From contig SXOX01000036.1 in NCBI GenBank assembly GCA_005776585.1, positions 1,176-65,175 of the forward strand: 64,000 bases of DNA, read 5' to 3'. Position 1 is the first letter of the stretch; every line of letters starts with the position of its first letter. Positions 1 to 64,000 of this stretch are shown piece after piece. The DNA comes from Pseudomonadota bacterium (lineage in GTDB: Bacteria > Myxococcota_A > UBA9042 > GCA-2863065). The notes under the pieces are model-generated. The model was not told where the DNA came from. It saw only the letters and a program-made list of their open reading frames with translations, and did no database searches. Position numbers and translations under genes: made by a program.

Positions 1-1
1 G

Positions 2-1573
2 AAGCGCCAGGACAACCGCGTCGAGGCGGCGCGGCACTACATCGCCGCTGGCGCGTTCCTCGAGGCCGCCGAGGTGCTCGTGACGGCCAACGAGCCGCTG
101 AAAGCCGCCGAGGCCTACCGTCGCGCCAGTCGACCGCTCGATGCGGCGCGGCTCTTGCTCGCCAGTGGAGACCAACGACAGGCCGCACAGCTCTTCGAGG
201 AGGGTGGCGCGCTCGTCGAGGCGGCGCGCATTTGGGAGGTGCTCGGCGATGCCGCCGCCCGGGAACGCTGCCTCGCACGTTCGGGCAACAGCTACGAAGC
301 AGGCCGAGCGGCGTTCGAGCGCGGCGATCTCGACGCAGCACTTCGTTTCTTCGACGCGGTGCCGCCACTTGACGACCAGTACCACGACGCGGGCCTCTTC
401 CGAGGGCAGATTCTGGAGCGTCAAGGACGACAGCAAGACGCAGCAGAGGCTTACCTTGTCTTCCTGAAAACGCGGTCAGTCAACCCTAAGACCGTGATGT
501 TGTTCACCCGGGTGGCGCGCCTGCTAGAGGCCGTCGGCCAGGGCAAGCAGGCGCTTCGCATCCTGGGTCGGATCATCACGGCAGGCCTGGGGAGCTCCGA
601 CATCACCGGCTGGGCCGAGCGACTCGAGCGCACGGGAGACGACTCGATCGCGACGGAGAGCCTCGACGAAGAGGCCGCGGCCCCGCCGAAGCGGGCCCTG
701 CCGGAGACCCCGCCCGCGCAGAAGTCGCCTCCGGCAAAGTCGCCATTTCCGGGGCGCATGGAGATCGACGACGCCGCCCTGTCTGTACTGGAACGGCGCT
801 ACAAGCTCGGAGATCGGATGGGGCAAGGCGGCAACGGCGTTGTCTACTTGGCCACCGACAAGGCGCTCGGGCGCGAGGTGGTCGTCAAGTTCCTCCATCA
901 GGCGCTGCTCCCGACGGACGTCGCGCGCAAGTACTTCACGCGCGAGGCCAAGGTCGCGGCGAGCCTGAGTCACCAGAACATCGTGACGATCTACGACATC
1001 GGAACCGAAGGCGAGACGCTGTATTACTGTATGGAGTGGGTCAAGGGCAAGACGTTGGCCGACCTCGTCATCGAGGCCGGCGGGCGGCTCGGCCACGAGG
1101 CGATCGTGCCGATCATCTCGCAGTTCTGCGACGCGCTCGAGTACGCCCACGACCGACAGGTCATTCACCGCGACATCAAGCCGGGCAACGTCATGGTGAC
1201 GACCGAGGGCAAGGTCAAGCTGCTCGACTTCGGTCTGGCGAAGGCACTGGACGAGAACCCGGACAAGTCGGTGTTTCTCTGTGGGACGCCGTATTACATG
1301 AGCCCGGAGCAGATTACGCGGGGGTTCCTTGACCATCGCACCGACATTTACAGCCTTGGCTGTATGCTTTACGTTATGTACACCGGGGACGTGCCCTTCC
1401 CCGATGGCAACGTTTTTCACCAGCATCAGACGGCGGCCGCGCCGGATCCGGTGACACGGGTGCCCGGCCTTAAGCCCGGCGTGTCGGCGGCCCTCATGAA
1501 GTGCATCGCAAAGGACCGCAACGAGCGCTTCCAGCGGGCGACCGAGGTTGCACGCGCCCTGTCGGCGGCCTGA
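2..1573 (+). CDS. TPR-repeat Ser/Thr protein kinase (Hanks type), 5'-partial
   Basis: Frame is open from the window edge. The N-terminal part has TPR-like helical repeats (YHDAGLFRGQILERQG). The C-terminal kinase has GQGGNGVV, VVVK, HRDIKPGN, DFG, GTPYYMSPE and DIYSLG. No TM segment in the visible part. Confidence 0.93.
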   Translation, partial: KRQDNRVEAARHYIAAGAFLEAAEVLVTANEPLKAAEAYRRASRPLDAARLLLASGDQRQAAQLFEEGGALVEAARIWEVLGDAAARERCLARSGNSYEAGRAAFERGDLDAALRFFDAVPPLDDQYHDAGLFRGQILERQGRQQDAAEAYLVFLKTRSVNPKTVMLFTRVARLLEAVGQGKQALRILGRIITAGLGSSDITGWAERLERTGDDSIATESLDEEAAAPPKRALPETPPAQKSPPAKSPFPGRMEIDDAALSVLERRYKLGDRMGQGGNGVVYLATDKALGREVVVKFLHQALLPTDVARKYFTREAKVAASLSHQNIVTIYDIGTEGETLYYCMEWVKGKTLADLVIEAGGRLGHEAIVPIISQFCDALEYAHDRQVIHRDIKPGNVMVTTEGKVKLLDFGLAKALDENPDKSVFLCGTPYYMSPEQITRGFLDHRTDIYSLGCMLYVMYTGDVPFPDGNVFHQHQTAAAPDPVTRVPGLKPGVSAALMKCIAKDRNERFQRATEVARALSAA

Positions 1574-1670
1574 ACGAGGAAATGACGCACTGCGTCGTCA
1601 CTTGGGGCGTTGAAGTCGCGTTTGGCCTCTGCTAGCCTGCCGCGCCAGCACGGCGAATGGGAGCTTGAAC

Positions 1671-2936
1671 ATGCGAACGAACCTCACCCTGATTGCAGCA
1701 CTTGCGTTGACCGCCACGATGGGCACCGCGGTCACCGCGTGCGCGTCGTCTGACGCGGTCACCGGCGGGACTCCGCCGACGGACACGTCGACCACGGCGG
1801 AGACGATCGTCCCCAAGGAGGAGACCTCGGGCACAACGGGGCAGGATACGGCGCCTGAGCCCAAGGACACCGGCACGGCAGACACCGGCGGAGGCGGAGC
1901 GGACGTTGCGACGGACGCCACGGCAGACGCTGCGCCCGACGTGGTGGATGCAGGCACTCCGGCGGCCTGCGCCAAGGGTAAGGGCTGCTACAACGGCAAG
2001 TGCTGCACGTGCTTCCCGGACAAGAAGGAGTCGCACTGCGAGCAGGGCATCGACAACTCGCTGTCGGGCATCGCGTCGCTGGCCAACAGCCAGCTCCAGG
2101 GCTCCGTCGATGAGGGTCAGGTCAACCTGCTCGCCGAGTTCGTGAGCCCCACGCTCGACGGCAAGGAGTTCACGCTCAACATGTACACGGGAGACCTGGA
2201 TCCCTCCAACGACGGCAAGGACGGCGACACCATCTGCGACGTGACGGCCCCAGGCTGCAAGTGGACGCTGGCGGACATCAACTACGACAAGGACTGCAAA
2301 CCGCTCATCGCGTTCCAGAACGCGAAGATCACCTCGGGCAAGCTCACCGCCGGCGGACCCGATGGCGTGTTCCGGTTGTCGATCCCGATTCAGGGCTTCA
2401 ACCTCGACCTGCTCGTGACGATGGCGCGCATCGAGGCCGACGTCACGCTGAGCAAGGACGGCAAGTCGGTCGAGGCCATCGCGGGCATCCTGGCGGGCGC
2501 AGTGCCCAAGAAGTCGATCGAGGACGCGGTCGCCAAGTTGGGCGACAAGCTGCCGATCTCGCCAGACGCAGTGAAGCAGATCCTGACGAGCGTGGTCAAG
2601 GAGGACATCGACGGCCTCGGCGCCGATGGCAACCCCGGCAAGGATGGTAAGTACGACTCGTCGTCCATCGCCATCAAGTTCGAAGGCGTGCTCGGCACCA
2701 TCACGATGGTCGAGGTCAAGCCCGTCGAGCCGCCCAAGGACGCCGACGCGGGCTCACCGCCGCCGCCGCCGCCGGAGATGTGCAAGACCTACCCGACGAC
2801 CTTCAGCCCCTCGGCCTACCGTCTGACCAAGGTCGGCCTCGGCGAGAATGCCAAGGCGGGCAACGGCCTCGACGTCGACGGCATCTGTGTGGAGCCTGAT
2901 GGCGACCCGGGCGTCAAGTGCCCGGTTGGCGGCTGA
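1671..2936 (+). CDS. Myxobacterial-type Cys-containing lipoprotein
   Basis: ATG at 1671 with GGGAG upstream. Signal peptide with lipobox VTAC, a D/T/P-rich linker, and GIDN and GLDVDG motifs. Confidence 0.75.
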   Translation: MRTNLTLIAALALTATMGTAVTACASSDAVTGGTPPTDTSTTAETIVPKEETSGTTGQDTAPEPKDTGTADTGGGGADVATDATADAAPDVVDAGTPAACAKGKGCYNGKCCTCFPDKKESHCEQGIDNSLSGIASLANSQLQGSVDEGQVNLLAEFVSPTLDGKEFTLNMYTGDLDPSNDGKDGDTICDVTAPGCKWTLADINYDKDCKPLIAFQNAKITSGKLTAGGPDGVFRLSIPIQGFNLDLLVTMARIEADVTLSKDGKSVEAIAGILAGAVPKKSIEDAVAKLGDKLPISPDAVKQILTSVVKEDIDGLGADGNPGKDGKYDSSSIAIKFEGVLGTITMVEVKPVEPPKDADAGSPPPPPPEMCKTYPTTFSPSAYRLTKVGLGENAKAGNGLDVDGICVEPDGDPGVKCPVGG

Positions 2937-2951
2937 GCCTCGGTTCCTCAC

Positions 2952-3422
2952 GTGGCCTTTCGTCGCCGGATGTGCGCGCTCGCGCTGACTGTCGCTACGA
3001 CGGCGTGCGCCTCGACGCTCGACAAGGACTCGGGCGGAGACCACGTTCGCGGCAAGGCGGTCGTGGTGAAGCTGAACGAGACGCACGACGATAGCATCTC
3101 GGCCGACCAGGGGGACCACACCGACTGGAAGAAGCTCACGCTCAAGGCGACGACGATCATCGACGTCAACGTCTATTGGGACGATCCCAGCGTTCGGGCG
3201 AAGGTGAACGTCAAGGACCAGTTCGGCGGTCAGGTCTATGAGCTGACGCACGAGCCAGGCGAGCGTGAGAATCACTGGAAAGGCATGAAGCTGCGTGAGG
3301 GTGACACCTTCCTCGAGGTGGTTGCCGAGCGCGGCGCAAGCGTGTACACGATTGAGCTGACGAGCGGCGATGGCGCCGACGACGGTGGCGGCGGCGATGA
3401 CGGGACCCCGCCACCCGAATGA
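2952..3422 (+). CDS. Lipoprotein with a small beta-sandwich (PPC-like) domain
   Basis: Lipobox TTAC, DHTDW motif, beta-rich body and acidic Gly tail. The start may be the ATG at 2970. Confidence 0.65.
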   Translation: MAFRRRMCALALTVATTACASTLDKDSGGDHVRGKAVVVKLNETHDDSISADQGDHTDWKKLTLKATTIIDVNVYWDDPSVRAKVNVKDQFGGQVYELTHEPGERENHWKGMKLREGDTFLEVVAERGASVYTIELTSGDGADDGGGGDDGTPPPE

Positions 3423-3455
3423 CCAGGAAGTTTCGTCAATCGCCCTCGGCCCCCG

Positions 3456-3485
3456 TTGACACCCGCAGAACGCGTGTGCTAGCAG
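3456..3485 (+). promoter_or_regulatory. Putative sigma70 promoter of the CIS operon
   Basis: TTGACA (3456-3461), 18-nt spacer, then TGc-TAGCAG, about 50 nt upstream of the cap gene. Confidence 0.4.
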
Positions 3486-3534
3486 GGCTGGGCCCGAATC
3501 AGGGGTCCGCAGGAACACGAACCGATGAGGTCGG

Positions 3535-4119
3535 ATGAGCCAGTTCGAGGTCATCAAGGACATCAACGAGACGCTCAAAGAGCTCTTGAAGGAGTCCTTC
3601 AAAGCGAACGGCTTCACGACGGTGAGCGTCAGCACCGATCGACCCAAGAAGGACAACATCAAGAACATGCCGACCGTGTCGTGCTACATGTATCACCTGG
3701 GCTTCCACCAGGGGTACAAGGAGCGCGCGGACACGCTCGTGTCGAGCTACGACAAGCAGGGAAACGTCGTCGAGTACTACCAGGATGCGCCAGCCTACCT
3801 CTTCGCTCACTTCATCGTGAGCGTGTGGGGCAACTCCCCCAACGAGGAGAACTTGCTGCTGGGGCTCGCGGTCAAGACGTTTCTCGAGCACCCCATTCTC
3901 GAATCAGAGACGTTGAAGGGCGACTCGTTCTATCCGGACGACAAGATCAACGTCTATCCCAATCTGCAGGCCGACTTCAACGACACGCTCTCCTTCTGGA
4001 GAAGCTTGAACGAGGAGCTCCGGCCTTCGGTGTACTACTTCGTAAGATTTCGTATCGAATCCGAACGAAAATCTTCCGAAGTCAGGCGTGTCACGGGTAA
4101 GGACTTTGCGATTCGTTAG
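3535..4119 (+). CDS. CIS cap / tail terminator (Pvc16/Afp16, DUF4255-like)
   Basis: DINETLKELL...VSCYMYHL...HFIVSVW...LLLGLAVKTFLEHPIL...FWRSL...RPSVYY pattern, located directly before the sheath gene. Confidence 0.85.
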   Translation: MSQFEVIKDINETLKELLKESFKANGFTTVSVSTDRPKKDNIKNMPTVSCYMYHLGFHQGYKERADTLVSSYDKQGNVVEYYQDAPAYLFAHFIVSVWGNSPNEENLLLGLAVKTFLEHPILESETLKGDSFYPDDKINVYPNLQADFNDTLSFWRSLNEELRPSVYYFVRFRIESERKSSEVRRVTGKDFAIR

Positions 4120-4202
4120 AAGCGCCGGTACCAAGCCCGATGTGGTTGTCGTGCCAACTGGAGTTGGTACGCTGAACAGGGGTTAGAGATAGGAGGAAAA
4201 GG

Positions 4203-5384
<1,182 letters not shown>

Positions 5385-5408
5385 TAGGTCGGGTCAACTG
5401 ACCCTGCC

Positions 5409-5450
5409 ACGAAGCGGCCTCGGGACCCCGTCCCGGGGCCGTTTTCGTTT
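5409..5450 (+). terminator. Intrinsic terminator / stabilising hairpin after sheath 1
   Basis: Stem CGGCCTCGGGAC-ccc-GTCCCGGGGCCG followed by TTTTCGTTT. Confidence 0.75.
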
Positions 5451-5510
5451 GGTGGGGGCACGGGTGGAGCAGCCAATGTCCGAATTGTCCGAACACGACG
5501 AGATGCCACG

Positions 5511-5526
5511 TGGCACGGACTTTGCT
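5511..5526 (+). promoter_or_regulatory. sigma54 (-24/-12) promoter upstream of the tube gene
   Basis: TGGCAC-GGACT-TTGCT is an exact match to the TGGCAC-N5-TTGCW consensus. It is intergenic, about 80 nt before the ATG at 5605. Confidence 0.75.
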
Positions 5527-5604
5527 CTGCTTCCGGCCCATCACGGGCTAACCCCGCCCCTGTTCGGATGACCATGCTCGCGGGAGCGAGAAGGAGATTT
5601 AGTA

Positions 5605-6036
5605 ATGCCGAATCGCCGTCCTTTTGACCACATTGGCGCCTTCAACTTCAAGGTTGAGATCGAAGGCGTCACGCAAGGCGCTTTCCGTAACGTCGAGGGC
5701 CTCGACAGCGAGACCGAGATCGTCGAGTTCCAGAACGGTGACGATATCGTCCTCCGCAAGCGGCCGGGCCGCACGAAGTACTCGAACGTCACCCTGAAGC
5801 GCGGCTACATCAACAACACCGAGCTCTGGGACTGGCGCAAGAAGGTCGTCGAGGGCAAGATCGAGCGCAAGGCCGGCTCGATCATCCTCTGCGCCGACGA
5901 CGGCTCCGAGATCATGCGCTACAACTTCTTCGAGGCGTGGCCCGCCAAGTGGAAGGGCTTCACCCTCGATGGCAAGGGCAACGAGGTCACGGTCGAGGAG
6001 CTCGAGCTCGCGGTCGAGAAGATCGAGCGCGGTTGA
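5605..6036 (+). CDS. Tail tube protein 1 (T4 gp19 family)
   Basis: FNFKVEIEG, KRPGRTKYSNVTLKRG, LWDW, AWPAKW and EELELAVE. RBS AAGGAG. Confidence 0.96.
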   Translation: MPNRRPFDHIGAFNFKVEIEGVTQGAFRNVEGLDSETEIVEFQNGDDIVLRKRPGRTKYSNVTLKRGYINNTELWDWRKKVVEGKIERKAGSIILCADDGSEIMRYNFFEAWPAKWKGFTLDGKGNEVTVEELELAVEKIERG

Positions 6037-6076
6037 TCCGTACTCGCTCAGCCCGCTAGCGCGAGAGCGTCAGCCA

Positions 6077-6111
6077 ACGAAAGCCTCCGGACTCCGGGGG
6101 CTTTCGTGTTT
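6077..6111 (+). terminator. Intrinsic terminator after tube 1
   Basis: Stem ACGAAAGCCTCCGG-act-CCGGGGGCTTTCGT followed by GTTT. Confidence 0.75.
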
Positions 6112-6227
6112 GGTGCGCACGATCGCGGCCGCTTGCGCCCGGTCGGCGGTCGTGCTTTCCTCCTCCCCCGACACACGCCCCTTCCTCGCACGCCGCGCGA
6201 AGCGGGCCCCCAACACGGAGGTAGATC

Positions 6228-6599
6228 ATGGCATTCCAAACCGAGTTCGAGTTCACCCTGCCACGCGGCTACGTCGACAAAGACGGCAACGTCCACAAGA
6301 AGGGCGTCATGCGGCTGGCCACGGCCAAAGACGAGATCCTGCCGCTTCAGGACTACCGCGTGCAAAACAATCGGGCCTATCTGGTCATCATCCTGTTGTC
6401 GCGCGTGATCTCGAAGCTCGGGGATCTGAAGTCGATCAATCCGGCCGTCGTCGAAGACCTCTACAGCGCCGACCTCGCGTACCTCCAGGACTTCTATCGC
6501 CGGATCAACGAGGAGAACACCTCGAAGGTCAACGTCACGTGCCCGGAGTGCAAGCACAAGTTCCAGTTCGACCTCGGGGGTGAGCTGGGGGAATCGTAA
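6228..6599 (+). CDS. Tail assembly chaperone (lambda gpG-like), CIS-associated
   Basis: TEFEFTLPRGYVD..G..H..G.MRLATA.DEI, DLAYLQDFYRRIN and a C-terminal CPEC; ends LGES. RBS GGAGG. Follows the tube gene. Confidence 0.8.
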   Translation: MAFQTEFEFTLPRGYVDKDGNVHKKGVMRLATAKDEILPLQDYRVQNNRAYLVIILLSRVISKLGDLKSINPAVVEDLYSADLAYLQDFYRRINEENTSKVNVTCPECKHKFQFDLGGELGES

Positions 6600-6757
6600 G
6601 CTACCCCCTGGAGCGGATCTACCAGGAGGTAGCGTACATCGCCTACCATTTCCACTGGAGCATCGACGACGTGCTCGCCATGGAGCACCGTGAGCGTCAG
6701 GTGTGGGTCAAGGAGATCTCCGAGATCAACAAGGAGATCAACAAGACCCGCAAGTAG
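6587..6757 (+). CDS. DUF6760-like ORF (gpT-like extension), probably translated by -1 frameshift from the chaperone
   Basis: Absent from the ORF track. The -1 frame reads GGIVSYPLERIYQEVAYIAYHFHWSIDDVLAMEHRERQVWVKEISEINKEINKTRK*. There is no ATG/GTG/TTG before the conserved core, and GGGGGAA lies at 6587-6593. Confidence 0.75.
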   Translation, partial: GGIVSYPLERIYQEVAYIAYHFHWSIDDVLAMEHRERQVWVKEISEINKEINKTRK

Positions 6758-7112
6758 AAGTCCTCGTTTTGACGCATCGCGCGGTGGGACCGAAGACCCC
6801 GGCCATCGGACCCCACGGCGCGGAAGTGCTGACCCCACGCGTTCCTCCCCCGTTCTTCCATGATGCCCGCTTCCGCGGTCCGGCGCGGAGTGGTATCGTC
6901 CTGGCTTGGCTCGTGACGAGCCCGGCCCGCTGCGCGGTGCAGCGACCGGAGCGAGCACGGAACTTGCAGAAGGGTATCGCGCTCGACACCGCCCCGCAGG
7001 GGCAGCCTCTCCGTCGCTCGCTTGTCACTTCGCCCTGGGTCCGTGGACCCGAGGCCCGGTGACCCCGGGGAACGGAAGGCCCAAGCAGGTCGAGCCGAAG
7101 AAGGGCGTTGAC

Positions 7113-8900
7113 GTGAATCTCGACATGCGACCCCCAGGCGTACACGCGGCGACGAAGGATCGCCGTTACACGCCCGTCGTGCTGGCCAAGAGCGGAGTCG
7201 TCGGCTTCGTCGGCATCACGCAGAAGGGGCCCACCAACGAGCCCGTTCGGGTCACGTCGCTCGATCAGTTCCGTCGCGTGTTCGGCGCGCTCAAGATCGA
7301 CTCCTACCTCGAGCACTCCGTCAGCGGCTTCTTCGAGAACGGTGGCCGTGAGTGCCAGGTGCTGCGCGTGTGTCATCTGAGCGAGGGTGGCTCGGGCGAG
7401 GTCGCCTCGACCGCGCGAGTGCTGCTGCGCGACCAGCTCGACCGGCCAACGGTCATCGCCGAGGCGCTCAACGAGGGCACGTGGGGCAACGAGATTCAGC
7501 TGAAGGTCAAGCGACCGGAGGCTCGGGTGCAGACGTTGCTCACGCTCGATGTCCGTGAGGGCGAGCGGTCGGCCAAGGTCCAGTCGACCCACGGATTTCG
7601 CCGTGGCACGGTCGTCAAGGTCTATGACGAAGAGCATGCGGAGTACCGCACGGTCGCCGATGTGGACGGCACCGATCGCGTCCTTCAGTGGCGCATCGAT
7701 GAGCCCCTGAAGACCAGCTTTCGCTCCAACGCCCCGACCTACATCGAGCCCATGGAGTTCGAGCTCGAGGTTCGGACGCTCACCAAGCGCGAGAGCTTTC
7801 GCGACCTGTCCATGGCGCCGAGCTCGGACAACTACTTCGTGCGCGTCGTCAACGCCCAGTCAGACCTGGTGCGGCTCACGGATCTCCGCACCGAGGGCGA
7901 GATTCAGGACCGGTACCCCATCGCCACGGAGCTGACGGCGCTGACCGGCGGCAAGGATGGCATCTTCAACATCACGGCCGACGACTTCATCGGCATGAAC
8001 CTCGGCCCCAATGAGCGCTACGGGCTCGCGGCGTTCGAGGCGGTTGAGACCATCGACCTGCTGGCGGTGCCGGACCTGCTCTGGGCGGTCGAGAACAGCT
8101 CGGGCTTCCGCACGGCGAGCGGCTACGCGGCCCTGCGCGACGTCGAGGCCGTGCAACAGGCCATGGTCAGCCAGTGCGAGCGCATGCGGGATCGCTTCGC
8201 CATCCTGGATCTGCCGAACCATCGCAACTTCGTGCACGCGCTTCAGTGGCGGCTCCAGTTCGATACCGCCTACGCGGCGTTCTACTACCCGTGGATCGTC
8301 GTGGACCACCACGGCAAGCGCACGAGCATCCCGCCCTCGGGGCACGTCGCCGGCATCTTTGCGCGGTGTGACTACGGACTCGGGACGCATCGGGCCCCGG
8401 CGAACGAAGAGCTCAAGGGCGTCATCGACCTCGAGGTCCTCCTCTTGGACGGGGACATCGGCACCTTGAATGGCGAGGGCGTCAACTGCATCAAGGCGTT
8501 CAACAAGCGTGGGCTGCGCGTCTGGGGCGCACGCACCGCGTCGTCGGATCCGCAGAATCGCTACATCAACGTGCGTCGCTCGATCAGCACCATCATCCGG
8601 TCCATCTCGCAGAACCTGCAGTGGGTCGTGTTCGAGCCCAACGACCCCAAGCTGTGGAAGTCCATCTCGAGCGGCGTCGGATACTTCTTGATGACGCTGT
8701 GGAAGGCCGGCTACTTCAAGGGCAACGTCCCTGAGGACGCCTTCTACGTCAAATGCGACGATGAGACGAATCCGCCCGAGTCACGTGACGCGGGCTTCGT
8801 CGTCGTCGAGGTCGGGGTGGCGCCGGTCCGCCCCGCTGAGTTCATCGTCTTCCGCGTCGCTGAAGAGAACGCGGAGATTGGTCCTGTCGCGGAGCAGTAG
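7113..8900 (+). CDS. Contractile tail sheath protein 2 (long form with inserted domains)
   Basis: RPPGVH, GFVGITQKGP, FFENGG, YYPWI, HRAPANE, WGART, WVVFEPND and PVRPAEFIVFRV. Start is GTG 7113 or ATG 7125 rather than 6906. Confidence 0.93.
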   Translation: MNLDMRPPGVHAATKDRRYTPVVLAKSGVVGFVGITQKGPTNEPVRVTSLDQFRRVFGALKIDSYLEHSVSGFFENGGRECQVLRVCHLSEGGSGEVASTARVLLRDQLDRPTVIAEALNEGTWGNEIQLKVKRPEARVQTLLTLDVREGERSAKVQSTHGFRRGTVVKVYDEEHAEYRTVADVDGTDRVLQWRIDEPLKTSFRSNAPTYIEPMEFELEVRTLTKRESFRDLSMAPSSDNYFVRVVNAQSDLVRLTDLRTEGEIQDRYPIATELTALTGGKDGIFNITADDFIGMNLGPNERYGLAAFEAVETIDLLAVPDLLWAVENSSGFRTASGYAALRDVEAVQQAMVSQCERMRDRFAILDLPNHRNFVHALQWRLQFDTAYAAFYYPWIVVDHHGKRTSIPPSGHVAGIFARCDYGLGTHRAPANEELKGVIDLEVLLLDGDIGTLNGEGVNCIKAFNKRGLRVWGARTASSDPQNRYINVRRSISTIIRSISQNLQWVVFEPNDPKLWKSISSGVGYFLMTLWKAGYFKGNVPEDAFYVKCDDETNPPESRDAGFVVVEVGVAPVRPAEFIVFRVAEENAEIGPVAEQ

Positions 8901-8928
8901 TCACCGAAAGGTGAGAAAGGTGTAAGCC

Positions 8929-9675
8929 ATGTCTCTCGGATTGTCGGTTGGCGGAGCAGCAGGCGGATTCATCAGTGGCAAGGTCGGCGGCGCCATGGGT
9001 GGCGTGGTCGGGAGCGTCGCAGGTGCTGCGCTCGGAAACCTGGCCAACTTCGCAATGGGCGCGCTGTTCGGCACTCGCCGCGACCCCGATCTCCAGTTTT
9101 GTTACACAGTGGAGATTGACGGCATCACGCTCGGCATGTTCTCGGAGGCCGGCGGGATCAAATGGTCCATGGAGACGGAGAACGTCAAGTCGGGCGGCAA
9201 CAACGACCACGAGTTCTACCTCCTCGGTCGTGCCAAGTTCGATCCGTTGGTCCTCAAGCGAGGCTTCGTCGCCGCAGAGGGCATGCTCTTCGACATGATG
9301 AAGGCCAACTACGACCTCACGTCGAGCGCAGCGCCGCGCCACAAGGTCGACGTCGTCGTCCTCAAGCGGCAGAACAACACCGGCCTCTCGGGCCTCGTCG
9401 GGCTCGGCGAGATCGGGCGCTTCTCGTTCCCGAACTGCTTCGTGCAGGAGTGGAGTGGCCCGCAGTTCAACGCAAAGACGAGCGACATCACGATCGAGTC
9501 GATCACCTTCCGCTATGACTACGTGGAGTTCCTTCCGGGCGGGCCACTGGCCACGGCGCTCGGTGCGATCGGCGGGGCGATTGGCGGCAAGCTCGGCGGC
9601 GCGGTCGGAGGCAAGATCGGCGGGGCGATCGGCAGCGCGGCAGGCGCGGCCGGTGGCAAGGCGCTCGGAATCTAG
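8929..9675 (+). CDS. Tail tube protein 2 (Afp5/Pvc5-like) with N- and C-terminal glycine-zipper extensions
   Basis: gp19 core (YTVEIDG, GGNN, LVLKRG, WSGPQFNA, IESITFRY) flanked by GxxxG-repeat segments. Confidence 0.85.
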   Translation: MSLGLSVGGAAGGFISGKVGGAMGGVVGSVAGAALGNLANFAMGALFGTRRDPDLQFCYTVEIDGITLGMFSEAGGIKWSMETENVKSGGNNDHEFYLLGRAKFDPLVLKRGFVAAEGMLFDMMKANYDLTSSAAPRHKVDVVVLKRQNNTGLSGLVGLGEIGRFSFPNCFVQEWSGPQFNAKTSDITIESITFRYDYVEFLPGGPLATALGAIGGAIGGKLGGAVGGKIGGAIGSAAGAAGGKALGI

Positions 9676-9719
9676 GCGAGCGGTAGCGGCTCTGACGCTC
9701 AACACGGCGAGGAACGACC

Positions 9720-12700
9720 ATGGCGACGGAATCACGGAAAGTCGGAGAGCTCGCGCGGCTCGGGCAGCTTGCGTTCGCCGGGCGCGGTGCGGAGCTCGCG
9801 GGCCTCGGGCGCGAGGACGCCAACGTCATGAGTGCGTGGGCCGCCTTGACCGCGTCGGTGGTGGACTCGAAGTTCGACTGCTGCGTGAGCTCGGCCTATG
9901 ACTCGACGACCTTCGCCGGTCTCAATCAGTCGGTCACCGAGCGCTACCTGACCGACGATCCCTCCTTTGCGTTTGGTACGCCGTTGACCATTGGACGTCG
10001 GTTCGGCGGGGCGTGGTCTCCTGAGGTCGGCTACGGCCTCATCGACTTCATCGAGCCGGAGTGGCTCACGCTGGAGGACGACGCGCTGGACAACGAAGAC
10101 TTCCGCACCGAGGCGCTGGCGCGTCGTTCCATGTTTGGTCGGTCCGCCCCCAGCTCAGCACGTTCCGCTCGACGCAATCGAGCTGACGTCGTGGCGCCAC
10201 GGCGAGCGCCTCGGTCGATGACGGTCGACTCCGGCGGTGTTGCCGATGGCTCCGACTGGACCACGGCCGCTCCGGCGACCCCGCGGCGGGCCGAGGCAGC
10301 CTACGTGCAGCCCTACCCGAAGGCGATGGGCAATACGGGTGCACGCTTTGTCACGAGCGCGCAGCGGCGGCTAGCCACGGTGGACGCAGGCGCGACGTCG
10401 GTGGCAATCGACGGCGACCGCATTTCGATGCGTCAGTTGGGGCGCGCCGTCGAGTCACTCCGAGCCACGAGCGGCGCCGCCGCAAGCCCGATCGAGGCCG
10501 AGACGCTCAGGGCGCGAGCCTTCTCGCGCGTCGATACCGAAACGACAGCCTGGTCAGGTCACGTGCCAACGGTCGAGGCCGATCTCGGACGCGCGACCCC
10601 GGCGGGTCGTCATGCCTCGGGCACGACAGAGAGCACACGCGTCCAGGGGAACCGATCTGCTCGGCGGCCGACGAGCCGATCCATCGCGCGCACGTCCCCG
10701 CGCTCCCTGGCAGGATGGGAGTCACGTCCTTCGGCCGCGCCTCTCGTGGAGCTCGATGGCATCGCCGTCTCTGCAGATCGCCTGCCGAGTCTCGCAGCCG
10801 GCCTTGGGGTTGCGTCCCAGGCCTTCGCCATCGGTCGCTCCCCTCGATCCGCTGGACACACGGCCCGTCTCGCGAGAGGCGCCGTTACGCCCGACGTGGC
10901 CGGCGTGGGCGAAGTTCCGAGCACGACTGCCGCTGCGCAGCGGCTCGGTCGTGGCCCGACGGGGATGACCGCGCCGGATGGCGCGAGCGTTCCTGCCTTG
11001 GGCGGGGTCTTCTCCCCGTCCCGGCTCGAGAGCGCCTTGCAGGTCGTCTCTTACTCACCGCGGACCTCGGCGCCACGCCTTGGCTACGACGCCGTCCTCT
11101 ATGACGCCTCTGAGATGGCGTGGCTCGCCATGGAGACCGAGAGCCCCGCAACAATCGATGGAGCGCAGGCCACGACGCTTCAGCGCCCTGGTCGTCGATT
11201 GACGGCTGCGGAAGCGGCGACGCATGCCGCTTCAACTGCGGTCCGCGCCCGGGGGCTGACGCTCTCCGGACTGGTCACGGCGGCGACGCCTTCGGGAGCC
11301 GCTCGGTCGGCCGCGGGCGCTGGATTGCCCACGGTCGGTGGGTCGGAGCGAGCCCAGCGCGCGACCTCCGATTCCGGCTCATGGAGCCAGCTCGAGAAGG
11401 CCGCCGCGACGTGGATGATGGCCGACGCGGGCCTGGACGGGGTTCGCCCTGGCAGAGCCGCTGTGCGCGATCTGCAGGCGACCGCTGCGACGGAAGGACA
11501 CGGCCGGGCGATGCTCGACCCGCAGAGGACCGAAGCGGCTCCACCCGGCGCCATGACGGTCGATCGCGTGACGGAGATGGCGCCAGCGTCGTCGGTCGGG
11601 TACGCGACGGGTCACGCGTTGCTTCAGGCGCTCTATTCGGCCGGCACGCCGGCTGGACGAGCCGCCATGGCAAGCTCACAGGAGAGGCGCGGGGCGCTCA
11701 GCGTCCAGGATCTCGTGCCCGTCAGCAACGCCGGCGCCCTCAGCGCCCGCTCAGAGTTTGCCCGGCAAGCTCGCAGCGCCGCAGGCGATGCGCGTCTCTC
11801 GCCCGTCGCCGGCGAATCGGGGATCGCGCAACGGCGAGCCGGAGAGGCCTTGAGCCTGCGCGCGCAGCTTGGGATGTCGCTCGGACAGACCCACCTGTCG
11901 GCAACCACGACCAGAGCGGAGCTCTTTGCTGCGCGTCAGCTCGACGCCGGCTGGACGAGCCCGACCGGTGCCACGACGGATGGCATCTCCCTACCTGGGG
12001 AGGTCACGATTCGACCGTCGTCGCTTGCGTCGTACGTCGACGATCCCGTCGTGTACGTCGGCCTGGAAGGAGACGGAGCCAGCTCGATCGAGCCAACGCT
12101 CAAGCACGGGACGCCGCGCACGCAGGCGCGGGCTCGAGCCATGTCGCCGCAGGTCCATGCGGCGCTCGACGCGGTGACGATGCCCTTGTCGTCGGCGGCG
12201 TCGCTCGAGGCGAGTCTGCGCGCGGCCAGCGGGTCTGGCCGCCGCGACGGCCAATCGCAGGTCGCCGGCATCGCCACGGCTCAGGCCGATGGCGCTGGGA
12301 CGCAGCCGTGGGAGGCTCTCGGACGCCATCGGTCGTTCGATCGTCGCACCATGTCGGAGCTGAGCTCCCATGTGTCGGAGGCGCCTGGACGGGAGTCCCT
12401 CCTCGAGCGACGTGTCGGCGCGCTGTCGCACGAGAAGTCGGCTCCCGGAGTCGTCTCGTGGGTCTCGACAGCACCTGGCTTTTCGCCTGCCACGGCCTCA
12501 CTCTCCACCGGTGACCTTCTGGGCACCGTGGGGTCGACGCAGGGTGCCCCGAGCCTGGGTTCCGCCGTGTCGGGGCCAGCCGATGCGCGCCAGCTCTTCT
12601 ACCGCTTCTCGGGGGATGCCGAGACGACCTTCCTCGCCGGAGACGCCGAGCTCGGTAGCGCTCCCCTGGGTGCGGTCGCGGGCAGTCACGTCGTTGTGTC

Positions 12701-15140
12701 CAAGGGTCGCGTCACGCGCATCGCGCCTGCGACCGCCGCGGCCGCGCGCGCATCGACGATCGCGCCGGTGCAGACACGGACGGTGGGCTCGGAACGTTCC
12801 ACGCGGGACGAGCGACGCCTCGACGACGTCGCCGGGACCGGCGGCCGGCCGCGGGCGGCGCGCTCACCGGCCGACACGACGCGTTCGGCGGTAGACTCGA
12901 GCCAGGTCATTCCGGGTCTCGTGCGCTCGGTCATGACGCCGACCTCGGGATTCCACGCGGTCTCCGAGGGCACCTCGGCACTGACGCAGCTGTCGGTTGC
13001 AACGGCCTCGCATGCGGCGAGCCTGCGCGCGGCACATGGCTTGGCCGTCATCGGCTCAGAGCTCGGCCACCTGCCAAGCGCAGCGCGCGGGGTCGTGACC
13101 CGCGCCCTGTCCGCTCTCGGGGCGCTCGGGCCGCGCGCCGAAGCGTCGGCCTTTGGATCGGCCGCGACCGGCTCGTCCGCCGCGACCGCCATCATCGAGC
13201 GCCTCACGTCACTCGTCGGGCTCGGGCCCTCCGCGTCCCGTCGCGTCGTCGCGAGTCGACTTGCAGACGCAGGTGTCAGCCTCGATGAGCTCGTCCACGC
13301 GCTGGGCAGCGAGCCCCTGGATGCGACCAGCACACGCGAGCTGACCACTCGCCGGGCAATGAAGCCCGACGCGGCACCGGGGCGGTCCGCGGACCTCTCG
13401 GCGCCCGAGCGCGCCGCAGCGCTCCGCCGAGGTGACGCGCTTGCGGCGCAAGGCACCGCGGCTCTCGGAAGCCCGGCTGCGGTGACCATGGCGGCGACGC
13501 ACGCGCTCCTCGGCGCCGACGCGCGACCGGCATCGACGCTGCGAACCAGCCCGTATTTTGGGGAGTTCGCCCCTGCGTCCATTCGCATGGGTGACGCGCT
13601 AGGCTCACTGCGGTCGCTCCTGGCCTCTATCGGCCTGACGGATGCGCCAGACACTAGCGCTGCAGCACCCGCAGAGCGGCTCTCTCGCCTGGCCTTCGAC
13701 GCGCCGGAGACCACGTGGCTTGACACCTCGGACCCCGCTGGGGCCTCGACCGTCCCCGCGACTGACGCCGTCAAGAGCGCCTCGGCTCGCGGCCGCGCCG
13801 CGACGACCGTGGCAGCGCCGCACACGCGTCCGGGGAGCCCGGCGAGCTGGGACGCATCGGACGCCATCGTTCGGCGTTTGGGAGCCGGAACGAGCGATCC
13901 GACTGAGCGCGCCCTGGAGCGCATGACGTCGATCCGACCGACCTCGTCCGAGCATGGCCCCGAGGCCCTGCCGGGGGCGTCCCTCACGCGGGATTGGGTG
14001 GCCACGACGGAGAGCGCCGCTCCCCCGTTTGCGGAGCGCCTCCTGGCTGCCTCCGCACCGTGGGAGCAGCACGCAGGCTCGAGCGCTGCGGCGCGAGAGC
14101 TGTCCCTGGGTCAAGGCTCCGATCTGGAGCTGCTCGCGAGCGACGCGCAAGCGACGTCGGCCGATGGACTCACGCTCGGGGCTCGGCGCACGTCGCGGGC
14201 GCCGTCGGCGGGGTCGTCCTCCGCTCAGGCCGGCGCAGCCGCAACGCGCAAGGCGGGCTCGAGCGCCGCAGCCACGCTGCTTGGGAAGGGTGACCGCAGC
14301 GTCGCTTCGGGCGTGGCCGAGGGCCGTTTTGCCGAGATCGTGCAGCTTGCGGCCGCTCAGCTCGGACGAGCGTCGCAGGTCGACGGACCGCGCGGCTTCC
14401 AGGCCATGGGCTCCACCGCCATTCATGCGCTGCTGCGTGGCATGCCGACGAACCGGGCCGTGACCTCGTTCCTGGCGGGCGGGATCGACTTCGCGCACAC
14501 GGTCATCGACCGTGCCAACGGTGCCTTCGCGGGACTCGATCTCGGCGTGCTGCGGTCCCTCGACCGGCAGGCCGAGGCGAACGCGGAGAACGCCGCGAGC
14601 CCCTCGCTCGTACCCGGGATGCAGGAGTGGCCGGAGGACATGCGCACCTTCCTCGGCCAGGACGACGCGCCGCAGGGCTCGACTCGGGCCATCAACGCCA
14701 AGGTGGAGCGCCTCGAGCGTCGCATGGACGCCGCGCAGCAGGCCTACACGCGGCTTCGGGATGCCCGTCCGGCAGCGGCGGGGCCGCCCCATTCACTGGA
14801 CTCGGTCGACTGGAGCTTCGTGCGCACGGGCGCCTATCGCGACGTCCCGCAGGGCGCCGACCTTGGTCGCTTGGCCTCGGCCATGGTCAAGTCACGCGAC
14901 GTCCCGATGGCCGACATGGCCTACGTCGCACCCGCGGCCAAGGTGGTCGCGCAGCAAGCCCAGATGAAGCCGGCCAACGAGCCGTCGGCCTCGTCGAGCT
15001 CCTCGTCGAGCTCCGCCCCCCAGGGCAGTGCCGAAGGAGAGCGTGAAGAGAAGGTCGACTACGACTCGCTCGCGATGAAGCTATTGGGCAGGATCGCGCG
15101 GAAGAGCGCGTTCGACAAGCACCGCACCGGCGGCCACTAG
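9720..15140 (+). CDS. 1806-aa Ala/Ser/Gly/Arg-rich low-complexity CIS protein (tape-measure-like, scaffold or cargo)
   Basis: Long uninterrupted ORF in the operon between tube 2 and the LysM gene, with GAGG RBS. The C-terminal helix DYDSLAMKLLGRIARK...HRTG resembles the ends of long proteins at this position in other CIS loci. Confidence 0.7.
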   Translation: MATESRKVGELARLGQLAFAGRGAELAGLGREDANVMSAWAALTASVVDSKFDCCVSSAYDSTTFAGLNQSVTERYLTDDPSFAFGTPLTIGRRFGGAWSPEVGYGLIDFIEPEWLTLEDDALDNEDFRTEALARRSMFGRSAPSSARSARRNRADVVAPRRAPRSMTVDSGGVADGSDWTTAAPATPRRAEAAYVQPYPKAMGNTGARFVTSAQRRLATVDAGATSVAIDGDRISMRQLGRAVESLRATSGAAASPIEAETLRARAFSRVDTETTAWSGHVPTVEADLGRATPAGRHASGTTESTRVQGNRSARRPTSRSIARTSPRSLAGWESRPSAAPLVELDGIAVSADRLPSLAAGLGVASQAFAIGRSPRSAGHTARLARGAVTPDVAGVGEVPSTTAAAQRLGRGPTGMTAPDGASVPALGGVFSPSRLESALQVVSYSPRTSAPRLGYDAVLYDASEMAWLAMETESPATIDGAQATTLQRPGRRLTAAEAATHAASTAVRARGLTLSGLVTAATPSGAARSAAGAGLPTVGGSERAQRATSDSGSWSQLEKAAATWMMADAGLDGVRPGRAAVRDLQATAATEGHGRAMLDPQRTEAAPPGAMTVDRVTEMAPASSVGYATGHALLQALYSAGTPAGRAAMASSQERRGALSVQDLVPVSNAGALSARSEFARQARSAAGDARLSPVAGESGIAQRRAGEALSLRAQLGMSLGQTHLSATTTRAELFAARQLDAGWTSPTGATTDGISLPGEVTIRPSSLASYVDDPVVYVGLEGDGASSIEPTLKHGTPRTQARARAMSPQVHAALDAVTMPLSSAASLEASLRAASGSGRRDGQSQVAGIATAQADGAGTQPWEALGRHRSFDRRTMSELSSHVSEAPGRESLLERRVGALSHEKSAPGVVSWVSTAPGFSPATASLSTGDLLGTVGSTQGAPSLGSAVSGPADARQLFYRFSGDAETTFLAGDAELGSAPLGAVAGSHVVVSKGRVTRIAPATAAAARASTIAPVQTRTVGSERSTRDERRLDDVAGTGGRPRAARSPADTTRSAVDSSQVIPGLVRSVMTPTSGFHAVSEGTSALTQLSVATASHAASLRAAHGLAVIGSELGHLPSAARGVVTRALSALGALGPRAEASAFGSAATGSSAATAIIERLTSLVGLGPSASRRVVASRLADAGVSLDELVHALGSEPLDATSTRELTTRRAMKPDAAPGRSADLSAPERAAALRRGDALAAQGTAALGSPAAVTMAATHALLGADARPASTLRTSPYFGEFAPASIRMGDALGSLRSLLASIGLTDAPDTSAAAPAERLSRLAFDAPETTWLDTSDPAGASTVPATDAVKSASARGRAATTVAAPHTRPGSPASWDASDAIVRRLGAGTSDPTERALERMTSIRPTSSEHGPEALPGASLTRDWVATTESAAPPFAERLLAASAPWEQHAGSSAAARELSLGQGSDLELLASDAQATSADGLTLGARRTSRAPSAGSSSAQAGAAATRKAGSSAAATLLGKGDRSVASGVAEGRFAEIVQLAAAQLGRASQVDGPRGFQAMGSTAIHALLRGMPTNRAVTSFLAGGIDFAHTVIDRANGAFAGLDLGVLRSLDRQAEANAENAASPSLVPGMQEWPEDMRTFLGQDDAPQGSTRAINAKVERLERRMDAAQQAYTRLRDARPAAAGPPHSLDSVDWSFVRTGAYRDVPQGADLGRLASAMVKSRDVPMADMAYVAPAAKVVAQQAQMKPANEPSASSSSSSSSAPQGSAEGEREEKVDYDSLAMKLLGRIARKSAFDKHRTGGH

Positions 15141-15189
15141 GCGCCGAGGCACCCGGAGTTCGCGGCCCTGAGGGCCGAGGAGGAAGACG

Positions 15190-15951
15190 ATGAGCTTGAT
15201 GAGTGGTCTCGCGGATATGGTGAGCGGCGCGCTCGCAGCGGGCGGCCTCTTGATGAAAGGTGGCGTCACCGCGGCGCGTCTGGAGGTCGCTCCGAACGAG
15301 GCGCGCGCCAAGACGTGGCTCGCGCAGTGTCCCTTCGTGACGTTCCAGTTCAACCCGGAGTCGATCAAGATCGACCGCTACGCGCCCACCACGACGGTCC
15401 CGGTCGCGGGCCAGTCGCAGGTCGGCAACACTCAGGTGTCGGGCGCCAGCGAGAACCGGCAGGCCACGATTCAGCTGACGAACATCGTGTTCGACTGCTT
15501 CGAGACCCGGCCGCTCACGAGCGTGTATACGGCGTTCGTCCAGAAGCTGGAGCTCTACGCGGGCATCGACCCGGAGAAGCACGCGCCTGCGTGGCTGTAC
15601 TTCAACTGGGGCAAGTTCAGCGAGGGCTTCACGGGCGCGCATCGGCTCTACTGCAAGCTCGAGAAGCTCGAGGCGACGTACACCATGTTTCACTCGGACG
15701 GGACGCCACTCCGCGCCAAGTGCAACATGACGCTCAAGACTGGAAACCCGGAGGAGCAGCCCGAGAACAAGTCGCCCGACCACGCCAAGCTGGTCACGGT
15801 GCTGCGGGGTCAGTCGATTACGGACATCGCCTACCACGAGTACGACGACCCGCGGGAGTGGCGGCGCATCGCCGACGCGAATCAGATCGACGACCCGACG
15901 GCGCTGATGCCGGGGACTCGCCTCATCGTTCCTCCGATCCTCAAGCGCTAG
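15190..15951 (+). CDS. CIS tube initiator with C-terminal LysM (Afp7/Pvc7-like)
   Basis: FQFNPESI, FNWG and YTMFHSDGTPLRAKC. LysM: VLRGQSITDIAYHEYDDPREWRRIADANQIDDP. Confidence 0.9.
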   Translation: MSLMSGLADMVSGALAAGGLLMKGGVTAARLEVAPNEARAKTWLAQCPFVTFQFNPESIKIDRYAPTTTVPVAGQSQVGNTQVSGASENRQATIQLTNIVFDCFETRPLTSVYTAFVQKLELYAGIDPEKHAPAWLYFNWGKFSEGFTGAHRLYCKLEKLEATYTMFHSDGTPLRAKCNMTLKTGNPEEQPENKSPDHAKLVTVLRGQSITDIAYHEYDDPREWRRIADANQIDDPTALMPGTRLIVPPILKR

Positions 15952-15963
15952 GAGAGTTGGCTC

Positions 15964-17079
15964 ATGCCAATGAAGAACCGCGAAACGGTCAACCTCCTCG
16001 TCAAGCTCGACGGAAGCACAAGCATCCGTGGGCCGGGCGGGCAGACCTATGAGCTCACCAACAACATGGGACTGGTGTCGCTGTCGATCGACCTGCGACT
16101 CGACGCGCCGGACGCGTTCGAGGCAGAGTTCCTAGCTACGCTCGAAGGCCAGCACACGGTCTACGAATACGTGAAGGAAGGGATGCAGGTCGAGGCCGGT
16201 CTGGGCTTCGAGACGCCCGTCTCGCCGATCTTCAAGGGCGAGATCATCTACATTGATACCGACTACGATGTAGAGAGCGGCCACCGCGTCATGATTCGAG
16301 GGTTCGACAAGAACCATCGACTGACACGCGGCCACGACGCCAAGACCTGGGGCGACGGCTTCAAGCAGGAGCAGAAGATGTCGGGCGGCCTCAGCTCGCT
16401 CTTCAGTGGGCAGGGCCTCCAGTTCAAGGCGCCCTCCAAGGAGCCGCAGCACGCCTATGTCCCGAAGACGATGGGCACCGACTACGACTTCATGAAGTGG
16501 ACCGGACAGACGCCGTTCCGCAAGCCAGACGTGACGTCGAATGCCGTGGCCCAGATCTGCTTCGAGAACCTCGAGGGAAGCAATCCGGTGCGCGTCCTCA
16601 ACGTGCGCTATGGCGTCTCGACGTTCCCGGCCTATCAGAAGGTGCGTGTGCACGGCTGGGACGTGAAGAAGAAGGCGGCGTTCATGAAGGAGATCACCAA
16701 GTGCTCTCCTGAGATCGACTGCGCCCAAGCCAACTCGAGCGCGGGCTGGACGGCGGGCTGGACCAACGCGAAGGACGCGGTCGGCAAGGAGTCGGTTTAC
16801 GAGGCGGTCGTGAATTGGACCGAGCATCCCGAAGAGGCCGAGAAGGTCGGCCAGGCCATCTTCGACTCCATGAGCCTCAAGTACCTCACCGGTGAGGTCA
16901 CCTGCGAGGGCGATCCCGCGATCATCCCCGGCAAGCCCGTCGAGCTGAAGGGCTTCAGCGGTCGCATGAACGGCAAGGTCATCGTGACCCAGGCCGTGCA
17001 TCGCTACTCCGCTCAGGGTCGTGTTCCTTATCTCACCACCTTCCAGTTCGCCTCCAACGCGGGCAAGAAGGCCTCCTAG
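15964..17079 (+). CDS. Baseplate hub (phage late-control D / gp27-like), without a gp5 spike domain
   Basis: IFKGEI, IRGFDKNHRLTRG, TDYDF, VRVHGWD, GDPAIIPG and GKVIVTQAVHRY. It stops at 371 aa, where a VgrG would continue into the OB-fold. Confidence 0.82.
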   Translation: MPMKNRETVNLLVKLDGSTSIRGPGGQTYELTNNMGLVSLSIDLRLDAPDAFEAEFLATLEGQHTVYEYVKEGMQVEAGLGFETPVSPIFKGEIIYIDTDYDVESGHRVMIRGFDKNHRLTRGHDAKTWGDGFKQEQKMSGGLSSLFSGQGLQFKAPSKEPQHAYVPKTMGTDYDFMKWTGQTPFRKPDVTSNAVAQICFENLEGSNPVRVLNVRYGVSTFPAYQKVRVHGWDVKKKAAFMKEITKCSPEIDCAQANSSAGWTAGWTNAKDAVGKESVYEAVVNWTEHPEEAEKVGQAIFDSMSLKYLTGEVTCEGDPAIIPGKPVELKGFSGRMNGKVIVTQAVHRYSAQGRVPYLTTFQFASNAGKKAS

Positions 17080-17117
17080 CACCGTTTTTCGACCGCGGGG
17101 CGCGCTTTGGCCCTCGG

Positions 17118-17145
17118 TTGACACGTCCGCCCACCCGCATATCAT
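17118..17145 (+). promoter_or_regulatory. Internal sigma70-like promoter for the baseplate wedge genes
   Basis: TTGACA (17118-17123), 16 nt, TATCAT (17140-17145), within the 130-bp intergenic gap. Confidence 0.6.
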
Positions 17146-17209
17146 CGGCGCCGCCTCGGGCTTTCCGAGGAACCGCGTGTCTCATCGCAGCACGCGGAAG
17201 GGGGGAGTC

Positions 17210-17404
17210 GTGAAGGATTCCGACGATATGGACGTGTTGTCCGCGCTGCAGGACATCCTCGACGAGGTCGTCAACGGCCGCGAGGACGGGCACAAGTGTC
17301 CGTTCTGCAAGGACGGCGTCCTCGAAGCGACCGTCGAGCCCGACGTCAAGGTCAAGCTCGAGTGTGGCTCATGCAAGCGCATCTTCGAGGGTCGGCTGAG
17401 CTAA
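17210..17404 (+). CDS. 64-aa zinc-ribbon protein
   Basis: GTG start after GGGGGAG. Acidic N-terminal helix, then CPFC...CGSC. Confidence 0.7.
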   Translation: MKDSDDMDVLSALQDILDEVVNGREDGHKCPFCKDGVLEATVEPDVKVKLECGSCKRIFEGRLS

Positions 17405-17410
17405 GCACGC

Positions 17411-17827
17411 ATGAGCACGAGCTTTCCCAAGAAAAACTTCCTCGGGACCGGCTGGTCGTTTCCGGTCCGGATCGGCAGCTCCGGAGGCATCGCGCTCTCG
17501 AGCTACGAAGAGAACATCGAGGAGAACGTCCGCGTCATCCTGGGGACGGCGGTCGGCGAGCGGGTCATGGAGCCCGACTTCGGCTCACGCCTCCACGACT
17601 ACGTCTTTCACCCGAACAACCCCACGACGTCCTCGAGCGTGTGCTTTCACGCGCAGAGCTCGTTGTCCAAGCTCGAGCCGCGCATTCGTGAGATCGCCGT
17701 ACGTGCGTACCCCGATCCCAATGCGGACAACGTATTGCTTCTTCACGTAACCTACAAAATCATTCGCGACAACGAGCTTCGCAACATGGTTTACCCCTTC
17801 TATCTCCGGAGGGAGCAGGACCTATGA
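17411..17827 (+). CDS. Baseplate wedge / sheath initiator (gp25/GPW, Afp9-like)
   Basis: FLGTGWSFP, ILGTAVGERVMEPDFGSRL, EPRI and NMVYPFYL. Confidence 0.95.
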   Translation: MSTSFPKKNFLGTGWSFPVRIGSSGGIALSSYEENIEENVRVILGTAVGERVMEPDFGSRLHDYVFHPNNPTTSSSVCFHAQSSLSKLEPRIREIAVRAYPDPNADNVLLLHVTYKIIRDNELRNMVYPFYLRREQDL

Positions 17828-20800
17828 TCCCGAGCCCGAATCTCGACGACCGCCGGTACGACGACATCGTCGATGAGGCCATCCGGCTCATTCCGCAGTA
17901 CTGCCCGGACTGGACCAACTTCAACAAGGCCGATCCGGGCATCACGCTCGTGCATCTGTTCGCGTGGATGACCGAGCTCGTCATCTACCGTCTGAACAAG
18001 GTGCCCGAGAAGAACTACCTGTCGTTCCTCGACATGATGGGCATCCAGCGGCAGCCGCCACAGCCAGCCCGAACGGTGCTCACGTTCACGATCAGCGAGA
18101 AGGCGGACTCCACGCTCGTGCCCGCCGGCACGCAGATTGCCACGCACCCGACCGGAGACCGCAAGGAGACGCTGTTCGAGACCGAGACGGACCTGACCGT
18201 CGTCAACAACAAGCTCTCGCGCGTCGTCAGCCAGTACCACGATCAGTACGCCGACATCACGAGCTACCTCGAGACGAACGAGGCCTTCGAGGTGTTCGAG
18301 GGCGTGCGCTCGGTGGACCGGTATCTCTACATTGGCGACGATCGGCTCGAGAACTTCAGCGAGGCCGCCATCCTCACGTTGACCATCGAGGTGGCCAACC
18401 CGGGGGAGCGTCCGTTCCCCAAGATGATGGAGTGGGAGTACTGGAACGGCGAGCGCTGGCGTGAGCTCAACGAGGCCGGCATCGACACGGATCCGGACAG
18501 CATCGCCTTCGCCGGGCCGGGCAACCACGAGAAGTGCGTCGTCGGCGAGGTCGAGACGTTCTGGATTCGCGGACGGCTGGCCGAGGTGCCCAAGAGCTAC
18601 GACGAGACCGAGGTCCACAAGCTCACGGGGCGCATCGAGGTCCTGGGAGACGGCATCGACCCGGAGCTGATGTACTTCAGCCCGGCGCCCGACGCCTACC
18701 TCATCTTGGACTCCGACCGGAACTTCAAGCTCTTCGGCGACGAGCCGCACATCGACACGTTCTTGTACATCGCGTCAGACGAGATCTTCCGTCAGCCCAA
18801 GACGCGTGTGAAGGTCGAGGTCATGCTGACCGACCCGAGCATCGTGGAGAAGCCGGCACCGTCGGCGGATCTGGTGCTGGAATGGCAGTACTACAACGGC
18901 AAGCGCTGGCGCACGCTCGGCAAGATGGGGCCTGGCTACGAGCCACCCAAGGGCAAGAGCAAGGCCGACGAGAACCCGTACGACTTCAAGGACGAGACGG
19001 TCGCGTTCTCCCAAAATGGCGCGCTGTCGTTCAATCGGCCGGAGGACATGCAGGCCGTCGAGGTCAACGGACACGAGCAGCTCTGGATACGGTGTCAGGT
19101 CATCAAGGGCGGCTACGGCGCCAAGGGGACCTACGAGCTCGTCGAGGACCGCTGGGTCTACCAAAACGAGTTTCCGCTCAAGCCGCCATCACTGAAGGCG
19201 CTCACGCTCAAGTTCGCCGAGGAGAAGCAGGGCTTCGGGCAGGTCTGGACGTACAATGATTTCATGTACGTCGACGAGTCCAAGATGGCCGCGACGCAGA
19301 AGCCGTTCCGCGCGTTTCAGCCGGTCCCCGAGGAGAACCCCACACTGTACCTCGGCTTCGACAACCCGTTCCCGCACGAGCCGATCCAGATCTTCTTCAA
19401 CGTGGTCGACCCCACGACCGTTGTGCGTGGTCGCCGTCGCGCCAAGGTCTTCGTCGGCTCCGAGGAGCAGGACAAGTACGTCGAGCAGACGATCGTCTGG
19501 GAGTACTGGAACGGCAAGGAGTGGGCGCCGCTGCTGCCCAAGGACGGGACGGACAACTTCCAGGCCGCCGGCTTCCTGGAGTTCGTCGGGCCCAAGGTCC
19601 ATCGCAAGGCGCGCCGCTACGGCGACAACCTGCACTGGATCCGCGCCCGACTGGCCTTCGGCGGCTACGACGAGCCGCCCATCTGCGACGGCATCCGGCT
19701 CAATACGGTCTACGCGTCCAACTACCAGACGATCCCCGAGTTCGTTCTCGGCGCCAGCCAGGGCACGCCGAACCAGTTCTTCGGCTTCACGCGCGGTCAG
19801 CTGCTCCCGGGGCAGCACATCGCGGTCATCGAGCAGGAGAAGCCGAGCGACGACGACCTGGAGCGCCTGATCGCCGAGGAGGGGCCCGACGCCATCCGCG
19901 AGCTCCCCGAGCACGGGGGCTGGCTCGTGCGCTGGCACGAGGTGGAGAGCTTCTACGAGTCGCTTCCGCGCAGCCGTCACTACATGAAGGAGGTCTCCAA
20001 CGGCGAGATTCGCTTCGGCGACGGCGTCCGCGGCATGGTCCCGCCCAAGGGCGAGCGCAACATCGTGGCGGTGCGGTGCCGCGTCGGTGGCGGCTTCGAG
20101 GGGAACGTGCCGGCGGGGGCCATCGAGGTCCTGCAGTCGACGATCCCGTTCATCGAGACGGTCACCAATCCGTACGCGGCCATGGGCGGCGCGGATCTGG
20201 AGACCATCGACGAGATCAAGCTCCGTGGGCCGCACGTGCTCAAGAGCACCGGTCGGGCGGTCACGCGCGAGGACTTCGAGTGGCTGGCGGTGCAATCCAG
20301 CAACAGCGTCGCGCGCGTCAACTGCATCCCGGCCCACAAGAGCGAGGGCCAGGTCACGGTCGTGGTCGTGCCCAAGATGGCGGAGAACCACCCGGACTTC
20401 GTGCGGTCCAAGGCGCTGCCGTCGACGGAGCTGCTCCGGCGCGTGCGCCAGTATCTCGGCGAGCGCAAGCTGCTCACGACCGTGCTGCACGTCGTCAAGC
20501 CGCGCTACCGCGAGTTCTCGGCCAAGATCGAGATCATGCGCCGCACGTCGGGCTCCTCCGATCGCATCAAGCGCGAGATCGACGAGCGCCTGCGTCGCTT
20601 CTTGCACCCCCTCCGGGGCGGAAAGCAGCGCCGTGGGTGGCCGTTTGGCCGCAATGTGTTCAAGGTCGACCTGTTTCACGTGGTCGAGGAAGTGGACGGA
20701 GTCGACTTCGTCAGCGCCGTACGGATCATCGACGAGGACACCAAGTCCGATGTCGACCAGGTGCGCATCGACGAGGACGAGCTCCCGTTCCTCGTGAACA

Positions 20801-20838
20801 TCGACATCACCGAAAAGGCGCACGAGCGAATCCTCTAA
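17824..20838 (+). CDS. Baseplate J-like assembly protein (Afp11/Pvc11-like)
   Basis: PSPNLDDRRY, WTNFNKADPGITL, three WEYWNG-type modules, FGDGVRG, RAVTREDFE and GWPFGR. Confidence 0.95.
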   Translation: MIPSPNLDDRRYDDIVDEAIRLIPQYCPDWTNFNKADPGITLVHLFAWMTELVIYRLNKVPEKNYLSFLDMMGIQRQPPQPARTVLTFTISEKADSTLVPAGTQIATHPTGDRKETLFETETDLTVVNNKLSRVVSQYHDQYADITSYLETNEAFEVFEGVRSVDRYLYIGDDRLENFSEAAILTLTIEVANPGERPFPKMMEWEYWNGERWRELNEAGIDTDPDSIAFAGPGNHEKCVVGEVETFWIRGRLAEVPKSYDETEVHKLTGRIEVLGDGIDPELMYFSPAPDAYLILDSDRNFKLFGDEPHIDTFLYIASDEIFRQPKTRVKVEVMLTDPSIVEKPAPSADLVLEWQYYNGKRWRTLGKMGPGYEPPKGKSKADENPYDFKDETVAFSQNGALSFNRPEDMQAVEVNGHEQLWIRCQVIKGGYGAKGTYELVEDRWVYQNEFPLKPPSLKALTLKFAEEKQGFGQVWTYNDFMYVDESKMAATQKPFRAFQPVPEENPTLYLGFDNPFPHEPIQIFFNVVDPTTVVRGRRRAKVFVGSEEQDKYVEQTIVWEYWNGKEWAPLLPKDGTDNFQAAGFLEFVGPKVHRKARRYGDNLHWIRARLAFGGYDEPPICDGIRLNTVYASNYQTIPEFVLGASQGTPNQFFGFTRGQLLPGQHIAVIEQEKPSDDDLERLIAEEGPDAIRELPEHGGWLVRWHEVESFYESLPRSRHYMKEVSNGEIRFGDGVRGMVPPKGERNIVAVRCRVGGGFEGNVPAGAIEVLQSTIPFIETVTNPYAAMGGADLETIDEIKLRGPHVLKSTGRAVTREDFEWLAVQSSNSVARVNCIPAHKSEGQVTVVVVPKMAENHPDFVRSKALPSTELLRRVRQYLGERKLLTTVLHVVKPRYREFSAKIEIMRRTSGSSDRIKREIDERLRRFLHPLRGGKQRRGWPFGRNVFKVDLFHVVEEVDGVDFVSAVRIIDEDTKSDVDQVRIDEDELPFLVNIDITEKAHERIL

Positions 20839-21744
20839 ATGCAAGAGCGCGAGCGCAAAAAGCTCAGAATGCCCGAGGTCGTCGGGCTCCGCGAAGAGGA
20901 CGCGCAGGCCCTGCTCCGCAACATGGGCTTTGCGCCCGCGCGGATCCGGTTCGTGGATGCGTACGAGGACGTCGGGACCATCGTGCAGCAAGCGCCGCTC
21001 AAGGGGCAGCTCGCGGACTCACACGGTCCGCTCATGCTCACCGTGTGTCGGCGCAGCTACATGCGGCTCCTGCCGCAGATCTATCAAGTCGACGCGTCCA
21101 CGGGGAACCCGTTTCTCCGGGAGTACCTCTGGATCTTTCAGCACCTCGTCGAGTCGGTCACCAAGAAGATCGACGGGATGTACAAGTACTTCCACCCGCT
21201 GGAGTGCCCGCCGGATTTTCTGCCGTGGCTGGCGTCCTGGGTGGCGCTTACCATCGACACAGACTGGCCCGAGATCAAGAAGCGCACCTTGATTCGGCGC
21301 GCTGCGCACCTCTACCGGAACCGCGGCACGCGGCGCGCGATGATCGAGATCCTCGACATCTTCGTCGGCAAGCGCCCCAAGATCATCGAGAACAAGTGGC
21401 CGTACACGGGCTTCCGCATGGGGGTCACTTCCGCCATCGGCGAGGACACCATCGTGCTCCCGCCGATCAACCTGGATCACTGCTTCATCGTCCAACTCCC
21501 CATCCCGCCGGAAGACGTGACGGAGGAGATGGTGGTCAAGATTCACAACATCATCAACCACGAGAAGCCGAGCCACACGACCTACTTCCTCCAGTTCAAG
21601 AGCGAAGTGGCCAAGGCGAAGCCGCAGGTGTTCATGCAGATCGGCGCCGTGTCGACCATCGGCTTGACCGAGCTTCGCTACGACGCGGAGCCGGTCATCG
21701 ACGAGCCCACCGGCGACAAGACCGAGTCGAAGAAGAAGGAGTAA
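20839..21744 (+). CDS. Baseplate wedge protein (P2 gpI-like) with an N-terminal PASTA domain
   Basis: PASTA: MPEVVGLREEDAQALLRNMGF...GTIVQQAPLKG...LTV. Then LLPQIY, FLPWLASWV, LYRNRGT and HEKPSHT. Confidence 0.85.
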   Translation: MQERERKKLRMPEVVGLREEDAQALLRNMGFAPARIRFVDAYEDVGTIVQQAPLKGQLADSHGPLMLTVCRRSYMRLLPQIYQVDASTGNPFLREYLWIFQHLVESVTKKIDGMYKYFHPLECPPDFLPWLASWVALTIDTDWPEIKKRTLIRRAAHLYRNRGTRRAMIEILDIFVGKRPKIIENKWPYTGFRMGVTSAIGEDTIVLPPINLDHCFIVQLPIPPEDVTEEMVVKIHNIINHEKPSHTTYFLQFKSEVAKAKPQVFMQIGAVSTIGLTELRYDAEPVIDEPTGDKTESKKKE

Positions 21745-21747
21745 TCG

Positions 21748-23286
21748 ATGGCCGAGCACGCCCTATCCCCCTTCAAGCGCATCAACTTCTTCCGCGGCTT
21801 CATGACCACGGAGAACGATTGGAACGACGCTGAAAAGTATCACATCGAGAAGCGCAAGCTGCACAACCGGCTGATGCATGCGCCGGGCGTGGTGCCGCAC
21901 CACTACGGCGGCTTCAAGGTGTCCGCGCGTGGCAAGGGCGAGATGGCCGTCGAGGTCGCGCCAGGCTACTCCATCGATGGGCAGGGCAACGACATCGTGC
22001 TCGCCGAGACGGAGATCAAGCTCGTCAACCTGGCCGACTTCAAGCTCCCGAACACGGTCTTCATCGTGTGCAAGTTCATCGAGGAGTTCACGGACTTCAT
22101 CGCCTACAAGGAGAACCTGGAGTTCAAGGGCCACCGGCGTGTGGCCGAGCGTTGCCGCATCGACATCGAGGTGACCGAGCCCGACATCCTCAAGGAGATC
22201 GAGATCGCCCGCATCTATCTCGACAACACGGTGCGCAAAATCGTCGAGCCCAAGGACCCGCTCAATCCGCGTCCGGGCGAGATCGACCGCCGCTTCGTGC
22301 CGATCGCGGGCTACGTGGGGTCCAACCTCGCGCCCAAGACCGTGCGCGACGTCATGGATCTGCTCGGCGAGAGCAAGAAGGCCTACGGCTACCTCTTCCA
22401 CGACCTCAAGATCCTCACGGCGTCGGACGTACTGCACGCGCTCATGTCGCTCGAGATGCTCCTGCGCTCGAACAACCTGGACCGCGACGCGCTGCTCGAC
22501 CTCTGGAACATGATCTTCGATCTCCAGGGCGAGATGGTGCAGGACGTCGACAAGAACCACCCGCAGCAGAGCGGTCGCAAGGAGTTCGGGGCGTTCAAGA
22601 AGAACATCGAGATCATCCGTGGCATGGCCAAAGAGGGCGCCAAGGATCTCGACTTCCTCGTCAACACGATTGGCTACCAGCGCAAGTCGTGCGAGTCGCT
22701 GCTGCCGCTGTATCAGCACAAGATCGCGGACGCCAAGTCCAGCGGCGGCGAGCTGGCCTCGACCGACAAGGTGCTGGAGGCCATCAAGACGCGCAGCTCA
22801 GAGTTTGGTCCGGTGCTCGAGCTCGAGGGCGTCACCTTCAAGCGGGTGGACACCATCGACGTCATCGACCCCAAGAGCGAAGAGGACCACAAGCTGGTCA
22901 TCGAGCAGGCCCGCGACAAGTACCGCACCCGCCAGAAGCTCAAGTACCCCGATGGCGTGACCATCGAGGACGTCGGCATGGCGTACGAGGGCGGCTACTG
23001 CGAGTTCGAGATCACGGGCGTGCAGGTCAAGAAGGACGTCGTGCTCGTCACGCGCATGGACTACGTCCACGGCGACTTCGAGCTCGAGGTCTACGTGAAT
23101 GGCAAGAAGGTCGGCAACTGCGTCTGCCCCGGCCAGGACCGGCGCTTCCGGTGGCGCAACTGGCCCTTTGTCATTCCGGCGGAGTACGTCAACGAGCCGC
23201 ACCTCAAGATCAAGCAGGTCCCCATCACGGCGGGCCGCGACGTGAACATGTTCAAGATCTGGGCGTACCAGCAGACCTCGATGTAG
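21748..23286 (+). CDS. Fibre-like / baseplate-attached protein with a C-terminal putative carbohydrate-binding jelly-roll
   Basis: The N-terminus KRINFFRG...YHIEKRKLHNR...VAPGYSIDGQGNDIVL is typical of CIS fibre-anchor domains. Helical middle region; beta-rich C-terminus (LEVYVNGKKVG...WRNWPFVIP). Confidence 0.65.
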   Translation: MAEHALSPFKRINFFRGFMTTENDWNDAEKYHIEKRKLHNRLMHAPGVVPHHYGGFKVSARGKGEMAVEVAPGYSIDGQGNDIVLAETEIKLVNLADFKLPNTVFIVCKFIEEFTDFIAYKENLEFKGHRRVAERCRIDIEVTEPDILKEIEIARIYLDNTVRKIVEPKDPLNPRPGEIDRRFVPIAGYVGSNLAPKTVRDVMDLLGESKKAYGYLFHDLKILTASDVLHALMSLEMLLRSNNLDRDALLDLWNMIFDLQGEMVQDVDKNHPQQSGRKEFGAFKKNIEIIRGMAKEGAKDLDFLVNTIGYQRKSCESLLPLYQHKIADAKSSGGELASTDKVLEAIKTRSSEFGPVLELEGVTFKRVDTIDVIDPKSEEDHKLVIEQARDKYRTRQKLKYPDGVTIEDVGMAYEGGYCEFEITGVQVKKDVVLVTRMDYVHGDFELEVYVNGKKVGNCVCPGQDRRFRWRNWPFVIPAEYVNEPHLKIKQVPITAGRDVNMFKIWAYQQTSM

Positions 23287-23404
23287 CCCGCCGAGCGGGG
23301 TCGTCCGTCCCCACATTTAGATCCGCTGCGGACTTGAAACCTCACCGCGAGGCGGCCACACTGGCGATTGCGGCTCCGTCGGGACGGCACCGCCAGGGTG
23401 ATTC

Positions 23405-24073
23405 ATGGTCATGGACTTCTTCAAGGGCCTGGTTCGCGGCCGCGTCGAGGGCGTTCGCGCCGGCGCGCAGGCCAAGGTGTACGGCGCCAAGGCGCGTGCG
23501 CAGAGCAAGGCGGCGAACTCGTTCAACAAGGCCATCGACAAGCCGCTCGAGAAGGCCAAGGAGAAGGCCAAGGAAGCCGCCAAGAAGGGCAAGGACAAGG
23601 ACGACAAGTCCAAGGACAAAGACAAGGACAAGGGGGAGGAGAAGGTGGGCTGGTTCTCATCGAAGAAGAAAGAGGAGAGCAAGGGCTCGGCCCGCCAGGC
23701 CCAGAAGCCCGACTTCGAGCCCGGTGACAAGACGCAGGCCATCGACATCAGCGGACTGACGGACGAGCGTTCGACGGACGTGGTGGGGTGGGTCGTCGCC
23801 TTGAACGGGCCCTTGAAGGGGAAGGACTTTCGCCTCGTCACGGGGCGCAACTTCATCGGCACGGCCGCCGACTGCGAGGTCGTGCTTTACGACCCCTACC
23901 TGTCGACGAAGCACTCGGTCATCCGTCACGAGAACGGCGAGTTTCAGCTCATCGATCTCGACTCCACCAACGGCAGCTTCGTCAACGATCGGCGCATCAC
24001 CAAGACGGAGCTCATCGACAACGACAAGATCCGCATCGGCCGCACCGAGATGAAGTTCAAGTCGCTATTCTAG
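23405..24073 (+). CDS. FHA domain protein with a Lys-rich N-terminal region
   Basis: GWVVALNG..KG.DFRL, then FIG, LSTKH, DLDSTNGSFVN and DKIRIG. Confidence 0.9.
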   Translation: MVMDFFKGLVRGRVEGVRAGAQAKVYGAKARAQSKAANSFNKAIDKPLEKAKEKAKEAAKKGKDKDDKSKDKDKDKGEEKVGWFSSKKKEESKGSARQAQKPDFEPGDKTQAIDISGLTDERSTDVVGWVVALNGPLKGKDFRLVTGRNFIGTAADCEVVLYDPYLSTKHSVIRHENGEFQLIDLDSTNGSFVNDRRITKTELIDNDKIRIGRTEMKFKSLF

Positions 24074-24096
24074 GCTCCGCCGCATCCCACGTTCTC

Positions 24097-26172
24097 GTGC
24101 ATCCGCCGCTGGCGGATCCCACACAGCCGTACGTGAGCCTGCCAACGCTCAAGGGCTGGCTGGCAGCGCGCGGGGTGGACGTCACCGTCGTCGATCTCAA
24201 CCTCGAGGCCGCGCACTGGCTGCTGCGCGAGGACACGCTGAGCGCCTTGGCGGAACGCGTCGGACGCCGTTTTTTGGCGCTCGATGGTCAGCCCTCCCTG
24301 GACTTCGAGGGGCAGCGCGAGTGGCTGGCGCTGCACGACGCCCGGCGCGCGGCCGGGCAACTCCTGGCCTGTGACCCGCCTCCAGTCGCCGTGTTTCAGT
24401 CACCCGAGCGGTTCTATGAGCCTGTGGCCTACAGCCACGCCCGACTGCGGGTCGATGCCGCCTTCACCGCGCTCTCTGCCGCGTACTACCCCTACCGCTA
24501 CGGGTTCAATGTCGTCGCGCACGCGCTCTTGCCCTGGAGCTTCGACGCGCTGGCCCGCTATGCGACAGGCGAGCACTCGCCCTTCTCCAAGCTGTACGCG
24601 ACATGGGCGCGCAGGTTGGCGGAGGACGTGCGGCTCGTGGGCCTCTCCGTCGTGTTTCCGTCGCAGCTCCCCGAGGCGTTGGCCCTGGCGCACGCGGTCC
24701 GCCGGCATCGACCGCGCGCGCTGCTCGTGCTCGGTGGCCCAGCGATTCACCAGATCGTCACGCACCTGCCCGAGGCGCTCAAGCGGCGCCTCCTCACCGA
24801 GCACGCCGATGGAATCGGGCTTTACGAGGGCGAGGCGACGGTGCAGGCGCTGGCGCAGCGTGCCGAGGCCTGGACCGCGGCCCAGGACGCGCCGGCACGC
24901 CACGCGCTGCTGTCGGAGGTGCCCAACCTGCTCTCGTGCGCCCCCGACGGCGCGCTCGTGATGGGTCCGCGCTTCACGCTCGACCTGCGGGACGTCCCCG
25001 CCCCCGACTTCAGCGACCTGGACCTCGATCGGTATTGGGCGCCCAGTCGCACGCTCCTCTACGCGCCGACGCGCGGCTGTTATTGGGGCCGCTGCTCGTT
25101 TTGTTACTACGGTCTGGCCGACACAACGACGGCGAGCTACCGCGAGGTGCCGCCCGAGCGCGCCGCCGAACAGCTCGAGGCGCTCCAGGCCACCACCGGG
25201 GCCCAGCACGTCTACCTCTCGTGCGACGTGCTCTCGCCACGCTATGCGGTCCGCCTCGCGCAGGCACTCCTCGACCGCGGCGTGACGCTCACGTGGTCGA
25301 GCGATCTCAAGATTGAGCGCTACTACACGGCGGAGCGCGCGCGGCTCCTGGCTCGCGCAGGGCTGCGTGCGGCGGCCTTCGGCATCGAGTCGGGCAGCGA
25401 CCGCATCCTCGCGCTCATCGACAAGGGCACCGACCGCGCCACGATGACCGAGGTCAATCGGCTCTTCCACGAGGCCGGCATCGCCACCGAATGGATGACG
25501 TTTACCGACCACCCGGGCGAGTCGGCGGACGAAGCGCTCGACACCGTCAGCTGGATCGCCGAGCAGCGCGCCCTGGTGGACCTGTTCATCGTCGGAAAGT
25601 TCGGTCTGGAGTCCGGCTCGCTCATCGCACAGTCGCCGGAACGCTTCGGTATCGAGCAGGTCTACTACGCCTCAGGCGACGAGCTGCGGCTCTATGCGCT
25701 CTTTCGACCCGCGGGGGGGCCACGGACGGCAGACGACGAAGCGCGGGTCGAGCAGGCCATTGCCGAGGTCGGGCGGGCGTTTGCGCTGCATCCGTATCCG
25801 TGGGCCGGCGCAAACTCGACGCACCACACGCTGCTCCATTTCGTCCGGTTTGGGCAGGACGCCTTCAAGACGCACTTCCAATTGGCCGGCGCGCTGGCTC
25901 GCGAGCTGCCCCGCGCCCCGCGCAGCGCGGTCGAGGGCTTGCGCCACACGCCGCGGTACGACGTCGCGACCGTGCGGAGTCAGGTCGAGGAGTTCCTGGC
26001 CGGCTACCTCGTGAGCGCGCTCTACACGACGCTGCCAGGTCGACGCCTCGGCAAGGACGACACGGCGTTCGCGCCGCTCTCGGAGTCGGACTACGCGAAG
26101 GCCATCGCCACGGTACCGGCGCTGGAGCCGCGCAGCCTCAGGGGGTCGCGCACGCGGGGCCCGCGGCGATGA
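24097..26172 (+). CDS. B12-binding radical SAM protein
   Basis: HPPLADPTQPYVSLPTL, VGLSV, LVLGG, TRGCYWGRCSFC (CxxxCxxC) and GIESGSDRIL. Start uncertain; homology begins at about 24075-24097. Confidence 0.88.
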   Translation: MHPPLADPTQPYVSLPTLKGWLAARGVDVTVVDLNLEAAHWLLREDTLSALAERVGRRFLALDGQPSLDFEGQREWLALHDARRAAGQLLACDPPPVAVFQSPERFYEPVAYSHARLRVDAAFTALSAAYYPYRYGFNVVAHALLPWSFDALARYATGEHSPFSKLYATWARRLAEDVRLVGLSVVFPSQLPEALALAHAVRRHRPRALLVLGGPAIHQIVTHLPEALKRRLLTEHADGIGLYEGEATVQALAQRAEAWTAAQDAPARHALLSEVPNLLSCAPDGALVMGPRFTLDLRDVPAPDFSDLDLDRYWAPSRTLLYAPTRGCYWGRCSFCYYGLADTTTASYREVPPERAAEQLEALQATTGAQHVYLSCDVLSPRYAVRLAQALLDRGVTLTWSSDLKIERYYTAERARLLARAGLRAAAFGIESGSDRILALIDKGTDRATMTEVNRLFHEAGIATEWMTFTDHPGESADEALDTVSWIAEQRALVDLFIVGKFGLESGSLIAQSPERFGIEQVYYASGDELRLYALFRPAGGPRTADDEARVEQAIAEVGRAFALHPYPWAGANSTHHTLLHFVRFGQDAFKTHFQLAGALARELPRAPRSAVEGLRHTPRYDVATVRSQVEEFLAGYLVSALYTTLPGRRLGKDDTAFAPLSESDYAKAIATVPALEPRSLRGSRTRGPRR

Positions 26173-26869
26173 GCGTCGCCTGGGCCGTCGTCGCTGCGCC
26201 GTTGGCGGTCGCGGTCACCGTGACCACGTAGGTCCCCGGGGCGAGCGGCGTGACGACCGCAGAGCCGCCTTGAGCGCTCACCGTCGCAGACCCGCCCGGC
26301 GGCGCCGTGACCGAGAACTGAACGAGCACGACATCTCCATCCGGGTCGTGCGCGGTCGGGACGATGAGGACGGACGTACAGGTGCCGACCGCGTTGCTCG
26401 GGTTGAACGCCACGGCGTCGATGATGGGCGCCTCGTCGATGACCGTCACGACGTCGACGGCGCCAGCGGTCGCAGCACATCGAATGACCAGGGTGGCCTC
26501 GGTCGTCAGCTCCGCGGTGACGTTCACTGTGGCCTCGGCGGGCTGACAACGCGAGGACACCTCCGACGGGGAGCGCATCGGGAACACCGTGACGACACAG
26601 ACTCCGGCGGGGACAATCGCGAAGCGATCGGCGAACGGACGCCCCGCGAGAGTCGCGTCGACCTCGCGTGGGAGCCCCTCGGCTTCGAGCGCGACATAGA
26701 TCGGCTCCTGCTCCACGCCACCGCACGTCACCGCGTAGAGCACGCCGGTGATCTCCGATGGCACGCTGCCGTGGAGCGCGAGCCGCACCGTCCCGATTGC
26801 GGTCTCCGGCGGCTCCGCGCAGGCGAGGCAGACGAGCGCGCAGAGCCCAGTGACAAACGCGCGGCTCAC
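26138..26869 (-). CDS. Lipoprotein, paralogue of the N-terminal part of the adjacent giant protein
   Basis: Lipobox LAC. YVALEAEGLP...AGRPFADRF is shared with 26866-30714. Ig-like C-terminal part (AHDPDGD). Confidence 0.75.
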   Translation of the reverse strand: MSRAFVTGLCALVCLACAEPPETAIGTVRLALHGSVPSEITGVLYAVTCGGVEQEPIYVALEAEGLPREVDATLAGRPFADRFAIVPAGVCVVTVFPMRSPSEVSSRCQPAEATVNVTAELTTEATLVIRCAATAGAVDVVTVIDEAPIIDAVAFNPSNAVGTCTSVLIVPTAHDPDGDVVLVQFSVTAPPGGSATVSAQGGSAVVTPLAPGTYVVTVTATANGAATTAQATLIAAGPACATP

Positions 26870-29800
26870 GGCTTGTACTTGACGCTCACGTTGTTCAACG
26901 TGGGTTCATTCCCGGCGATGGTCGACTTCAGCAGCGCCTTGAGCCGCAGCTTCTGCCCGACGACGCCCTGCATCGTGGCGCCATTGGCCGCGACGAGCCA
27001 TGTCACGCCGCCGTCGAGTGAGTAATAGACCGTGATACTGCTGCCCGGTGGAGTGGTGAACGTCCAGGTGATGCTCTGCCATGTGGTCGTCGCGCTCCCG
27101 CCGTCGATCTCGGCGGAGGTCCAAGAGTCTGTGGCGGCCAGCCCACAGATGTTGAGCACGCCGGTCTGGTCTCCGCTGTAGGCATAGGGGTTCTGCAGGA
27201 CCGCGGAGCCAAACGGCGTTTGTTGCAGGGCGGGCGTGAGTTTGGTCACCAGGCTGGCGGTGTTCGAGATGGCGTAGAGGTTGTTCGCGGCGTCCAGCGT
27301 CAACCCGTGGACGTCGCCGCCGATGGAGCCGTCGGTAAAGAGCTTCGTCGCCGTCTGGGTGGCCGGCACGTGCTTGAAGACGGTGGCGCTGTTCGCCGCA
27401 TACACGTTGCCGTCCAATCCGACCTGGACTCCGAGCAAGAACGTCGACTCCGTCTGCGTCAGGGGGAGCGAGAAGTCCTGGACGCCATCGCTCGTCCGCA
27501 ACCGGCGCAGCTGGTTCCCCGTGATCCACACGGACCCCTTGCGGTCGGTCGCGATCCCGTACGGGTTCGAGTAGGGCTTGCGCCACGCGACCGTCATGTC
27601 GGCAGCGCCGCCCAGCGTGATCTTGGCGACGTGACCGGTGCTGCTCCCGGTGGCGTAGAGGCCGTCCTTGTCGACGGCCAGCCCGTAGACGGTGAGAAAC
27701 TGACTGTTGCTCGAGGCATCGACGAACTTCAGGACGTCGCCGGTCGCGGCGTCGAGCTCCCAGATCCGTCCGAGGGTCCCATTGCTACCGGTCTCGCAGC
27801 CTGCGAACAGGCGTCCAGCGCCGTTCATGGCGATGCCCTTGGTCGCGTTGCATCCGGCAAACGCGCGCTTCCACAGCACGACGCCGTCGCGCGTGTGCTT
27901 GACGACCGAACCTTCGCCCCGACAGGTCGCGTACACGTCCGTGTTCTGGTCCATCATCACGCGGCTCGGGCTGGCACAGGTCGCAAACGGCGTCGTCGGG
28001 AGCGGCTGCAGGTTGTCGAGCCGAAAGACGGCGAGCTTGTTGGCGCCAGAGGACGGGATCACGAGGTAGGGAGCCGGATCGCAGACACCTCCAGGCTTGA
28101 GCTTGTGGTTGGCGTTGAACTGCTTGGTCAGCACGGCGCACTGGGTCATGTCCGCGACCACACCGCCCGCCTCGACGCACTGCCAGCCTAGCCGCTTGTC
28201 CGCGACGCCCTTCGGGAAGGTGCAGCAGATGGTCGTGCAGAGCGCCTTGTCCTTCGCGGCTCCTTGCTGCTTGGCGCACGTCGTCTGGGGAAGGACCGCG
28301 GAGGTGCCGTCGGCCGCCGCGCAGCAGACCTTGGGTTCGCACTGGACAGGATCGACGATCATGCCCAGGCCCGCGAGACACTGGTCGTCCTTCTGGGTGA
28401 AGACCTTGCCGCCGGTGGAGCAGCAGACATCTTTGGGGACACAGGCGGCAGCGTCCGCGAAGGTCCCTCCCGCGGCGACACAGTCCTTGTTCTTCTTGAC
28501 GGTGAACGACCCGGCGAGCGCGCAGCAGACGTCCTTGACGACGCAGCCCTCGGCGGCGACCGGCGTGCCCTTGGCCTGCTCACACTTCAGGTTGCTGATT
28601 GTGATGGGAAACCCGTTGCCGACCTTGCAACAGACATCCTTCGGCACGCAGTCCGCGTCCGGCACGACCTGCCCGCCACCCTGCTGGCACGATAGATTCG
28701 TCTGTGTCGCGTGAAGGCCTGCCGTAAAGCAACAGACGGGCTTGAGCTGGCACTGCGTCGGATCGACCTCCGCGCCCCCGCTGAGGTAGCACTCCTGATT
28801 GCTTGTGGTGTTCAGGACCCCGCCGACGGTGCAACAGACCTCATCGAGCGTGCACAGCGCTTGGGGCGTCACCGTGAAGGGTGGAGCCGGGCAGCGAAAC
28901 GTCGGCTGGAGCGAGAAACCTGCTGCCGGATTCAGACAACAGACCGCCGTACACTGCTCGACTGCGAGGATCTGCCCCCCTTGCTTCGTGCACTGTCCCT
29001 CGGGCATCACGGCGCTGTCTCCCGTTGCGAGCACGCAGCAGGACTTGGGAGTGCACAGCGCGCCGTCGACCGGGAGGCCGCCCTTCTCGGCACAGAGGTT
29101 GTCCTTGAGGGTGTAATAGAACGCCGCGACATCGCAGCAGACGTCCTTCGGAAGACACTCGGCGTCCGCGACGATGACTCCGCCCGTCGTCACACACACG
29201 TCGTCTGCGGAGAACACGTACTTGCCGCCCGTATGGCAGCAGATCTCCTTGGGCACGCATTGGTCGAGTGGAACGACCTTACCGCCACCAGCGACGCACG
29301 CGTCGTCCTTCATCGCGACGTGCGCGCCCGTGAGTGCGCAGCAGACGTCCTTCGGAAGACAGTCCGGCGGGTCCGCCGGAGTTCCTCCACCGACCTTGCA
29401 GGTGTTGGGCTCGAGCGTCAGGTGCTTGCCGTCAACCGCGCAGCAGATGGGCGTCGGCTGACATAGGGACGCCTCGGCCGCAAAACCGCCGGCCGCGAAG
29501 CACAGGTTCGACAACTCCAGGACAAAGCCCGTCGGCAGCTCGCAGCAGAGCTCCTTCGGGTCGCAATACAGCGGATCGGCGGCGTGGAAGAGCGGACAGC
29601 TGACCGCAGGCACATAGCCGTACTCGCCGCCGAACAAGGCATCCTTGGCGCAACACGTGGGAGTCTGGCAGACCTCGTAAGGGATGACTTTTCCCTTGAA
29701 GCTGGCGCACACGGCGTCGTTTTGCACGACAGAGAGCTCCCCGAACTTTCCCGTACGACAGCACGTCTTGGGCTCCGGAGCGAAGCACGCATCGAGCGCC

Positions 29801-30714
29801 AGCAAGCCCCCCGCGGGACAGTTTGCGGCGGGTACGAGCGCCTTGCCGTCGATGGTGGTACAGCAGACCTCCGCTGCGCACTCTGCGTCCGGCACCGATA
29901 GTCCCTTTTGAGCGGTGCACGCGTCCTTGCCGATGCGCGTATGCCGGTCACCGAGCTTGCAGCACGTGTCCGTGCAGTGCTCGACCGGACCAGCGGAGAC
30001 GTGAATGGGGAAGGTCAGCGACGACGTGGTCACCCCGTCGGTGATGGTCGCCTTGACCTGATAGGTGCCCATCGTCTCGCCCCGAAAGACCAGCGTGCTG
30101 CCGTTGGGGGTCATGGTGTAGAGGGCATCGAGCGGCGCGCTCACGAGCTCGAAGGTCGTCGTCAGGGGCTTGTCTCCGCCGGAGGCCGAGAGCGTGATGG
30201 TCTGTTCTTCACATCGCACGACGAACTTCGAAGGAGAATACACGAGGGACACGAGGTGGGGGCCATCGACGATGACGGTGATCACGTCGAGCCCGCCCTT
30301 CGGTGGCGGTGTGCACTGGATGACGAGCAGGAGCTCGACCGTCTTCTCCGGCTCGATCGTGACGTCTTGCGACACCGGTGCGCAGTCCGGTAGCGGCTCG
30401 CCCTCCTTCTTCATGGCCGTGACCGTGACCTTGCAGTGACCCGGCTGAAGCGTCTGGAACAGGTCAGCGAAGGGCTTGCCCGCCTGAGCGGCGCTCGCGG
30501 CCGGAGGCAGCCCCTCGGCCTCGATGGGCACATAAGTCGACGAGGTCGTGCCATCGTCGCAGACCACGGAGTACTGGACGCCTGTGGCGTTGGCGCTACC
30601 GACAGCGGTCGCGTGCAGCGTCCCTGGCGCGGGTTTCGTCACCGCGCTGCCCGGGTCGTCAGCCGTGCACGCAGCGAACACCAGCGAAGCGAACACCGTC
30701 GCAGCTCTCGTCAT
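26866..30714 (-). CDS. Large surface lipoprotein with 18 four-Cys repeats and a C-terminal beta-propeller
   Basis: ATG 30714 after GGGAGG; lipobox FAAC; tandem CC..C..C repeats; YGLAVD/YGIATD/HGLTLD propeller blades; YAYSGDQTG. Confidence 0.85.
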   Translation of the reverse strand: MTRAATVFASLVFAACTADDPGSAVTKPAPGTLHATAVGSANATGVQYSVVCDDGTTSSTYVPIEAEGLPPAASAAQAGKPFADLFQTLQPGHCKVTVTAMKKEGEPLPDCAPVSQDVTIEPEKTVELLLVIQCTPPPKGGLDVITVIVDGPHLVSLVYSPSKFVVRCEEQTITLSASGGDKPLTTTFELVSAPLDALYTMTPNGSTLVFRGETMGTYQVKATITDGVTTSSLTFPIHVSAGPVEHCTDTCCKLGDRHTRIGKDACTAQKGLSVPDAECAAEVCCTTIDGKALVPAANCPAGGLLALDACFAPEPKTCCRTGKFGELSVVQNDAVCASFKGKVIPYEVCQTPTCCAKDALFGGEYGYVPAVSCPLFHAADPLYCDPKELCCELPTGFVLELSNLCFAAGGFAAEASLCQPTPICCAVDGKHLTLEPNTCKVGGGTPADPPDCLPKDVCCALTGAHVAMKDDACVAGGGKVVPLDQCVPKEICCHTGGKYVFSADDVCVTTGGVIVADAECLPKDVCCDVAAFYYTLKDNLCAEKGGLPVDGALCTPKSCCVLATGDSAVMPEGQCTKQGGQILAVEQCTAVCCLNPAAGFSLQPTFRCPAPPFTVTPQALCTLDEVCCTVGGVLNTTSNQECYLSGGAEVDPTQCQLKPVCCFTAGLHATQTNLSCQQGGGQVVPDADCVPKDVCCKVGNGFPITISNLKCEQAKGTPVAAEGCVVKDVCCALAGSFTVKKNKDCVAAGGTFADAAACVPKDVCCSTGGKVFTQKDDQCLAGLGMIVDPVQCEPKVCCAAADGTSAVLPQTTCAKQQGAAKDKALCTTICCTFPKGVADKRLGWQCVEAGGVVADMTQCAVLTKQFNANHKLKPGGVCDPAPYLVIPSSGANKLAVFRLDNLQPLPTTPFATCASPSRVMMDQNTDVYATCRGEGSVVKHTRDGVVLWKRAFAGCNATKGIAMNGAGRLFAGCETGSNGTLGRIWELDAATGDVLKFVDASSNSQFLTVYGLAVDKDGLYATGSSTGHVAKITLGGAADMTVAWRKPYSNPYGIATDRKGSVWITGNQLRRLRTSDGVQDFSLPLTQTESTFLLGVQVGLDGNVYAANSATVFKHVPATQTATKLFTDGSIGGDVHGLTLDAANNLYAISNTASLVTKLTPALQQTPFGSAVLQNPYAYSGDQTGVLNICGLAATDSWTSAEIDGGSATTTWQSITWTFTTPPGSSITVYYSLDGGVTWLVAANGATMQGVVGQKLRLKALLKSTIAGNEPTLNNVSVKYKP
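28135..29970 (-). repeat. 18 tandem diverged ~33-36-aa repeats (xCC-x13-17-C-x10-12-C)
   Basis: Counted in the translation, e.g. VCCALTGAHVAMKDDACVAGGGKVVPLDQCVPKE. Boundaries approximate. Confidence 0.9.
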
Positions 30715-30808
30715 GATTCCTCCCTGTCGCGACCCCACGCGCGAAGACCAGCCAAGCATAAAGGCTTCGGGGTGCGATCTTCAACCCGCGGCGAATACGC
30801 GTCGGGGC

Positions 30809-31936
30809 TCACTTGGCCAATTGTTTCACCTTTTCAAGAGCGGCCTCGACGGCCTTGACACGACCGGCCATCCCCTCCAGGAGCGACTTGTCCTGCGTCC
30901 GCAGGAGCTCCTCGAGCGCAGTCCAGTGGGCTTCGCGTGCGTCGATGTAGACGAGGAGCGTGTCCATCGCGACGCGCTGTTTTCCCGGCGAGAGGTTCAG
31001 CTCTCCAAGCCGCGCTCTCTCGGACCGCCATGGCGGAAGGATCTCCGCGGCGAGCGCCTGGGCGGCCTGCGCGTCGGTGATTGTGCCGCCCTTGACGCCC
31101 TCGACGAGGGCTTGAAATCGCGCCAGCGCCTTGTTCTCGATCGCGGTGAACGTGGCGATCTCCTTGTCGAAGTCCACACCGGGCTTCACGAGCGTGGCGG
31201 CGCCGAACACGATCCCCACCACACCGCCAGACAGGATGAGTGTGCGACGTGTCACGCGAGCCCGATCGCCGGTGAGCTCGAGGTCGAGCCAGCGCGCAAT
31301 GGCGAAGCCGCCGAGCAGGCCTCCGACGTGACCGGCCATGTCGACGTTGGGCAGAAAGCTGTTCAGGAGGTTGAAGCCGACGAAGACGGCCGCGCCCTTG
31401 CCGAGCCGCTTGAGCAGCGCCGCGGGGATGACGGTCGGGTTGCGCAGGAGCAGCCCGGCGAGCCCACCATAGAGACCGAAGATCGCGCCGGAGGCCCCCG
31501 CACAGACGATGTTCGAGTGGACCCACAGCGACAGGACGCTGCCGGCGATCCCGGAGGCGGTGTAGAGGGCGAGAAACCCGACGTGACCGAGCGAGCGCTC
31601 CATGAACGGTCCGATGTCGAACAAGACCGCCAAGTTCATCAGCAGGTGAAACGCCCCGATGTGTACGTAATTGGACGACAGGAGCCGCCACCACTCGCCC
31701 GCGGCCGTTCGCGGCGCGAAGCTCCCTCCCCACGCCAGGATGTCGGTCGCGCTGGGCTCCATGAAGCCGACGCCGGAGGCGATCATGAGCCCAAAGATGA
31801 GGACGTTGACCGCGATGAGGCCGTACGTCACGAGCGGGGCCCGAATGGTCTGCGCAAGAGCGGCCTGGAACTCCGCGACGGGATCGGGAGCGGGAGCGGC
31901 GATGGCGTCCTCGGGGGCTTCGGGCAGGTCGGTCAT
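30809..31936 (-). CDS. Rhomboid family intramembrane serine protease with a C-terminal helical domain
   Basis: GEWWRLLS, HIGAFHLLMN, GASGAIFG (catalytic Ser) and AGHVGG (catalytic His). ATG 31936 with AAGGAG. Confidence 0.93.
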   Translation of the reverse strand: MTDLPEAPEDAIAAPAPDPVAEFQAALAQTIRAPLVTYGLIAVNVLIFGLMIASGVGFMEPSATDILAWGGSFAPRTAAGEWWRLLSSNYVHIGAFHLLMNLAVLFDIGPFMERSLGHVGFLALYTASGIAGSVLSLWVHSNIVCAGASGAIFGLYGGLAGLLLRNPTVIPAALLKRLGKGAAVFVGFNLLNSFLPNVDMAGHVGGLLGGFAIARWLDLELTGDRARVTRRTLILSGGVVGIVFGAATLVKPGVDFDKEIATFTAIENKALARFQALVEGVKGGTITDAQAAQALAAEILPPWRSERARLGELNLSPGKQRVAMDTLLVYIDAREAHWTALEELLRTQDKSLLEGMAGRVKAVEAALEKVKQLAK

Positions 31937-32099
31937 CGGGTCGCCTCTCCTTGGTGTCAGGTTACGCGGGCGAACGACCGTCACACGCACTCTACGGGTC
32001 GTCAAGCGGTCGCGCCCGTTGACCGTGACAATTGGCTCAGCTACCGTCTAATGATTCGGGCTACCCGAAATCGGCGCGACATCACGGAGGAGAGTAGCG

Positions 32100-32771
32100 A
32101 TGCGAAAGGTGTTATCGATTCTGGGCGGGTTGCTGGTCATCGGAGGCGCGGTCGTCAAGATTGGCACGAAGGCCACCGACTCCGACAGCGGCGCCAAGCA
32201 GCTTCCGCCCCGCGGCCACCATTGGGATGACGCCAAGGGCCAGCTTGCGAGCACGTACGCCGCCGCGCTCGAGAAGGAGCTCAGCCCGCTGGGCGTGGTG
32301 GGCGATCAGCTTCGCAAGGCCTCGGTGTGCATGGCCGAGAAGATGGTCGGGTTCTTGAACACGACCGAGTGTCGGTTCCATTACAACACGGCGGAGACGA
32401 GCAAGGAGCAGCACCTGGCCAATCAGGAGCAGTGTCTCAAGAAGGTCGGCTCGCAGGCCAAGGAGGAGGCGGCGACGTTCGAGTGCGGCAAGAAGCACTT
32501 CACCAACGACTGGGCGGTGCGCAAGGACCTCATCGCCAAGGAGTTCGAGACCGCGTTCGTCAAGAAGGGGACCGAAGCGACGAAGGCCATCACGCTAAGC
32601 GCCTGTATCGCCTCCGCGGTGGTCACAGCACTCCAGGAGTCCGACTGCAAGCTCATCGATGTCGAGGCGACCGAGCCGGCCAAGCTGTTTCGCACATTGG
32701 ATGGGTGCCTCGAGCGGCCCGAGCTCAAGTCCAAGTTCGACGCCATCATCGCACGCTGCAAGGGCGAGTGA
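32100..32771 (+). CDS. Membrane-anchored or secreted Cys-containing hypothetical protein
   Basis: N-terminal hydrophobic helix and 8 Cys in two similar helical halves. RBS GGAGGAG. Confidence 0.65.
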   Translation: MRKVLSILGGLLVIGGAVVKIGTKATDSDSGAKQLPPRGHHWDDAKGQLASTYAAALEKELSPLGVVGDQLRKASVCMAEKMVGFLNTTECRFHYNTAETSKEQHLANQEQCLKKVGSQAKEEAATFECGKKHFTNDWAVRKDLIAKEFETAFVKKGTEATKAITLSACIASAVVTALQESDCKLIDVEATEPAKLFRTLDGCLERPELKSKFDAIIARCKGE

Positions 32772-33613
32772 GCGCGGCCCCGGGCGCGGCGCGGCTCTGG
32801 GGCGTGCTCGGCCACCCCTATCTGGACGTCTCGCCCCTGATTGACACCTCGGTCTTTCCCGTGCTCGACGCGGAGCTCACGCGCGGACTCACGCGCGCGA
32901 CGACGAACGCGACGGGCGGCACGCTGAAGTGGATGGGGGTCGTGGCGCCGTGGGTCATCGACGACGGCTTCCGCGACGCGATGTTTGCCATCGAGGCCAT
33001 GAGCCCCGACGAGCTCCGTGAGTTCGCCGCGCTCGGCGACGGCCCGCCGGTGTTGGTCGAGGATCGCGCCACCTGGCGCTTCGGCGACGAGACGGACCGA
33101 CCCTTTACGGCGGCGCAGGTCCGCCTCCTGTCGACGCGCTACGGAGCGTACTTTCCATGGAAGGTCTGCCTCCATCTCCTGGAGAACGAGCGCTGGGAGG
33201 ACAAGCATTCAGGCGCGGGCAAGGCCTTCACCGCGGAGGCGCTGGCGTTGTTCCCGGAGACCGTGCGGTTCGTGCAGTCGCTGCCGTTCACCGAGATCGG
33301 CCGCGTCGTGCTCTTCGGGCTCGAGCCCGACGATCACGCGCCGCTGCACCGGGACACGGAGCCCGGCCGCGCCTTGCAGGTCGCCCAGAGCCTGTGCTTC
33401 CAGCCGCGCCCCGGTAAGCGGCTCTACCTTCAAAACGCGCCCGAGGCCGCTCCCACCATCGTCGACGCACCGCTGTATTGGTTCAACGACATGGACTACC
33501 ATGGCGTCCTGTCGGACCCCGTCTTCCGCTATTCGGTGCGTGTCGACGGTGTGTTCGACCGAGACTTCGTGCGCTCGATCGAGCGCCACGCCAGGAGCCA
33601 AGCGACCCCATGA
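32768..33613 (+). CDS. Putative Fe(II) dioxygenase (Asp/Asn beta-hydroxylase-like fold), copy 1
   Basis: GTGA overlap with the upstream gene. IGRV, LHRD...WFNDMDYHGV...YSVRVDG give an HxD...H triad. Confidence 0.65.
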   Translation: MSAAPGAARLWGVLGHPYLDVSPLIDTSVFPVLDAELTRGLTRATTNATGGTLKWMGVVAPWVIDDGFRDAMFAIEAMSPDELREFAALGDGPPVLVEDRATWRFGDETDRPFTAAQVRLLSTRYGAYFPWKVCLHLLENERWEDKHSGAGKAFTAEALALFPETVRFVQSLPFTEIGRVVLFGLEPDDHAPLHRDTEPGRALQVAQSLCFQPRPGKRLYLQNAPEAAPTIVDAPLYWFNDMDYHGVLSDPVFRYSVRVDGVFDRDFVRSIERHARSQATP

Positions 33614-34704
33614 GAGCCATTCATCTGAAGTTGATCGGTGTGCTGATCTGCGCGAGCACCACCGTCGCGTGCAAGAAGAACGCTGACGCGGTGACCCAGC
33701 CTGTCGCAGAGGGGACGCCGCCACCCGCCGTGCCCAGAGGCGAAGAACCCGCGAAGGAGTCGGACTCGAAGCGGCCGGCACCCTGGGTCTCGGTCAAGAA
33801 GCCACAGCTTCACCTCGAAGCGAGCTTTCCTGCGGAACCGACGCCGGGGCACGAGGAGCGTGAGAACGCGTTGGGGAAGGTCATTGCGGACTTCCTGTCC
33901 GCGACCGCGGATGAACATGAGTTCACCGTCGTCATCACGGAGCTGCCCGCGATGATGGCCCTCATCGATTCCAAGAAGCTCCTCCTCGATATGGCGAGCG
34001 CGACGGTCGCCAAGTACATCGGTGCGCCGCCCAAGTTCGAGCCGGGTGAGCTGGGCGGCATTCCTGGCCTCACGGTGGCGGCCCAGGGTACGTTCGAGGG
34101 TCGAAAGAGCGACGTCCTCTGTCGCGCCGCGTTCTTCGCGGGCCGGGTCTTTGTCGCAGGAGCCGTTGCGCTCGGAAAGCCGCTCGACCGCGAGCGAGCG
34201 CAGCGCTTCTTGGCGAGCGTCAAGTTCACTGGACCGAACGCTGCCGGTCACGGCTCTCTATGGAAGCCGGCTCAGGGGCCCGACTTCACCGTTGAGTTTC
34301 CGGGCGAGGCGACCTCCGAGCCCTCCGAGGTCGAAAAGGACGGCGTCAAGATCGCGACGCTGTCGGTCAATGCCAAGCTCAAGGTCGCTGACTTCATGCT
34401 CGTCCGCACCCAGGTGCTGACACCCTCACCCGCGACGCCCATCCAGCTCGTCGAGGCCGCCGCCAAGAATGTCGAGACGGGCTGGAAGATGCGCGACCTC
34501 AAGACCACGGACGTGACCATCCCGGGGGCGGTCGGTCGTGACTACGCGGCGACGTGTGCCATTGGCAGCGGGGACAAGGCGTGTCGAATGCGCGTCGTTG
34601 CGGTCGCCTCCACGACGTTCCTCATCGGGGTGATGTCGAAGATGCCGTTGGACAACGCGGTGTACGCGCGGTTCTTCGAATCGTTCAAGCTCAAGGCGAA
34701 GTAG
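33610..34704 (+). CDS. Lipoprotein with two tandem PsbP/Mog1-like domains
   Basis: Lipobox TVAC. Two similar halves start ASFPAEP / VEFPGEA and end RFLASVKF / RFFESFKL. Confidence 0.65.
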   Translation: MRAIHLKLIGVLICASTTVACKKNADAVTQPVAEGTPPPAVPRGEEPAKESDSKRPAPWVSVKKPQLHLEASFPAEPTPGHEERENALGKVIADFLSATADEHEFTVVITELPAMMALIDSKKLLLDMASATVAKYIGAPPKFEPGELGGIPGLTVAAQGTFEGRKSDVLCRAAFFAGRVFVAGAVALGKPLDRERAQRFLASVKFTGPNAAGHGSLWKPAQGPDFTVEFPGEATSEPSEVEKDGVKIATLSVNAKLKVADFMLVRTQVLTPSPATPIQLVEAAAKNVETGWKMRDLKTTDVTIPGAVGRDYAATCAIGSGDKACRMRVVAVASTTFLIGVMSKMPLDNAVYARFFESFKLKAK

Positions 34705-35947
34705 GGGCGGTCAGCCCTACGGCCAAGCTGCGCGCGGCGTCGTCGGTCGCGCCCGACTGCACTCGCACGTAGCAGCCGGCCGCCTCGCCCGCAATTAGAA
34801 AGACGCCGTAGTTGGCGACCGTGCCCCGCTCGTCCCTAGGCTGGGCAGCAAAATAGCGCTGCGCAATCCACCGGCCCGGCCGCGCGAGCCGCAGTGACTC
34901 GGCCCACGTCGCCGCGTCGGTCTCGAGTCCCACGATGACCTCGTCGCCCTCGGCGCCGTAGTCGCTCTTGAGCACCCATGCGGCGCGGTCGGCGAGCAGC
35001 TGCTCGGGGTGCATGGTCTCGAGCCGCGAGGTGAGGGGGACGAGCGCCTGGATGTGGGCCTGCGCCGTCGGCGAGAAGCGGTGCAGGTGCTCCCACATGA
35101 AGGCCATCGCCCGCTTGTTCTGCGTGAGCACCGAGCCGAACGGGTTGACGAGGCCGAGCTTGCCGTCGACCCATGCCCCAAGCACGTGCGTGAGTGGCTC
35201 GGTGAGCGGCAGCGCGTCCGGGATGGGGTCGTCGAGCCAGGGCGAGACGCGCTCGGTCCACCAGTCGGTCTTGTAATGGCGGACGACGACGCTCACGGGC
35301 ACGTCGAACAGGGTGAGGCGGCCGTCAGCGTCGCGCCCGAGGTTGTAGGGGGAGGCGAGCACGACGTCGAAGCCCGCGCCCTCGAGCCACCGCCGATAGA
35401 GCCGCACGACGGACAGGTCCTCGGTGAGCTCGGTCGGATACACGAGGCCGACGGTGCGCGGGCCTGCGACGCGGACGTGCAGCGCCTCGACGAGCCGGAG
35501 GAAGCGCGACTCCAGCTGCGCGTTGGGATCGGCAAGGTCCGGGTGCTCCTCCGCCATGAGGCGGCTCAGCTCGACGGCCTCGGCCTCCCCGGTTGGCGTG
35601 TCGCTGTTGAGCTCGGTCGTGACCAGCTCGCCGTCCGTGGTGATGAAGAGGTCCGCGCGCCCGATGCCGTGCCACAGCGGCGCCGAGGCCTGCCACAGCG
35701 CCTCTTGGACCGGGGTGAGCGAAAAAAAGGAGGCCGTGAGCTCCGGGTCATCCCAGACGAGACGCGCCAGCTCGTCGTAGACGGTGGCGAGCTGCTCGGC
35801 GGCGCGACACAGGCGCCGGTAGGTCTGGGCATCCAGCCGCTCGACTCCAGTCTCGAAGCGCGGCGCCCCGTCGAGCCACGGGTCGGTGACGAGCCCGCCC
35901 TCCAGCAGGCGGCGAGCGAAGGCGTCGTAGGCGCCCGTGGCGCTCAC
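34691..35947 (-). CDS. Glutathionylspermidine synthase-like ATP-grasp ligase
   Basis: GRADL, TELNSDTPTG, EDL, RHYKTDW, QNKRAMA, WVLKSDYGAEGDEV and IAQRYF. Confidence 0.88.
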   Translation of the reverse strand: MSATGAYDAFARRLLEGGLVTDPWLDGAPRFETGVERLDAQTYRRLCRAAEQLATVYDELARLVWDDPELTASFFSLTPVQEALWQASAPLWHGIGRADLFITTDGELVTTELNSDTPTGEAEAVELSRLMAEEHPDLADPNAQLESRFLRLVEALHVRVAGPRTVGLVYPTELTEDLSVVRLYRRWLEGAGFDVVLASPYNLGRDADGRLTLFDVPVSVVVRHYKTDWWTERVSPWLDDPIPDALPLTEPLTHVLGAWVDGKLGLVNPFGSVLTQNKRAMAFMWEHLHRFSPTAQAHIQALVPLTSRLETMHPEQLLADRAAWVLKSDYGAEGDEVIVGLETDAATWAESLRLARPGRWIAQRYFAAQPRDERGTVANYGVFLIAGEAAGCYVRVQSGATDDAARSLAVGLTAPTSP

Positions 35948-36786
35948 ACCAGGCTCGCGAGGATGAGCGCCGTGGCGATGTAGGTGACCGCCTCGAGCAT
36001 CGCCATGCCGACGCTGTGTTCGGTCCCGATGGCGACGTCGAGGGCGCCGCCGCGCAGCGTGGGCCGCGCGCCAAGCAAGAGACCGGTGACAACGAGCTGG
36101 CGGACCGGGTAGAGCACCAGCACGTGCGCCACGACGACCGCGTAGCCGGAAAGCGCGGGGATCCAGCCGGGGAAGTCGCCCTCGACCGCGCGGGCGATGA
36201 CGATGGCGACCGCGATCGAGATACCCGCGTAGGAGACGGCCGCCGCGGTGTTCTCGCCGCGAATCTGCTCCTCGTCGTCGTAGACGGTCAGGGCCCGGAA
36301 GGCGGACACGAAGCCGAGCTGCGTCAGAAACGCCAGCGTGAAGAACACGAGCGCGAGCGCGAGGCTCCCGATGTCGTCACCGACGGCGGCCTTCGCGGCG
36401 AGCAGGCCCGTCGCGAGGACGTGCCCGAAGGCCGCGATGCCCGCGGCGACGTTGCCGCGATCGAGCTCCTGGCGCAGCGACGCGGCGAGCAGGGCGCGCA
36501 GAGCGAGGCGACTGACGAAGATGACGAGCAGGAAGCCGAGGCCGCCGAACAGCGCGCACCAGAGCAGGTCGCGCGCGACGCTCTCTCCCGAGGGGATGTG
36601 GCGCGCGACCGAGAGCGAGAGCCAAAACGCAGCCAGGACCTCGCCGGCCCGTACGAGGCGCCAGGCGTCCTGCGGGGTGTCCGCGGCACGCTTGGTCGCA
36701 AACAGGTCGAACAGGCGCAGCACGATGAGCAGCCCGAGGGCCGTGACGGCAGCGAGAGCGGCGATGGCGTAGGAACCGAGGTGCAT
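35944..36786 (-). CDS. DUF350-family membrane protein (tandem repeats)
   Basis: Multi-TM protein with repeated ELDRGNVAAGI, QIRGENTAAAV and AIGTEHSVGMAM motifs. Translationally coupled to the Gsp-like gene. Confidence 0.8.
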   Translation of the reverse strand: MHLGSYAIAALAAVTALGLLIVLRLFDLFATKRAADTPQDAWRLVRAGEVLAAFWLSLSVARHIPSGESVARDLLWCALFGGLGFLLVIFVSRLALRALLAASLRQELDRGNVAAGIAAFGHVLATGLLAAKAAVGDDIGSLALALVFFTLAFLTQLGFVSAFRALTVYDDEEQIRGENTAAAVSYAGISIAVAIVIARAVEGDFPGWIPALSGYAVVVAHVLVLYPVRQLVVTGLLLGARPTLRGGALDVAIGTEHSVGMAMLEAVTYIATALILASLV

Positions 36787-36841
36787 CGCGCGATGCTAGC
36801 CCAACTTGCCCCACGGCGCACGGGTCGCCTATGTTCGGTCC

Positions 36842-37717
36842 GTGTCCGAGCTCGCCCGTTCACCTGCCCTGCGCGGCGTCCCCGGAAGCGGCCTCCGCGG
36901 CCTCTACGGGCGGCCGTTCCTGGACCTCGGGCCGCTGCTCGCGCCCTACGTCGACCTCGCGGTCCTGCCCGCGCTGCACGAGGAGCTCTGCATGGGCCTC
37001 ACGCGGCTCTCGCCCGACGTCACCGGCGGCAGTCACCGCTCGATGGGCATCATGCCGCCAGGCCACGAGGCCGAGGCCCTCGTCGACTATGGCGAGGTCA
37101 TCGCGGGGCTCGACGCGGCCGGCTTCGAGACGCTCCGGCTGCTCGCCGACGACCCAAGCGCGTTCGATCCGGCGGAACGGGCCAAGACGACTTACGGCGA
37201 AGAGCGCGCCGTGCCGCTGTCGCGCCGGCAGCTGCTCTGGCTCAAGTACCGCCATGGTGTGTATTTTCCGTGGAAGGTCTATGTCGAGCTCATGCCGAAC
37301 CGTTGGTGGAGCGAGAAGCACCTGTCGGAGGGCAAGCGCTTCACGCGCCTCGCCGAGAGCCTCTTCCCAAAGACGCTCGACTTCGTCCGCCAGCTCCCCT
37401 TTGAGTCCATCGGCCGCTGCAACCTCATGGGCCTCGAGGCGCACGACCACGGCACGCTGCATCGCGACGGCGAGCCCGACGAGCAGACTGCGCCCGATGA
37501 GTTCATTACGTTCTCCCCGGCGCAGAACAAGACGCTCGTGCTCTGGGATCCACTCACCCGCGCGCAGGTACCCGTCGCCGGTCAGGCGGTGTGGTTCAAC
37601 GACTTCGACTATCACGGAGTGCTCGCGGCCCCTTGGTTTCGGTACTCGATTCGCGTAGATGGAGTGTTTCGCGACGGCTTCGTCGCAGCCATTGCAGCGG
37701 AGTTCGGGGGGACATGA
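36842..37717 (+). CDS. Putative Fe(II) dioxygenase, copy 2 (paralogue of 32768-33613)
   Basis: GVYFPWKV, LHRD, WFNDFDYHGV and FRYSIRVDGVF. Confidence 0.65.
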   Translation: MSELARSPALRGVPGSGLRGLYGRPFLDLGPLLAPYVDLAVLPALHEELCMGLTRLSPDVTGGSHRSMGIMPPGHEAEALVDYGEVIAGLDAAGFETLRLLADDPSAFDPAERAKTTYGEERAVPLSRRQLLWLKYRHGVYFPWKVYVELMPNRWWSEKHLSEGKRFTRLAESLFPKTLDFVRQLPFESIGRCNLMGLEAHDHGTLHRDGEPDEQTAPDEFITFSPAQNKTLVLWDPLTRAQVPVAGQAVWFNDFDYHGVLAAPWFRYSIRVDGVFRDGFVAAIAAEFGGT

Positions 37718-39075
37718 GCGGCAAGACCGATTCGGCAGACGACGCGAAGTTCGTGCGCGACGAGGTCGTCATGGAGCCAGGCATCCTCGGCGCACGCTGG
37801 TGGCAGGAGTCGATGGCGTCGGCGCAGACCGAGATAGAGTCGCGGCGCTCGGTGCTCTCCAAGCTCCTGCTCGGCGGTGTCGTGGTCGCGGGCGCGGGTG
37901 TGGCCATCTACGCAATGACCAGCTCCGGAGACGAAGAAGAGGTCGTCAAGCAAAAGGCGCTCGATCTCCAGCGCGCGCATGGCTGGAGCTTCGGCGCCTA
38001 CAGCGTTGGGCTCGTCTTCGACGGTATGACGACGCAGCGCTTCGAGCCCGTCGAAGTGGCGCGATTGGCCAATCACCTGACGCCTCGCGCACACGTGAGC
38101 ATGTACGTCCCCACACTCATGGAGTCGCTCACGGCCACGCCGAAGCAGCTCACGGGGCCCGACGTCGAGGCCTTCAAGCCGCTCAACGCCGTGATTCGGC
38201 CGATAGCGACCAAGAGCATGGAAATCGCCTACGGCATCGGACAGGCGCTAGCGCGGCTCACGAGCGCCAAACGTGAGCGCACGCTGATTGTGGCCGACGT
38301 GCTCGGCCCCGAGGCCGTCGCGCTCGCGGCCGGCGCGGCGGACGTCTTCGAACCGGTGCTCGCGATTGACAACTGGCCGCATCCCTACGGCGTCGTGCCT
38401 TCGCACCTGGCGCTCGCCGCGGCGCTCTACTACCAGCCGCGCTTCGTCGCGACGAAGACGAGCCGCCCCGCGGGTGCCCTGCCTTGCCTCGTCCTGGCCG
38501 CCGAGCGACATACGGCCTATACGGACTCGGCGACTACGTTCGACAACCGCTGGTACGCCCGGCTCCCCGGGATCGCGGCGCTCAAGGAGCTCAACGTCAC
38601 GCGCGTCCTGCTGATCGTGCCGAGCAGCGCCAACCGTTCGCCTGCCGCAACGGACGTGAGCGGAACGCTGTACTACTGGCAGAACAACGGCGTCGAGGTG
38701 CGCGCGGTGCCCTACGACGCGTTCCAGCAGAGCGGCCAATCGGGCGATACGGCCGTCTACTACGGCGGCTCGCCGGCACGAGAGGAGTCCTTCTTCGGCG
38801 ACTATGGCCTCGGCGAGGCCCCAGCCACACCCGCAGGGCCGGAGTTCCGGCTGCTGGCAGACTGGCGACCCAAAGCGCCCGAGATCACCGTCTCGACCGG
38901 CGCGGCTCCAGTGGTCTCGGGCAGCGGTTCGTCCTCGTGGTCGTCGGACCCCGACTTCGGAACGGTCGCCGTCTCGATGGCCGCAGGCGGCGTCATCACG
39001 GCCGCCGCGTTGGGCCGGCGCGCCGGCTCGCGAAACCGGACCTCGCAGTCGAGCGGCGGCTGGGGCGGCGGCTGA
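37714..39075 (+). CDS. Hypothetical protein with a twin-Arg-like TM segment and an Arg/Ser/Gly-rich tail
   Basis: SRRSVLSKLLLGGVVVAGAGVAIY; DNWPHP and FDNRWY motifs; ends RRAGSRNRTSQSSGGWGGG. ATGA coupling. Confidence 0.7.
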   Translation: MSGKTDSADDAKFVRDEVVMEPGILGARWWQESMASAQTEIESRRSVLSKLLLGGVVVAGAGVAIYAMTSSGDEEEVVKQKALDLQRAHGWSFGAYSVGLVFDGMTTQRFEPVEVARLANHLTPRAHVSMYVPTLMESLTATPKQLTGPDVEAFKPLNAVIRPIATKSMEIAYGIGQALARLTSAKRERTLIVADVLGPEAVALAAGAADVFEPVLAIDNWPHPYGVVPSHLALAAALYYQPRFVATKTSRPAGALPCLVLAAERHTAYTDSATTFDNRWYARLPGIAALKELNVTRVLLIVPSSANRSPAATDVSGTLYYWQNNGVEVRAVPYDAFQQSGQSGDTAVYYGGSPAREESFFGDYGLGEAPATPAGPEFRLLADWRPKAPEITVSTGAAPVVSGSGSSSWSSDPDFGTVAVSMAAGGVITAAALGRRAGSRNRTSQSSGGWGGG

Positions 39076-39650
39076 TGGAGCACTCCATCTTCGCCATGGA
39101 GCTGTGCTTTCGCCTCGAGCCCGGGAGCGCGCTGCGCGACACGCTGGATCGCCTCGTGCGCAACCATCCCGCCACGTCGTCGGCGAGCCAGAAGTGGACC
39201 CTGTACCGCGACGTGCGCAAGACGCTGGCAACACATATCCAGAGCGCCGTGAGCGGCTGCTGGGACTACTTCGACTCCGACCAGAAGGCGCTCGACGACT
39301 ACGAGACCTGGACGCAGAGCATGGTCACGCGGGAAGGGGCGCGCAAGGCGCCGTCGGGACCGCCCGTGGCGTATGTCGACACCGGTCGGTTTCTGACGTT
39401 CACGATGTGCTTCCTCATCGAGAACGGCGCGCCGTCGGAGCGCGACGTGTTTCGCCTCTGCGATATCCCCGAGGACCGCCTGTGGAGGCGCGAGACGTTC
39501 GCCACCATGCTCCGCGCGCTCGGGGTGCTGAGCTTCGCGTCGGTGCGCTCGGACGTGGTGTACCTCATCCCCGGGGACGCCTCGTGGGCGCTCACGGCAG
39601 ACGACCTGCAGGACCCCAAGTTCCACTACCTTCGCCCGCTCGTTGACTGA
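39075..39650 (+). CDS. Hypothetical protein, possibly DUF1517-like
   Basis: TGATG coupling. The C-terminal LRALG...VVYLIP...LTADDL...YLRPL pattern resembles the DUF1517 end. Confidence 0.55.
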   Translation: MEHSIFAMELCFRLEPGSALRDTLDRLVRNHPATSSASQKWTLYRDVRKTLATHIQSAVSGCWDYFDSDQKALDDYETWTQSMVTREGARKAPSGPPVAYVDTGRFLTFTMCFLIENGAPSERDVFRLCDIPEDRLWRRETFATMLRALGVLSFASVRSDVVYLIPGDASWALTADDLQDPKFHYLRPLVD

Positions 39651-39659
39651 GTACAGACG

Positions 39660-40427
39660 TCAGAACCAGCACTCCCACTGGGGGGCTGAGGCGCTGCGGT
39701 CGACCTCGACGGCGTGGAGCGTGATCGAGATGCGCGGCACGGCGCCGCCAAAGGCCTCGATCTGATGGAGGCGGCGGCTGTCGAATACGACGAGGTCGCC
39801 GGCCCGATAGTCGAGCCGCGCCGAGGGGGCCGCGATCTCCTGGCGGGTCGGGTGGTCGTGCCCGGCATAGCGCACGTCCCATAGCCGCAGCCCGCCGCCC
39901 ATGTGCGCGGGCTGAAGCACGAGCACGAGTGAGAGGGCACGCGCGCCGGTCGCGAGCTGATGCGGGGTCAAGCCCTCGGTGTCGAAATGGACGACGCCGC
40001 CGAGCTCGGCGACCTCGCCACGGGCCGGAAAGACGTGGACGCCCGCGCCGCACCAGCCCGCGCGCGGCCGCACCGGTGCGCCGACGACCGACGCCGCCCA
40101 CGCGCGGAGGTTGGCCTGCATCCCGGGGAGCACCGACTCGACGAGCGCGTCGGAGGCCGCCGCATCGCGAAAGTAGTCCGAGGCGCGCCCGGTCTCGAGG
40201 TGGGTGTAGAACGCCCGACCGAGCGCGAACTGCTCGCCGTCGAAGTCCGCGGTCCACTGCGCCTCGGCTGAAAGCACGCGCCGCACGGCAGTGGTGCACC
40301 GCCGCGCACTCCAGGCTCCACGCAGCACGAGCGCGAGGTGGGACTCGAGCTTCGGCAGAAGCGCTGCGCGCCCAGCCGCGACCCAGGCCGGCAGTGGCAC
40401 GGTGATGGGATTGCCGAGAGTGGCCAA
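39660..40427 (-). CDS. 2OG-Fe(II) oxygenase
   Basis: VHFDTE, GGGLRLW, GDLVVFDS..LHQI and PRISIT. Start uncertain (40400-40466). Confidence 0.8.
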   Translation of the reverse strand: MATLGNPITVPLPAWVAAGRAALLPKLESHLALVLRGAWSARRCTTAVRRVLSAEAQWTADFDGEQFALGRAFYTHLETGRASDYFRDAAASDALVESVLPGMQANLRAWAASVVGAPVRPRAGWCGAGVHVFPARGEVAELGGVVHFDTEGLTPHQLATGARALSLVLVLQPAHMGGGLRLWDVRYAGHDHPTRQEIAAPSARLDYRAGDLVVFDSRRLHQIEAFGGAVPRISITLHAVEVDRSASAPQWECWF

Positions 40428-40480
40428 GGGCGTTAGCCTCGCACCCGCCCAATCTCGGGCCAACATCCTTTGGAGAACCC

Positions 40481-40762
40481 ATGAACCGATTCCTTGCCAC
40501 GTGCCTCTTCGGTCTCGCGATGTCCTTCGGCTCGGTCGCCGCCGCCGAGGACTGCCTCCTTTGCGGCAAAGACAGCGACGGCGCCTGCGCCGGAGCCCAG
40601 CAGTGTCGTGGCACGCGCGAGTCGTGCCGGAAGAGCGGCTGTAAGATCGGCGGAACGGCCTCCTGTTCGACGGCGGCCAACGTGAAGATCTGCTCGAACT
40701 TCCAGCCAGAGTCGATCCCGCAGATGTCGCTCGCGCCCGCCTTCGAGATGTGCCACCGCTAG
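40481..40762 (+). CDS. Small secreted Cys-rich peptide
   Basis: Signal peptide ending AAA, 8 Cys within about 47 aa of the mature part, RBS GGAG. Confidence 0.7.
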   Translation: MNRFLATCLFGLAMSFGSVAAAEDCLLCGKDSDGACAGAQQCRGTRESCRKSGCKIGGTASCSTAANVKICSNFQPESIPQMSLAPAFEMCHR

Positions 40763-40776
40763 CAACGTCGTCCCAG

Positions 40777-41130
40777 CTAGCTGAGCCGGAGTGCGCCGAT
40801 CACCGCGAGCACGCAGCCCGCGATGACGGCGCACCATCCGCCCGCACCCACCAGGAACCACGGCATCACGTCCGGGCGCTCGTCGTCCTCCAGCGACGCG
40901 TGCAGCCGCGTCGGGTGCCAGTACCAGCGCGGCGGGAGCGCGTCGCGCGCCTCCAGTACCGCGGCGAGGCGTGCGTGGTAGACGATCGCCGCCGGCAGTC
41001 CGACGACCAGGCCCAGCACGACGAGCACCGCGCCCGTGCCCAGCAGCGCGCCAAACGCAAAGAGCTGTGAGACCGCCGCGAGCGCGATCAACGCGACGAC
41101 GAGGCCCAGAGCCAGGAGACCTTCCCGCAC
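40777..41130 (-). CDS. Small membrane protein
   Basis: Three hydrophobic helices and a WYWHPTRLH motif. Confidence 0.6.
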   Translation of the reverse strand: MREGLLALGLVVALIALAAVSQLFAFGALLGTGAVLVVLGLVVGLPAAIVYHARLAAVLEARDALPPRWYWHPTRLHASLEDDERPDVMPWFLVGAGGWCAVIAGCVLAVIGALRLS

Positions 41131-41231
41131 CCGGAAGGCCTACCGTATTTCGAATCGGGACGCTATTGCCGGGGTCGCGCTCGGAGGGACACGACCTTGC
41201 GACCCCGCCCGGCCTCGGTTAGCTTCGCGCC

Positions 41232-42749
41232 ATGATCCGAGCCCTCCGCCTCGCGTTGCCTCTCCTGCTCCTCGCGACGACTGCCTGGTCCCAGGACCGG
41301 ATGATCATCGACGAGGTCGACCTCCAGAAGTACCTCAAGAACAAAGAGGGGCGCATCCGGTTCTATGTCGACATCCTCGACAAGGACAACCACGTCCTCG
41401 AGAAGCAGGACGAAAGCAAGCTCAAGTTCTTCGTCAACGACGAGGAGTTCAAGACCGAGAAGGAGGGCGGCAAGCTCAAGAGCATCAAGCTCCAGACCTT
41501 CAAGGACGTCGAGGAGCCCATGGCCGTCGGTGTCCTGGTCACCAATTACGGCGGCTTCGTGCCCGCCAACACCGGCGAGCAGAACATGTTCGCGCATGGC
41601 TGCGCGGGACTTCAGGACCTGCTTAAGGAGTTCAAGGGGAGCTTCGACTACTTCGGCATCTGGCTCTACAACGAGAGCGGCCTCCAGGAGAAGAAGCCCT
41701 TCGGCAGCGACCGCGACCGCGCCATCGACGCGCTCGACTCGCTGTCTAAGGAGTTGCCGCCGTCCATGCTCGACCCCGAGGGCGCCAAGAAGGACTCGGG
41801 CGGTCAGACACAGCGGCCCAAGTTCTACCAGTACCTGCTCGAGGCCGTGAAAAAGATGGCCGAGCGCACGGACCTGCCAGCGCGGCGCGTGCTCATCGTC
41901 GTCTCCGACGGCGCGGGCGAGTACGACATCAAGGAAGACAAGAAGATCGACAAGAAGCTCAAGCAGGTCATCGAGGCCGCGCGAGACGCCCGCATCAAGA
42001 TCTTCAGCTTTGGCGCAGCCCTCCAGGGCGACGAGTACCTCACGAAGCTCGAGCAGGTCTCGGCGGAGTCGTTCGGTCTGTCCGAGCGCGCCGAGGAGGC
42101 CGACGAGCTCGAGCGAAAGATCAGCGAGTTCGGCAAGCAGCTCAAGAAGCAGTACGTCATCGACGTCGTGGCTCCGGGCATCCTCCCGGCCGGCAACTGC
42201 AACTTCAAGCTCACGGGCGAGACCGAGAACTCCGAGAAGGTCAGCAATCAGTTTCCGAAGGCGCTCAAGTGCCCGGAGTGGCCGACCGATTGGATGTACT
42301 ACCTCAAGTGGACCGGCATCATCCTGGGCTCGGTCCTGGGTCTGTTCCTGTTCATCTGGCTCATGGTCAAGCTGTTCAAGTGGATGGCGCGGCGGAAGGC
42401 AGAGCGGGTGAGCGCGGCGCCCGTCGAGGTCGAGCAGGTCGTCATCTACGAGGGTCCCGACCGCGGCAAGCTGCGCGTCAAGAGCGGCCCCATGGCCGGC
42501 GAGGTCTTCCCGCTGACCAAGGACATCACGACGCTTGGGCGGCTCGACTCTAACGACATCCAGATCGAGGACGAGTCGGTCAGCAAGCGCCATGCGGGCA
42601 TCAAGATCGAGGACATGAAGTACGAGATCGCCGACTTCGGCTCGACGAGCGGCACGTTCGTCAATGGCCGTAAGATCAACAAGCTCTTCCTCAAGAACGG
42701 CGACGTCGTGAAGCTCGGCAACACCGAGATGGAGTTCACGCTCAAGTAG
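41232..42749 (+). CDS. Signal peptide - VWA-like domain - TM - cytoplasmic FHA protein
   Basis: Signal peptide; RVLIVVSDG and IKIFSFG (VWA-like); TM helix; FHA LGR..SNDI, VSKRH and STSGTFVNG. Confidence 0.85.
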   Translation: MIRALRLALPLLLLATTAWSQDRMIIDEVDLQKYLKNKEGRIRFYVDILDKDNHVLEKQDESKLKFFVNDEEFKTEKEGGKLKSIKLQTFKDVEEPMAVGVLVTNYGGFVPANTGEQNMFAHGCAGLQDLLKEFKGSFDYFGIWLYNESGLQEKKPFGSDRDRAIDALDSLSKELPPSMLDPEGAKKDSGGQTQRPKFYQYLLEAVKKMAERTDLPARRVLIVVSDGAGEYDIKEDKKIDKKLKQVIEAARDARIKIFSFGAALQGDEYLTKLEQVSAESFGLSERAEEADELERKISEFGKQLKKQYVIDVVAPGILPAGNCNFKLTGETENSEKVSNQFPKALKCPEWPTDWMYYLKWTGIILGSVLGLFLFIWLMVKLFKWMARRKAERVSAAPVEVEQVVIYEGPDRGKLRVKSGPMAGEVFPLTKDITTLGRLDSNDIQIEDESVSKRHAGIKIEDMKYEIADFGSTSGTFVNGRKINKLFLKNGDVVKLGNTEMEFTLK

Positions 42750-43155
42750 GGCGCGCCACGCTCCAATCGCGGGCGGTGATGAGGGCGCGAACGTGCGCCT
42801 CGATAGTGTCCCGGATGGCGCGCACGGTCTCCATCGGCTGGCCCTTGGGGTCCGGTAGTGGCCAGTCGTCGCGCTCGAGGCCGGGGATGACCGGACACGC
42901 CTCGCCGCAGCCCATCGTCACCAGCAGCGCGGCTTGGGACGCGAGCTCCGGCGTCAAGCGCGTCGGCCGGACGTCCGCGAGATCGATGCCGCGCTCGCGC
43001 ATCGCCTCGACGACGACCGGATGCACCTGCGTCCCCGGCTCCGTCCCGGCCGAGAGCGCGCGCGCACGGCTGGGGTCTACGAGCGCGTTGAAGAACGCGC
43101 CCGCCATCTGCGAACGACCGGCGTTGTGGACACACGCGAAGAGCACCAGCGTCAT
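42742..43155 (-). CDS. arsC: Arsenate reductase (LMW-PTP fold)
   Basis: VLFACVHNAGRSQMA, SAGT, TMGCGEACP and DWPLPDP. Confidence 0.93.
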   Translation of the reverse strand: MTLVLFACVHNAGRSQMAGAFFNALVDPSRARALSAGTEPGTQVHPVVVEAMRERGIDLADVRPTRLTPELASQAALLVTMGCGEACPVIPGLERDDWPLPDPKGQPMETVRAIRDTIEAHVRALITARDWSVARPT

Positions 43156-43823
43156 GGGGACCTTTGGCGAAAGAGCCAGCCGGAGAGCGCCATCGCCGCG
43201 ACGGCACCCAGCACCTGAGCCGCGATGAAGCCCGGTGCGTCGATGGGCCGGATGCCGGCGAACGTATCGGTCGCACAGCGCGCGAGGGTCACCGCCGGAT
43301 TGGCGAACGACGTGGAAGACGTGAACCAGTAGGCCGCCGTGACGTACGCCCCCACGGCGTATGGCACGGCCTCGACGCGCGCGCGCACGCAGCCGAAGAT
43401 CGTGAGCAGCAAGCCGAACGTCGCGACGACCTCGCCGGTCCATTCGCCGACTCCGCTCCGCACGTGCCGCGAGGCGAAGAAGAGCGGCTGGTCGAACATC
43501 ACGTGCGCGAGCGCCACGCCGGCGAACGCTCCGGCGAGCTGCGCGCCGCCATAGGCGAGCCCGTCGCGCCACGCGAGCTCGCCGCGCGCCACGAACGCGG
43601 CCGTCACGAGCGGGTTCAGGTGCGCGCCCGACACCGGGCCGAGCGCGAGGATGAGCGCCACGAGCGCGCCGCCCGTGGCCAGCGCGTTGGCCAACAGCGC
43701 TACCGCGACGTTTCCCCCCGCGAGGCGTTCGGCCATGATGCCCGAGCCCACGACCGTCGCGAGGAGAAAGGCCGTGCCGAGCGCCTCGGCCACGGCGCGC
43801 CGACGCCGGTCGAGGGGCGTCAT
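43152..43823 (-). CDS. MIP/aquaporin family arsenite channel (AqpS-like)
   Basis: AEALGTAFLL, SGAHLNP and YWFTSSTSFANPAVT; lies inside the ars operon. Confidence 0.9.
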   Translation of the reverse strand: MTPLDRRRRAVAEALGTAFLLATVVGSGIMAERLAGGNVAVALLANALATGGALVALILALGPVSGAHLNPLVTAAFVARGELAWRDGLAYGGAQLAGAFAGVALAHVMFDQPLFFASRHVRSGVGEWTGEVVATFGLLLTIFGCVRARVEAVPYAVGAYVTAAYWFTSSTSFANPAVTLARCATDTFAGIRPIDAPGFIAAQVLGAVAAMALSGWLFRQRSP

Positions 43824-44242
43824 CCGGCCTGGGCTCCCGCGGGGGCGCAGCAGGTCGTCTTGGGCGGCGCAGGGAGGTCGGCCTTGACGACGAAGACCTC
43901 CCAGGCGTTGCCGTCGGGATCTTCGACCCAGACCTTGTCCTGGACCGCGTAGCAGCACGCGGTGCCCTCCTCGACGCGCACGGGCAACCCCTGCGCCTCG
44001 AACCGCGCGACGGCCTCGGCGACGTCGTCGGACGTGGCGACTTGAATGCCGAAGTGGCTCGCGTTGACGCCAGTGCGCGGCGCCTGCTGCATGGAGAGGT
44101 TCAGCGACGGCACCGCGAGGTCGAACTTCGCGTAGCCGGGCCGGCGCTTGGCCGCCGTCACGCCAAAGGCCTTCTCGTAGAACGCGACCGACGCGTCGAT
44201 GTCGGACACGTTGAGGGACACATGGGGCTTCAGGACGTTCAT
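43820..44242 (-). CDS. ArsI/CadI family VOC metalloprotein
   Basis: HVSLNV, RPGYAKF, HFGIQV and CCYAVQDKVWVEDPDGNAWEVF. Confidence 0.9.
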   Translation of the reverse strand: MNVLKPHVSLNVSDIDASVAFYEKAFGVTAAKRRPGYAKFDLAVPSLNLSMQQAPRTGVNASHFGIQVATSDDVAEAVARFEAQGLPVRVEEGTACCYAVQDKVWVEDPDGNAWEVFVVKADLPAPPKTTCCAPAGAQAG

Positions 44243-44254
44243 GGTCTTCTCCAA

Positions 44255-44587
44255 TCAGCAACAGGGCTTGGAAGCAGGACCTCTGTCATAACCCCTGCCA
44301 CCGCGGCAGCAGTCTTGCCAGAGGTAATCGGTGAGGGCACGCAGCGCCGCGTAGTCCGCGCCGTAGTAGATGAACTTGCCGTCCTGCCGCGCCATCACCA
44401 GCCCCGCCGCGCTGAGGCGCTCCAGGTGGTGGCTGAGCGTGGACCACGGGATGCCGACCGCGCTCTGGATGGTGCCGACGGCCGTGCCCGCCGGATCGCC
44501 CTGGACGACGAGCCGCAGGATGGTGAGCCGCACCGGATGGCCCAAAGCGGCGAGTTGCGAGGCGTGAGCGGAGACTTCGGGGATCAT
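44255..44587 (-). CDS. arsR: ArsR/SmtB transcriptional repressor
   Basis: LAALGHPVRLTI, STLSHHL..L..AGLV, and C-terminal DCC...PCC. Confidence 0.92.
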   Translation of the reverse strand: MIPEVSAHASQLAALGHPVRLTILRLVVQGDPAGTAVGTIQSAVGIPWSTLSHHLERLSAAGLVMARQDGKFIYYGADYAALRALTDYLWQDCCRGGRGYDRGPASKPCC

Positions 44588-44592
44588 CGGCC

Positions 44593-44624
44593 TTCATTTC
44601 TACTTAAGTCGAAATGAAAGTCAA
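44593..44624 (-). promoter_or_regulatory. ArsR operator palindrome overlapping the ars promoter
   Basis: TTCATTTC-t-ACTTAAGT-c-GAAATGAA (44593-44618), AT-rich in a GC-rich context. TTGACT -35 on the minus strand at 44619-44624. Confidence 0.8.
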
Positions 44625-44644
44625 GGCCATCTCGCCAGCGATCG

Positions 44645-44808
44645 AGAGGAGCTCCTGACCCTCGGCCAGGATGCGCACGCAGCGACGCGGAGGGCTCCTC
44701 GAAACGGAAGAGCACGATGCATTTCGCCCCAAAGCGCTCTCGCAACAGCGCGGCCACCCCCGGCAGCCGGGCCCAGAGAAGCGCATGCCGCGCACGCCCG
44801 GCAGACAC
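44645..44808 (-). pseudogene. Remnant of a minimal nucleotidyltransferase (MNT) gene
   Basis: AALLRERFGAKCIVLF joins directly to RFEEPSASLR, and RILAEGQEL lies in another frame. The catalytic GS...DxD core is missing. Confidence 0.55.
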
Positions 44809-44892
44809 GGGGCGTTCGCGGGAGACGGGCGCGAGCGGAGGGCCGCGTGCGTGTGGCGTCGGCCTTCGCCCGCTGTACGCCCCGAGAGCCCG

Positions 44893-47556
44893 TCACTTCG
44901 GGGTGCAGAGCCCGATCGTCCCCTGGCCTGCCTTCAGCGGGACGCAGGTCGCGTTGGCGGCGCACTCCGCGTCGGCGCAGCAGAACTTCACGCACACGCC
45001 GGGGGCGTTGCTGCACGAGTACCCGGCGACGCAGTACGGCCCCGAGGACTGGGAGCAAGCGGCCGCGGGGAGCGCGTCGTTGGGTGGCGGATAGCACTTG
45101 AACGTGCCCGACGCGGTCCGATCGCAGACGAAGCCGAGCCCGCCATCACAGCCAGCGTTCGTCACGGGCATGCACTCGCCATCGTTGGCGGTGAGGCAGG
45201 TCTCGTAACAGCCGATGGAGGGATTGCCGCCCCAACCCGACTTGCAGGCGCACTTCGTGGTTCCGCCGTCGGCGACGCAGATCACGCCCTCGCCGGTGCA
45301 ACCGCCGTTGTTGGGGAGGCACGGGTCGACCGCGCACACCTTGCCATCGCCAGCCCAGCCGGACTTGCAGGTGCACGTGGCGAGCCCGTCCTGGGACGTG
45401 CAGTTCGCCTGCGCGTGACAGCCGCCGTTGTCCTTGAGGCACACGTTGGGGTGGCACACCTTGCCGTCGCCCGTGTAGCCGCTGAGGCAGGTGCACTTCT
45501 CCTTGCCGTCCTCGAGCGCGCCCGTCGCGGCGGGCGCGCAGGCACACGGCGCGAAGACCCCGGTCGTGTTCTGCGCCGAGGCAGAGTGCGGCAGGTACGC
45601 GTTGGGCAGCTTGGGGTCGTAGCCCTCGCCGGCGCGCGCCTCGACCGTCAGCGCATAGTGACGCCCCAGGAGCAGGCTCCCGGCGGGCAGGACGAGTTCG
45701 GTCGCAATCGTGTTGACCGTGAGCACGACGCGCTCGGCGGAGATCACCTTGCCCTGCGCGTCCTTCAGGTCGTCGAGCTCGCGCAGCTGAACGCGGTAGG
45801 CGAACGGCGTGCCTAGCGCGGGCGGGTCGAAGGCCACCGTGAGGCCCGTGCCCACGCCCGTCGTCATCGTCGCCAGCGGAACCGGCTTGCCGTTGACGCG
45901 CAGGTTCCTCGGAAGCCCGATCGTGGGGGCGAGCGCGGTCCCCGAGAGCGTCGCCGCGGGGCCCGTCATGCTGAGATGGCCGCGCACCCGCTGGATGCCC
46001 GTGTCCGCCGGCAGCAACGCCGTGACATCGCCGCGAAAGGCGACCGTGGCGCTCGCGAGGAGCTGACCGAAGTCGAACGGGTTGACGAAGCTGAAGCTCT
46101 GTTCGCGATCGCCCGGGAAGTATAGCTTCTTCTCGGCGCTGCACCCAGCGAGGCACGCGGCCACGTCGCAGCTCCCCGGATTGCACTTCAGGTCCACATA
46201 GGCCTTCTTGGCAGGCACGACCAGCTCGACGAGGGTGGCATAGGCGCCTTTGGCGGGGACGGGTGCGCCGCACTCGAAGAAAACGTCGAATCGGAGTTCG
46301 CCGCTGTGCAACGGCGCCGGCGCCTCGGCGAGCGATGACGCAAAGCTCGCGCCAGCGTACTTCAGCACGAACGACTGCGGGTTCCCGGCCTGGAAGTCGC
46401 CCTCGACGGTGAACGAGCCGCCATCGGTCATCGCGAGCGACGAGGTCGTGAGCCACTCGACGGCGGTGGTATACGAGAACGTGCCCCACGGATCGGAAGC
46501 GAGTGGCGCGGCGGTCTGGACCTCGGTCACCCTCCCGTGGAGGACGGTGAGCGCGTCACCCTTCCCCGACTCGACGAGCGAGCGCATCGCGCCGTGCGCG
46601 GACCCGAGGTACTGGAGCGCGTTCAGCTTCCAGCCCGCGAGCGCGGCATCGCCGTTCTTGGGCGCGCCCGACTGGTGCTCGCCGTCGGGCTGGGTCTGCA
46701 CGCTGCCGGCCGCGTCCGAGCCGCGGCCCATGAAGAACAGCAGGTCCTCGAGCGCGTTGACCACCGTGCCGTCCGGCAGCTCGGCGTAGGTCTTCCACGG
46801 CGCGGTGAGCTTGCCCTTGACGGTCAACCAGGTGGGCTGGGTGATGGCCGTAACGTCAGGTCGGTAGGAGTGGGCGGTGCTGAGGTCGAGCGCGCGCTCG
46901 GAGGTGTCATAGACCGTCAGCGACGGCGAGGCGCCCGGCTGCGACGCGGGTGGGGCGCGCGTGATGACGAGCCGGTAGGGCCCGACGGGCACGCCCGGGA
47001 TGGAAAAGACGCCCGAGACGGGCGCGCTCGCCGGATAGGTCACGGGCTTGCCGTCCACGGTCGCGATCGCGGCCACCGACGTCCAGCCGCTCGTGTCCTC
47101 GGGGACCGAGAGCTTGCCGGCGCCCCAGTCGTGGTGGTTCAGAGCCGTGAGCGTGACGATCGGCGCGCAGGTCTTTCCGTCCCCCTCGAAGCCCGCCTTG
47201 CAGGTGCACTTGGCCGCGCCGGCGGTCGACGCGCAGGTCGCCTTGGCGTCGCAGCCGCCGTTGGCCGCGGCGCAGGGGTCGGGTACGTCGGGGACGTTGG
47301 CGTCGGGGACGTTAGCGTCTGGCAGCGGTGTGTCGGGGACGTTAGCGTCTGGCAGCGGTGTGTCGGGATTGCCCGAGTCCGGAAGCGCGGTCTCCGGAAG
47401 CGCGGTGTCGGACGCGCCCGTGGAGCCGCCGGAGTCCGCCAGAACGTCGTCGATGCCACCCGGAGTGGACGCGGTCGAACCGCCACCGCCGCAGGACGCA
47501 AGGGCGCTCGCGAGCAGAGTCACCAGGGCGGCGCGAAGAGAGAGGAAGCGGCTCAC
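44893..47556 (-). CDS. EGF-repeat surface lipoprotein
   Basis: Lipobox LASC; PD-rich linker; several EGF units (NGGC...C.CK.G..GDGK.C); FN3-like segment; Cys-rich C-terminus. Start 47556 or 47601. Confidence 0.85.
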   Translation of the reverse strand: MSRFLSLRAALVTLLASALASCGGGGSTASTPGGIDDVLADSGGSTGASDTALPETALPDSGNPDTPLPDANVPDTPLPDANVPDANVPDVPDPCAAANGGCDAKATCASTAGAAKCTCKAGFEGDGKTCAPIVTLTALNHHDWGAGKLSVPEDTSGWTSVAAIATVDGKPVTYPASAPVSGVFSIPGVPVGPYRLVITRAPPASQPGASPSLTVYDTSERALDLSTAHSYRPDVTAITQPTWLTVKGKLTAPWKTYAELPDGTVVNALEDLLFFMGRGSDAAGSVQTQPDGEHQSGAPKNGDAALAGWKLNALQYLGSAHGAMRSLVESGKGDALTVLHGRVTEVQTAAPLASDPWGTFSYTTAVEWLTTSSLAMTDGGSFTVEGDFQAGNPQSFVLKYAGASFASSLAEAPAPLHSGELRFDVFFECGAPVPAKGAYATLVELVVPAKKAYVDLKCNPGSCDVAACLAGCSAEKKLYFPGDREQSFSFVNPFDFGQLLASATVAFRGDVTALLPADTGIQRVRGHLSMTGPAATLSGTALAPTIGLPRNLRVNGKPVPLATMTTGVGTGLTVAFDPPALGTPFAYRVQLRELDDLKDAQGKVISAERVVLTVNTIATELVLPAGSLLLGRHYALTVEARAGEGYDPKLPNAYLPHSASAQNTTGVFAPCACAPAATGALEDGKEKCTCLSGYTGDGKVCHPNVCLKDNGGCHAQANCTSQDGLATCTCKSGWAGDGKVCAVDPCLPNNGGCTGEGVICVADGGTTKCACKSGWGGNPSIGCYETCLTANDGECMPVTNAGCDGGLGFVCDRTASGTFKCYPPPNDALPAAACSQSSGPYCVAGYSCSNAPGVCVKFCCADAECAANATCVPLKAGQGTIGLCTPK
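47302..47367. repeat. 30-bp perfect tandem repeat (2.2 copies) encoding PDTPLPDANV
   Basis: GTCGGGGACGTTAGCGTCTGGCAGCGGTGT occurs twice. Confidence 0.9.
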
Positions 47557-47722
47557 AGTCAGCGGGCCGGGTACGAGGGCGAGGGGGCAAAGGGCGCTCA
47601 TCCGTCTTAGTGTGAGGTGTACGAGCAGTGCGGGTCAAACAAGCGCGCGCCAGTGCAACCTCGTGCGCGCGACGCCCAGCGCCAGTTGGCGCGTTCGCCC
47701 CGCCGAGGCACGTCTCGGCCCC

Positions 47723-48540
47723 ATGAGCGCCTCGATCTCGATCACCCAGACGTTGCCTGTCCTGTTGGCCTCCGTCGATCGGCCCGGCGACTTCGTGGGG
47801 CACGGCACAGTCGAACTGCCCCTGGTGCCGACCTTCGTCAAGGGCGTCGGTCGGCTCGCGCTGCCCGTTCCGGCCCATCAAGCACAGGCGCTCATCAAGG
47901 TGGCCACCCGCGCCACCTATGGCCGAGGGGCAGAGGCCATCGTCGACCCGGCCGTACGCCGCTGCTGGCAGATCCCTGCGACCGAGGTCCAGACCGACGA
48001 TCCGCGCTGGCAGACCGTCCTACAGAGGATCGGGGAGGCCATGATCGATGCGCTGGGCCTCGACGACGACGTCGTCGCCGACTTGTACAAGCTGCTCGTC
48101 TATGAGCCGGGCGGCTTCTTCCTGGAGCACCGCGAGACCGAGAGAGTCCACGGCATGTTCGGCACGCTCGTCGTCGTGCTCCTCTCCGAGCACGAGGGTG
48201 GCGCGCTGGTCGTCCGTCATCTCGGACGGAGGGTGGCGCCAAGGCGAGCATCGCGACGATCGCGCAGTGGCTGCAGCTGCCCTCCGAGGTCAACCGGGCC
48301 GTGCAGCTCGCGCAGGTCGTGGTCGCTCACTGGCCGCGCCCCGGACCCAACGACCGGTGGTTTCGCGGAAACGAGCGGGGCCCCCTGCTCCGCGTGCTCG
48401 CGCGGCTGCCGGACGGGGCGCTGCTCGAGGAGCTCCTGCGGGCGGTCGTCGCTGCGGGCGCCTACGTGGCGGAGGATGAGGCGGTGCTCGTCGGTCTCGC
48501 TCGCCAAGCTGCGCACGGCGGGCGGGTGATCGGTCTGGCC
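47723..48540 (+). pseudogene. Degraded 2OG-Fe(II) oxygenase fusion gene
   Basis: DRPGDF, LYKLLVYEPGGFFLEHRETE and MFGTLVV..HEGGALVVRH, then homology stops at about 48225 before the distal His. A helical fragment continues in another frame. Confidence 0.65.
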
Positions 48541-48552
48541 GGTGCGGCGCCC

Positions 48553-50121
48553 TCACTCCCCCGCAGGCGGCGTCGCGCCGGCCTTGAGCCGCCTGATCAT
48601 GTCCTCAGCCCACGTCTTCGTCTTGGGACCCGGCTTCGTCGCGGGCAGCAGCTCCATCACCGCCAGGCTGCGGTCTCGCGGCGCGACCTGGAGGTAGCCA
48701 TCCAGCAGCTTCAGCACGAGATCGATGTTCGCGTGACGCGAGTGGATGAACGCGCGGAGCTTCTTGGCGGCGGCCTTCTTGTCGGCCATGGCGAAGATGT
48801 TCTCGAAGCCCCGCAGGTTGGTCGGCAGCTTGGACGGATCCCAGGCGTTCGGGTCGGCCGGCACCGGCGGAGTCGGCGGCTCGGGCGGCGTGGGCGCGAC
48901 CTCGGGCGGCGGCGTGTCCGACTTTGGAGGCTCGGTGGGGGCCTCACGACCCGCCGGGTCTTCGGACTCCGGCGGCCGCGGCAGCGCCTGGGGCTCGAAC
49001 GCCGCGATGAGGGCGCGTGCCTCGGCGAGACGCATCGCCAGCTCCTGGTCGGAGGCGACGTGCGCGCGGACGCGGTTCTTGTCGAGCGTCCCGCCGTGCT
49101 TGACCTCGCCGCCGACCCAGTCCCAGAACGCGGGGGTGGAGGGGGCCTGTGCCGGCTCCTCGCTCGCCTTGGGGCCGGAGCGGAGCTTCCAGACGACGAG
49201 CACGACCAGCATGAGCCCGATGACGCCGATGGGGACCCAGCGCGCCTTGCTTTGGCCGCCCTCGCCGAGTGCCGTGAGGTCGAGGCCCGTCGGTCGCTCA
49301 CGCAGCGGGAGCGGCACGGTGGGCGGGCGCTGGGCGGACGGGACGGCGTGGACCGGCGTCGGTGGCGGCAGCGCGCCGAGCGGGGATAGCTCCGCGGGCG
49401 TGCCGGGCCCCATGGGGAGCGTCGGGCCGTCGTCGAGGCCGAACGCCTCGCCGATCTGCACGATCTGGACGCTCACGAAGCGACTCGACGGCTCGCGGTC
49501 GACGGTCTCGACGATGCGGCGCGCGGCGACCGTGGGCACCAGCGTCGTCACGAGCCGCACGATCTCCTCGTGCGGCAGCGCCTCGAAGAGCGAGCCGTTG
49601 GCCACGAGCAGGCGGTCGCCGGAGCGCAGCGCGGTCTCGTCGGTGGGCACGTCGGCGGAGATGACCTCGGCCTGGCCGAGCAGCGGGCTGGCCGGGTTGG
49701 GGGGCCCGAGCAGCCAGCGCGCCTCCCCGTCGCGGAGCAGCACGAGCCGCACGTCGCCAACGCGCGCCGCGTAGACGCGCCCGCGGCGAATGAGCACGGC
49801 CGCCGTCGCGGCCCACGCCTGCTGGAAGACCGCGGCCGTCTGGCTGCGGGTGAACAGGACCTGGTTGCCGTGCTCGAGCGCCTCGCAGAGCCGCCGCGTG
49901 GCGTCGCCGACGGTGCTCTCGCGGAAGTTGGCCAGGACCGCCGAGACGGCGAGTCGGCTCTCGAGTCGCCCGCCGTCGGCGCCTCCGCGGCCTTCGCCGA
50001 GCACGAACAGCGAGCCCAGGAACAGATGCGCGTTGCCGGTGACGCACGGGTTCGTCTGCTCACCGCGAGGCGGCGAGGCAAAGTCGCCCACCGTAACCCG
50101 TACGTCTCGCACGTCCGCCAT
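48553..50121 (-). CDS. PP2C-like (probably inactive) domain - Pro linker - TM - extracytoplasmic domain protein
   Basis: LFVLGEGRGG..GG..ESRLAV, ARVGDVR and GDRLLVANGS follow PP2C topology. TM segment WVPIGVIGLMLVVLVVW. Confidence 0.75.
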   Translation of the reverse strand: MADVRDVRVTVGDFASPPRGEQTNPCVTGNAHLFLGSLFVLGEGRGGADGGRLESRLAVSAVLANFRESTVGDATRRLCEALEHGNQVLFTRSQTAAVFQQAWAATAAVLIRRGRVYAARVGDVRLVLLRDGEARWLLGPPNPASPLLGQAEVISADVPTDETALRSGDRLLVANGSLFEALPHEEIVRLVTTLVPTVAARRIVETVDREPSSRFVSVQIVQIGEAFGLDDGPTLPMGPGTPAELSPLGALPPPTPVHAVPSAQRPPTVPLPLRERPTGLDLTALGEGGQSKARWVPIGVIGLMLVVLVVWKLRSGPKASEEPAQAPSTPAFWDWVGGEVKHGGTLDKNRVRAHVASDQELAMRLAEARALIAAFEPQALPRPPESEDPAGREAPTEPPKSDTPPPEVAPTPPEPPTPPVPADPNAWDPSKLPTNLRGFENIFAMADKKAAAKKLRAFIHSRHANIDLVLKLLDGYLQVAPRDRSLAVMELLPATKPGPKTKTWAEDMIRRLKAGATPPAGE

Positions 50122-50164
50122 TCCGCGCGCCTGACTCGGCCCGCCGCGCTGCTCTCGACCGCCC

Positions 50165-50686
50165 TTAACCGTCGCGCTGCTCGCCGCCGCCTGCGCCGGA
50201 GATGACCAGCTGACGCGCGATGCCCTCGTCCTCGGAGTGCGTCGAGACGCCCTTGGCCCGCGACAGCGCCATGTGGACGTTGCGCCGGTCCGCGGGGTTC
50301 ATCCCGAGGAGCCGAATCTCGATCCCACGCCGCCGTGCCGTCTCCGCGAGGCGATCGGCCAGCTGCTCGAGCCGCGCGCGCCGCTGGTCGCCGTAGCCGG
50401 CCACGTCGATGTTGATGGGCTTGCGTGCCTCACCGCCGCGCGTGACGACCCGGGTGACGACCACCTGGTAGGACTGTAGCGTCTCGCCGTCCCGTCCCAC
50501 GAGCAGCCCGACGTCACCTTCCTCCTTGGGAAAGACCTCGAGCAGGATGTGGTCCTCGGCCTCGGTGAGCTCCACCTCGGCGGGGATGAACGACAGCTCC
50601 AACAGCCGCCGCAACGTCTCGAGCGCCTTACGACCGAGCTCGCTGACGTGCCCGGCTCCCTCGATCGGTGCCTCTGGCTCGATCAT
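50165..50686 (-). CDS. jag: Jag/KhpB/EloR RNA-binding protein (KH + R3H)
   Basis: GLLVGRDGETLQSYQ, DVAGY, MNPADRRNVH and SEDEG..R; lies downstream of yidC. Confidence 0.88.
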   Translation of the reverse strand: MIEPEAPIEGAGHVSELGRKALETLRRLLELSFIPAEVELTEAEDHILLEVFPKEEGDVGLLVGRDGETLQSYQVVVTRVVTRGGEARKPINIDVAGYGDQRRARLEQLADRLAETARRRGIEIRLLGMNPADRRNVHMALSRAKGVSTHSEDEGIARQLVISGAGGGEQRDG

Positions 50687-52817
50687 TGTCCTTGCTCCTG
50701 TTCGCATCGACGGTCGCGGTATAGCGCCGTCGCGTGTACCACTGTTGGCCCATCGACAAGATGGTGCCCACGAAGATGTAGAAAACCAGCCCCGACGGCA
50801 AGAAGAGCATGAAGCCGGAGAACATGATGGGCATGACCCACTTCATGATCTTGGCCTGCGTCGGATCCATGCCCGTCATGGGCGTCATGAGCTGTTGACC
50901 GACCATCACCACGCCGAGGATGACCGGCAGGATGAAGTACGGATCCGGCTGGGTCATGTCCTTGACCCAGAGGAAGAGCGGCTCCTGATAGAGGTCGACC
51001 GCGGTGTAGAGCGTCCGGTACATGGCAAAGAAGACCGGCATCTGCACGAGCAGCGGGAAGCAGCCGCTCAGCGGGTTGACCCCGTGCCGCTTGTAGAGGC
51101 TCATCGTCTCTTGCTGGAGCTTGGCGCTGTCGTCTTTGAAGCGCTCGCGCAGCGAGTCCATCTCGGGCTTGAGCGCGCTCATCTTCTGCATCTGCTGGTA
51201 CTGCCGGTGCGTGAGCGGGTAGAGGCAGAGCCGCACGATGATGGTGAACAGCAGGATGGCCACGACCCAGCTCGGGATGACCGAGTGGATGAACTTCAAG
51301 AACGCGAGCAGGGGACGGGCGAGGAAGGCGACCCAGCCGAAGTCGAGGCTCTTGTCGAGCGAGCCGCCGGCGGTGGCCAGGACGTCCAGATCCTTGGGCC
51401 CGGCGTAGGTGGACAGCTCGAAGCGCGCTGCGCGGGCCTCGCCGTAGGCTCGGAGCGTCTTGCGGAGCGCGATGGCCTCCTCTCGGGAGCCGGAGCTGGC
51501 GAAGCGGTCCATGGCGAGGTCGAGGCTGTGCTCGTCGAGGTGGGTGGCGTCGACGCCGAGCTTCTGCATCGCAGCGACGCACGTGAGCCGCCCCGCACGC
51601 GCATCGGCCGGGAACCACTCCGGAAGGCACTGGGGACCGGGCAGCGTGTCGTGCGTCGTGACGGCCTCGTAGCGCGCGACGATGGCGCCGTTCTTCTCGC
51701 CATGCAGGCTGCAGCTGCCGGCGCGGCCACCTTCACCCGGGAAGAACCCGGCCATGACGAAGTACTGTGTCTCGACGCCGAAGAAGCTGACCTGGCCGTT
51801 GGGGATGAGCCCCTTCTCGCGGTCCTCGACGAGGTCGTGGAGCGTGTGGCTGTGGCGCTCGTCGGCGACGGTGCAGATGGGCTGCCACATCTCCGTCGGG
51901 GCGCTGAACATGCCCGGCGCCTCGGCCTCGGGATCCTGCCAACCGGTGACGAGGACCGCGTAGTGCACCTTGAGCGGCGCGGACGCGGTGTTGGTGATAG
52001 CCACCGTCTGACCGAGCTGATAGGGCCCGGTCACGCGCCAGGAGCGCTCGATCCACAGATCGCTCGTGTCGCGATGCGGGTTGGGCCAGACCCACGTGAT
52101 GACGTTGGGATCCTCGCCGGTGGCGCGGGTGAAGCGATCGGACATGGCCAGCTGGCGGAGCGGCGAGGTGGTGCGGGTGACCGTGAGCCCGGGCGGAAGC
52201 GCAGCGGCCGGGGCAGCCTCGAGCTCGACGACGTCGCCGTCGGCGGCGAGGATCGCGAGGCCCTTGTCGAGCCCCGTGCCCTGGAGCCGGTCACCGGGCG
52301 CGAGCGGAAGATCGTCCGCGGTGGGAGCGCCGAGCTTGAAGGCCTTGGGCCGGCCCTCGATCGGAGTGGCGGTCGTGGCGCCGCGCACGAGCCGCGTGAT
52401 GGTGCCGCCGCCCTCTTGTCCGTCCCAGCCGAGCACGCTGAAGTCGAGTCGAAATGGGTAGAAGTCCGGATCCCACGTGGTCACGACGTCGTAGGGGCCG
52501 GCCTCGAGCCGCTCGGCAGGCACCCAGCGCGAGCCGGTGCGCTTCGGGCGCTGGTACTGCTCGGTGTGGAGCGTGACGCTCTTGAGCGCGCCCTGGGCGT
52601 CGCTCGTCATGGCCAGAAAGCGCGCGCTCTGGTCGCCTGCCGGGATGGACACGGCCTGCTCGACGGCGCGGGGCACCGCGGGGACGTCGATCTTGGCGGT
52701 GGACGCGACGGTCGTACCGCCACCGTCCGAGGCCTTCTTCTTGCGCGTGAGCGCCATGACCAAGAACACGATGCCACCCAAGATGGCGATGATGATGAGA
52801 AGCCGGCGGGGGTTCAC
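50628..52817 (-). CDS. yidC: Membrane protein insertase YidC (729 aa)
   Basis: YAGPK, LDFGW, FTIIVRLCLYPL, LYKRHGVNPLSGCFPLLVQMP, DPYFILP and PSGLVFY. GTG start at 52817. Confidence 0.95.
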   Translation of the reverse strand: MNPRRLLIIIAILGGIVFLVMALTRKKKASDGGGTTVASTAKIDVPAVPRAVEQAVSIPAGDQSARFLAMTSDAQGALKSVTLHTEQYQRPKRTGSRWVPAERLEAGPYDVVTTWDPDFYPFRLDFSVLGWDGQEGGGTITRLVRGATTATPIEGRPKAFKLGAPTADDLPLAPGDRLQGTGLDKGLAILAADGDVVELEAAPAAALPPGLTVTRTTSPLRQLAMSDRFTRATGEDPNVITWVWPNPHRDTSDLWIERSWRVTGPYQLGQTVAITNTASAPLKVHYAVLVTGWQDPEAEAPGMFSAPTEMWQPICTVADERHSHTLHDLVEDREKGLIPNGQVSFFGVETQYFVMAGFFPGEGGRAGSCSLHGEKNGAIVARYEAVTTHDTLPGPQCLPEWFPADARAGRLTCVAAMQKLGVDATHLDEHSLDLAMDRFASSGSREEAIALRKTLRAYGEARAARFELSTYAGPKDLDVLATAGGSLDKSLDFGWVAFLARPLLAFLKFIHSVIPSWVVAILLFTIIVRLCLYPLTHRQYQQMQKMSALKPEMDSLRERFKDDSAKLQQETMSLYKRHGVNPLSGCFPLLVQMPVFFAMYRTLYTAVDLYQEPLFLWVKDMTQPDPYFILPVILGVVMVGQQLMTPMTGMDPTQAKIMKWVMPIMFSGFMLFLPSGLVFYIFVGTILSMGQQWYTRRRYTATVDANRSKDNDRARGTDRGSRARQRARS

Positions 52818-52837
52818 GGGTGACCTCGGTGTGGAGC

Positions 52838-53107
52838 TCAGGGCACGGGGTCGATGCCGCCCGGATGCCACGGGTGGCAGCGGCCGACGCGGCGGAGCGC
52901 AAGCCACGCTCCGCGAAGCAGTCCGTGGCGCACGAGGCTCTCGGCCGCGTAGTGCGAGCACGTGGGGTAGAAGCGGCACGAGGGTGGCAGCAGCGGCGAC
53001 AGCGCGCGCCGGTAGACGCCCACGAGCAGCAGGAATGGGAGCGCGAGCAGCGGAACGGACCTAGCGGTCGCGCTGCCGGGTGCGGAGGAGAGCCCCGCGA
53101 AGCGCAT
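52838..53107 (-). CDS. yidD: Membrane protein insertion efficiency factor YidD
   Basis: [17 protein letters not shown]...[14 protein letters not shown]. Start uncertain. Confidence 0.93.
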
Positions 53108-53438
53108 GACCCACGACGTCGAAGTCGGGCTCGGGCACGCCGGGCCGACCGATGACGACGATGTCGAGGCCCGGCGCGAGCTCGGGGCGGAGGCGTCGAA
53201 AGGCCTCGCGCACGAGCCGCTTCCACCGACTGCGAATGGGGGCATGCCCCACCTTCTTGCTGACGGTGATGCCGAGGCGGGCGGAGTGCGCACCGCCAGT
53301 ACGATGTACGAAGACAATGAAGTGCGTGAGGACGAGCCGCTGGCCGCGGGCCTGGACGCGCTGAAACTCGGCGCGTCGCCGGAGCCGTGCCGAGGGCGGG
53401 AAGCCGAGCGCCGGTCCGTCTGCGGTGTCATTGACCAT
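53061..53438 (-). CDS. rnpA: Ribonuclease P protein component
   Basis: [11 protein letters not shown] and [28 protein letters not shown]. Confidence 0.93.
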
Positions 53439-53484
53439 CGCGCTCCTCGAGCGCGTCGTCCCAGAGACCCGTCCAAGGGACAGG

Positions 53485-53634
53485 CTACTTCTCGTACGTC
53501 GCGACCGCGATGCGGTGACGGCCCTTGGCACGACGGTTGGCGAGCACGGCGCGACCACCCTTGGTCGCCATACGAGCGCGGAAGCCGTGGGTACGACGGC
53601 GGCGCAGATTGTGGGGCTGGAACGTTCGCTTCAT
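53485..53634 (-). CDS. rpmH: 50S ribosomal protein L34
   Basis: Absent from the ORF track. Translates as [49 protein letters not shown]. Confidence 0.97.
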
Positions 53635-53682
53635 GGGGCACCTATCGGGTTATGGCCACTTCGGCAGGCCGAGGGGCGCGGG

Positions 53683-53711
53683 TGTATAACTCGCGCAGTT
53701 TCGGCTGTCAA
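53683..53711 (-). promoter_or_regulatory. sigma70 promoter of the rpmH operon
   Basis: Minus strand TTGACA-17 nt-TATACA. Confidence 0.7.
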
Positions 53712-53759
53712 TGGCAATGAAACGGCCTTGAACAGACTCACCACAGGCGCCGATCCGGG

Positions 53760-55607
53760 TCACGGCCGGACGCCGAAGAACGCGCGGATGCGGTGGATCA
53801 GCGTGCCCGCCTCGGGGGACGCGGCCGGGTCACGCACGCCCGAGGGCTGTCGCTTCTGAGCCAGCTCCGCCTGACGGCGCTCGAGGCTCTCCGCGATGCG
53901 ATCGCACAGAACGGGGTTGCCGGCGATGAGGCGACCGAAGGGCCCGTGCTCGACCACGAAGACGTGCGTGTCCTCGAGCGCCCGGACCGTGGCCGTACGC
54001 GCATCGCCCGTCATGAGCGACATCTCGCCGAAGAAGTCCCCCGTAGACAGCGTAGCAACCGGCGTGGGCTCGCTGGCGCCGCTCTGGAGCAGCACCTCGA
54101 CGACGCCCGAGGTGATGAGGAACATGCTCTCACCGGCATCGCCCTGCGCGATGATGACCTCGCCCTTGCCGTAAGACGCCTCGCCCAACGCGCTGGCGAG
54201 CTCCTCGCGTTCGGTGTCGCGTAGCGGCGCCAAGAACGGGATGCGGGCGAGCGCGGCGACCCGCCCGGCCATCGCGGTGTGGTCGCGCGCCGCGTCGGCC
54301 GCGGGCGCGGCGGGCATCATCATGACCTCGTGGATGGGGTACGGGATGTTGACCCCGTGGCGCTTGAGCCGATACCAGATGCTCGTGCGGACGCGATCCT
54401 CGGCGCGATCGTGGTCCTGCACGTGGCGGATGAAGAAGTAGACCACATACCGGATCCCGGAGTTGTCGAAGGCCCGAAGCAGCGCGTACGGCGGCGGCTC
54501 CAGCATGACGTTGGCGTTGCGCGCGGCCGCCTCGAGGTACTCGCGCGCGGTGTTGGGCGGGAGCGCGTAGGGCAGCGTGACCTCGACCTCGCGGCGGTGC
54601 GAGGGGTCGGGCCGAGTGAGGTTGATGAGCCGATTGGCCGTGAGCAGCCGGTTGGGGATGATGACGACGTCGTGGCGGGTCGTCTGCATGACGGTACTTC
54701 GCCAGTTGATCTCGAGCACGCGGCCCATCTGGCCGTCGTAGAGGATCCAATCTCCCTCCTGGTAGGGCCGCTCGAGCTGAATGGCGAGGCCGCTCGCGAT
54801 GCTCCCGAGCGTGTCCTGAAACGCGAGACCGATGACCGCGGTCACGAGCACCGAGCCCGTCATGATGCTCGTGACGTCGACCCCGTGGCGCGACAGGACA
54901 AAGACGCTGGCGACCACGTAGAGCACCAGCACGATGACGTCGCGGACAATGACGGGCACGCGCAACCGACGGACGCGCACGAGGAAGCCGTCGGCGACGA
55001 TGACCGTGAACGTCTGGATGATCGCGAGGTCGAGCACGAGGAGGCCGCACAGCAGGAAGATGCGCTGCGACTTGGGCCAGAGCATGCCGGTGAGCATGGT
55101 GAGGGCGACGAGGACGCCGTAGAGCTCGAAGCATCGGAGCGCGAAGTGGCTCCGGTCCATCATGTCGGCGTCGTTCTGGAAGATGCGCCGCCACCCGAGC
55201 AGCACGAGGAACACGAGCCAGGCGACGATGAGCTGCCCGCTCAGCGGCCTTATGACATCGGAGACGAGCTCGGCGCTCGACCGCGCGACGGCGTATTCGG
55301 GCACGGCGTGAGGAAACAGGACGACGAAGAAGTCGCGCTGGTCCGGGTTGCGACGGCGTCGGCTGGTCTCGTCCTGGAGCACGATGCGCCGCGCGATGGG
55401 CTGGAGCGCGTGCGCCCCGACGTGGGCCTCCTCGTGCGCGCTGCGGCGGGTCAGCGCGTCAGGACTGCGTCGCTCGGCGCCAACCTCGGCGCGCTTGCCA
55501 CGCCCGCGGCGGGGTAGCTCCGCCCCGTCACGGTCTGCGGCGAACGCGCTCGAGGCGCCGGTAAGCAGGACCAGCAGCACCAGGACGATGGGGCGCAATC
55601 GAGACAC
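53760..55607 (-). CDS. MscS-family channel with a C-terminal cyclic-nucleotide-binding domain
   Basis: IGLAFQDTLG, PYQEGDWI, G.V.EINWRST and IPN. cNMP domain: QGDAGESMFLI, GDFFGEMSL, RTATV. Confidence 0.92.
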   Translation of the reverse strand: MSRLRPIVLVLLVLLTGASSAFAADRDGAELPRRGRGKRAEVGAERRSPDALTRRSAHEEAHVGAHALQPIARRIVLQDETSRRRRNPDQRDFFVVLFPHAVPEYAVARSSAELVSDVIRPLSGQLIVAWLVFLVLLGWRRIFQNDADMMDRSHFALRCFELYGVLVALTMLTGMLWPKSQRIFLLCGLLVLDLAIIQTFTVIVADGFLVRVRRLRVPVIVRDVIVLVLYVVASVFVLSRHGVDVTSIMTGSVLVTAVIGLAFQDTLGSIASGLAIQLERPYQEGDWILYDGQMGRVLEINWRSTVMQTTRHDVVIIPNRLLTANRLINLTRPDPSHRREVEVTLPYALPPNTAREYLEAAARNANVMLEPPPYALLRAFDNSGIRYVVYFFIRHVQDHDRAEDRVRTSIWYRLKRHGVNIPYPIHEVMMMPAAPAADAARDHTAMAGRVAALARIPFLAPLRDTEREELASALGEASYGKGEVIIAQGDAGESMFLITSGVVEVLLQSGASEPTPVATLSTGDFFGEMSLMTGDARTATVRALEDTHVFVVEHGPFGRLIAGNPVLCDRIAESLERRQAELAQKRQPSGVRDPAASPEAGTLIHRIRAFFGVRP

Positions 55608-55659
55608 TGGACCGCTTATCAGTTGACACGAGGGGAGGCGTCAAGTACCAACCCGCGCC

Positions 55660-56421
55660 ATGCCGAGGCGGACCCCATCAGTGCCCCCTGCCCCCGCGGC
55701 GTCGCGTGATCTCACGCCGGCGGCCAGCATCGTCATCCCGGTCTACAACGAGGAGGGCCTGCTCCGGACGGCCATCATCGACCTGGTGACCGAGCTCGAG
55801 GAACTGGGCGCGTTCAGCTACGAGATCATCATCACGGAGAACGGCTCCTCGGACGGGACCAAGGAGCTGGCCTTCGAGCTCGAGCGCAAATACCCGCAGG
55901 TGCGCGTGCTGACGGACTCGGAGCCCAACTACGGCAAGGCACTGCGAAAAGGCATTCTCGCGGCGCGGGGCACGTTCGTGCTCTGCGACGAGATCGACAT
56001 CTGCGACGTGGGCTTCCACCAGCGCGCCATGGACGTGCTCACGCAGGGCCAGGCCGACATGGTCGTAGGCTCCAAGGCGCACGCCGAGGCGCACGACAAG
56101 CGGCCGATGTTCCGCCGGATGGGCACGCAGACCATCAACTTCCTGCTGCGGGTGTTCCTGGACTTCCACGGCACGGACACGCACGGGCTCAAGGCGTTCC
56201 ACCGCGAGCGGCTGCTATCGGTGGTCAACCGCTGCATCGTGGACCGCGACCTGTTCGCCTCCGAGTTCGTCATTCGCGCCGAGCGTGCGGACTTCCGCAT
56301 CCTGGAGGTCCCCATCGAGATCGCCGAGAAGCGCCCGCCAACCATCAACCTCATGCGGCGCGTGCCCAACGTCTTGAAGAACCTAGTGCGCCTGTTCGTC
56401 GCGATCCGCGTCAAGGGCTAG
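55660..56421 (+). CDS. Glycosyltransferase family 2 (DPM-synthase-like)
   Basis: SIVIPVYNEE, NGSSDGT, YGKALRKG and DTHGLKAF. Confidence 0.9.
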   Translation: MPRRTPSVPPAPAASRDLTPAASIVIPVYNEEGLLRTAIIDLVTELEELGAFSYEIIITENGSSDGTKELAFELERKYPQVRVLTDSEPNYGKALRKGILAARGTFVLCDEIDICDVGFHQRAMDVLTQGQADMVVGSKAHAEAHDKRPMFRRMGTQTINFLLRVFLDFHGTDTHGLKAFHRERLLSVVNRCIVDRDLFASEFVIRAERADFRILEVPIEIAEKRPPTINLMRRVPNVLKNLVRLFVAIRVKG

Positions 56422-56423
56422 CC

Positions 56424-57338
56424 GTGGCACGCACGCTGGCGGTCAACGTCGACGTCGACGGCCTGCCGCTCTACTACCGGATCCACGGGCTGTCGTGTGA
56501 CCCGATGTTGTCAGAACACGGGGCGTTGGCCGCCGTGGCCTGGGAGCGCGGCGTGCGGCGGTTCCTGGAGCTGTTTGGCACCCTTGGGCTCCGCGCCACG
56601 TTCTTTGTCGTGGGCCGGGATCTGGCGCACCCCGCCGTGCGCTCGGTGGCGACAGACGCTGTACGCCTTGGGCACGAGCTCGCGAGTCACTCCCACACGC
56701 ATCCGTACAACCTCATACACCTGAAGCCGTCGCGCATCCGCGAGGAGATCGCCCTCGCCGAACACGCCATCGAGGCCGTGCGTGGGGCTCCAGTGCGCGG
56801 CTTTCGCGGGCCAGGCTACAACATCAACGCCGAGGTGCTCGAGACGCTCGGCGAGCGCGGCTATCTGTACGACTCGAGCATCTTGCCCTCGCCGGCCTAC
56901 TATGCGGCCCGCGCGCTGGCGATTACCGCGATCGGGCTCCGGGGACGGACCAGCCAGTCCATCGTCGGCGACCCGCTCGCGGCGCTGGGACGGCGCGGCC
57001 CGTACCGGCTCCAGCGCGGCCGGCTGCTGGAGCTCCCGATCACGGTGCTGCCGTTGCTGCGCGTGCCGGTCATCGGGACGAGCCTCGCGCTCACGCCCAC
57101 GCCGGTCCTGGCGCACGTGCTGGCGCCCGCGTTGCGTCGGATGAACTTTGTCAATCTGGAGTTCCACGCCATGGACCTGCTCGACGCGACCGATCCCGGC
57201 TGCGAGGCGCTGGCGCGATATCAGCCGGACGTGACGGTGCCCGTAGGCGACAAACGCACCAGGTACGCCACGGTGCTGCGCCACCTCTCGGAGGGCGCGG
57301 ACAACCAGACGCTCGAGGCGATCGCCCAGTCCTTCTAG
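56424..57338 (+). CDS. Polysaccharide deacetylase family protein
   Basis: VDVD, ATFFVVG, GHELASHSHTH, GFRGPGY and YDSS. Confidence 0.9.
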   Translation: MARTLAVNVDVDGLPLYYRIHGLSCDPMLSEHGALAAVAWERGVRRFLELFGTLGLRATFFVVGRDLAHPAVRSVATDAVRLGHELASHSHTHPYNLIHLKPSRIREEIALAEHAIEAVRGAPVRGFRGPGYNINAEVLETLGERGYLYDSSILPSPAYYAARALAITAIGLRGRTSQSIVGDPLAALGRRGPYRLQRGRLLELPITVLPLLRVPVIGTSLALTPTPVLAHVLAPALRRMNFVNLEFHAMDLLDATDPGCEALARYQPDVTVPVGDKRTRYATVLRHLSEGADNQTLEAIAQSF

Positions 57339-57349
57339 TCTAGCTCGAG

Positions 57350-57423
57350 TGCGCGTGACAGGATTCGAACCTGTGGCCTACGGCTTCGGAGGCCGCCGCT
57401 CTATCCATCTGAGCTACACGCGC
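57350..57423 (-). tRNA. tRNA-Arg(CCG)
   Basis: Minus strand GCGCGTGTAGCTCAGATGGATAGAGCGGCGGCCT-CCG-AAGCCGTAGGCCACAGGTTCGAATCCTGTCACGCGCA folds as a cloverleaf. CCA is not encoded. Confidence 0.96.
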
Positions 57424-57457
57424 ATGGGTCCGGGCACGCCCGGCCAAAGCGGCGCCA

Positions 57458-57486
57458 ACCGTACGCACGGCCGCCGAGCCTGTCAA
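57458..57486 (-). promoter_or_regulatory. Putative sigma70 promoter of the tRNA
   Basis: Minus strand TTGACA-17 nt-TACGGT, ending about 35 nt upstream of the tRNA. Confidence 0.55.
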
Positions 57487-58313
57487 TCCAGGAAGCGCTG
57501 TCCGGGGTTCTTGCTCTGCCACTCCCGAATGGCCGCCGACGCATCCCGCCGCTGGCCCGGAGCGAGCGGACAGTGCGGGGCTCCAGCCCGGTCTCGCGGC
57601 ACCGGGGAGCGCGGCGTAGACTCCGATGGAGGGGTCCCATTCGCGGTCGGCGGAGACTCCGTGGGGGTGTCGCCGGCGTTCCCGGCGCTGCCGGCGCTCG
57701 TGGGAGAGGTGCCGGGTGCCGTCCCGCCCGACGGAAGGGCGAGCGTGTCACGGCCGGAGCCGCTCGCCGGTGGCGCATCCGTCGGAGCGGCGTCGAGGGC
57801 GGACTCGCGGTCCTCGATGGGCCCGCGGAAGCGCAGCGTCTGCCGGCGCCCACGCCCGGGACCCACGTAGATCTCCGACGTCCGATGGCGCGGGTCGAGC
57901 TTCAGCCGCTCGATCGTCTCCTCGGTGTGGCGCACGTCGAGGCCGACCTTGTGCTGTGCGACCGCGTACCGCCGCCGGCCGAACCGCCGCCCGGTCTCCC
58001 GCTCCAACCCGGAGTAGAACTCGGCGACCTGCTCCTCGGAGGCGTCGAGCTCGAACTCAATCGCCTCATGCGTCCGCCGCAGGAGCACGAGCCCGCGGGG
58101 GACCTCGAAGCTCTGGATGAGCGCCTCGGCGGGCAACAGGTGGCCTTGCTCGTCGACCGTGCGCAGCAGATCGACGGCCGGTCCCGGGGGCGGTGCCGGC
58201 GCGATGCTGGCGAGGACCGATGACGGCGCCGCGGGCGGTGCTGGAGTCGGCTCCGCACCCGCGCAACCGAGCAACACGACCCCGAAGAGGACGATGGGCG
58301 CTCGTGGGCTCAC
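57483..58313 (-). CDS. Lipoprotein coupled to pilY1
   Basis: GTGA overlap with the pilY1 stop; lipobox LLGC; Pro-rich tail. Confidence 0.65.
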   Translation of the reverse strand: MSPRAPIVLFGVVLLGCAGAEPTPAPPAAPSSVLASIAPAPPPGPAVDLLRTVDEQGHLLPAEALIQSFEVPRGLVLLRRTHEAIEFELDASEEQVAEFYSGLERETGRRFGRRRYAVAQHKVGLDVRHTEETIERLKLDPRHRTSEIYVGPGRGRRQTLRFRGPIEDRESALDAAPTDAPPASGSGRDTLALPSGGTAPGTSPTSAGSAGNAGDTPTESPPTANGTPPSESTPRSPVPRDRAGAPHCPLAPGQRRDASAAIREWQSKNPGQRFLD

Positions 58314-61300
58314 AGGTTCTGGATGTGGCCCCAGCCCACGCCGACGACCTGCTTCGGCGGCTTGGTGAGCTGTCGCGCGATCTTGTTGACCGCCGGCGGG
58401 ACGTTCGGGTTGGCGGGCAGTGCCCCCGCGTCCGACTTGCCGAACGAGCCGGTCTGCACGACGAGCTCGGTCGTGCCACCCTTGCTTCCCTTGAGCGCCG
58501 AATTCGAGCCACCCGCGCCCGCCGCTTGCGAGACGCCGGAGTCCCCGGAGCACGCGGGCCGGGAGATGAGCGACAAGCCGTAGGGCACGACGTCGGGGAT
58601 CTCGATCTTCTCGCCGAAGTCGGCCGTGTTCAGCGGGATGGGCTTGAGCGGGAACTTGCCCACCGGCTCCTTCGTCCCCGCCTTGGACTTCAGGAAGTCG
58701 AGCCCCCACACGCGCCCCGTGCCGCCCTGGCACGCGTCGGTCGCGTCAGGCTGGAAGCTCGTGAAGTAGGCGACGTTGCCGTAGATGAGGGGCTTGCTCG
58801 TGAGGCTCTCGCCGACCTCGAGCACCTTCTTCCACAGCACCTCATTGGTGGTCGCGGTGACGACGCCCGCGTCCGTGATGGTCATCTTCTCCTTGACGGA
58901 GAAGACCATCGCTCGCTGCGCGGGGTCGGTCGCGTATTCGAGGTCGCCCGTGCCCATGACCACCACGAGCTGGCCGCGCTGCGGGACCGGGGACATCGAC
59001 GGCTCCGACTTGAGCGGCGAGCGGGCGGTCGAGCCAAGCCCCGAGCCGTCGTTCTCGAAGTAGGGGTCGAAGAAGAAGTTCATCGTCCACTTCAGCGGGT
59101 CGGGGTCGGACACGTCGATGCGCCAGAGCTGCCCGCCTTTGTCACCCACGAAGATCCGGGTGACGAAGGTGCCGATGAACGTATTGTAGACGGCCGGATC
59201 GCCGACGATCGTGAAGTCGAGCGTGTCCTCGACGTTGTCCGGCGCTCCGCTCTTGTCCTTGACGGTGCCGTTGCCATTGCGGAACTCGCGGATCTTGTCG
59301 CCGTTGTCGAGCCGCGTGACCATGAAGCACTTGCCGGACTCGACCTCGCCCGTCGCAGCGTCCGCCTCGCCGCACGCGGTGAAGACGGCCGCGACCTCCT
59401 CGAGGACGTTGGTCGTCTCGTTTCGGATGAACACGGTCCCGATCTTGGGCTTGCCGTGCGTGTAGCCGAGGTTCCGGTAGTCGTGGCGATCCGAATCGTC
59501 GTAGGGCTTGCACGAGATCGATCCGCTGGAGTCCACGCCATCGTTCCAGCAGTGGCGCGTGTTGCTGATCTCCCAGCGCACCCACGGCTTGAGCGGGTTG
59601 GTCACGTCCAGCGCGAACAGCCCGCGCCCGCCTTGCCGGAACGGCACGACGAGCACCGACCGCCACAGCTTGACCTCCTCGGCGATGCTCAGCGTGGCGT
59701 TCGACCGCACGAGCCGGATGTCCTTGAGGACCGGCGGCCCATCGAGGAGCACCTCCGGCTTCGTCACGAGCTTCCACGCCCGCGTGGCCGCCTGCTCCGG
59801 CGCGATGGCCCACAGCTCTTGCAGCCACTTGAGCTCCGCCGAGAGACCTCCGGCTGGCTGGCTCATGTGGACGGCGTGAACGAAGCCCTCGTGGGTCGAG
59901 AAGTACGCGACGGTCGGACGCGTCTCGATGGACTTCTGATAGGCCTTGAACGACGGGATGGCGACGTCCATCGTCGAGAGGTTGGACTGGACCACCGGCG
60001 TCGAGTGCTGAATGGCACCGAGCGGCTCCTTGACGCGCCGCGAGCCGGCCTTGCCGTAGAGCAGCTTGATCAGGTCGCTCGTGAACGTGGCGCGCACGGC
60101 CGGATCGGAGGCGTCGCCCAGACTGTTGCCACTGACCTGGTAGAGGTTGTCCTTGTAGACCGGCTCGACGTCGGGCAGCGTACCCGTCACCGGGACGGCG
60201 AGCTTCTCCGGCGTCACGGTCGTGCTAGCCGCGAGGGCCTCCATCTTGCCGTCGATGGTCACAAACAGCTTGCGATCGGTCTGATTCGGCAGCTTGGCGC
60301 GCAGGTCGGTGACCTCACACGGTCCCGCGCTGCCGGTCACCTTGTTGCGGCACGTCGCGTCACAGCGGTAGGAGGTGACCTCCATGTAGCCAGCGAGGTC
60401 GACGTCACTCCAGCGCGCGGCGCCATACGCCGTGTTGATCTGGTACTGGAGGTCCGTGGCCGAGCCCGTCACGTCCGTCGCCACGACGTCAGTGCGCGAG
60501 AAGATGCCCGGCGTGGCCTTCTGAAGGACGTTCGAGAGTGCGGTCTTGAGCGTGTTGATGTTGCTCGCAATGAACGCTTCGCCGGTGCCGCCGGCCTTGG
60601 CGATGGCGTTGACGGCGTTTGTCGTCGACGCATCGATGTTGAAGCCGACGACATAGACGCGGAAGCCACGCTTGTAGAGCTCCTCGGCGGCCTTCTCGCT
60701 CGACGGATAGCCCCACAGCTTCTCGCCCAGCGTGGGCCGGCCGTCGGTGACCAGCACGACGTGCTTCGGGCGGCACATTGCGTACGGATCGCCGTTGGGG
60801 TTGGCGAGCGTCTTGCGCTGGAAGTTGGGGTGCGTGTCGAAGAGACGGCGCACGTCATCGAGCGCGGGCGCGATGGGCGTACCGCCGAAGGGGATCATGG
60901 CCTCGACCGCCGCCTTGACGGCCGTAGCGTTGCTCTCGAGCGCGAGCGCGTCGTCCGCGGCGCTGGGCACGATGAGGCCACCGAAGGGCGAGCTCTCGTG
61001 GCGAATGCCGAGGTTGACGGGGCCGATGCCAGCGACGGTCGTCTCGTCGGTGCCCCAGGACCAATCGCCGGTGCCATCGGTGGCAGACGACGGCACCGTA
61101 TCGAAGGTGGCAAAGCCGAACTTCACGCGACCCTTGTAGGTATCGAGGAGGCCGTCGGTCTCCTGCGTCGAGTACTTGGGGACGAACCACGCGACGGGGT
61201 AGCCGAAGTCGAAGCGACCGTTGGGGCGCGGTACGTCCTGACACCAGTAGTCGTTGTAGGTGCCGGAAAAGACCTGCTTGGCCGTGATGTCGCGGCTCGA

Positions 61301-61519
61301 GCCGTACAACAGCCCGGGCGTGGCGGTCGCATCCGGCGAGCAGTTCGGCACGACCTGATCCTTGTCGGCGTAGGACATCGAGCCCGAGGTGTCCATGACG
61401 ATGAAGACGACGGGCGTGACCGAGCTGGCAGCGGTGCCTGGCGCGCCGGCGGCCGTGGCGTTCGTGTGCACGAGCACGAGCGCAATGGAGACCGTGGAGG
61501 CAGATACCGAGCGTCTCAT
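58310..61519 (-). CDS. pilY1: PilY1/PilC-type pilus adhesin (VWA + beta-propeller)
   Basis: Signal peptide; MIDAS DTSGSM, GGTP, LVTDG; LGAIQHSTP, GFVHA, ELWAI, LFALDVTNP, GDKGGQLWRID and GTGD. Confidence 0.92.
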   Translation of the reverse strand: MRRSVSASTVSIALVLVHTNATAAGAPGTAASSVTPVVFIVMDTSGSMSYADKDQVVPNCSPDATATPGLLYGSSRDITAKQVFSGTYNDYWCQDVPRPNGRFDFGYPVAWFVPKYSTQETDGLLDTYKGRVKFGFATFDTVPSSATDGTGDWSWGTDETTVAGIGPVNLGIRHESSPFGGLIVPSAADDALALESNATAVKAAVEAMIPFGGTPIAPALDDVRRLFDTHPNFQRKTLANPNGDPYAMCRPKHVVLVTDGRPTLGEKLWGYPSSEKAAEELYKRGFRVYVVGFNIDASTTNAVNAIAKAGGTGEAFIASNINTLKTALSNVLQKATPGIFSRTDVVATDVTGSATDLQYQINTAYGAARWSDVDLAGYMEVTSYRCDATCRNKVTGSAGPCEVTDLRAKLPNQTDRKLFVTIDGKMEALAASTTVTPEKLAVPVTGTLPDVEPVYKDNLYQVSGNSLGDASDPAVRATFTSDLIKLLYGKAGSRRVKEPLGAIQHSTPVVQSNLSTMDVAIPSFKAYQKSIETRPTVAYFSTHEGFVHAVHMSQPAGGLSAELKWLQELWAIAPEQAATRAWKLVTKPEVLLDGPPVLKDIRLVRSNATLSIAEEVKLWRSVLVVPFRQGGRGLFALDVTNPLKPWVRWEISNTRHCWNDGVDSSGSISCKPYDDSDRHDYRNLGYTHGKPKIGTVFIRNETTNVLEEVAAVFTACGEADAATGEVESGKCFMVTRLDNGDKIREFRNGNGTVKDKSGAPDNVEDTLDFTIVGDPAVYNTFIGTFVTRIFVGDKGGQLWRIDVSDPDPLKWTMNFFFDPYFENDGSGLGSTARSPLKSEPSMSPVPQRGQLVVVMGTGDLEYATDPAQRAMVFSVKEKMTITDAGVVTATTNEVLWKKVLEVGESLTSKPLIYGNVAYFTSFQPDATDACQGGTGRVWGLDFLKSKAGTKEPVGKFPLKPIPLNTADFGEKIEIPDVVPYGLSLISRPACSGDSGVSQAAGAGGSNSALKGSKGGTTELVVQTGSFGKSDAGALPANPNVPPAVNKIARQLTKPPKQVVGVGWGHIQNL

Positions 61520-62094
61520 TGACCGCCTCCGTTCACGATATAGGGCCCGACGTAGGTGTAGGCGACAAACGATCGCTGGCTGTTGCGCAGCACCGTCCCG
61601 GGCGTCCCTGCATCGACGGACCCATCGCCGTAGGTGCCCGTCGTAATCATCCGATAGCGCTTCCAGATGAACTGGTCGTTGACCGGGTAGCCCGGAACGC
61701 GATTGGTATCGACCGGCTGCGAGAGCACCGTCTGGACATTGACGCCGCCGACACCGGCGAGGTCGCGCCCGAAGGAGCCGTTGGCGGTGAGGTCGAACGT
61801 GGCATTCGGGAGGTCGCTGAGCTTGATCGTGTTCTGGTTGGCCAGAACGAAGGCCGGGAACGCGTCGCCGCGCGAGACGGCCATCGCGAGCACGCTCATG
61901 AGCCCGGTATCGGTGATCCGCCCCGCGGCTTCGCTCGAGCGGAAGAGGCCGACCTGACTGTGCTCGGACACGACACCGCGCACCGCGATGAAGCCGACGC
62001 CCGCGAGCACGACGATGACCATGAGCGCGACCACGATCAGCATACCCTTGGGCTGGCTTCGAAACGCAGTGGACCGTGACGGCAGCGTCGCCAT
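61516..62094 (-). CDS. pilX: PilX-like minor pilin
   Basis: KG|MLIVVALMVIVVL with no Glu5, as is typical of PilX/GspK; C-terminal YRMITTG; located before pilY1. Confidence 0.7.
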   Translation of the reverse strand: MATLPSRSTAFRSQPKGMLIVVALMVIVVLAGVGFIAVRGVVSEHSQVGLFRSSEAAGRITDTGLMSVLAMAVSRGDAFPAFVLANQNTIKLSDLPNATFDLTANGSFGRDLAGVGGVNVQTVLSQPVDTNRVPGYPVNDQFIWKRYRMITTGTYGDGSVDAGTPGTVLRNSQRSFVAYTYVGPYIVNGGGQ

Positions 62095-62096
62095 GG

Positions 62097-63266
62097 CTAG
62101 ATCCCCTTCTTCACGTTGCGCATGGCCAACGTGCTGAACATGACCTTGCTCGTCATCGTCTGCGTGCGGCACGCGCCGCGCAGCCGATTGGTGCTGTCGG
62201 TGTCGAGGTCGAACGATTGGATCGGCACCGTGAGGCTGCCCCGAACGATCGGGTCGAGGTCTTGATCCTCGTCGGCCGTGCGCACGGTGAGCTTGATGGT
62301 CGCGGCCCGAAGATCCTGCGGGCGGGCGGTACTGTCCGCGTCGTTGCCGAGCCAGCCTCCGCCGGGACGCACGATCGTGTCGCTGGTCGTGGGCACAAAC
62401 GACAACGTGGGCTTGATGCCGCTGAGGTCCTCGTCGAACGTGTAGTCGAACAGCTCGAGATCCACGACGTACTCGGCGATGACGAGCCGCGTGCCGGCGA
62501 CCGGGGTGACGCCGTCGATCTCGACCTCCTCGCGCACGAGATCGGTCTTGGTCCCATCGGCCGGCGCACCAGGACGAATGTCGGAGACGATGACGTAGCG
62601 AACGAAGTGCGCCGAGTTGACCTCGAGCCCCTCGCCAAATCCCTGTACGCCGCACACCTGAGTGCCGGAGCGAACGGGCGGCGCGGTCTCGAGCGTGATC
62701 TTGCCCTGCGCGTAGTTCACGCCCGCAATGGGGATCAGCATCTCGTACTGGTCCTTGTCGAGCATGCGGAGATAGCGGCGCTTGCCGCCCATGAACGCGC
62801 GCTCGAACTCGGTCTGGTTGAGCTGGGCCTGAAATCCCGCCTGGAGGGTGACCTCGGTGCCGACGACGCTCTGGGTGTAGAAGACCTGCCCGCTCCCCGA
62901 ATAGTCGCCGAACAGCACGACCGCGGACGGCGTGATGTTGGGGTTGGTCACGCCGAGGGCGGGGACCGGAAACGCGCCCGTGTGCTCCACGGTCACGGCC
63001 CGCACCTTGAACGGCGGCTTCAGGCAGAGGTTGCCGTCGACCGCGGAGTTGGCCGTCCCGTTGAAGCCCGCGTTCTGGAGGTCGACGCGCATGTGATCGA
63101 GGCCAAAGCGCAGCTGGGCCTGCATGTCGAGCGACAAGGTTTGGGACCGATAGGCGCGCGTCGCACGAACGTAGACCGTATACACGATGCCGATGAGCGT
63201 GACCGCCACAGCCGTTGCGACGAGCAGCTCGAAGAGGGTGAAGCCGCGGGGACCGCGCGCGCTCAT
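62097..63266 (-). CDS. pilW: PilW-like minor pilin
   Basis: RG|FTLFELLVA, DLQNAGF and IAEYVVDLE. Confidence 0.85.
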   Translation of the reverse strand: MSARGPRGFTLFELLVATAVAVTLIGIVYTVYVRATRAYRSQTLSLDMQAQLRFGLDHMRVDLQNAGFNGTANSAVDGNLCLKPPFKVRAVTVEHTGAFPVPALGVTNPNITPSAVVLFGDYSGSGQVFYTQSVVGTEVTLQAGFQAQLNQTEFERAFMGGKRRYLRMLDKDQYEMLIPIAGVNYAQGKITLETAPPVRSGTQVCGVQGFGEGLEVNSAHFVRYVIVSDIRPGAPADGTKTDLVREEVEIDGVTPVAGTRLVIAEYVVDLELFDYTFDEDLSGIKPTLSFVPTTSDTIVRPGGGWLGNDADSTARPQDLRAATIKLTVRTADEDQDLDPIVRGSLTVPIQSFDLDTDSTNRLRGACRTQTMTSKVMFSTLAMRNVKKGI

Positions 63267-63922
63267 GACGCGACCTGCTTCAAGAACACGTTGCGCATGA
63301 GCACGACGGGCACCGTGATCGAGGAGGTCTCGTGGACCCGATCCCACGGCGCGACGGTGTCTGCCGGATTGCACTGCGAGAGCTGCTGATAGTCCGCGTG
63401 ATCGCGGAGCCAGGTGATCCGGACGTCCGCGCGCAGCATCAGATCGGAGGTGACCCACGTCAGCCGATAGAAGACGCAGTAGGACGCGTTGATCGCCTGA
63501 CCGTTCGGCAGCGTATACTGTTGAATGATGCCGCTGTCATAGGTCGCGTCGTTGCCGACGGGGGTCACGAGGCTGTCAGCACCCGTCGCGCCATTGGAGT
63601 AGGCTAGGAGCCACGCCGACTGCGAGCCCTCCGTCGTGTCCAGCGGCGCGTTCTTCAGGAACTTGAGCTGGAGCTGACTCTGGAGCGTGGCCACGTCCGG
63701 CGACCACTGGAGGGCCTCGAGGCGGAGCGTCTGCGCGACGTGGTCGGCGAGGTTGATGGCGCCCTGCGTCGCGCGGCTGTCGGATGCGGACTTGACCGTG
63801 CCGATCTGGAGCCGCAGGAGCGCGATGAAGCCCAGGACCGTAATCATGATGACGATGAGCAGCTCGACCATGGTGAAGCCCGTGGCGGTGGGGCGGGACC
63901 CGGTGCGAGGCTGCGTGCTCAT
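63263..63922 (-). CDS. pilV: PilV-like minor pilin
   Basis: TG|FTMVELLIVIMITVLGFIALLRLQ and DVRITW. Confidence 0.85.
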   Translation of the reverse strand: MSTQPRTGSRPTATGFTMVELLIVIMITVLGFIALLRLQIGTVKSASDSRATQGAINLADHVAQTLRLEALQWSPDVATLQSQLQLKFLKNAPLDTTEGSQSAWLLAYSNGATGADSLVTPVGNDATYDSGIIQQYTLPNGQAINASYCVFYRLTWVTSDLMLRADVRITWLRDHADYQQLSQCNPADTVAPWDRVHETSSITVPVVLMRNVFLKQVAS

Positions 63923-63999
63923 TGGGCGTGCTCGAACCGTGGGAGGCCCTGGTAGGAGACGATGATCCGGTGGGTCGTATCCACCGGAGTGGAGCCATC
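63919..63999 (-). CDS. 3' end of the upstream gene, probably a FimU/FimT-like pilin (partial)
   Basis: DGSTPVDTTHRIIVSYQGLPRFEHAQ*, with an ATGA overlap onto the pilV start. Confidence 0.5.
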   Translation of the reverse strand, partial: DGSTPVDTTHRIIVSYQGLPRFEHAQ

Positions 64000-64000
64000 G

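Follow-up and report, generated by a model that had tools for sequence, protein, structure and literature searches.

A contractile injection system of uncultured Myxococcota with needle, ATPases and effectors encoded away from the structural locus

Results

The 64-kb stretch of DNA analysed here (the window) carries the structural core of a contractile injection system (CIS) lineage that is specific to Myxococcota and common to many uncultured myxobacteria. The needle, ATPases and effectors are encoded on other contigs, and this scatter of genes is conserved across the clade and does not stem from the assembly. The reading that we favour, with moderate confidence, is that of a Myxococcota-specific CIS whose gene set is scattered genome-wide and which would deliver its effectors while docked at the cell envelope.

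A conserved structural core

The plus-strand genes at 2952-24073 run from a lipoprotein to an FHA protein (Table 1). In between are genes for a cap, for two sheath and two tube proteins, for a tail chaperone and for a tape-measure-like protein of 1806 aa; then come a tube initiator with LysM, the spike hub, the zinc ribbon and four baseplate proteins (gp25, J, P2_I and Cis13-like). The Afp/PVC-like structural set reported in the initial annotation was borne out at its coordinates, and we add to it the cap and the zinc ribbon. Identity with the relatives' copies is 62-86% for the cap, 79-86% for the chaperone-like protein and 46-65% for the long sheath; the short sheath is 83-91% identical throughout the class, and its closest solved counterparts are the 8bky/9gtp (E = 1e-134) and 8bl4/9gts (E = 1e-131) sheaths. 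Atlas clusters matching the chaperone-like protein are automatically named phage tail assembly protein (score 0.98). Homology in the long sheath begins at about residue 57-77, and its real start may be further downstream than that of the longest ORF; the second tube-family protein has Gly-rich hydrophobic tails that vary between relatives.

Table 1. Features of the window, with the match or observation on which each assignment rests
Feature	Coordinates	Strand	Evidence
TM-TPR-Hanks Ser/Thr kinase, 5' end upstream of window	2..1573	+	Pkinase E 8.5e-53; TPR weak, sub-threshold
Predicted lipoprotein, 423 aa	1665..2936	+	lipobox signal peptide read from sequence
Second lipoprotein, 156 aa, directly 5' of cap	2952..3422	+	lipobox signal peptide
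Tube/sheath terminator cap, Pvc16/Afp16-like, DUF4255	3535..4119	+	Pvc16_N E 1.8e-21
Short sheath, 393 aa	4203..5384	+	Phage_sheath_1 + Phage_sheath_1C
Tube, gp19/Afp1-like	5605..6036	+	Phage_T4_gp19 E 8e-41
Tail assembly chaperone-like, 123 aa, C-terminal CxxC	6228..6599	+	phrog_508 tail assembly chaperone E 1.1e-5
Long sheath paralogue, longest ORF 664 aa	6906..8900	+	Phage_sheath_1 + Phage_sheath_1C
Second tube-family protein, Afp5/Cis1b-like	8929..9675	+	Phage_T4_gp19 E 3.4e-24; phrog_4542 tail tube
Low-complexity protein, 1806 aa, probable tape measure	9720..15140	+	position between tube and tube initiator
Tube initiator with LysM, Afp7/Cis7-like	15190..15951	+	CIS_tube E 7.8e-17; LysM E 0.0021
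Spike hub, gp27-like N-terminal half of split Afp8/Cis8, 371 aa	15964..17079	+	VgrG_rel E 2.9e-19 (NCBIfam)
Four-Cys zinc-ribbon protein, 58 aa	17228..17404	+	between hub and gp25
gp25-like baseplate wedge	17411..17827	+	GPW_gp25 E 1.5e-20
Baseplate J/Cis11-like, 1004 aa	17824..20838	+	Baseplate_J E 2.4e-25
P2_I/Cis12-like baseplate protein	20839..21744	+	Tail_P2_I E 5.5e-14; CIS12_fam E 1.7e-27
Baseplate-periphery protein, 512 aa, Cis13-like N-terminus	21748..23286	+	CIS13_fam E 1.7e-8, residues 6-120, far under the family cut-off
FHA1, soluble FHA protein	23405..24073	+	FHA E 4.2e-17
FHA2: signal peptide, VWA-like, one TM helix, cytoplasmic FHA	41232..42749	+	FHA E 4e-19; VWA E 1.1e-4

The 1806-aa ORF is rich in Ala, Ser, Gly and Arg and matched no family in profile searches that included Pfam, NCBIfam and PHROG. 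In relatives its N and C termini are conserved, and its middle and length vary (the flanking genes are 3.2-6.5 kb apart). Position and size suggest that it is probably the tape measure, which would set the length of the tail. Among the genes that follow the hub, the zinc-ribbon protein gave no significant match in family searches and keeps its CPxC...CxxC pattern in the copies of seven relatives, the J protein has 9gtp_1K as its closest solved chain (E = 8.3e-91), and the P2_I protein has a PASTA-like N-terminus (23.1 bits, slightly below the 23.2-bit cut-off). The 512-aa protein has no Pfam, PDB or PHROG match and was found in the loci of 10/10 relatives at 46-72% identity. It shows no fold that we recognise and might serve as a receptor-binding fibre; were that so, a released particle would be favoured.

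The T6SS has no counterpart of the cap, the tape-measure-like protein, the tail chaperone or the LysM initiator, which are parts of eCIS or phage type. They would suit a classic extracellular CIS whose particles form in the cytoplasm, are freed when part of the population lyses and attach to prey by way of the 512-aa protein, with the FHA pair regulating production or assembly only. In their text, both papers on CIS of uncultured Myxococcota infer a predation weapon, the seamount paper an eCIS (PMC11937823, bioRxiv 10.1101/2024.12.19.629468), and eCIS_core cargo accompanied by a loading ATPase (see below) is the pattern described for AlgoCIS, in which an AAA+ protein loads the cargo (bioRxiv 10.64898/2026.05.27.728243). 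However, the window ORFs scanned in domain searches gave neither an Afp13-like fibre family nor a lysis cassette, and among them no holin or endolysin family appeared, in agreement with the initial annotation. The bitopic inner-membrane FHA protein and the lipoprotein that co-occur with the system would also be awkward for a free particle. We consider this reading rather unlikely.

Elsewhere in the genome (86.7% complete) we found no other sheath, Baseplate_J or Phage_GPD protein, and no TssC, TssM or TssK. The sheath tree places the Myxococcota in a clade apart from that of the Actinomycetota/Chloroflexota. Co-occurrence was assessed in 41 related genomes, of which 32 have the baseplate J gene (J-positive) and nine do not (J-negative). 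The needle, ATPases, eCIS_core domain and FHA gene follow the baseplate gene, with presence in 30-32 of the 32 genomes that have it vs 0-3 of the nine that do not; these genomes share kinship, and the co-occurrence amounts to about two or three loss events. Family f10 (0/5) and, within family f8, genera g19 and g27 lack all parts jointly, as independent losses.

A split spike and scattered effector modules

Judging by alignment, the Afp8/Cis8 spike is split, with its hub in the locus and its OB-fold/needle half elsewhere. The hub aligns with the S. coelicolor CIS spike chain 9gtr_q (E = 1.6e-10) over residues 78-342 of that 643-aa chain, and a fold search with its AF2 model (pLDDT 74) matched CIS, VgrG and phage Mu gp44 hub chains. 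Its homologues measure 371-413 aa across the 30 loci inspected and occur in 81 of 107 genomes of the class. No gp5 OB-fold needle is present in the window. The sole PF04717 match in the genome is a 293-aa gene on contig C62 (E = 1.5e-23), which adjoins housekeeping genes such as moeA and whose product aligns with 9gtr_q 379-469, 7aef_q 374-482 and 7b5h_AJ 380-482. Needle orthologues are found in 31/32 J-positive vs 1/9 J-negative genomes, and never at the CIS locus. Hub and needle would be joined into one spike. The initial annotation had described the system as having no spike, which is right of the needle within the window and wrong of the hub; its report of no PAAR extends to the whole genome, in which a Pfam search gave zero matches above the curated cut-off.

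Among the window ORFs scanned we found no AAA+ ATPase and no eCIS_core domain, in keeping with the ATPase and toxin reported missing at first, but both are encoded on other contigs. The genome holds at least ten full-length or near-full-length Afp15/Cis15-like AAA+ paralogues (11 matches at 29-44% identity, 10 of which span most of the query; a match on contig C105 covers only ~140 residues) and nine eCIS_core (DUF4157) matches, all outside this contig. Five of the nine, in four proteins (one with two domains), adjoin an Afp15/Cis15-like ATPase. Domains added to eCIS_core in these ATPase-adjacent proteins are M23 peptidase, PG-binding and lipase in one, GH46 and PG-binding in another, a Tse3-like muramidase in a third and DUF6973 in a fourth. 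DUF4157 proteins are CIS cargo, secreted CIS-dependently in haloarchaea according to the text of PMC11566945. The ATPase paralogues may load the adjoining effectors into the tube, and firing would bring cell-wall-degrading effectors into neighbouring bacteria, in predation or competition. Peptidoglycan-targeting effectors fit released and envelope-docked modes alike.

The ATPase family occurs in 32/32 J-positive vs 3/9 J-negative genomes and the eCIS_core domain in 32/32 vs 2/9; a few J-negative genomes (G009, G022, G037) have ATPase paralogues and eCIS_core proteins. A single contig of a same-family relative (G006) carries LysM, hub, ATPase and eCIS_core genes in that order. Outside the Myxococcota clade, 37/54 loci have a Cis15-type AAA gene no more than 10 kb from the sheath; the count is 0/26 for loci inside the clade and 0/20 for stretches from 10 relatives. 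That the missing genes might simply lie elsewhere had been named in the initial annotation as counting against its proposal, and proved true in part: needle, ATPases and effectors are on other contigs, with a scatter that the clade conserves.

Flanking genes and the FHA pair

The N-terminus of the kinase, encoded upstream of the window on the same contig (C5), has one TM helix. Full-length TM-TPR-kinase homologues lie on non-CIS contigs in 5/5 same-family relatives that have one and are also present in 5/5 genomes of the CIS-lacking family f10, and no partner kinase or phosphatase conserved with the system was found in the relatives' loci. The kinase is probably a chance neighbour. The initial annotation had proposed a hybrid without spike, ATPase or toxin, triggered by this kinase through the FHA protein; the locus itself does lack needle, PAAR, ATPase and effectors, and the kinase here is adjacent and co-oriented. 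However, the kinase is unlinked in relatives, and needle, ATPases and effectors are encoded elsewhere and co-occur with the system, which makes the hybrid very improbable.

The two lipoproteins, also linked to the system at first, differ. The first gave no Pfam or NCBIfam family, tblastn against the loci of 10 relatives found nothing, and the gene is a neighbour that is not conserved alongside the system. The second is a frequent accessory gene, with matches in 27/41 genomes (none in family f6), a position directly 5' of the cap in 18 relatives, and a lipobox in the window copy and in 5/5 orthologues inspected. Synteny in relatives is lacking for the kinase and first lipoprotein and frequent for the second lipoprotein.

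FHA1 is a real component of the system, as had been supposed: orthologues occur in 30/32 J-positive vs 0/9 J-negative genomes and lie directly 3' of the baseplate genes in 19 of 30. It has a conserved, amphipathic-looking N-terminal segment and a Lys-rich linker. The system extends past 24073, where the initial annotation had closed it, as FHA2 belongs to it too. FHA2 orthologues are found in 30/32 J-positive vs 1/9 J-negative genomes, and the gene adjoins that of FHA1 in 25 of the 29 relatives carrying both; the gap in this genome is ~17 kb. The signal peptide and TM helix of FHA2 are conserved in the alignment. At the position that we take to be the phosphate-binding Arg, 6/8 FHA2 sequences have Ser and 5/8 FHA1 sequences have Lys, and control by phosphorylation is a weak proposition because this Arg is so often replaced. 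FHA1 may possibly read a phosphothreonine mark, and FHA2 could be more a YscD-like scaffold. The pair, often with the small lipoprotein, would dock or license the baseplate at the inner membrane. A cell-retained, envelope-docked mode is plausible, and the system is probably an antibacterial weapon that would dock at the envelope.

The membrane FHA protein might instead act as CisA does in a cytoplasmic CIS of Streptomyces type, which fires inside the cell and brings about regulated cell death in stress or development. Myxobacteria undergo developmental cell death, which counts for this reading, and among solved structures the Streptomyces CIS has the nearest sheath and Cis11. That system has no fibres and requires a membrane protein encoded 3' of the baseplate genes, as the text of PMC12237407 describes. 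The separate Myxococcota clade in the sheath tree speaks against it, and the satellite effectors, with M23, muramidase-like, GH46-like, PG-binding and lipase domains, target another cell's envelope. The tube gene is also reported to be highly expressed in free-living marine MAGs interpreted as predators (PMC11937823). We regard intracellular firing as improbable, and return to envelope-docked delivery as the favoured reading.

Comparison with known systems

The closest solved relative is the cytoplasmic CIS of Streptomyces coelicolor and S. venezuelae (type IId eCIS locus; PDB 8bky, 8bl4, 9gtp, 9gtr), which provides the nearest sheath (E = 1e-134), Cis11 (E = 8e-91) and spike chains. Neither system has a recognisable tail fibre, and in both a lineage-specific membrane protein gene follows the baseplate genes; the term 'FHA' is absent from the main text of the CisA paper (PMC12237407). 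In contrast to Streptomyces, the system described here falls in a different sheath clade, has a sheath without the insertion domain (393 vs 534 aa), possesses a second sheath and a second tube, and splits the Cis8 that is one 643-aa chain there; in related actinomycete loci the ATPase lies beside the sheath.

The haloarchaeal CIS of Halogeometricum borinquense ('archaeal T6SS') shares an eCIS-type gene set and, as its description has it, works attached to the cytoplasmic membrane (PMC11566945). Its DUF4157 toxins are also dispersed in the genome, and are secreted sheath-dependently; it too has a lineage-specific putative anchor gene, which correlates with mode of action there (PMC11566945). 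Archaeal sheaths show 53-61% identity across the best segment. Unlike ours, it is found in an S-layer-bearing archaeon rather than in a diderm, its ATPase sits inside the cluster and its anchor is a different protein; the terms FHA and kinase are absent from that paper (PMC11566945).

CIS of uncultured Myxococcota (UBA796 MAGs, PMC11937823; a Haliangiales MAG, bioRxiv 10.1101/2024.12.19.629468) probably belong to the same broad lineage, with a syntenic sheath/tube/baseplate set and with a truncated VgrG-like spike that had been noted. Their text mentions no FHA, DUF4157 or unlinked needle, though figures and supplements may list more genes. The Haliangiales preprint differs in describing a PAAR-like tip and, in the same region, an AAA+ gene (bioRxiv 10.1101/2024.12.19.629468); in Kofleriaceae loci we found neither of them within 10 kb of the sheath. 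CIS clusters of uncultured Myxococcota are already published; in the literature searched we found no precedent for the paired FHA proteins, for a needle gene unlinked to the locus or for satellite modules of ATPase and effector.

In the T6SS, the threonine-phosphorylation pathway comprises PpkA-PppA-Fha1 and TagH, and TssJ is a lipoprotein anchor. There as here, a contractile machine comes with two FHA proteins, one of them membrane-associated, and with a lipoprotein, whereas in this genome we found no TssC, TssM, TssK or conserved kinase and its machine is of eCIS type, with cap, tape measure and chaperone. The resemblance lies in working principle alone. Phages P2 and Mu and the R-pyocins (gpD/gp44, gpV/gp45) likewise have a stand-alone hub of ~320-390 aa and a spike that is a separate chain, and the fold search with our hub lists Mu gp44, the pyocin R2 hub and 3cdd. 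Hub and spike genes are neighbours in phage tail modules, whereas the needle gene here is unlinked.

Gene content of the locus

Contig C5 (66 kb), which carries the window, belongs to a genome of 334 contigs that is 86.7% complete, and the G+C content of the window is about 67%. On the basis of third-position GC and family scans, the genes between 2 and 24073 form one co-oriented row on the + strand (table), followed on the 3' side by a B12-binding radical SAM gene and then by unrelated genes. An eCIS-type sheath, a gp19-type tube, gp25, Baseplate_J (J), P2_I, a LysM initiator and an Afp16/Pvc16 cap are all present in the window. The genes listed in the initial annotation are right, as the family scans gave the same co-oriented row, but three had been overlooked: hub, cap and zinc ribbon.

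Genes of the CIS locus, the second FHA gene, and eCIS_core proteins adjoining an ATPase elsewhere in the same genome
Product	Position	Strand	Family matches and remarks
TM-TPR-Hanks kinase	2-1573	+	
Lipoprotein (first)	1665-2936	+	lipobox signal peptide in translation
Lipoprotein (second, 156 aa)	2952-3422	+	lipobox signal peptide in translation
Pvc16/DUF4255 cap	3535-4119	+	PF14065, E 1.8e-21, above cut-off
Short sheath	4203-5384	+	PF04984 and PF17482
gp19 tube	5605-6036	+	PF06841
Tail-assembly-chaperone-like protein (123 aa)	6228-6599	+	phrog_508, E 1.1e-5; Atlas clusters auto-named 'phage tail assembly protein'
Long sheath	6906-8900	+	PF04984 and PF17482
Second tube-family protein	8929-9675	+	PF06841
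Ala/Ser/Gly/Arg-rich protein (1806 aa)	9720-15140	+	no family
LysM CIS_tube initiator	15190-15951	+	PF19266
VgrG-related protein (hub, 371 aa)	15964-17079	+	
Four-Cys zinc ribbon (58 aa)	17228-17404	+	
gp25	17411-17827	+	PF04965
Baseplate_J	17824-20838	+	PF04865
P2_I/Cis12	20839-21744	+	PF09684; CIS12_fam
512-aa protein	21748-23286	+	weakly Cis13-like N-terminus
FHA protein (FHA1)	23405-24073	+	
FHA2	41232-42749		signal peptide, VWA-like domain, one transmembrane helix, cytoplasmic FHA domain
eCIS_core protein (914 aa)	contig C194		then M23 peptidase, PG_binding_1 and lipase/alpha-beta hydrolase
eCIS_core protein (1542 aa)	contig C35		then GH46 and PG-binding
eCIS_core protein (654 aa)	contig C277		then Tse3-like muramidase N-domain
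eCIS_core protein (367 aa)	contig C253		then DUF6973

Profile searches with the 1806-aa ORF gave no family match; from its position, conserved termini and variable length (the equivalent gene spans 3.2-6.5 kb among relatives), we infer that it encodes the tape measure. The middle part of the 512-aa ORF looks helical by eye. Readings of this ORF as a fibre or a beta-helix lyase were not adopted, since it has no family or PDB match and the Atlas clusters it matches are all unnamed.

Conservation is very uneven within this one machine: identity across families of the class is 77-91% for the short sheath, tube and chaperone-like protein (within 4203-6599), but only 26-44% for the hub and 45-68% for J. 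At both its ends the second tube protein has hydrophobic tails that are rich in Gly and resemble glycine zippers; of seven relatives, four have similar tails, two have none (155-158 aa forms) and one is extended differently at its N-terminus. PASTA is normally an extracytoplasmic peptidoglycan-binding module, and the P2_I/Cis12-like protein has a PASTA-like N-terminal domain (23.1 bits against a cut-off of 23.2). Further along the window, the minus strand encodes an EGF-domain protein (44893-47601), a 783-aa YidC with a long N-terminal extension (50628-52979) and a VWA and PilY1-like protein (58310-61519), all unrelated to the CIS as far as visible.

Lineage and distribution

The nearest sheath loci belong, by record title, to Myxococcales, Polyangia, Kofleriaceae and Nannocystineae MAGs (63-87% identity); the sheaths of two Planctomycetota MAGs are 67-68% identical to that of the window, and those of Chloroflexota, actinomycetes, cyanobacteria and archaea 43-63%. 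A quick ML tree of 82 sheaths places the window within a clade of 27 rows (SH-aLRT 93) comprising Myxococcota and the two Planctomycetota MAGs, apart from an Actinomycetota/Chloroflexota clade that includes Streptomyces and from archaeal and mixed cyanobacterial clades. This comparison of sheaths with CIS references, part of what the initial annotation had proposed, gives the window a place in a Myxococcota clade. Two MAG records titled 'uncultured Enterobacteriaceae' (L037 and L039) have sheaths 86-87% identical to that of the window and nested in the Myxococcota clade; their titles are probably mislabelled.

We found the Baseplate_J gene of this CIS in 32 of 41 sampled relatives, representing 26 of 32 genera; across the class, 81 of 107 genomes carry the hub gene. 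Genomes with and without this J gene are hereafter termed J-positive and J-negative. Three DNA runs, from one freshwater study, contain the window stretch, and no RNA runs containing it were listed.

The spike appears to be divided between two loci

The locus holds no one-piece VgrG-like spike, only the hub half. The 371-aa hub protein aligns to the Streptomyces coelicolor spike chain 9gtr_q (643 aa) over residues 78-342 of that chain, and the AF2 model of the hub protein (pLDDT 74, pTM 0.72, from a 21-sequence alignment) matches with Foldseek probability 1.0 the CIS spikes 7aef_q, 9gtr_q, 7b5h_AJ and PVC8, T6SS VgrGs, and the stand-alone hubs of about 320-370 aa of Mu, P1 and pyocin R2. A disordered 67-residue loop and the greater length of the targets keep the TM-scores low (0.3-0.4). 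The alignment and these fold matches identify the protein as a gp27-like hub without OB-fold and needle. All 30 extracted homologues measure 371-413 aa.

Scanning the whole genome for the gp5 OB-fold (PF04717), we found a single match (E 1.5e-23), a gene for a 293-aa protein on the minus strand of contig C62 (10616-11494), flanked by moeA and unrelated genes. Its product aligns to residues 379-469 of 9gtr_q, 374-482 of the AlgoCIS chain 7aef_q and 380-482 of the Anabaena chain 7b5h_AJ, a spike segment that comes directly after the one to which the hub aligns. Orthologues of this needle gene occur in 32 of the 41 genomes, comprising 31 of the 32 J-positive genomes (G030 is the exception) versus one of the nine J-negative genomes (G009), and in every case among the matches listed they lie away from the CIS locus. 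Apart from those of the locus, no sheath or Baseplate_J gene was found in this 86.7% complete genome, nor any Phage_GPD, TssC, TssM or TssK, and no other contractile machine that might own the needle came to light. We conclude from these sequence comparisons that Afp8/Cis8 has probably been split and its needle half relocated; hub and needle would then pair physically, although the needle monomer model is poor (pLDDT 56, pTM 0.37). The spike reported as absent would thus be accounted for by a hub encoded in the locus and a gp5-type OB/needle on C62.

The reported lack of PAAR was borne out across the 86.7% complete genome, in which no match exceeded the curated cut-off. One candidate on C314 (PF05488, 24.8 bits against a 27-bit cut-off) was not counted as a tip protein. 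The 58-aa zinc ribbon, which has no significant family match, was considered as a candidate PAAR substitute. In the related genome G011, contig C773 (L167) carries two adjacent needle paralogues, with an eCIS_core gene about 3 kb away, an arrangement that resembles VgrG-effector islands.

ATPases and effectors are encoded in satellite modules

When three AAA domains of the window's genome were compared by tblastn with all fetched loci, the C133-type domain matched, at 50-65% identity, a gene less than 10 kb from the sheath in 37 of the 54 loci that fall outside the Myxococcota clade, and had no match in the clade's 26 loci or in the 20 stretches taken from 10 relatives. Six of the outside loci supplied full-length ATPases as queries, and these matched the window's genome in 11 places at 29-44% identity (contigs C82, C118, C35, C253, C263, C194, C133, C306, C277, C242 and C105). 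Ten of these matches span most of the query and that on C105 covers about 140 residues only, so the genome encodes at least 10 full-length or near-full-length paralogues outside the locus. Hence the initial claim of a missing ATPase holds for the window ORFs scanned, among which no Afp15/Cis15 AAA+ ATPase was found, but not for the genome. The family occurs in 32 of 32 J-positive versus three of nine J-negative genomes, in 1-13 copies (E <= 1e-50).

Pfam eCIS_core (DUF4157) has nine matches in the window's genome, and five of them fall in four proteins that adjoin an ATPase (the C35 protein carries two); the view that the system lacks a toxin is therefore not upheld. eCIS_core was found in 32 of 32 J-positive versus two of nine J-negative genomes, and in G006, of the same family, a single contig carries in order the LysM initiator, hub, ATPase and eCIS_core. 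In the available portion of a published study, DUF4157 is described as a mark of CIS cargo, and toxins with this domain in a haloarchaeon as genome-scattered and secreted in a sheath-dependent manner (PMC11566945); the accessible text of a preprint attributes cargo loading in AlgoCIS to the AAA+ protein Alg15 (bioRxiv 10.64898/2026.05.27.728243). Thus, from the pairing of ATPases with eCIS_core, their co-occurrence with the CIS, the gene order in G006 and this literature, the locus is a core with loading and cargo modules as satellites.

Three relatives have AAA genes 7-30 kb from the locus whose products measure 418-444 aa and 839-859 aa; judged by size to be probable clpX-lon pairs, they were set aside. 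Among the satellite regions, C118 (19270-23768, L155) has a 746-aa Ser/Thr kinase gene directly after its Cis15-like ATPase paralogue, a CpXC protein gene precedes the C133 ATPase, and on C253 the ATPase and eCIS_core genes are separated by a low-molecular-weight phosphatase/ATP-grasp fusion.

A pair of FHA genes tracks the CIS

Whole-length orthologues of FHA1 were found in 30 of 32 J-positive versus none of nine J-negative genomes, which supports the view that an FHA gene belongs with the system; the two J-positive genomes without it are 62% and 77% complete. FHA1 lies just 3' of the baseplate genes in 19 of the 30, and in the window the baseplate genes are followed by the Cis13-like gene and then by FHA genes. 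A second FHA match in relatives, 1.5 kb further 3', is the orthologue of FHA2, which occurs in 30 of 32 J-positive versus one of nine J-negative genomes; the exception, G022, has the hub gene. FHA2 adjoins FHA1 in 25 of 29 relatives having both, and the two are separated by about 17 kb of other genes in the window's genome. One Kofleriaceae and one other myxobacterial record have FHA genes 17-20 kb 3' of the sheath on the same strand. The pair is very probably a dedicated component of the system.

The stretch between the two genes (24074-41231, about 17 kb), seen between them in this genome only, looks like an insertion or rearrangement. It encodes a B12-binding radical SAM protein, a PKD-domain protein, a 1297-aa protein with a Vgb_lyase-like propeller, a rhomboid protease, and GSP_synth/ATP-grasp and DUF350 genes.

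Both proteins score well above the Pfam FHA cut-off of 20.7 bits (FHA1 62.8, FHA2 69.3), and FHA2 is also scored as a YscD cytoplasmic domain. Of the signature that we take to mark phosphothreonine binding (Gly-Arg, Ser-x-x-His, Asn-Gly), eight FHA1 sequences have the Arg in three and Lys in five, SxxH in seven and NG in all eight; in eight FHA2 sequences the Arg position is Arg in two and Ser in six, and SxxH is present in all.

The CIS, the needle, both FHA genes and eCIS_core are all absent from family f10 and from genera g19 and g27 of family f8, as are, with one exception, the ATPases. Therefore at least two independent losses removed the CIS and its associated parts jointly.

The kinase and lipoprotein genes

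Synteny of the kinase with the CIS, as initially suggested, was not recovered. Full-length homologues occur in five of seven same-family relatives (46-65% identity), none on a CIS-bearing contig; less similar homologues (37-42%) are present in five of five genomes of the CIS-less family f10. The loci of 10 relatives gave by tblastn two generic kinase-domain matches only, one of them on the opposite strand. We found no PpkA-type kinase conserved with an Fha protein, the homologues being unlinked and present in CIS-negative genomes as well.

For the lipoproteins, the suggested synteny holds in part. The second is matched in 27 of 41 genomes and sits immediately 5' of the cap in 18 relatives, but the first has no match in the loci of 10 relatives; upstream of the small lipoprotein in two genomes, no ORF resembled the window's kinase or first lipoprotein. 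The second lipoprotein has paralogues, and was not found in six CIS-positive genomes of family f6.

Proposed mode of action

Sequence comparison establishes the parts list, the split of the spike at that level, the satellite modules and their co-occurrence, and we regard the scattered architecture as highly probable. On balance we favour a scattered-gene CIS with satellite loading, FHA-linked docking or licensing, and bacterial targets. The particle would be assembled on the baseplate, the 1806-aa protein acting as its ruler; tape measures follow a rule of about 1.5 Å per residue, which would make this one about 270 nm long. ATPase paralogues would feed neighbouring eCIS_core effectors into the tube, and the FHA pair, frequently joined by the small lipoprotein, would tie the baseplate to the inner membrane or license firing there; membrane docking itself we rate at slightly under an even chance. 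The payload would be directed at bacterial targets, since it includes peptidoglycan hydrolases and a lipase.

The main rival is a released eCIS with the 512-aa protein as its fibre, which we consider unlikely: this ORF, weakly Cis13-like at its N-terminus, matched no Afp13-like tail fibre family, and none of the window ORFs scanned matched a lysis family. Beyond the favoured scattered-gene reading, it is conceivable, if doubtful, that a diderm bacterial phylum independently converted an eCIS-type phage-tail machine to a weapon that is anchored to the cell and acts on contact. The T6SS membrane complex would then be replaced by a bitopic YscD-like VWA/FHA protein, a soluble FHA adaptor and a small lipoprotein, the spike would consist of a hub and an unlinked needle, up to 12 ATPases would each have their own neighbouring effector, and threonine phosphorylation would license firing. 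If true, this would amount to a modular 'one motor per toxin' arsenal under phosphorylation control.

Comparison with known systems

Uncultured Myxococcota CIS clusters with high tube expression have already been published, according to the available part of one paper (PMC11937823). The accessible part of a preprint on Haliangiales CIS (bioRxiv 10.1101/2024.12.19.629468) gives a structural model and notes a 'truncated' VgrG-like spike, and does not mention an unlinked needle gene. A literature search for eCIS with an FHA domain found none, although figures or supplements of the two Myxococcota papers might list FHA genes; going by the listed records, contractile injection with forkhead-associated returned T6SS or unrelated work only and DUF4157 in Myxococc* nothing on this system, and CIS with FHA, kinase and myxobacteria gave nothing relevant.

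The control by a T6SS-like kinase envisaged initially is not borne out. PF05943, PF05936 and PF06761 (TssB/C sheath, TssK, TssM) are unmatched in the window's genome, there is no Phage_GPD VgrG, and no PpkA-type kinase is conserved. Compared with the eCIS-type set of Afp and PVC, the window locus lacks a one-piece spike, PAAR and a clustered Afp15/Cis15 ATPase. Among solved structures, the nearest come from the Streptomyces cytoplasmic CIS (sheaths 8bky/9gtp, E 8.7e-134, and 8bl4/9gts, E 4.6e-131; Cis11 9gtp_1K, E 8.3e-91), and the sheaths of PVC, Afp, AlgoCIS and the Anabaena system match far more weakly (1e-48 to 1e-62). In the quick ML tree, however, the window lies outside the Actinomycetota/Chloroflexota sheath clade of the Streptomyces type IId CIS, and a Streptomyces-like suicide device, which ranks next after a released eCIS, seems to us very improbable.

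It is still an open question how eCIS-type machines turn into cell-bound weapons. To our knowledge, no more than three ways have been described: anchoring to thylakoids in cyanobacteria, CisA in Streptomyces and a haloarchaeal anchor. The present lineage, widespread in uncultured and reportedly predatory Myxococcota, is a fourth candidate, with an FHA pair that tracks the system, a putatively split spike and ATPase-effector satellite modules. These modules suggest that many antibacterial cell-wall hydrolases and lipases form a large pool still lacking annotation, and HMM-based CIS surveys that need a one-piece spike and a linked ATPase miss or mis-class such loci.
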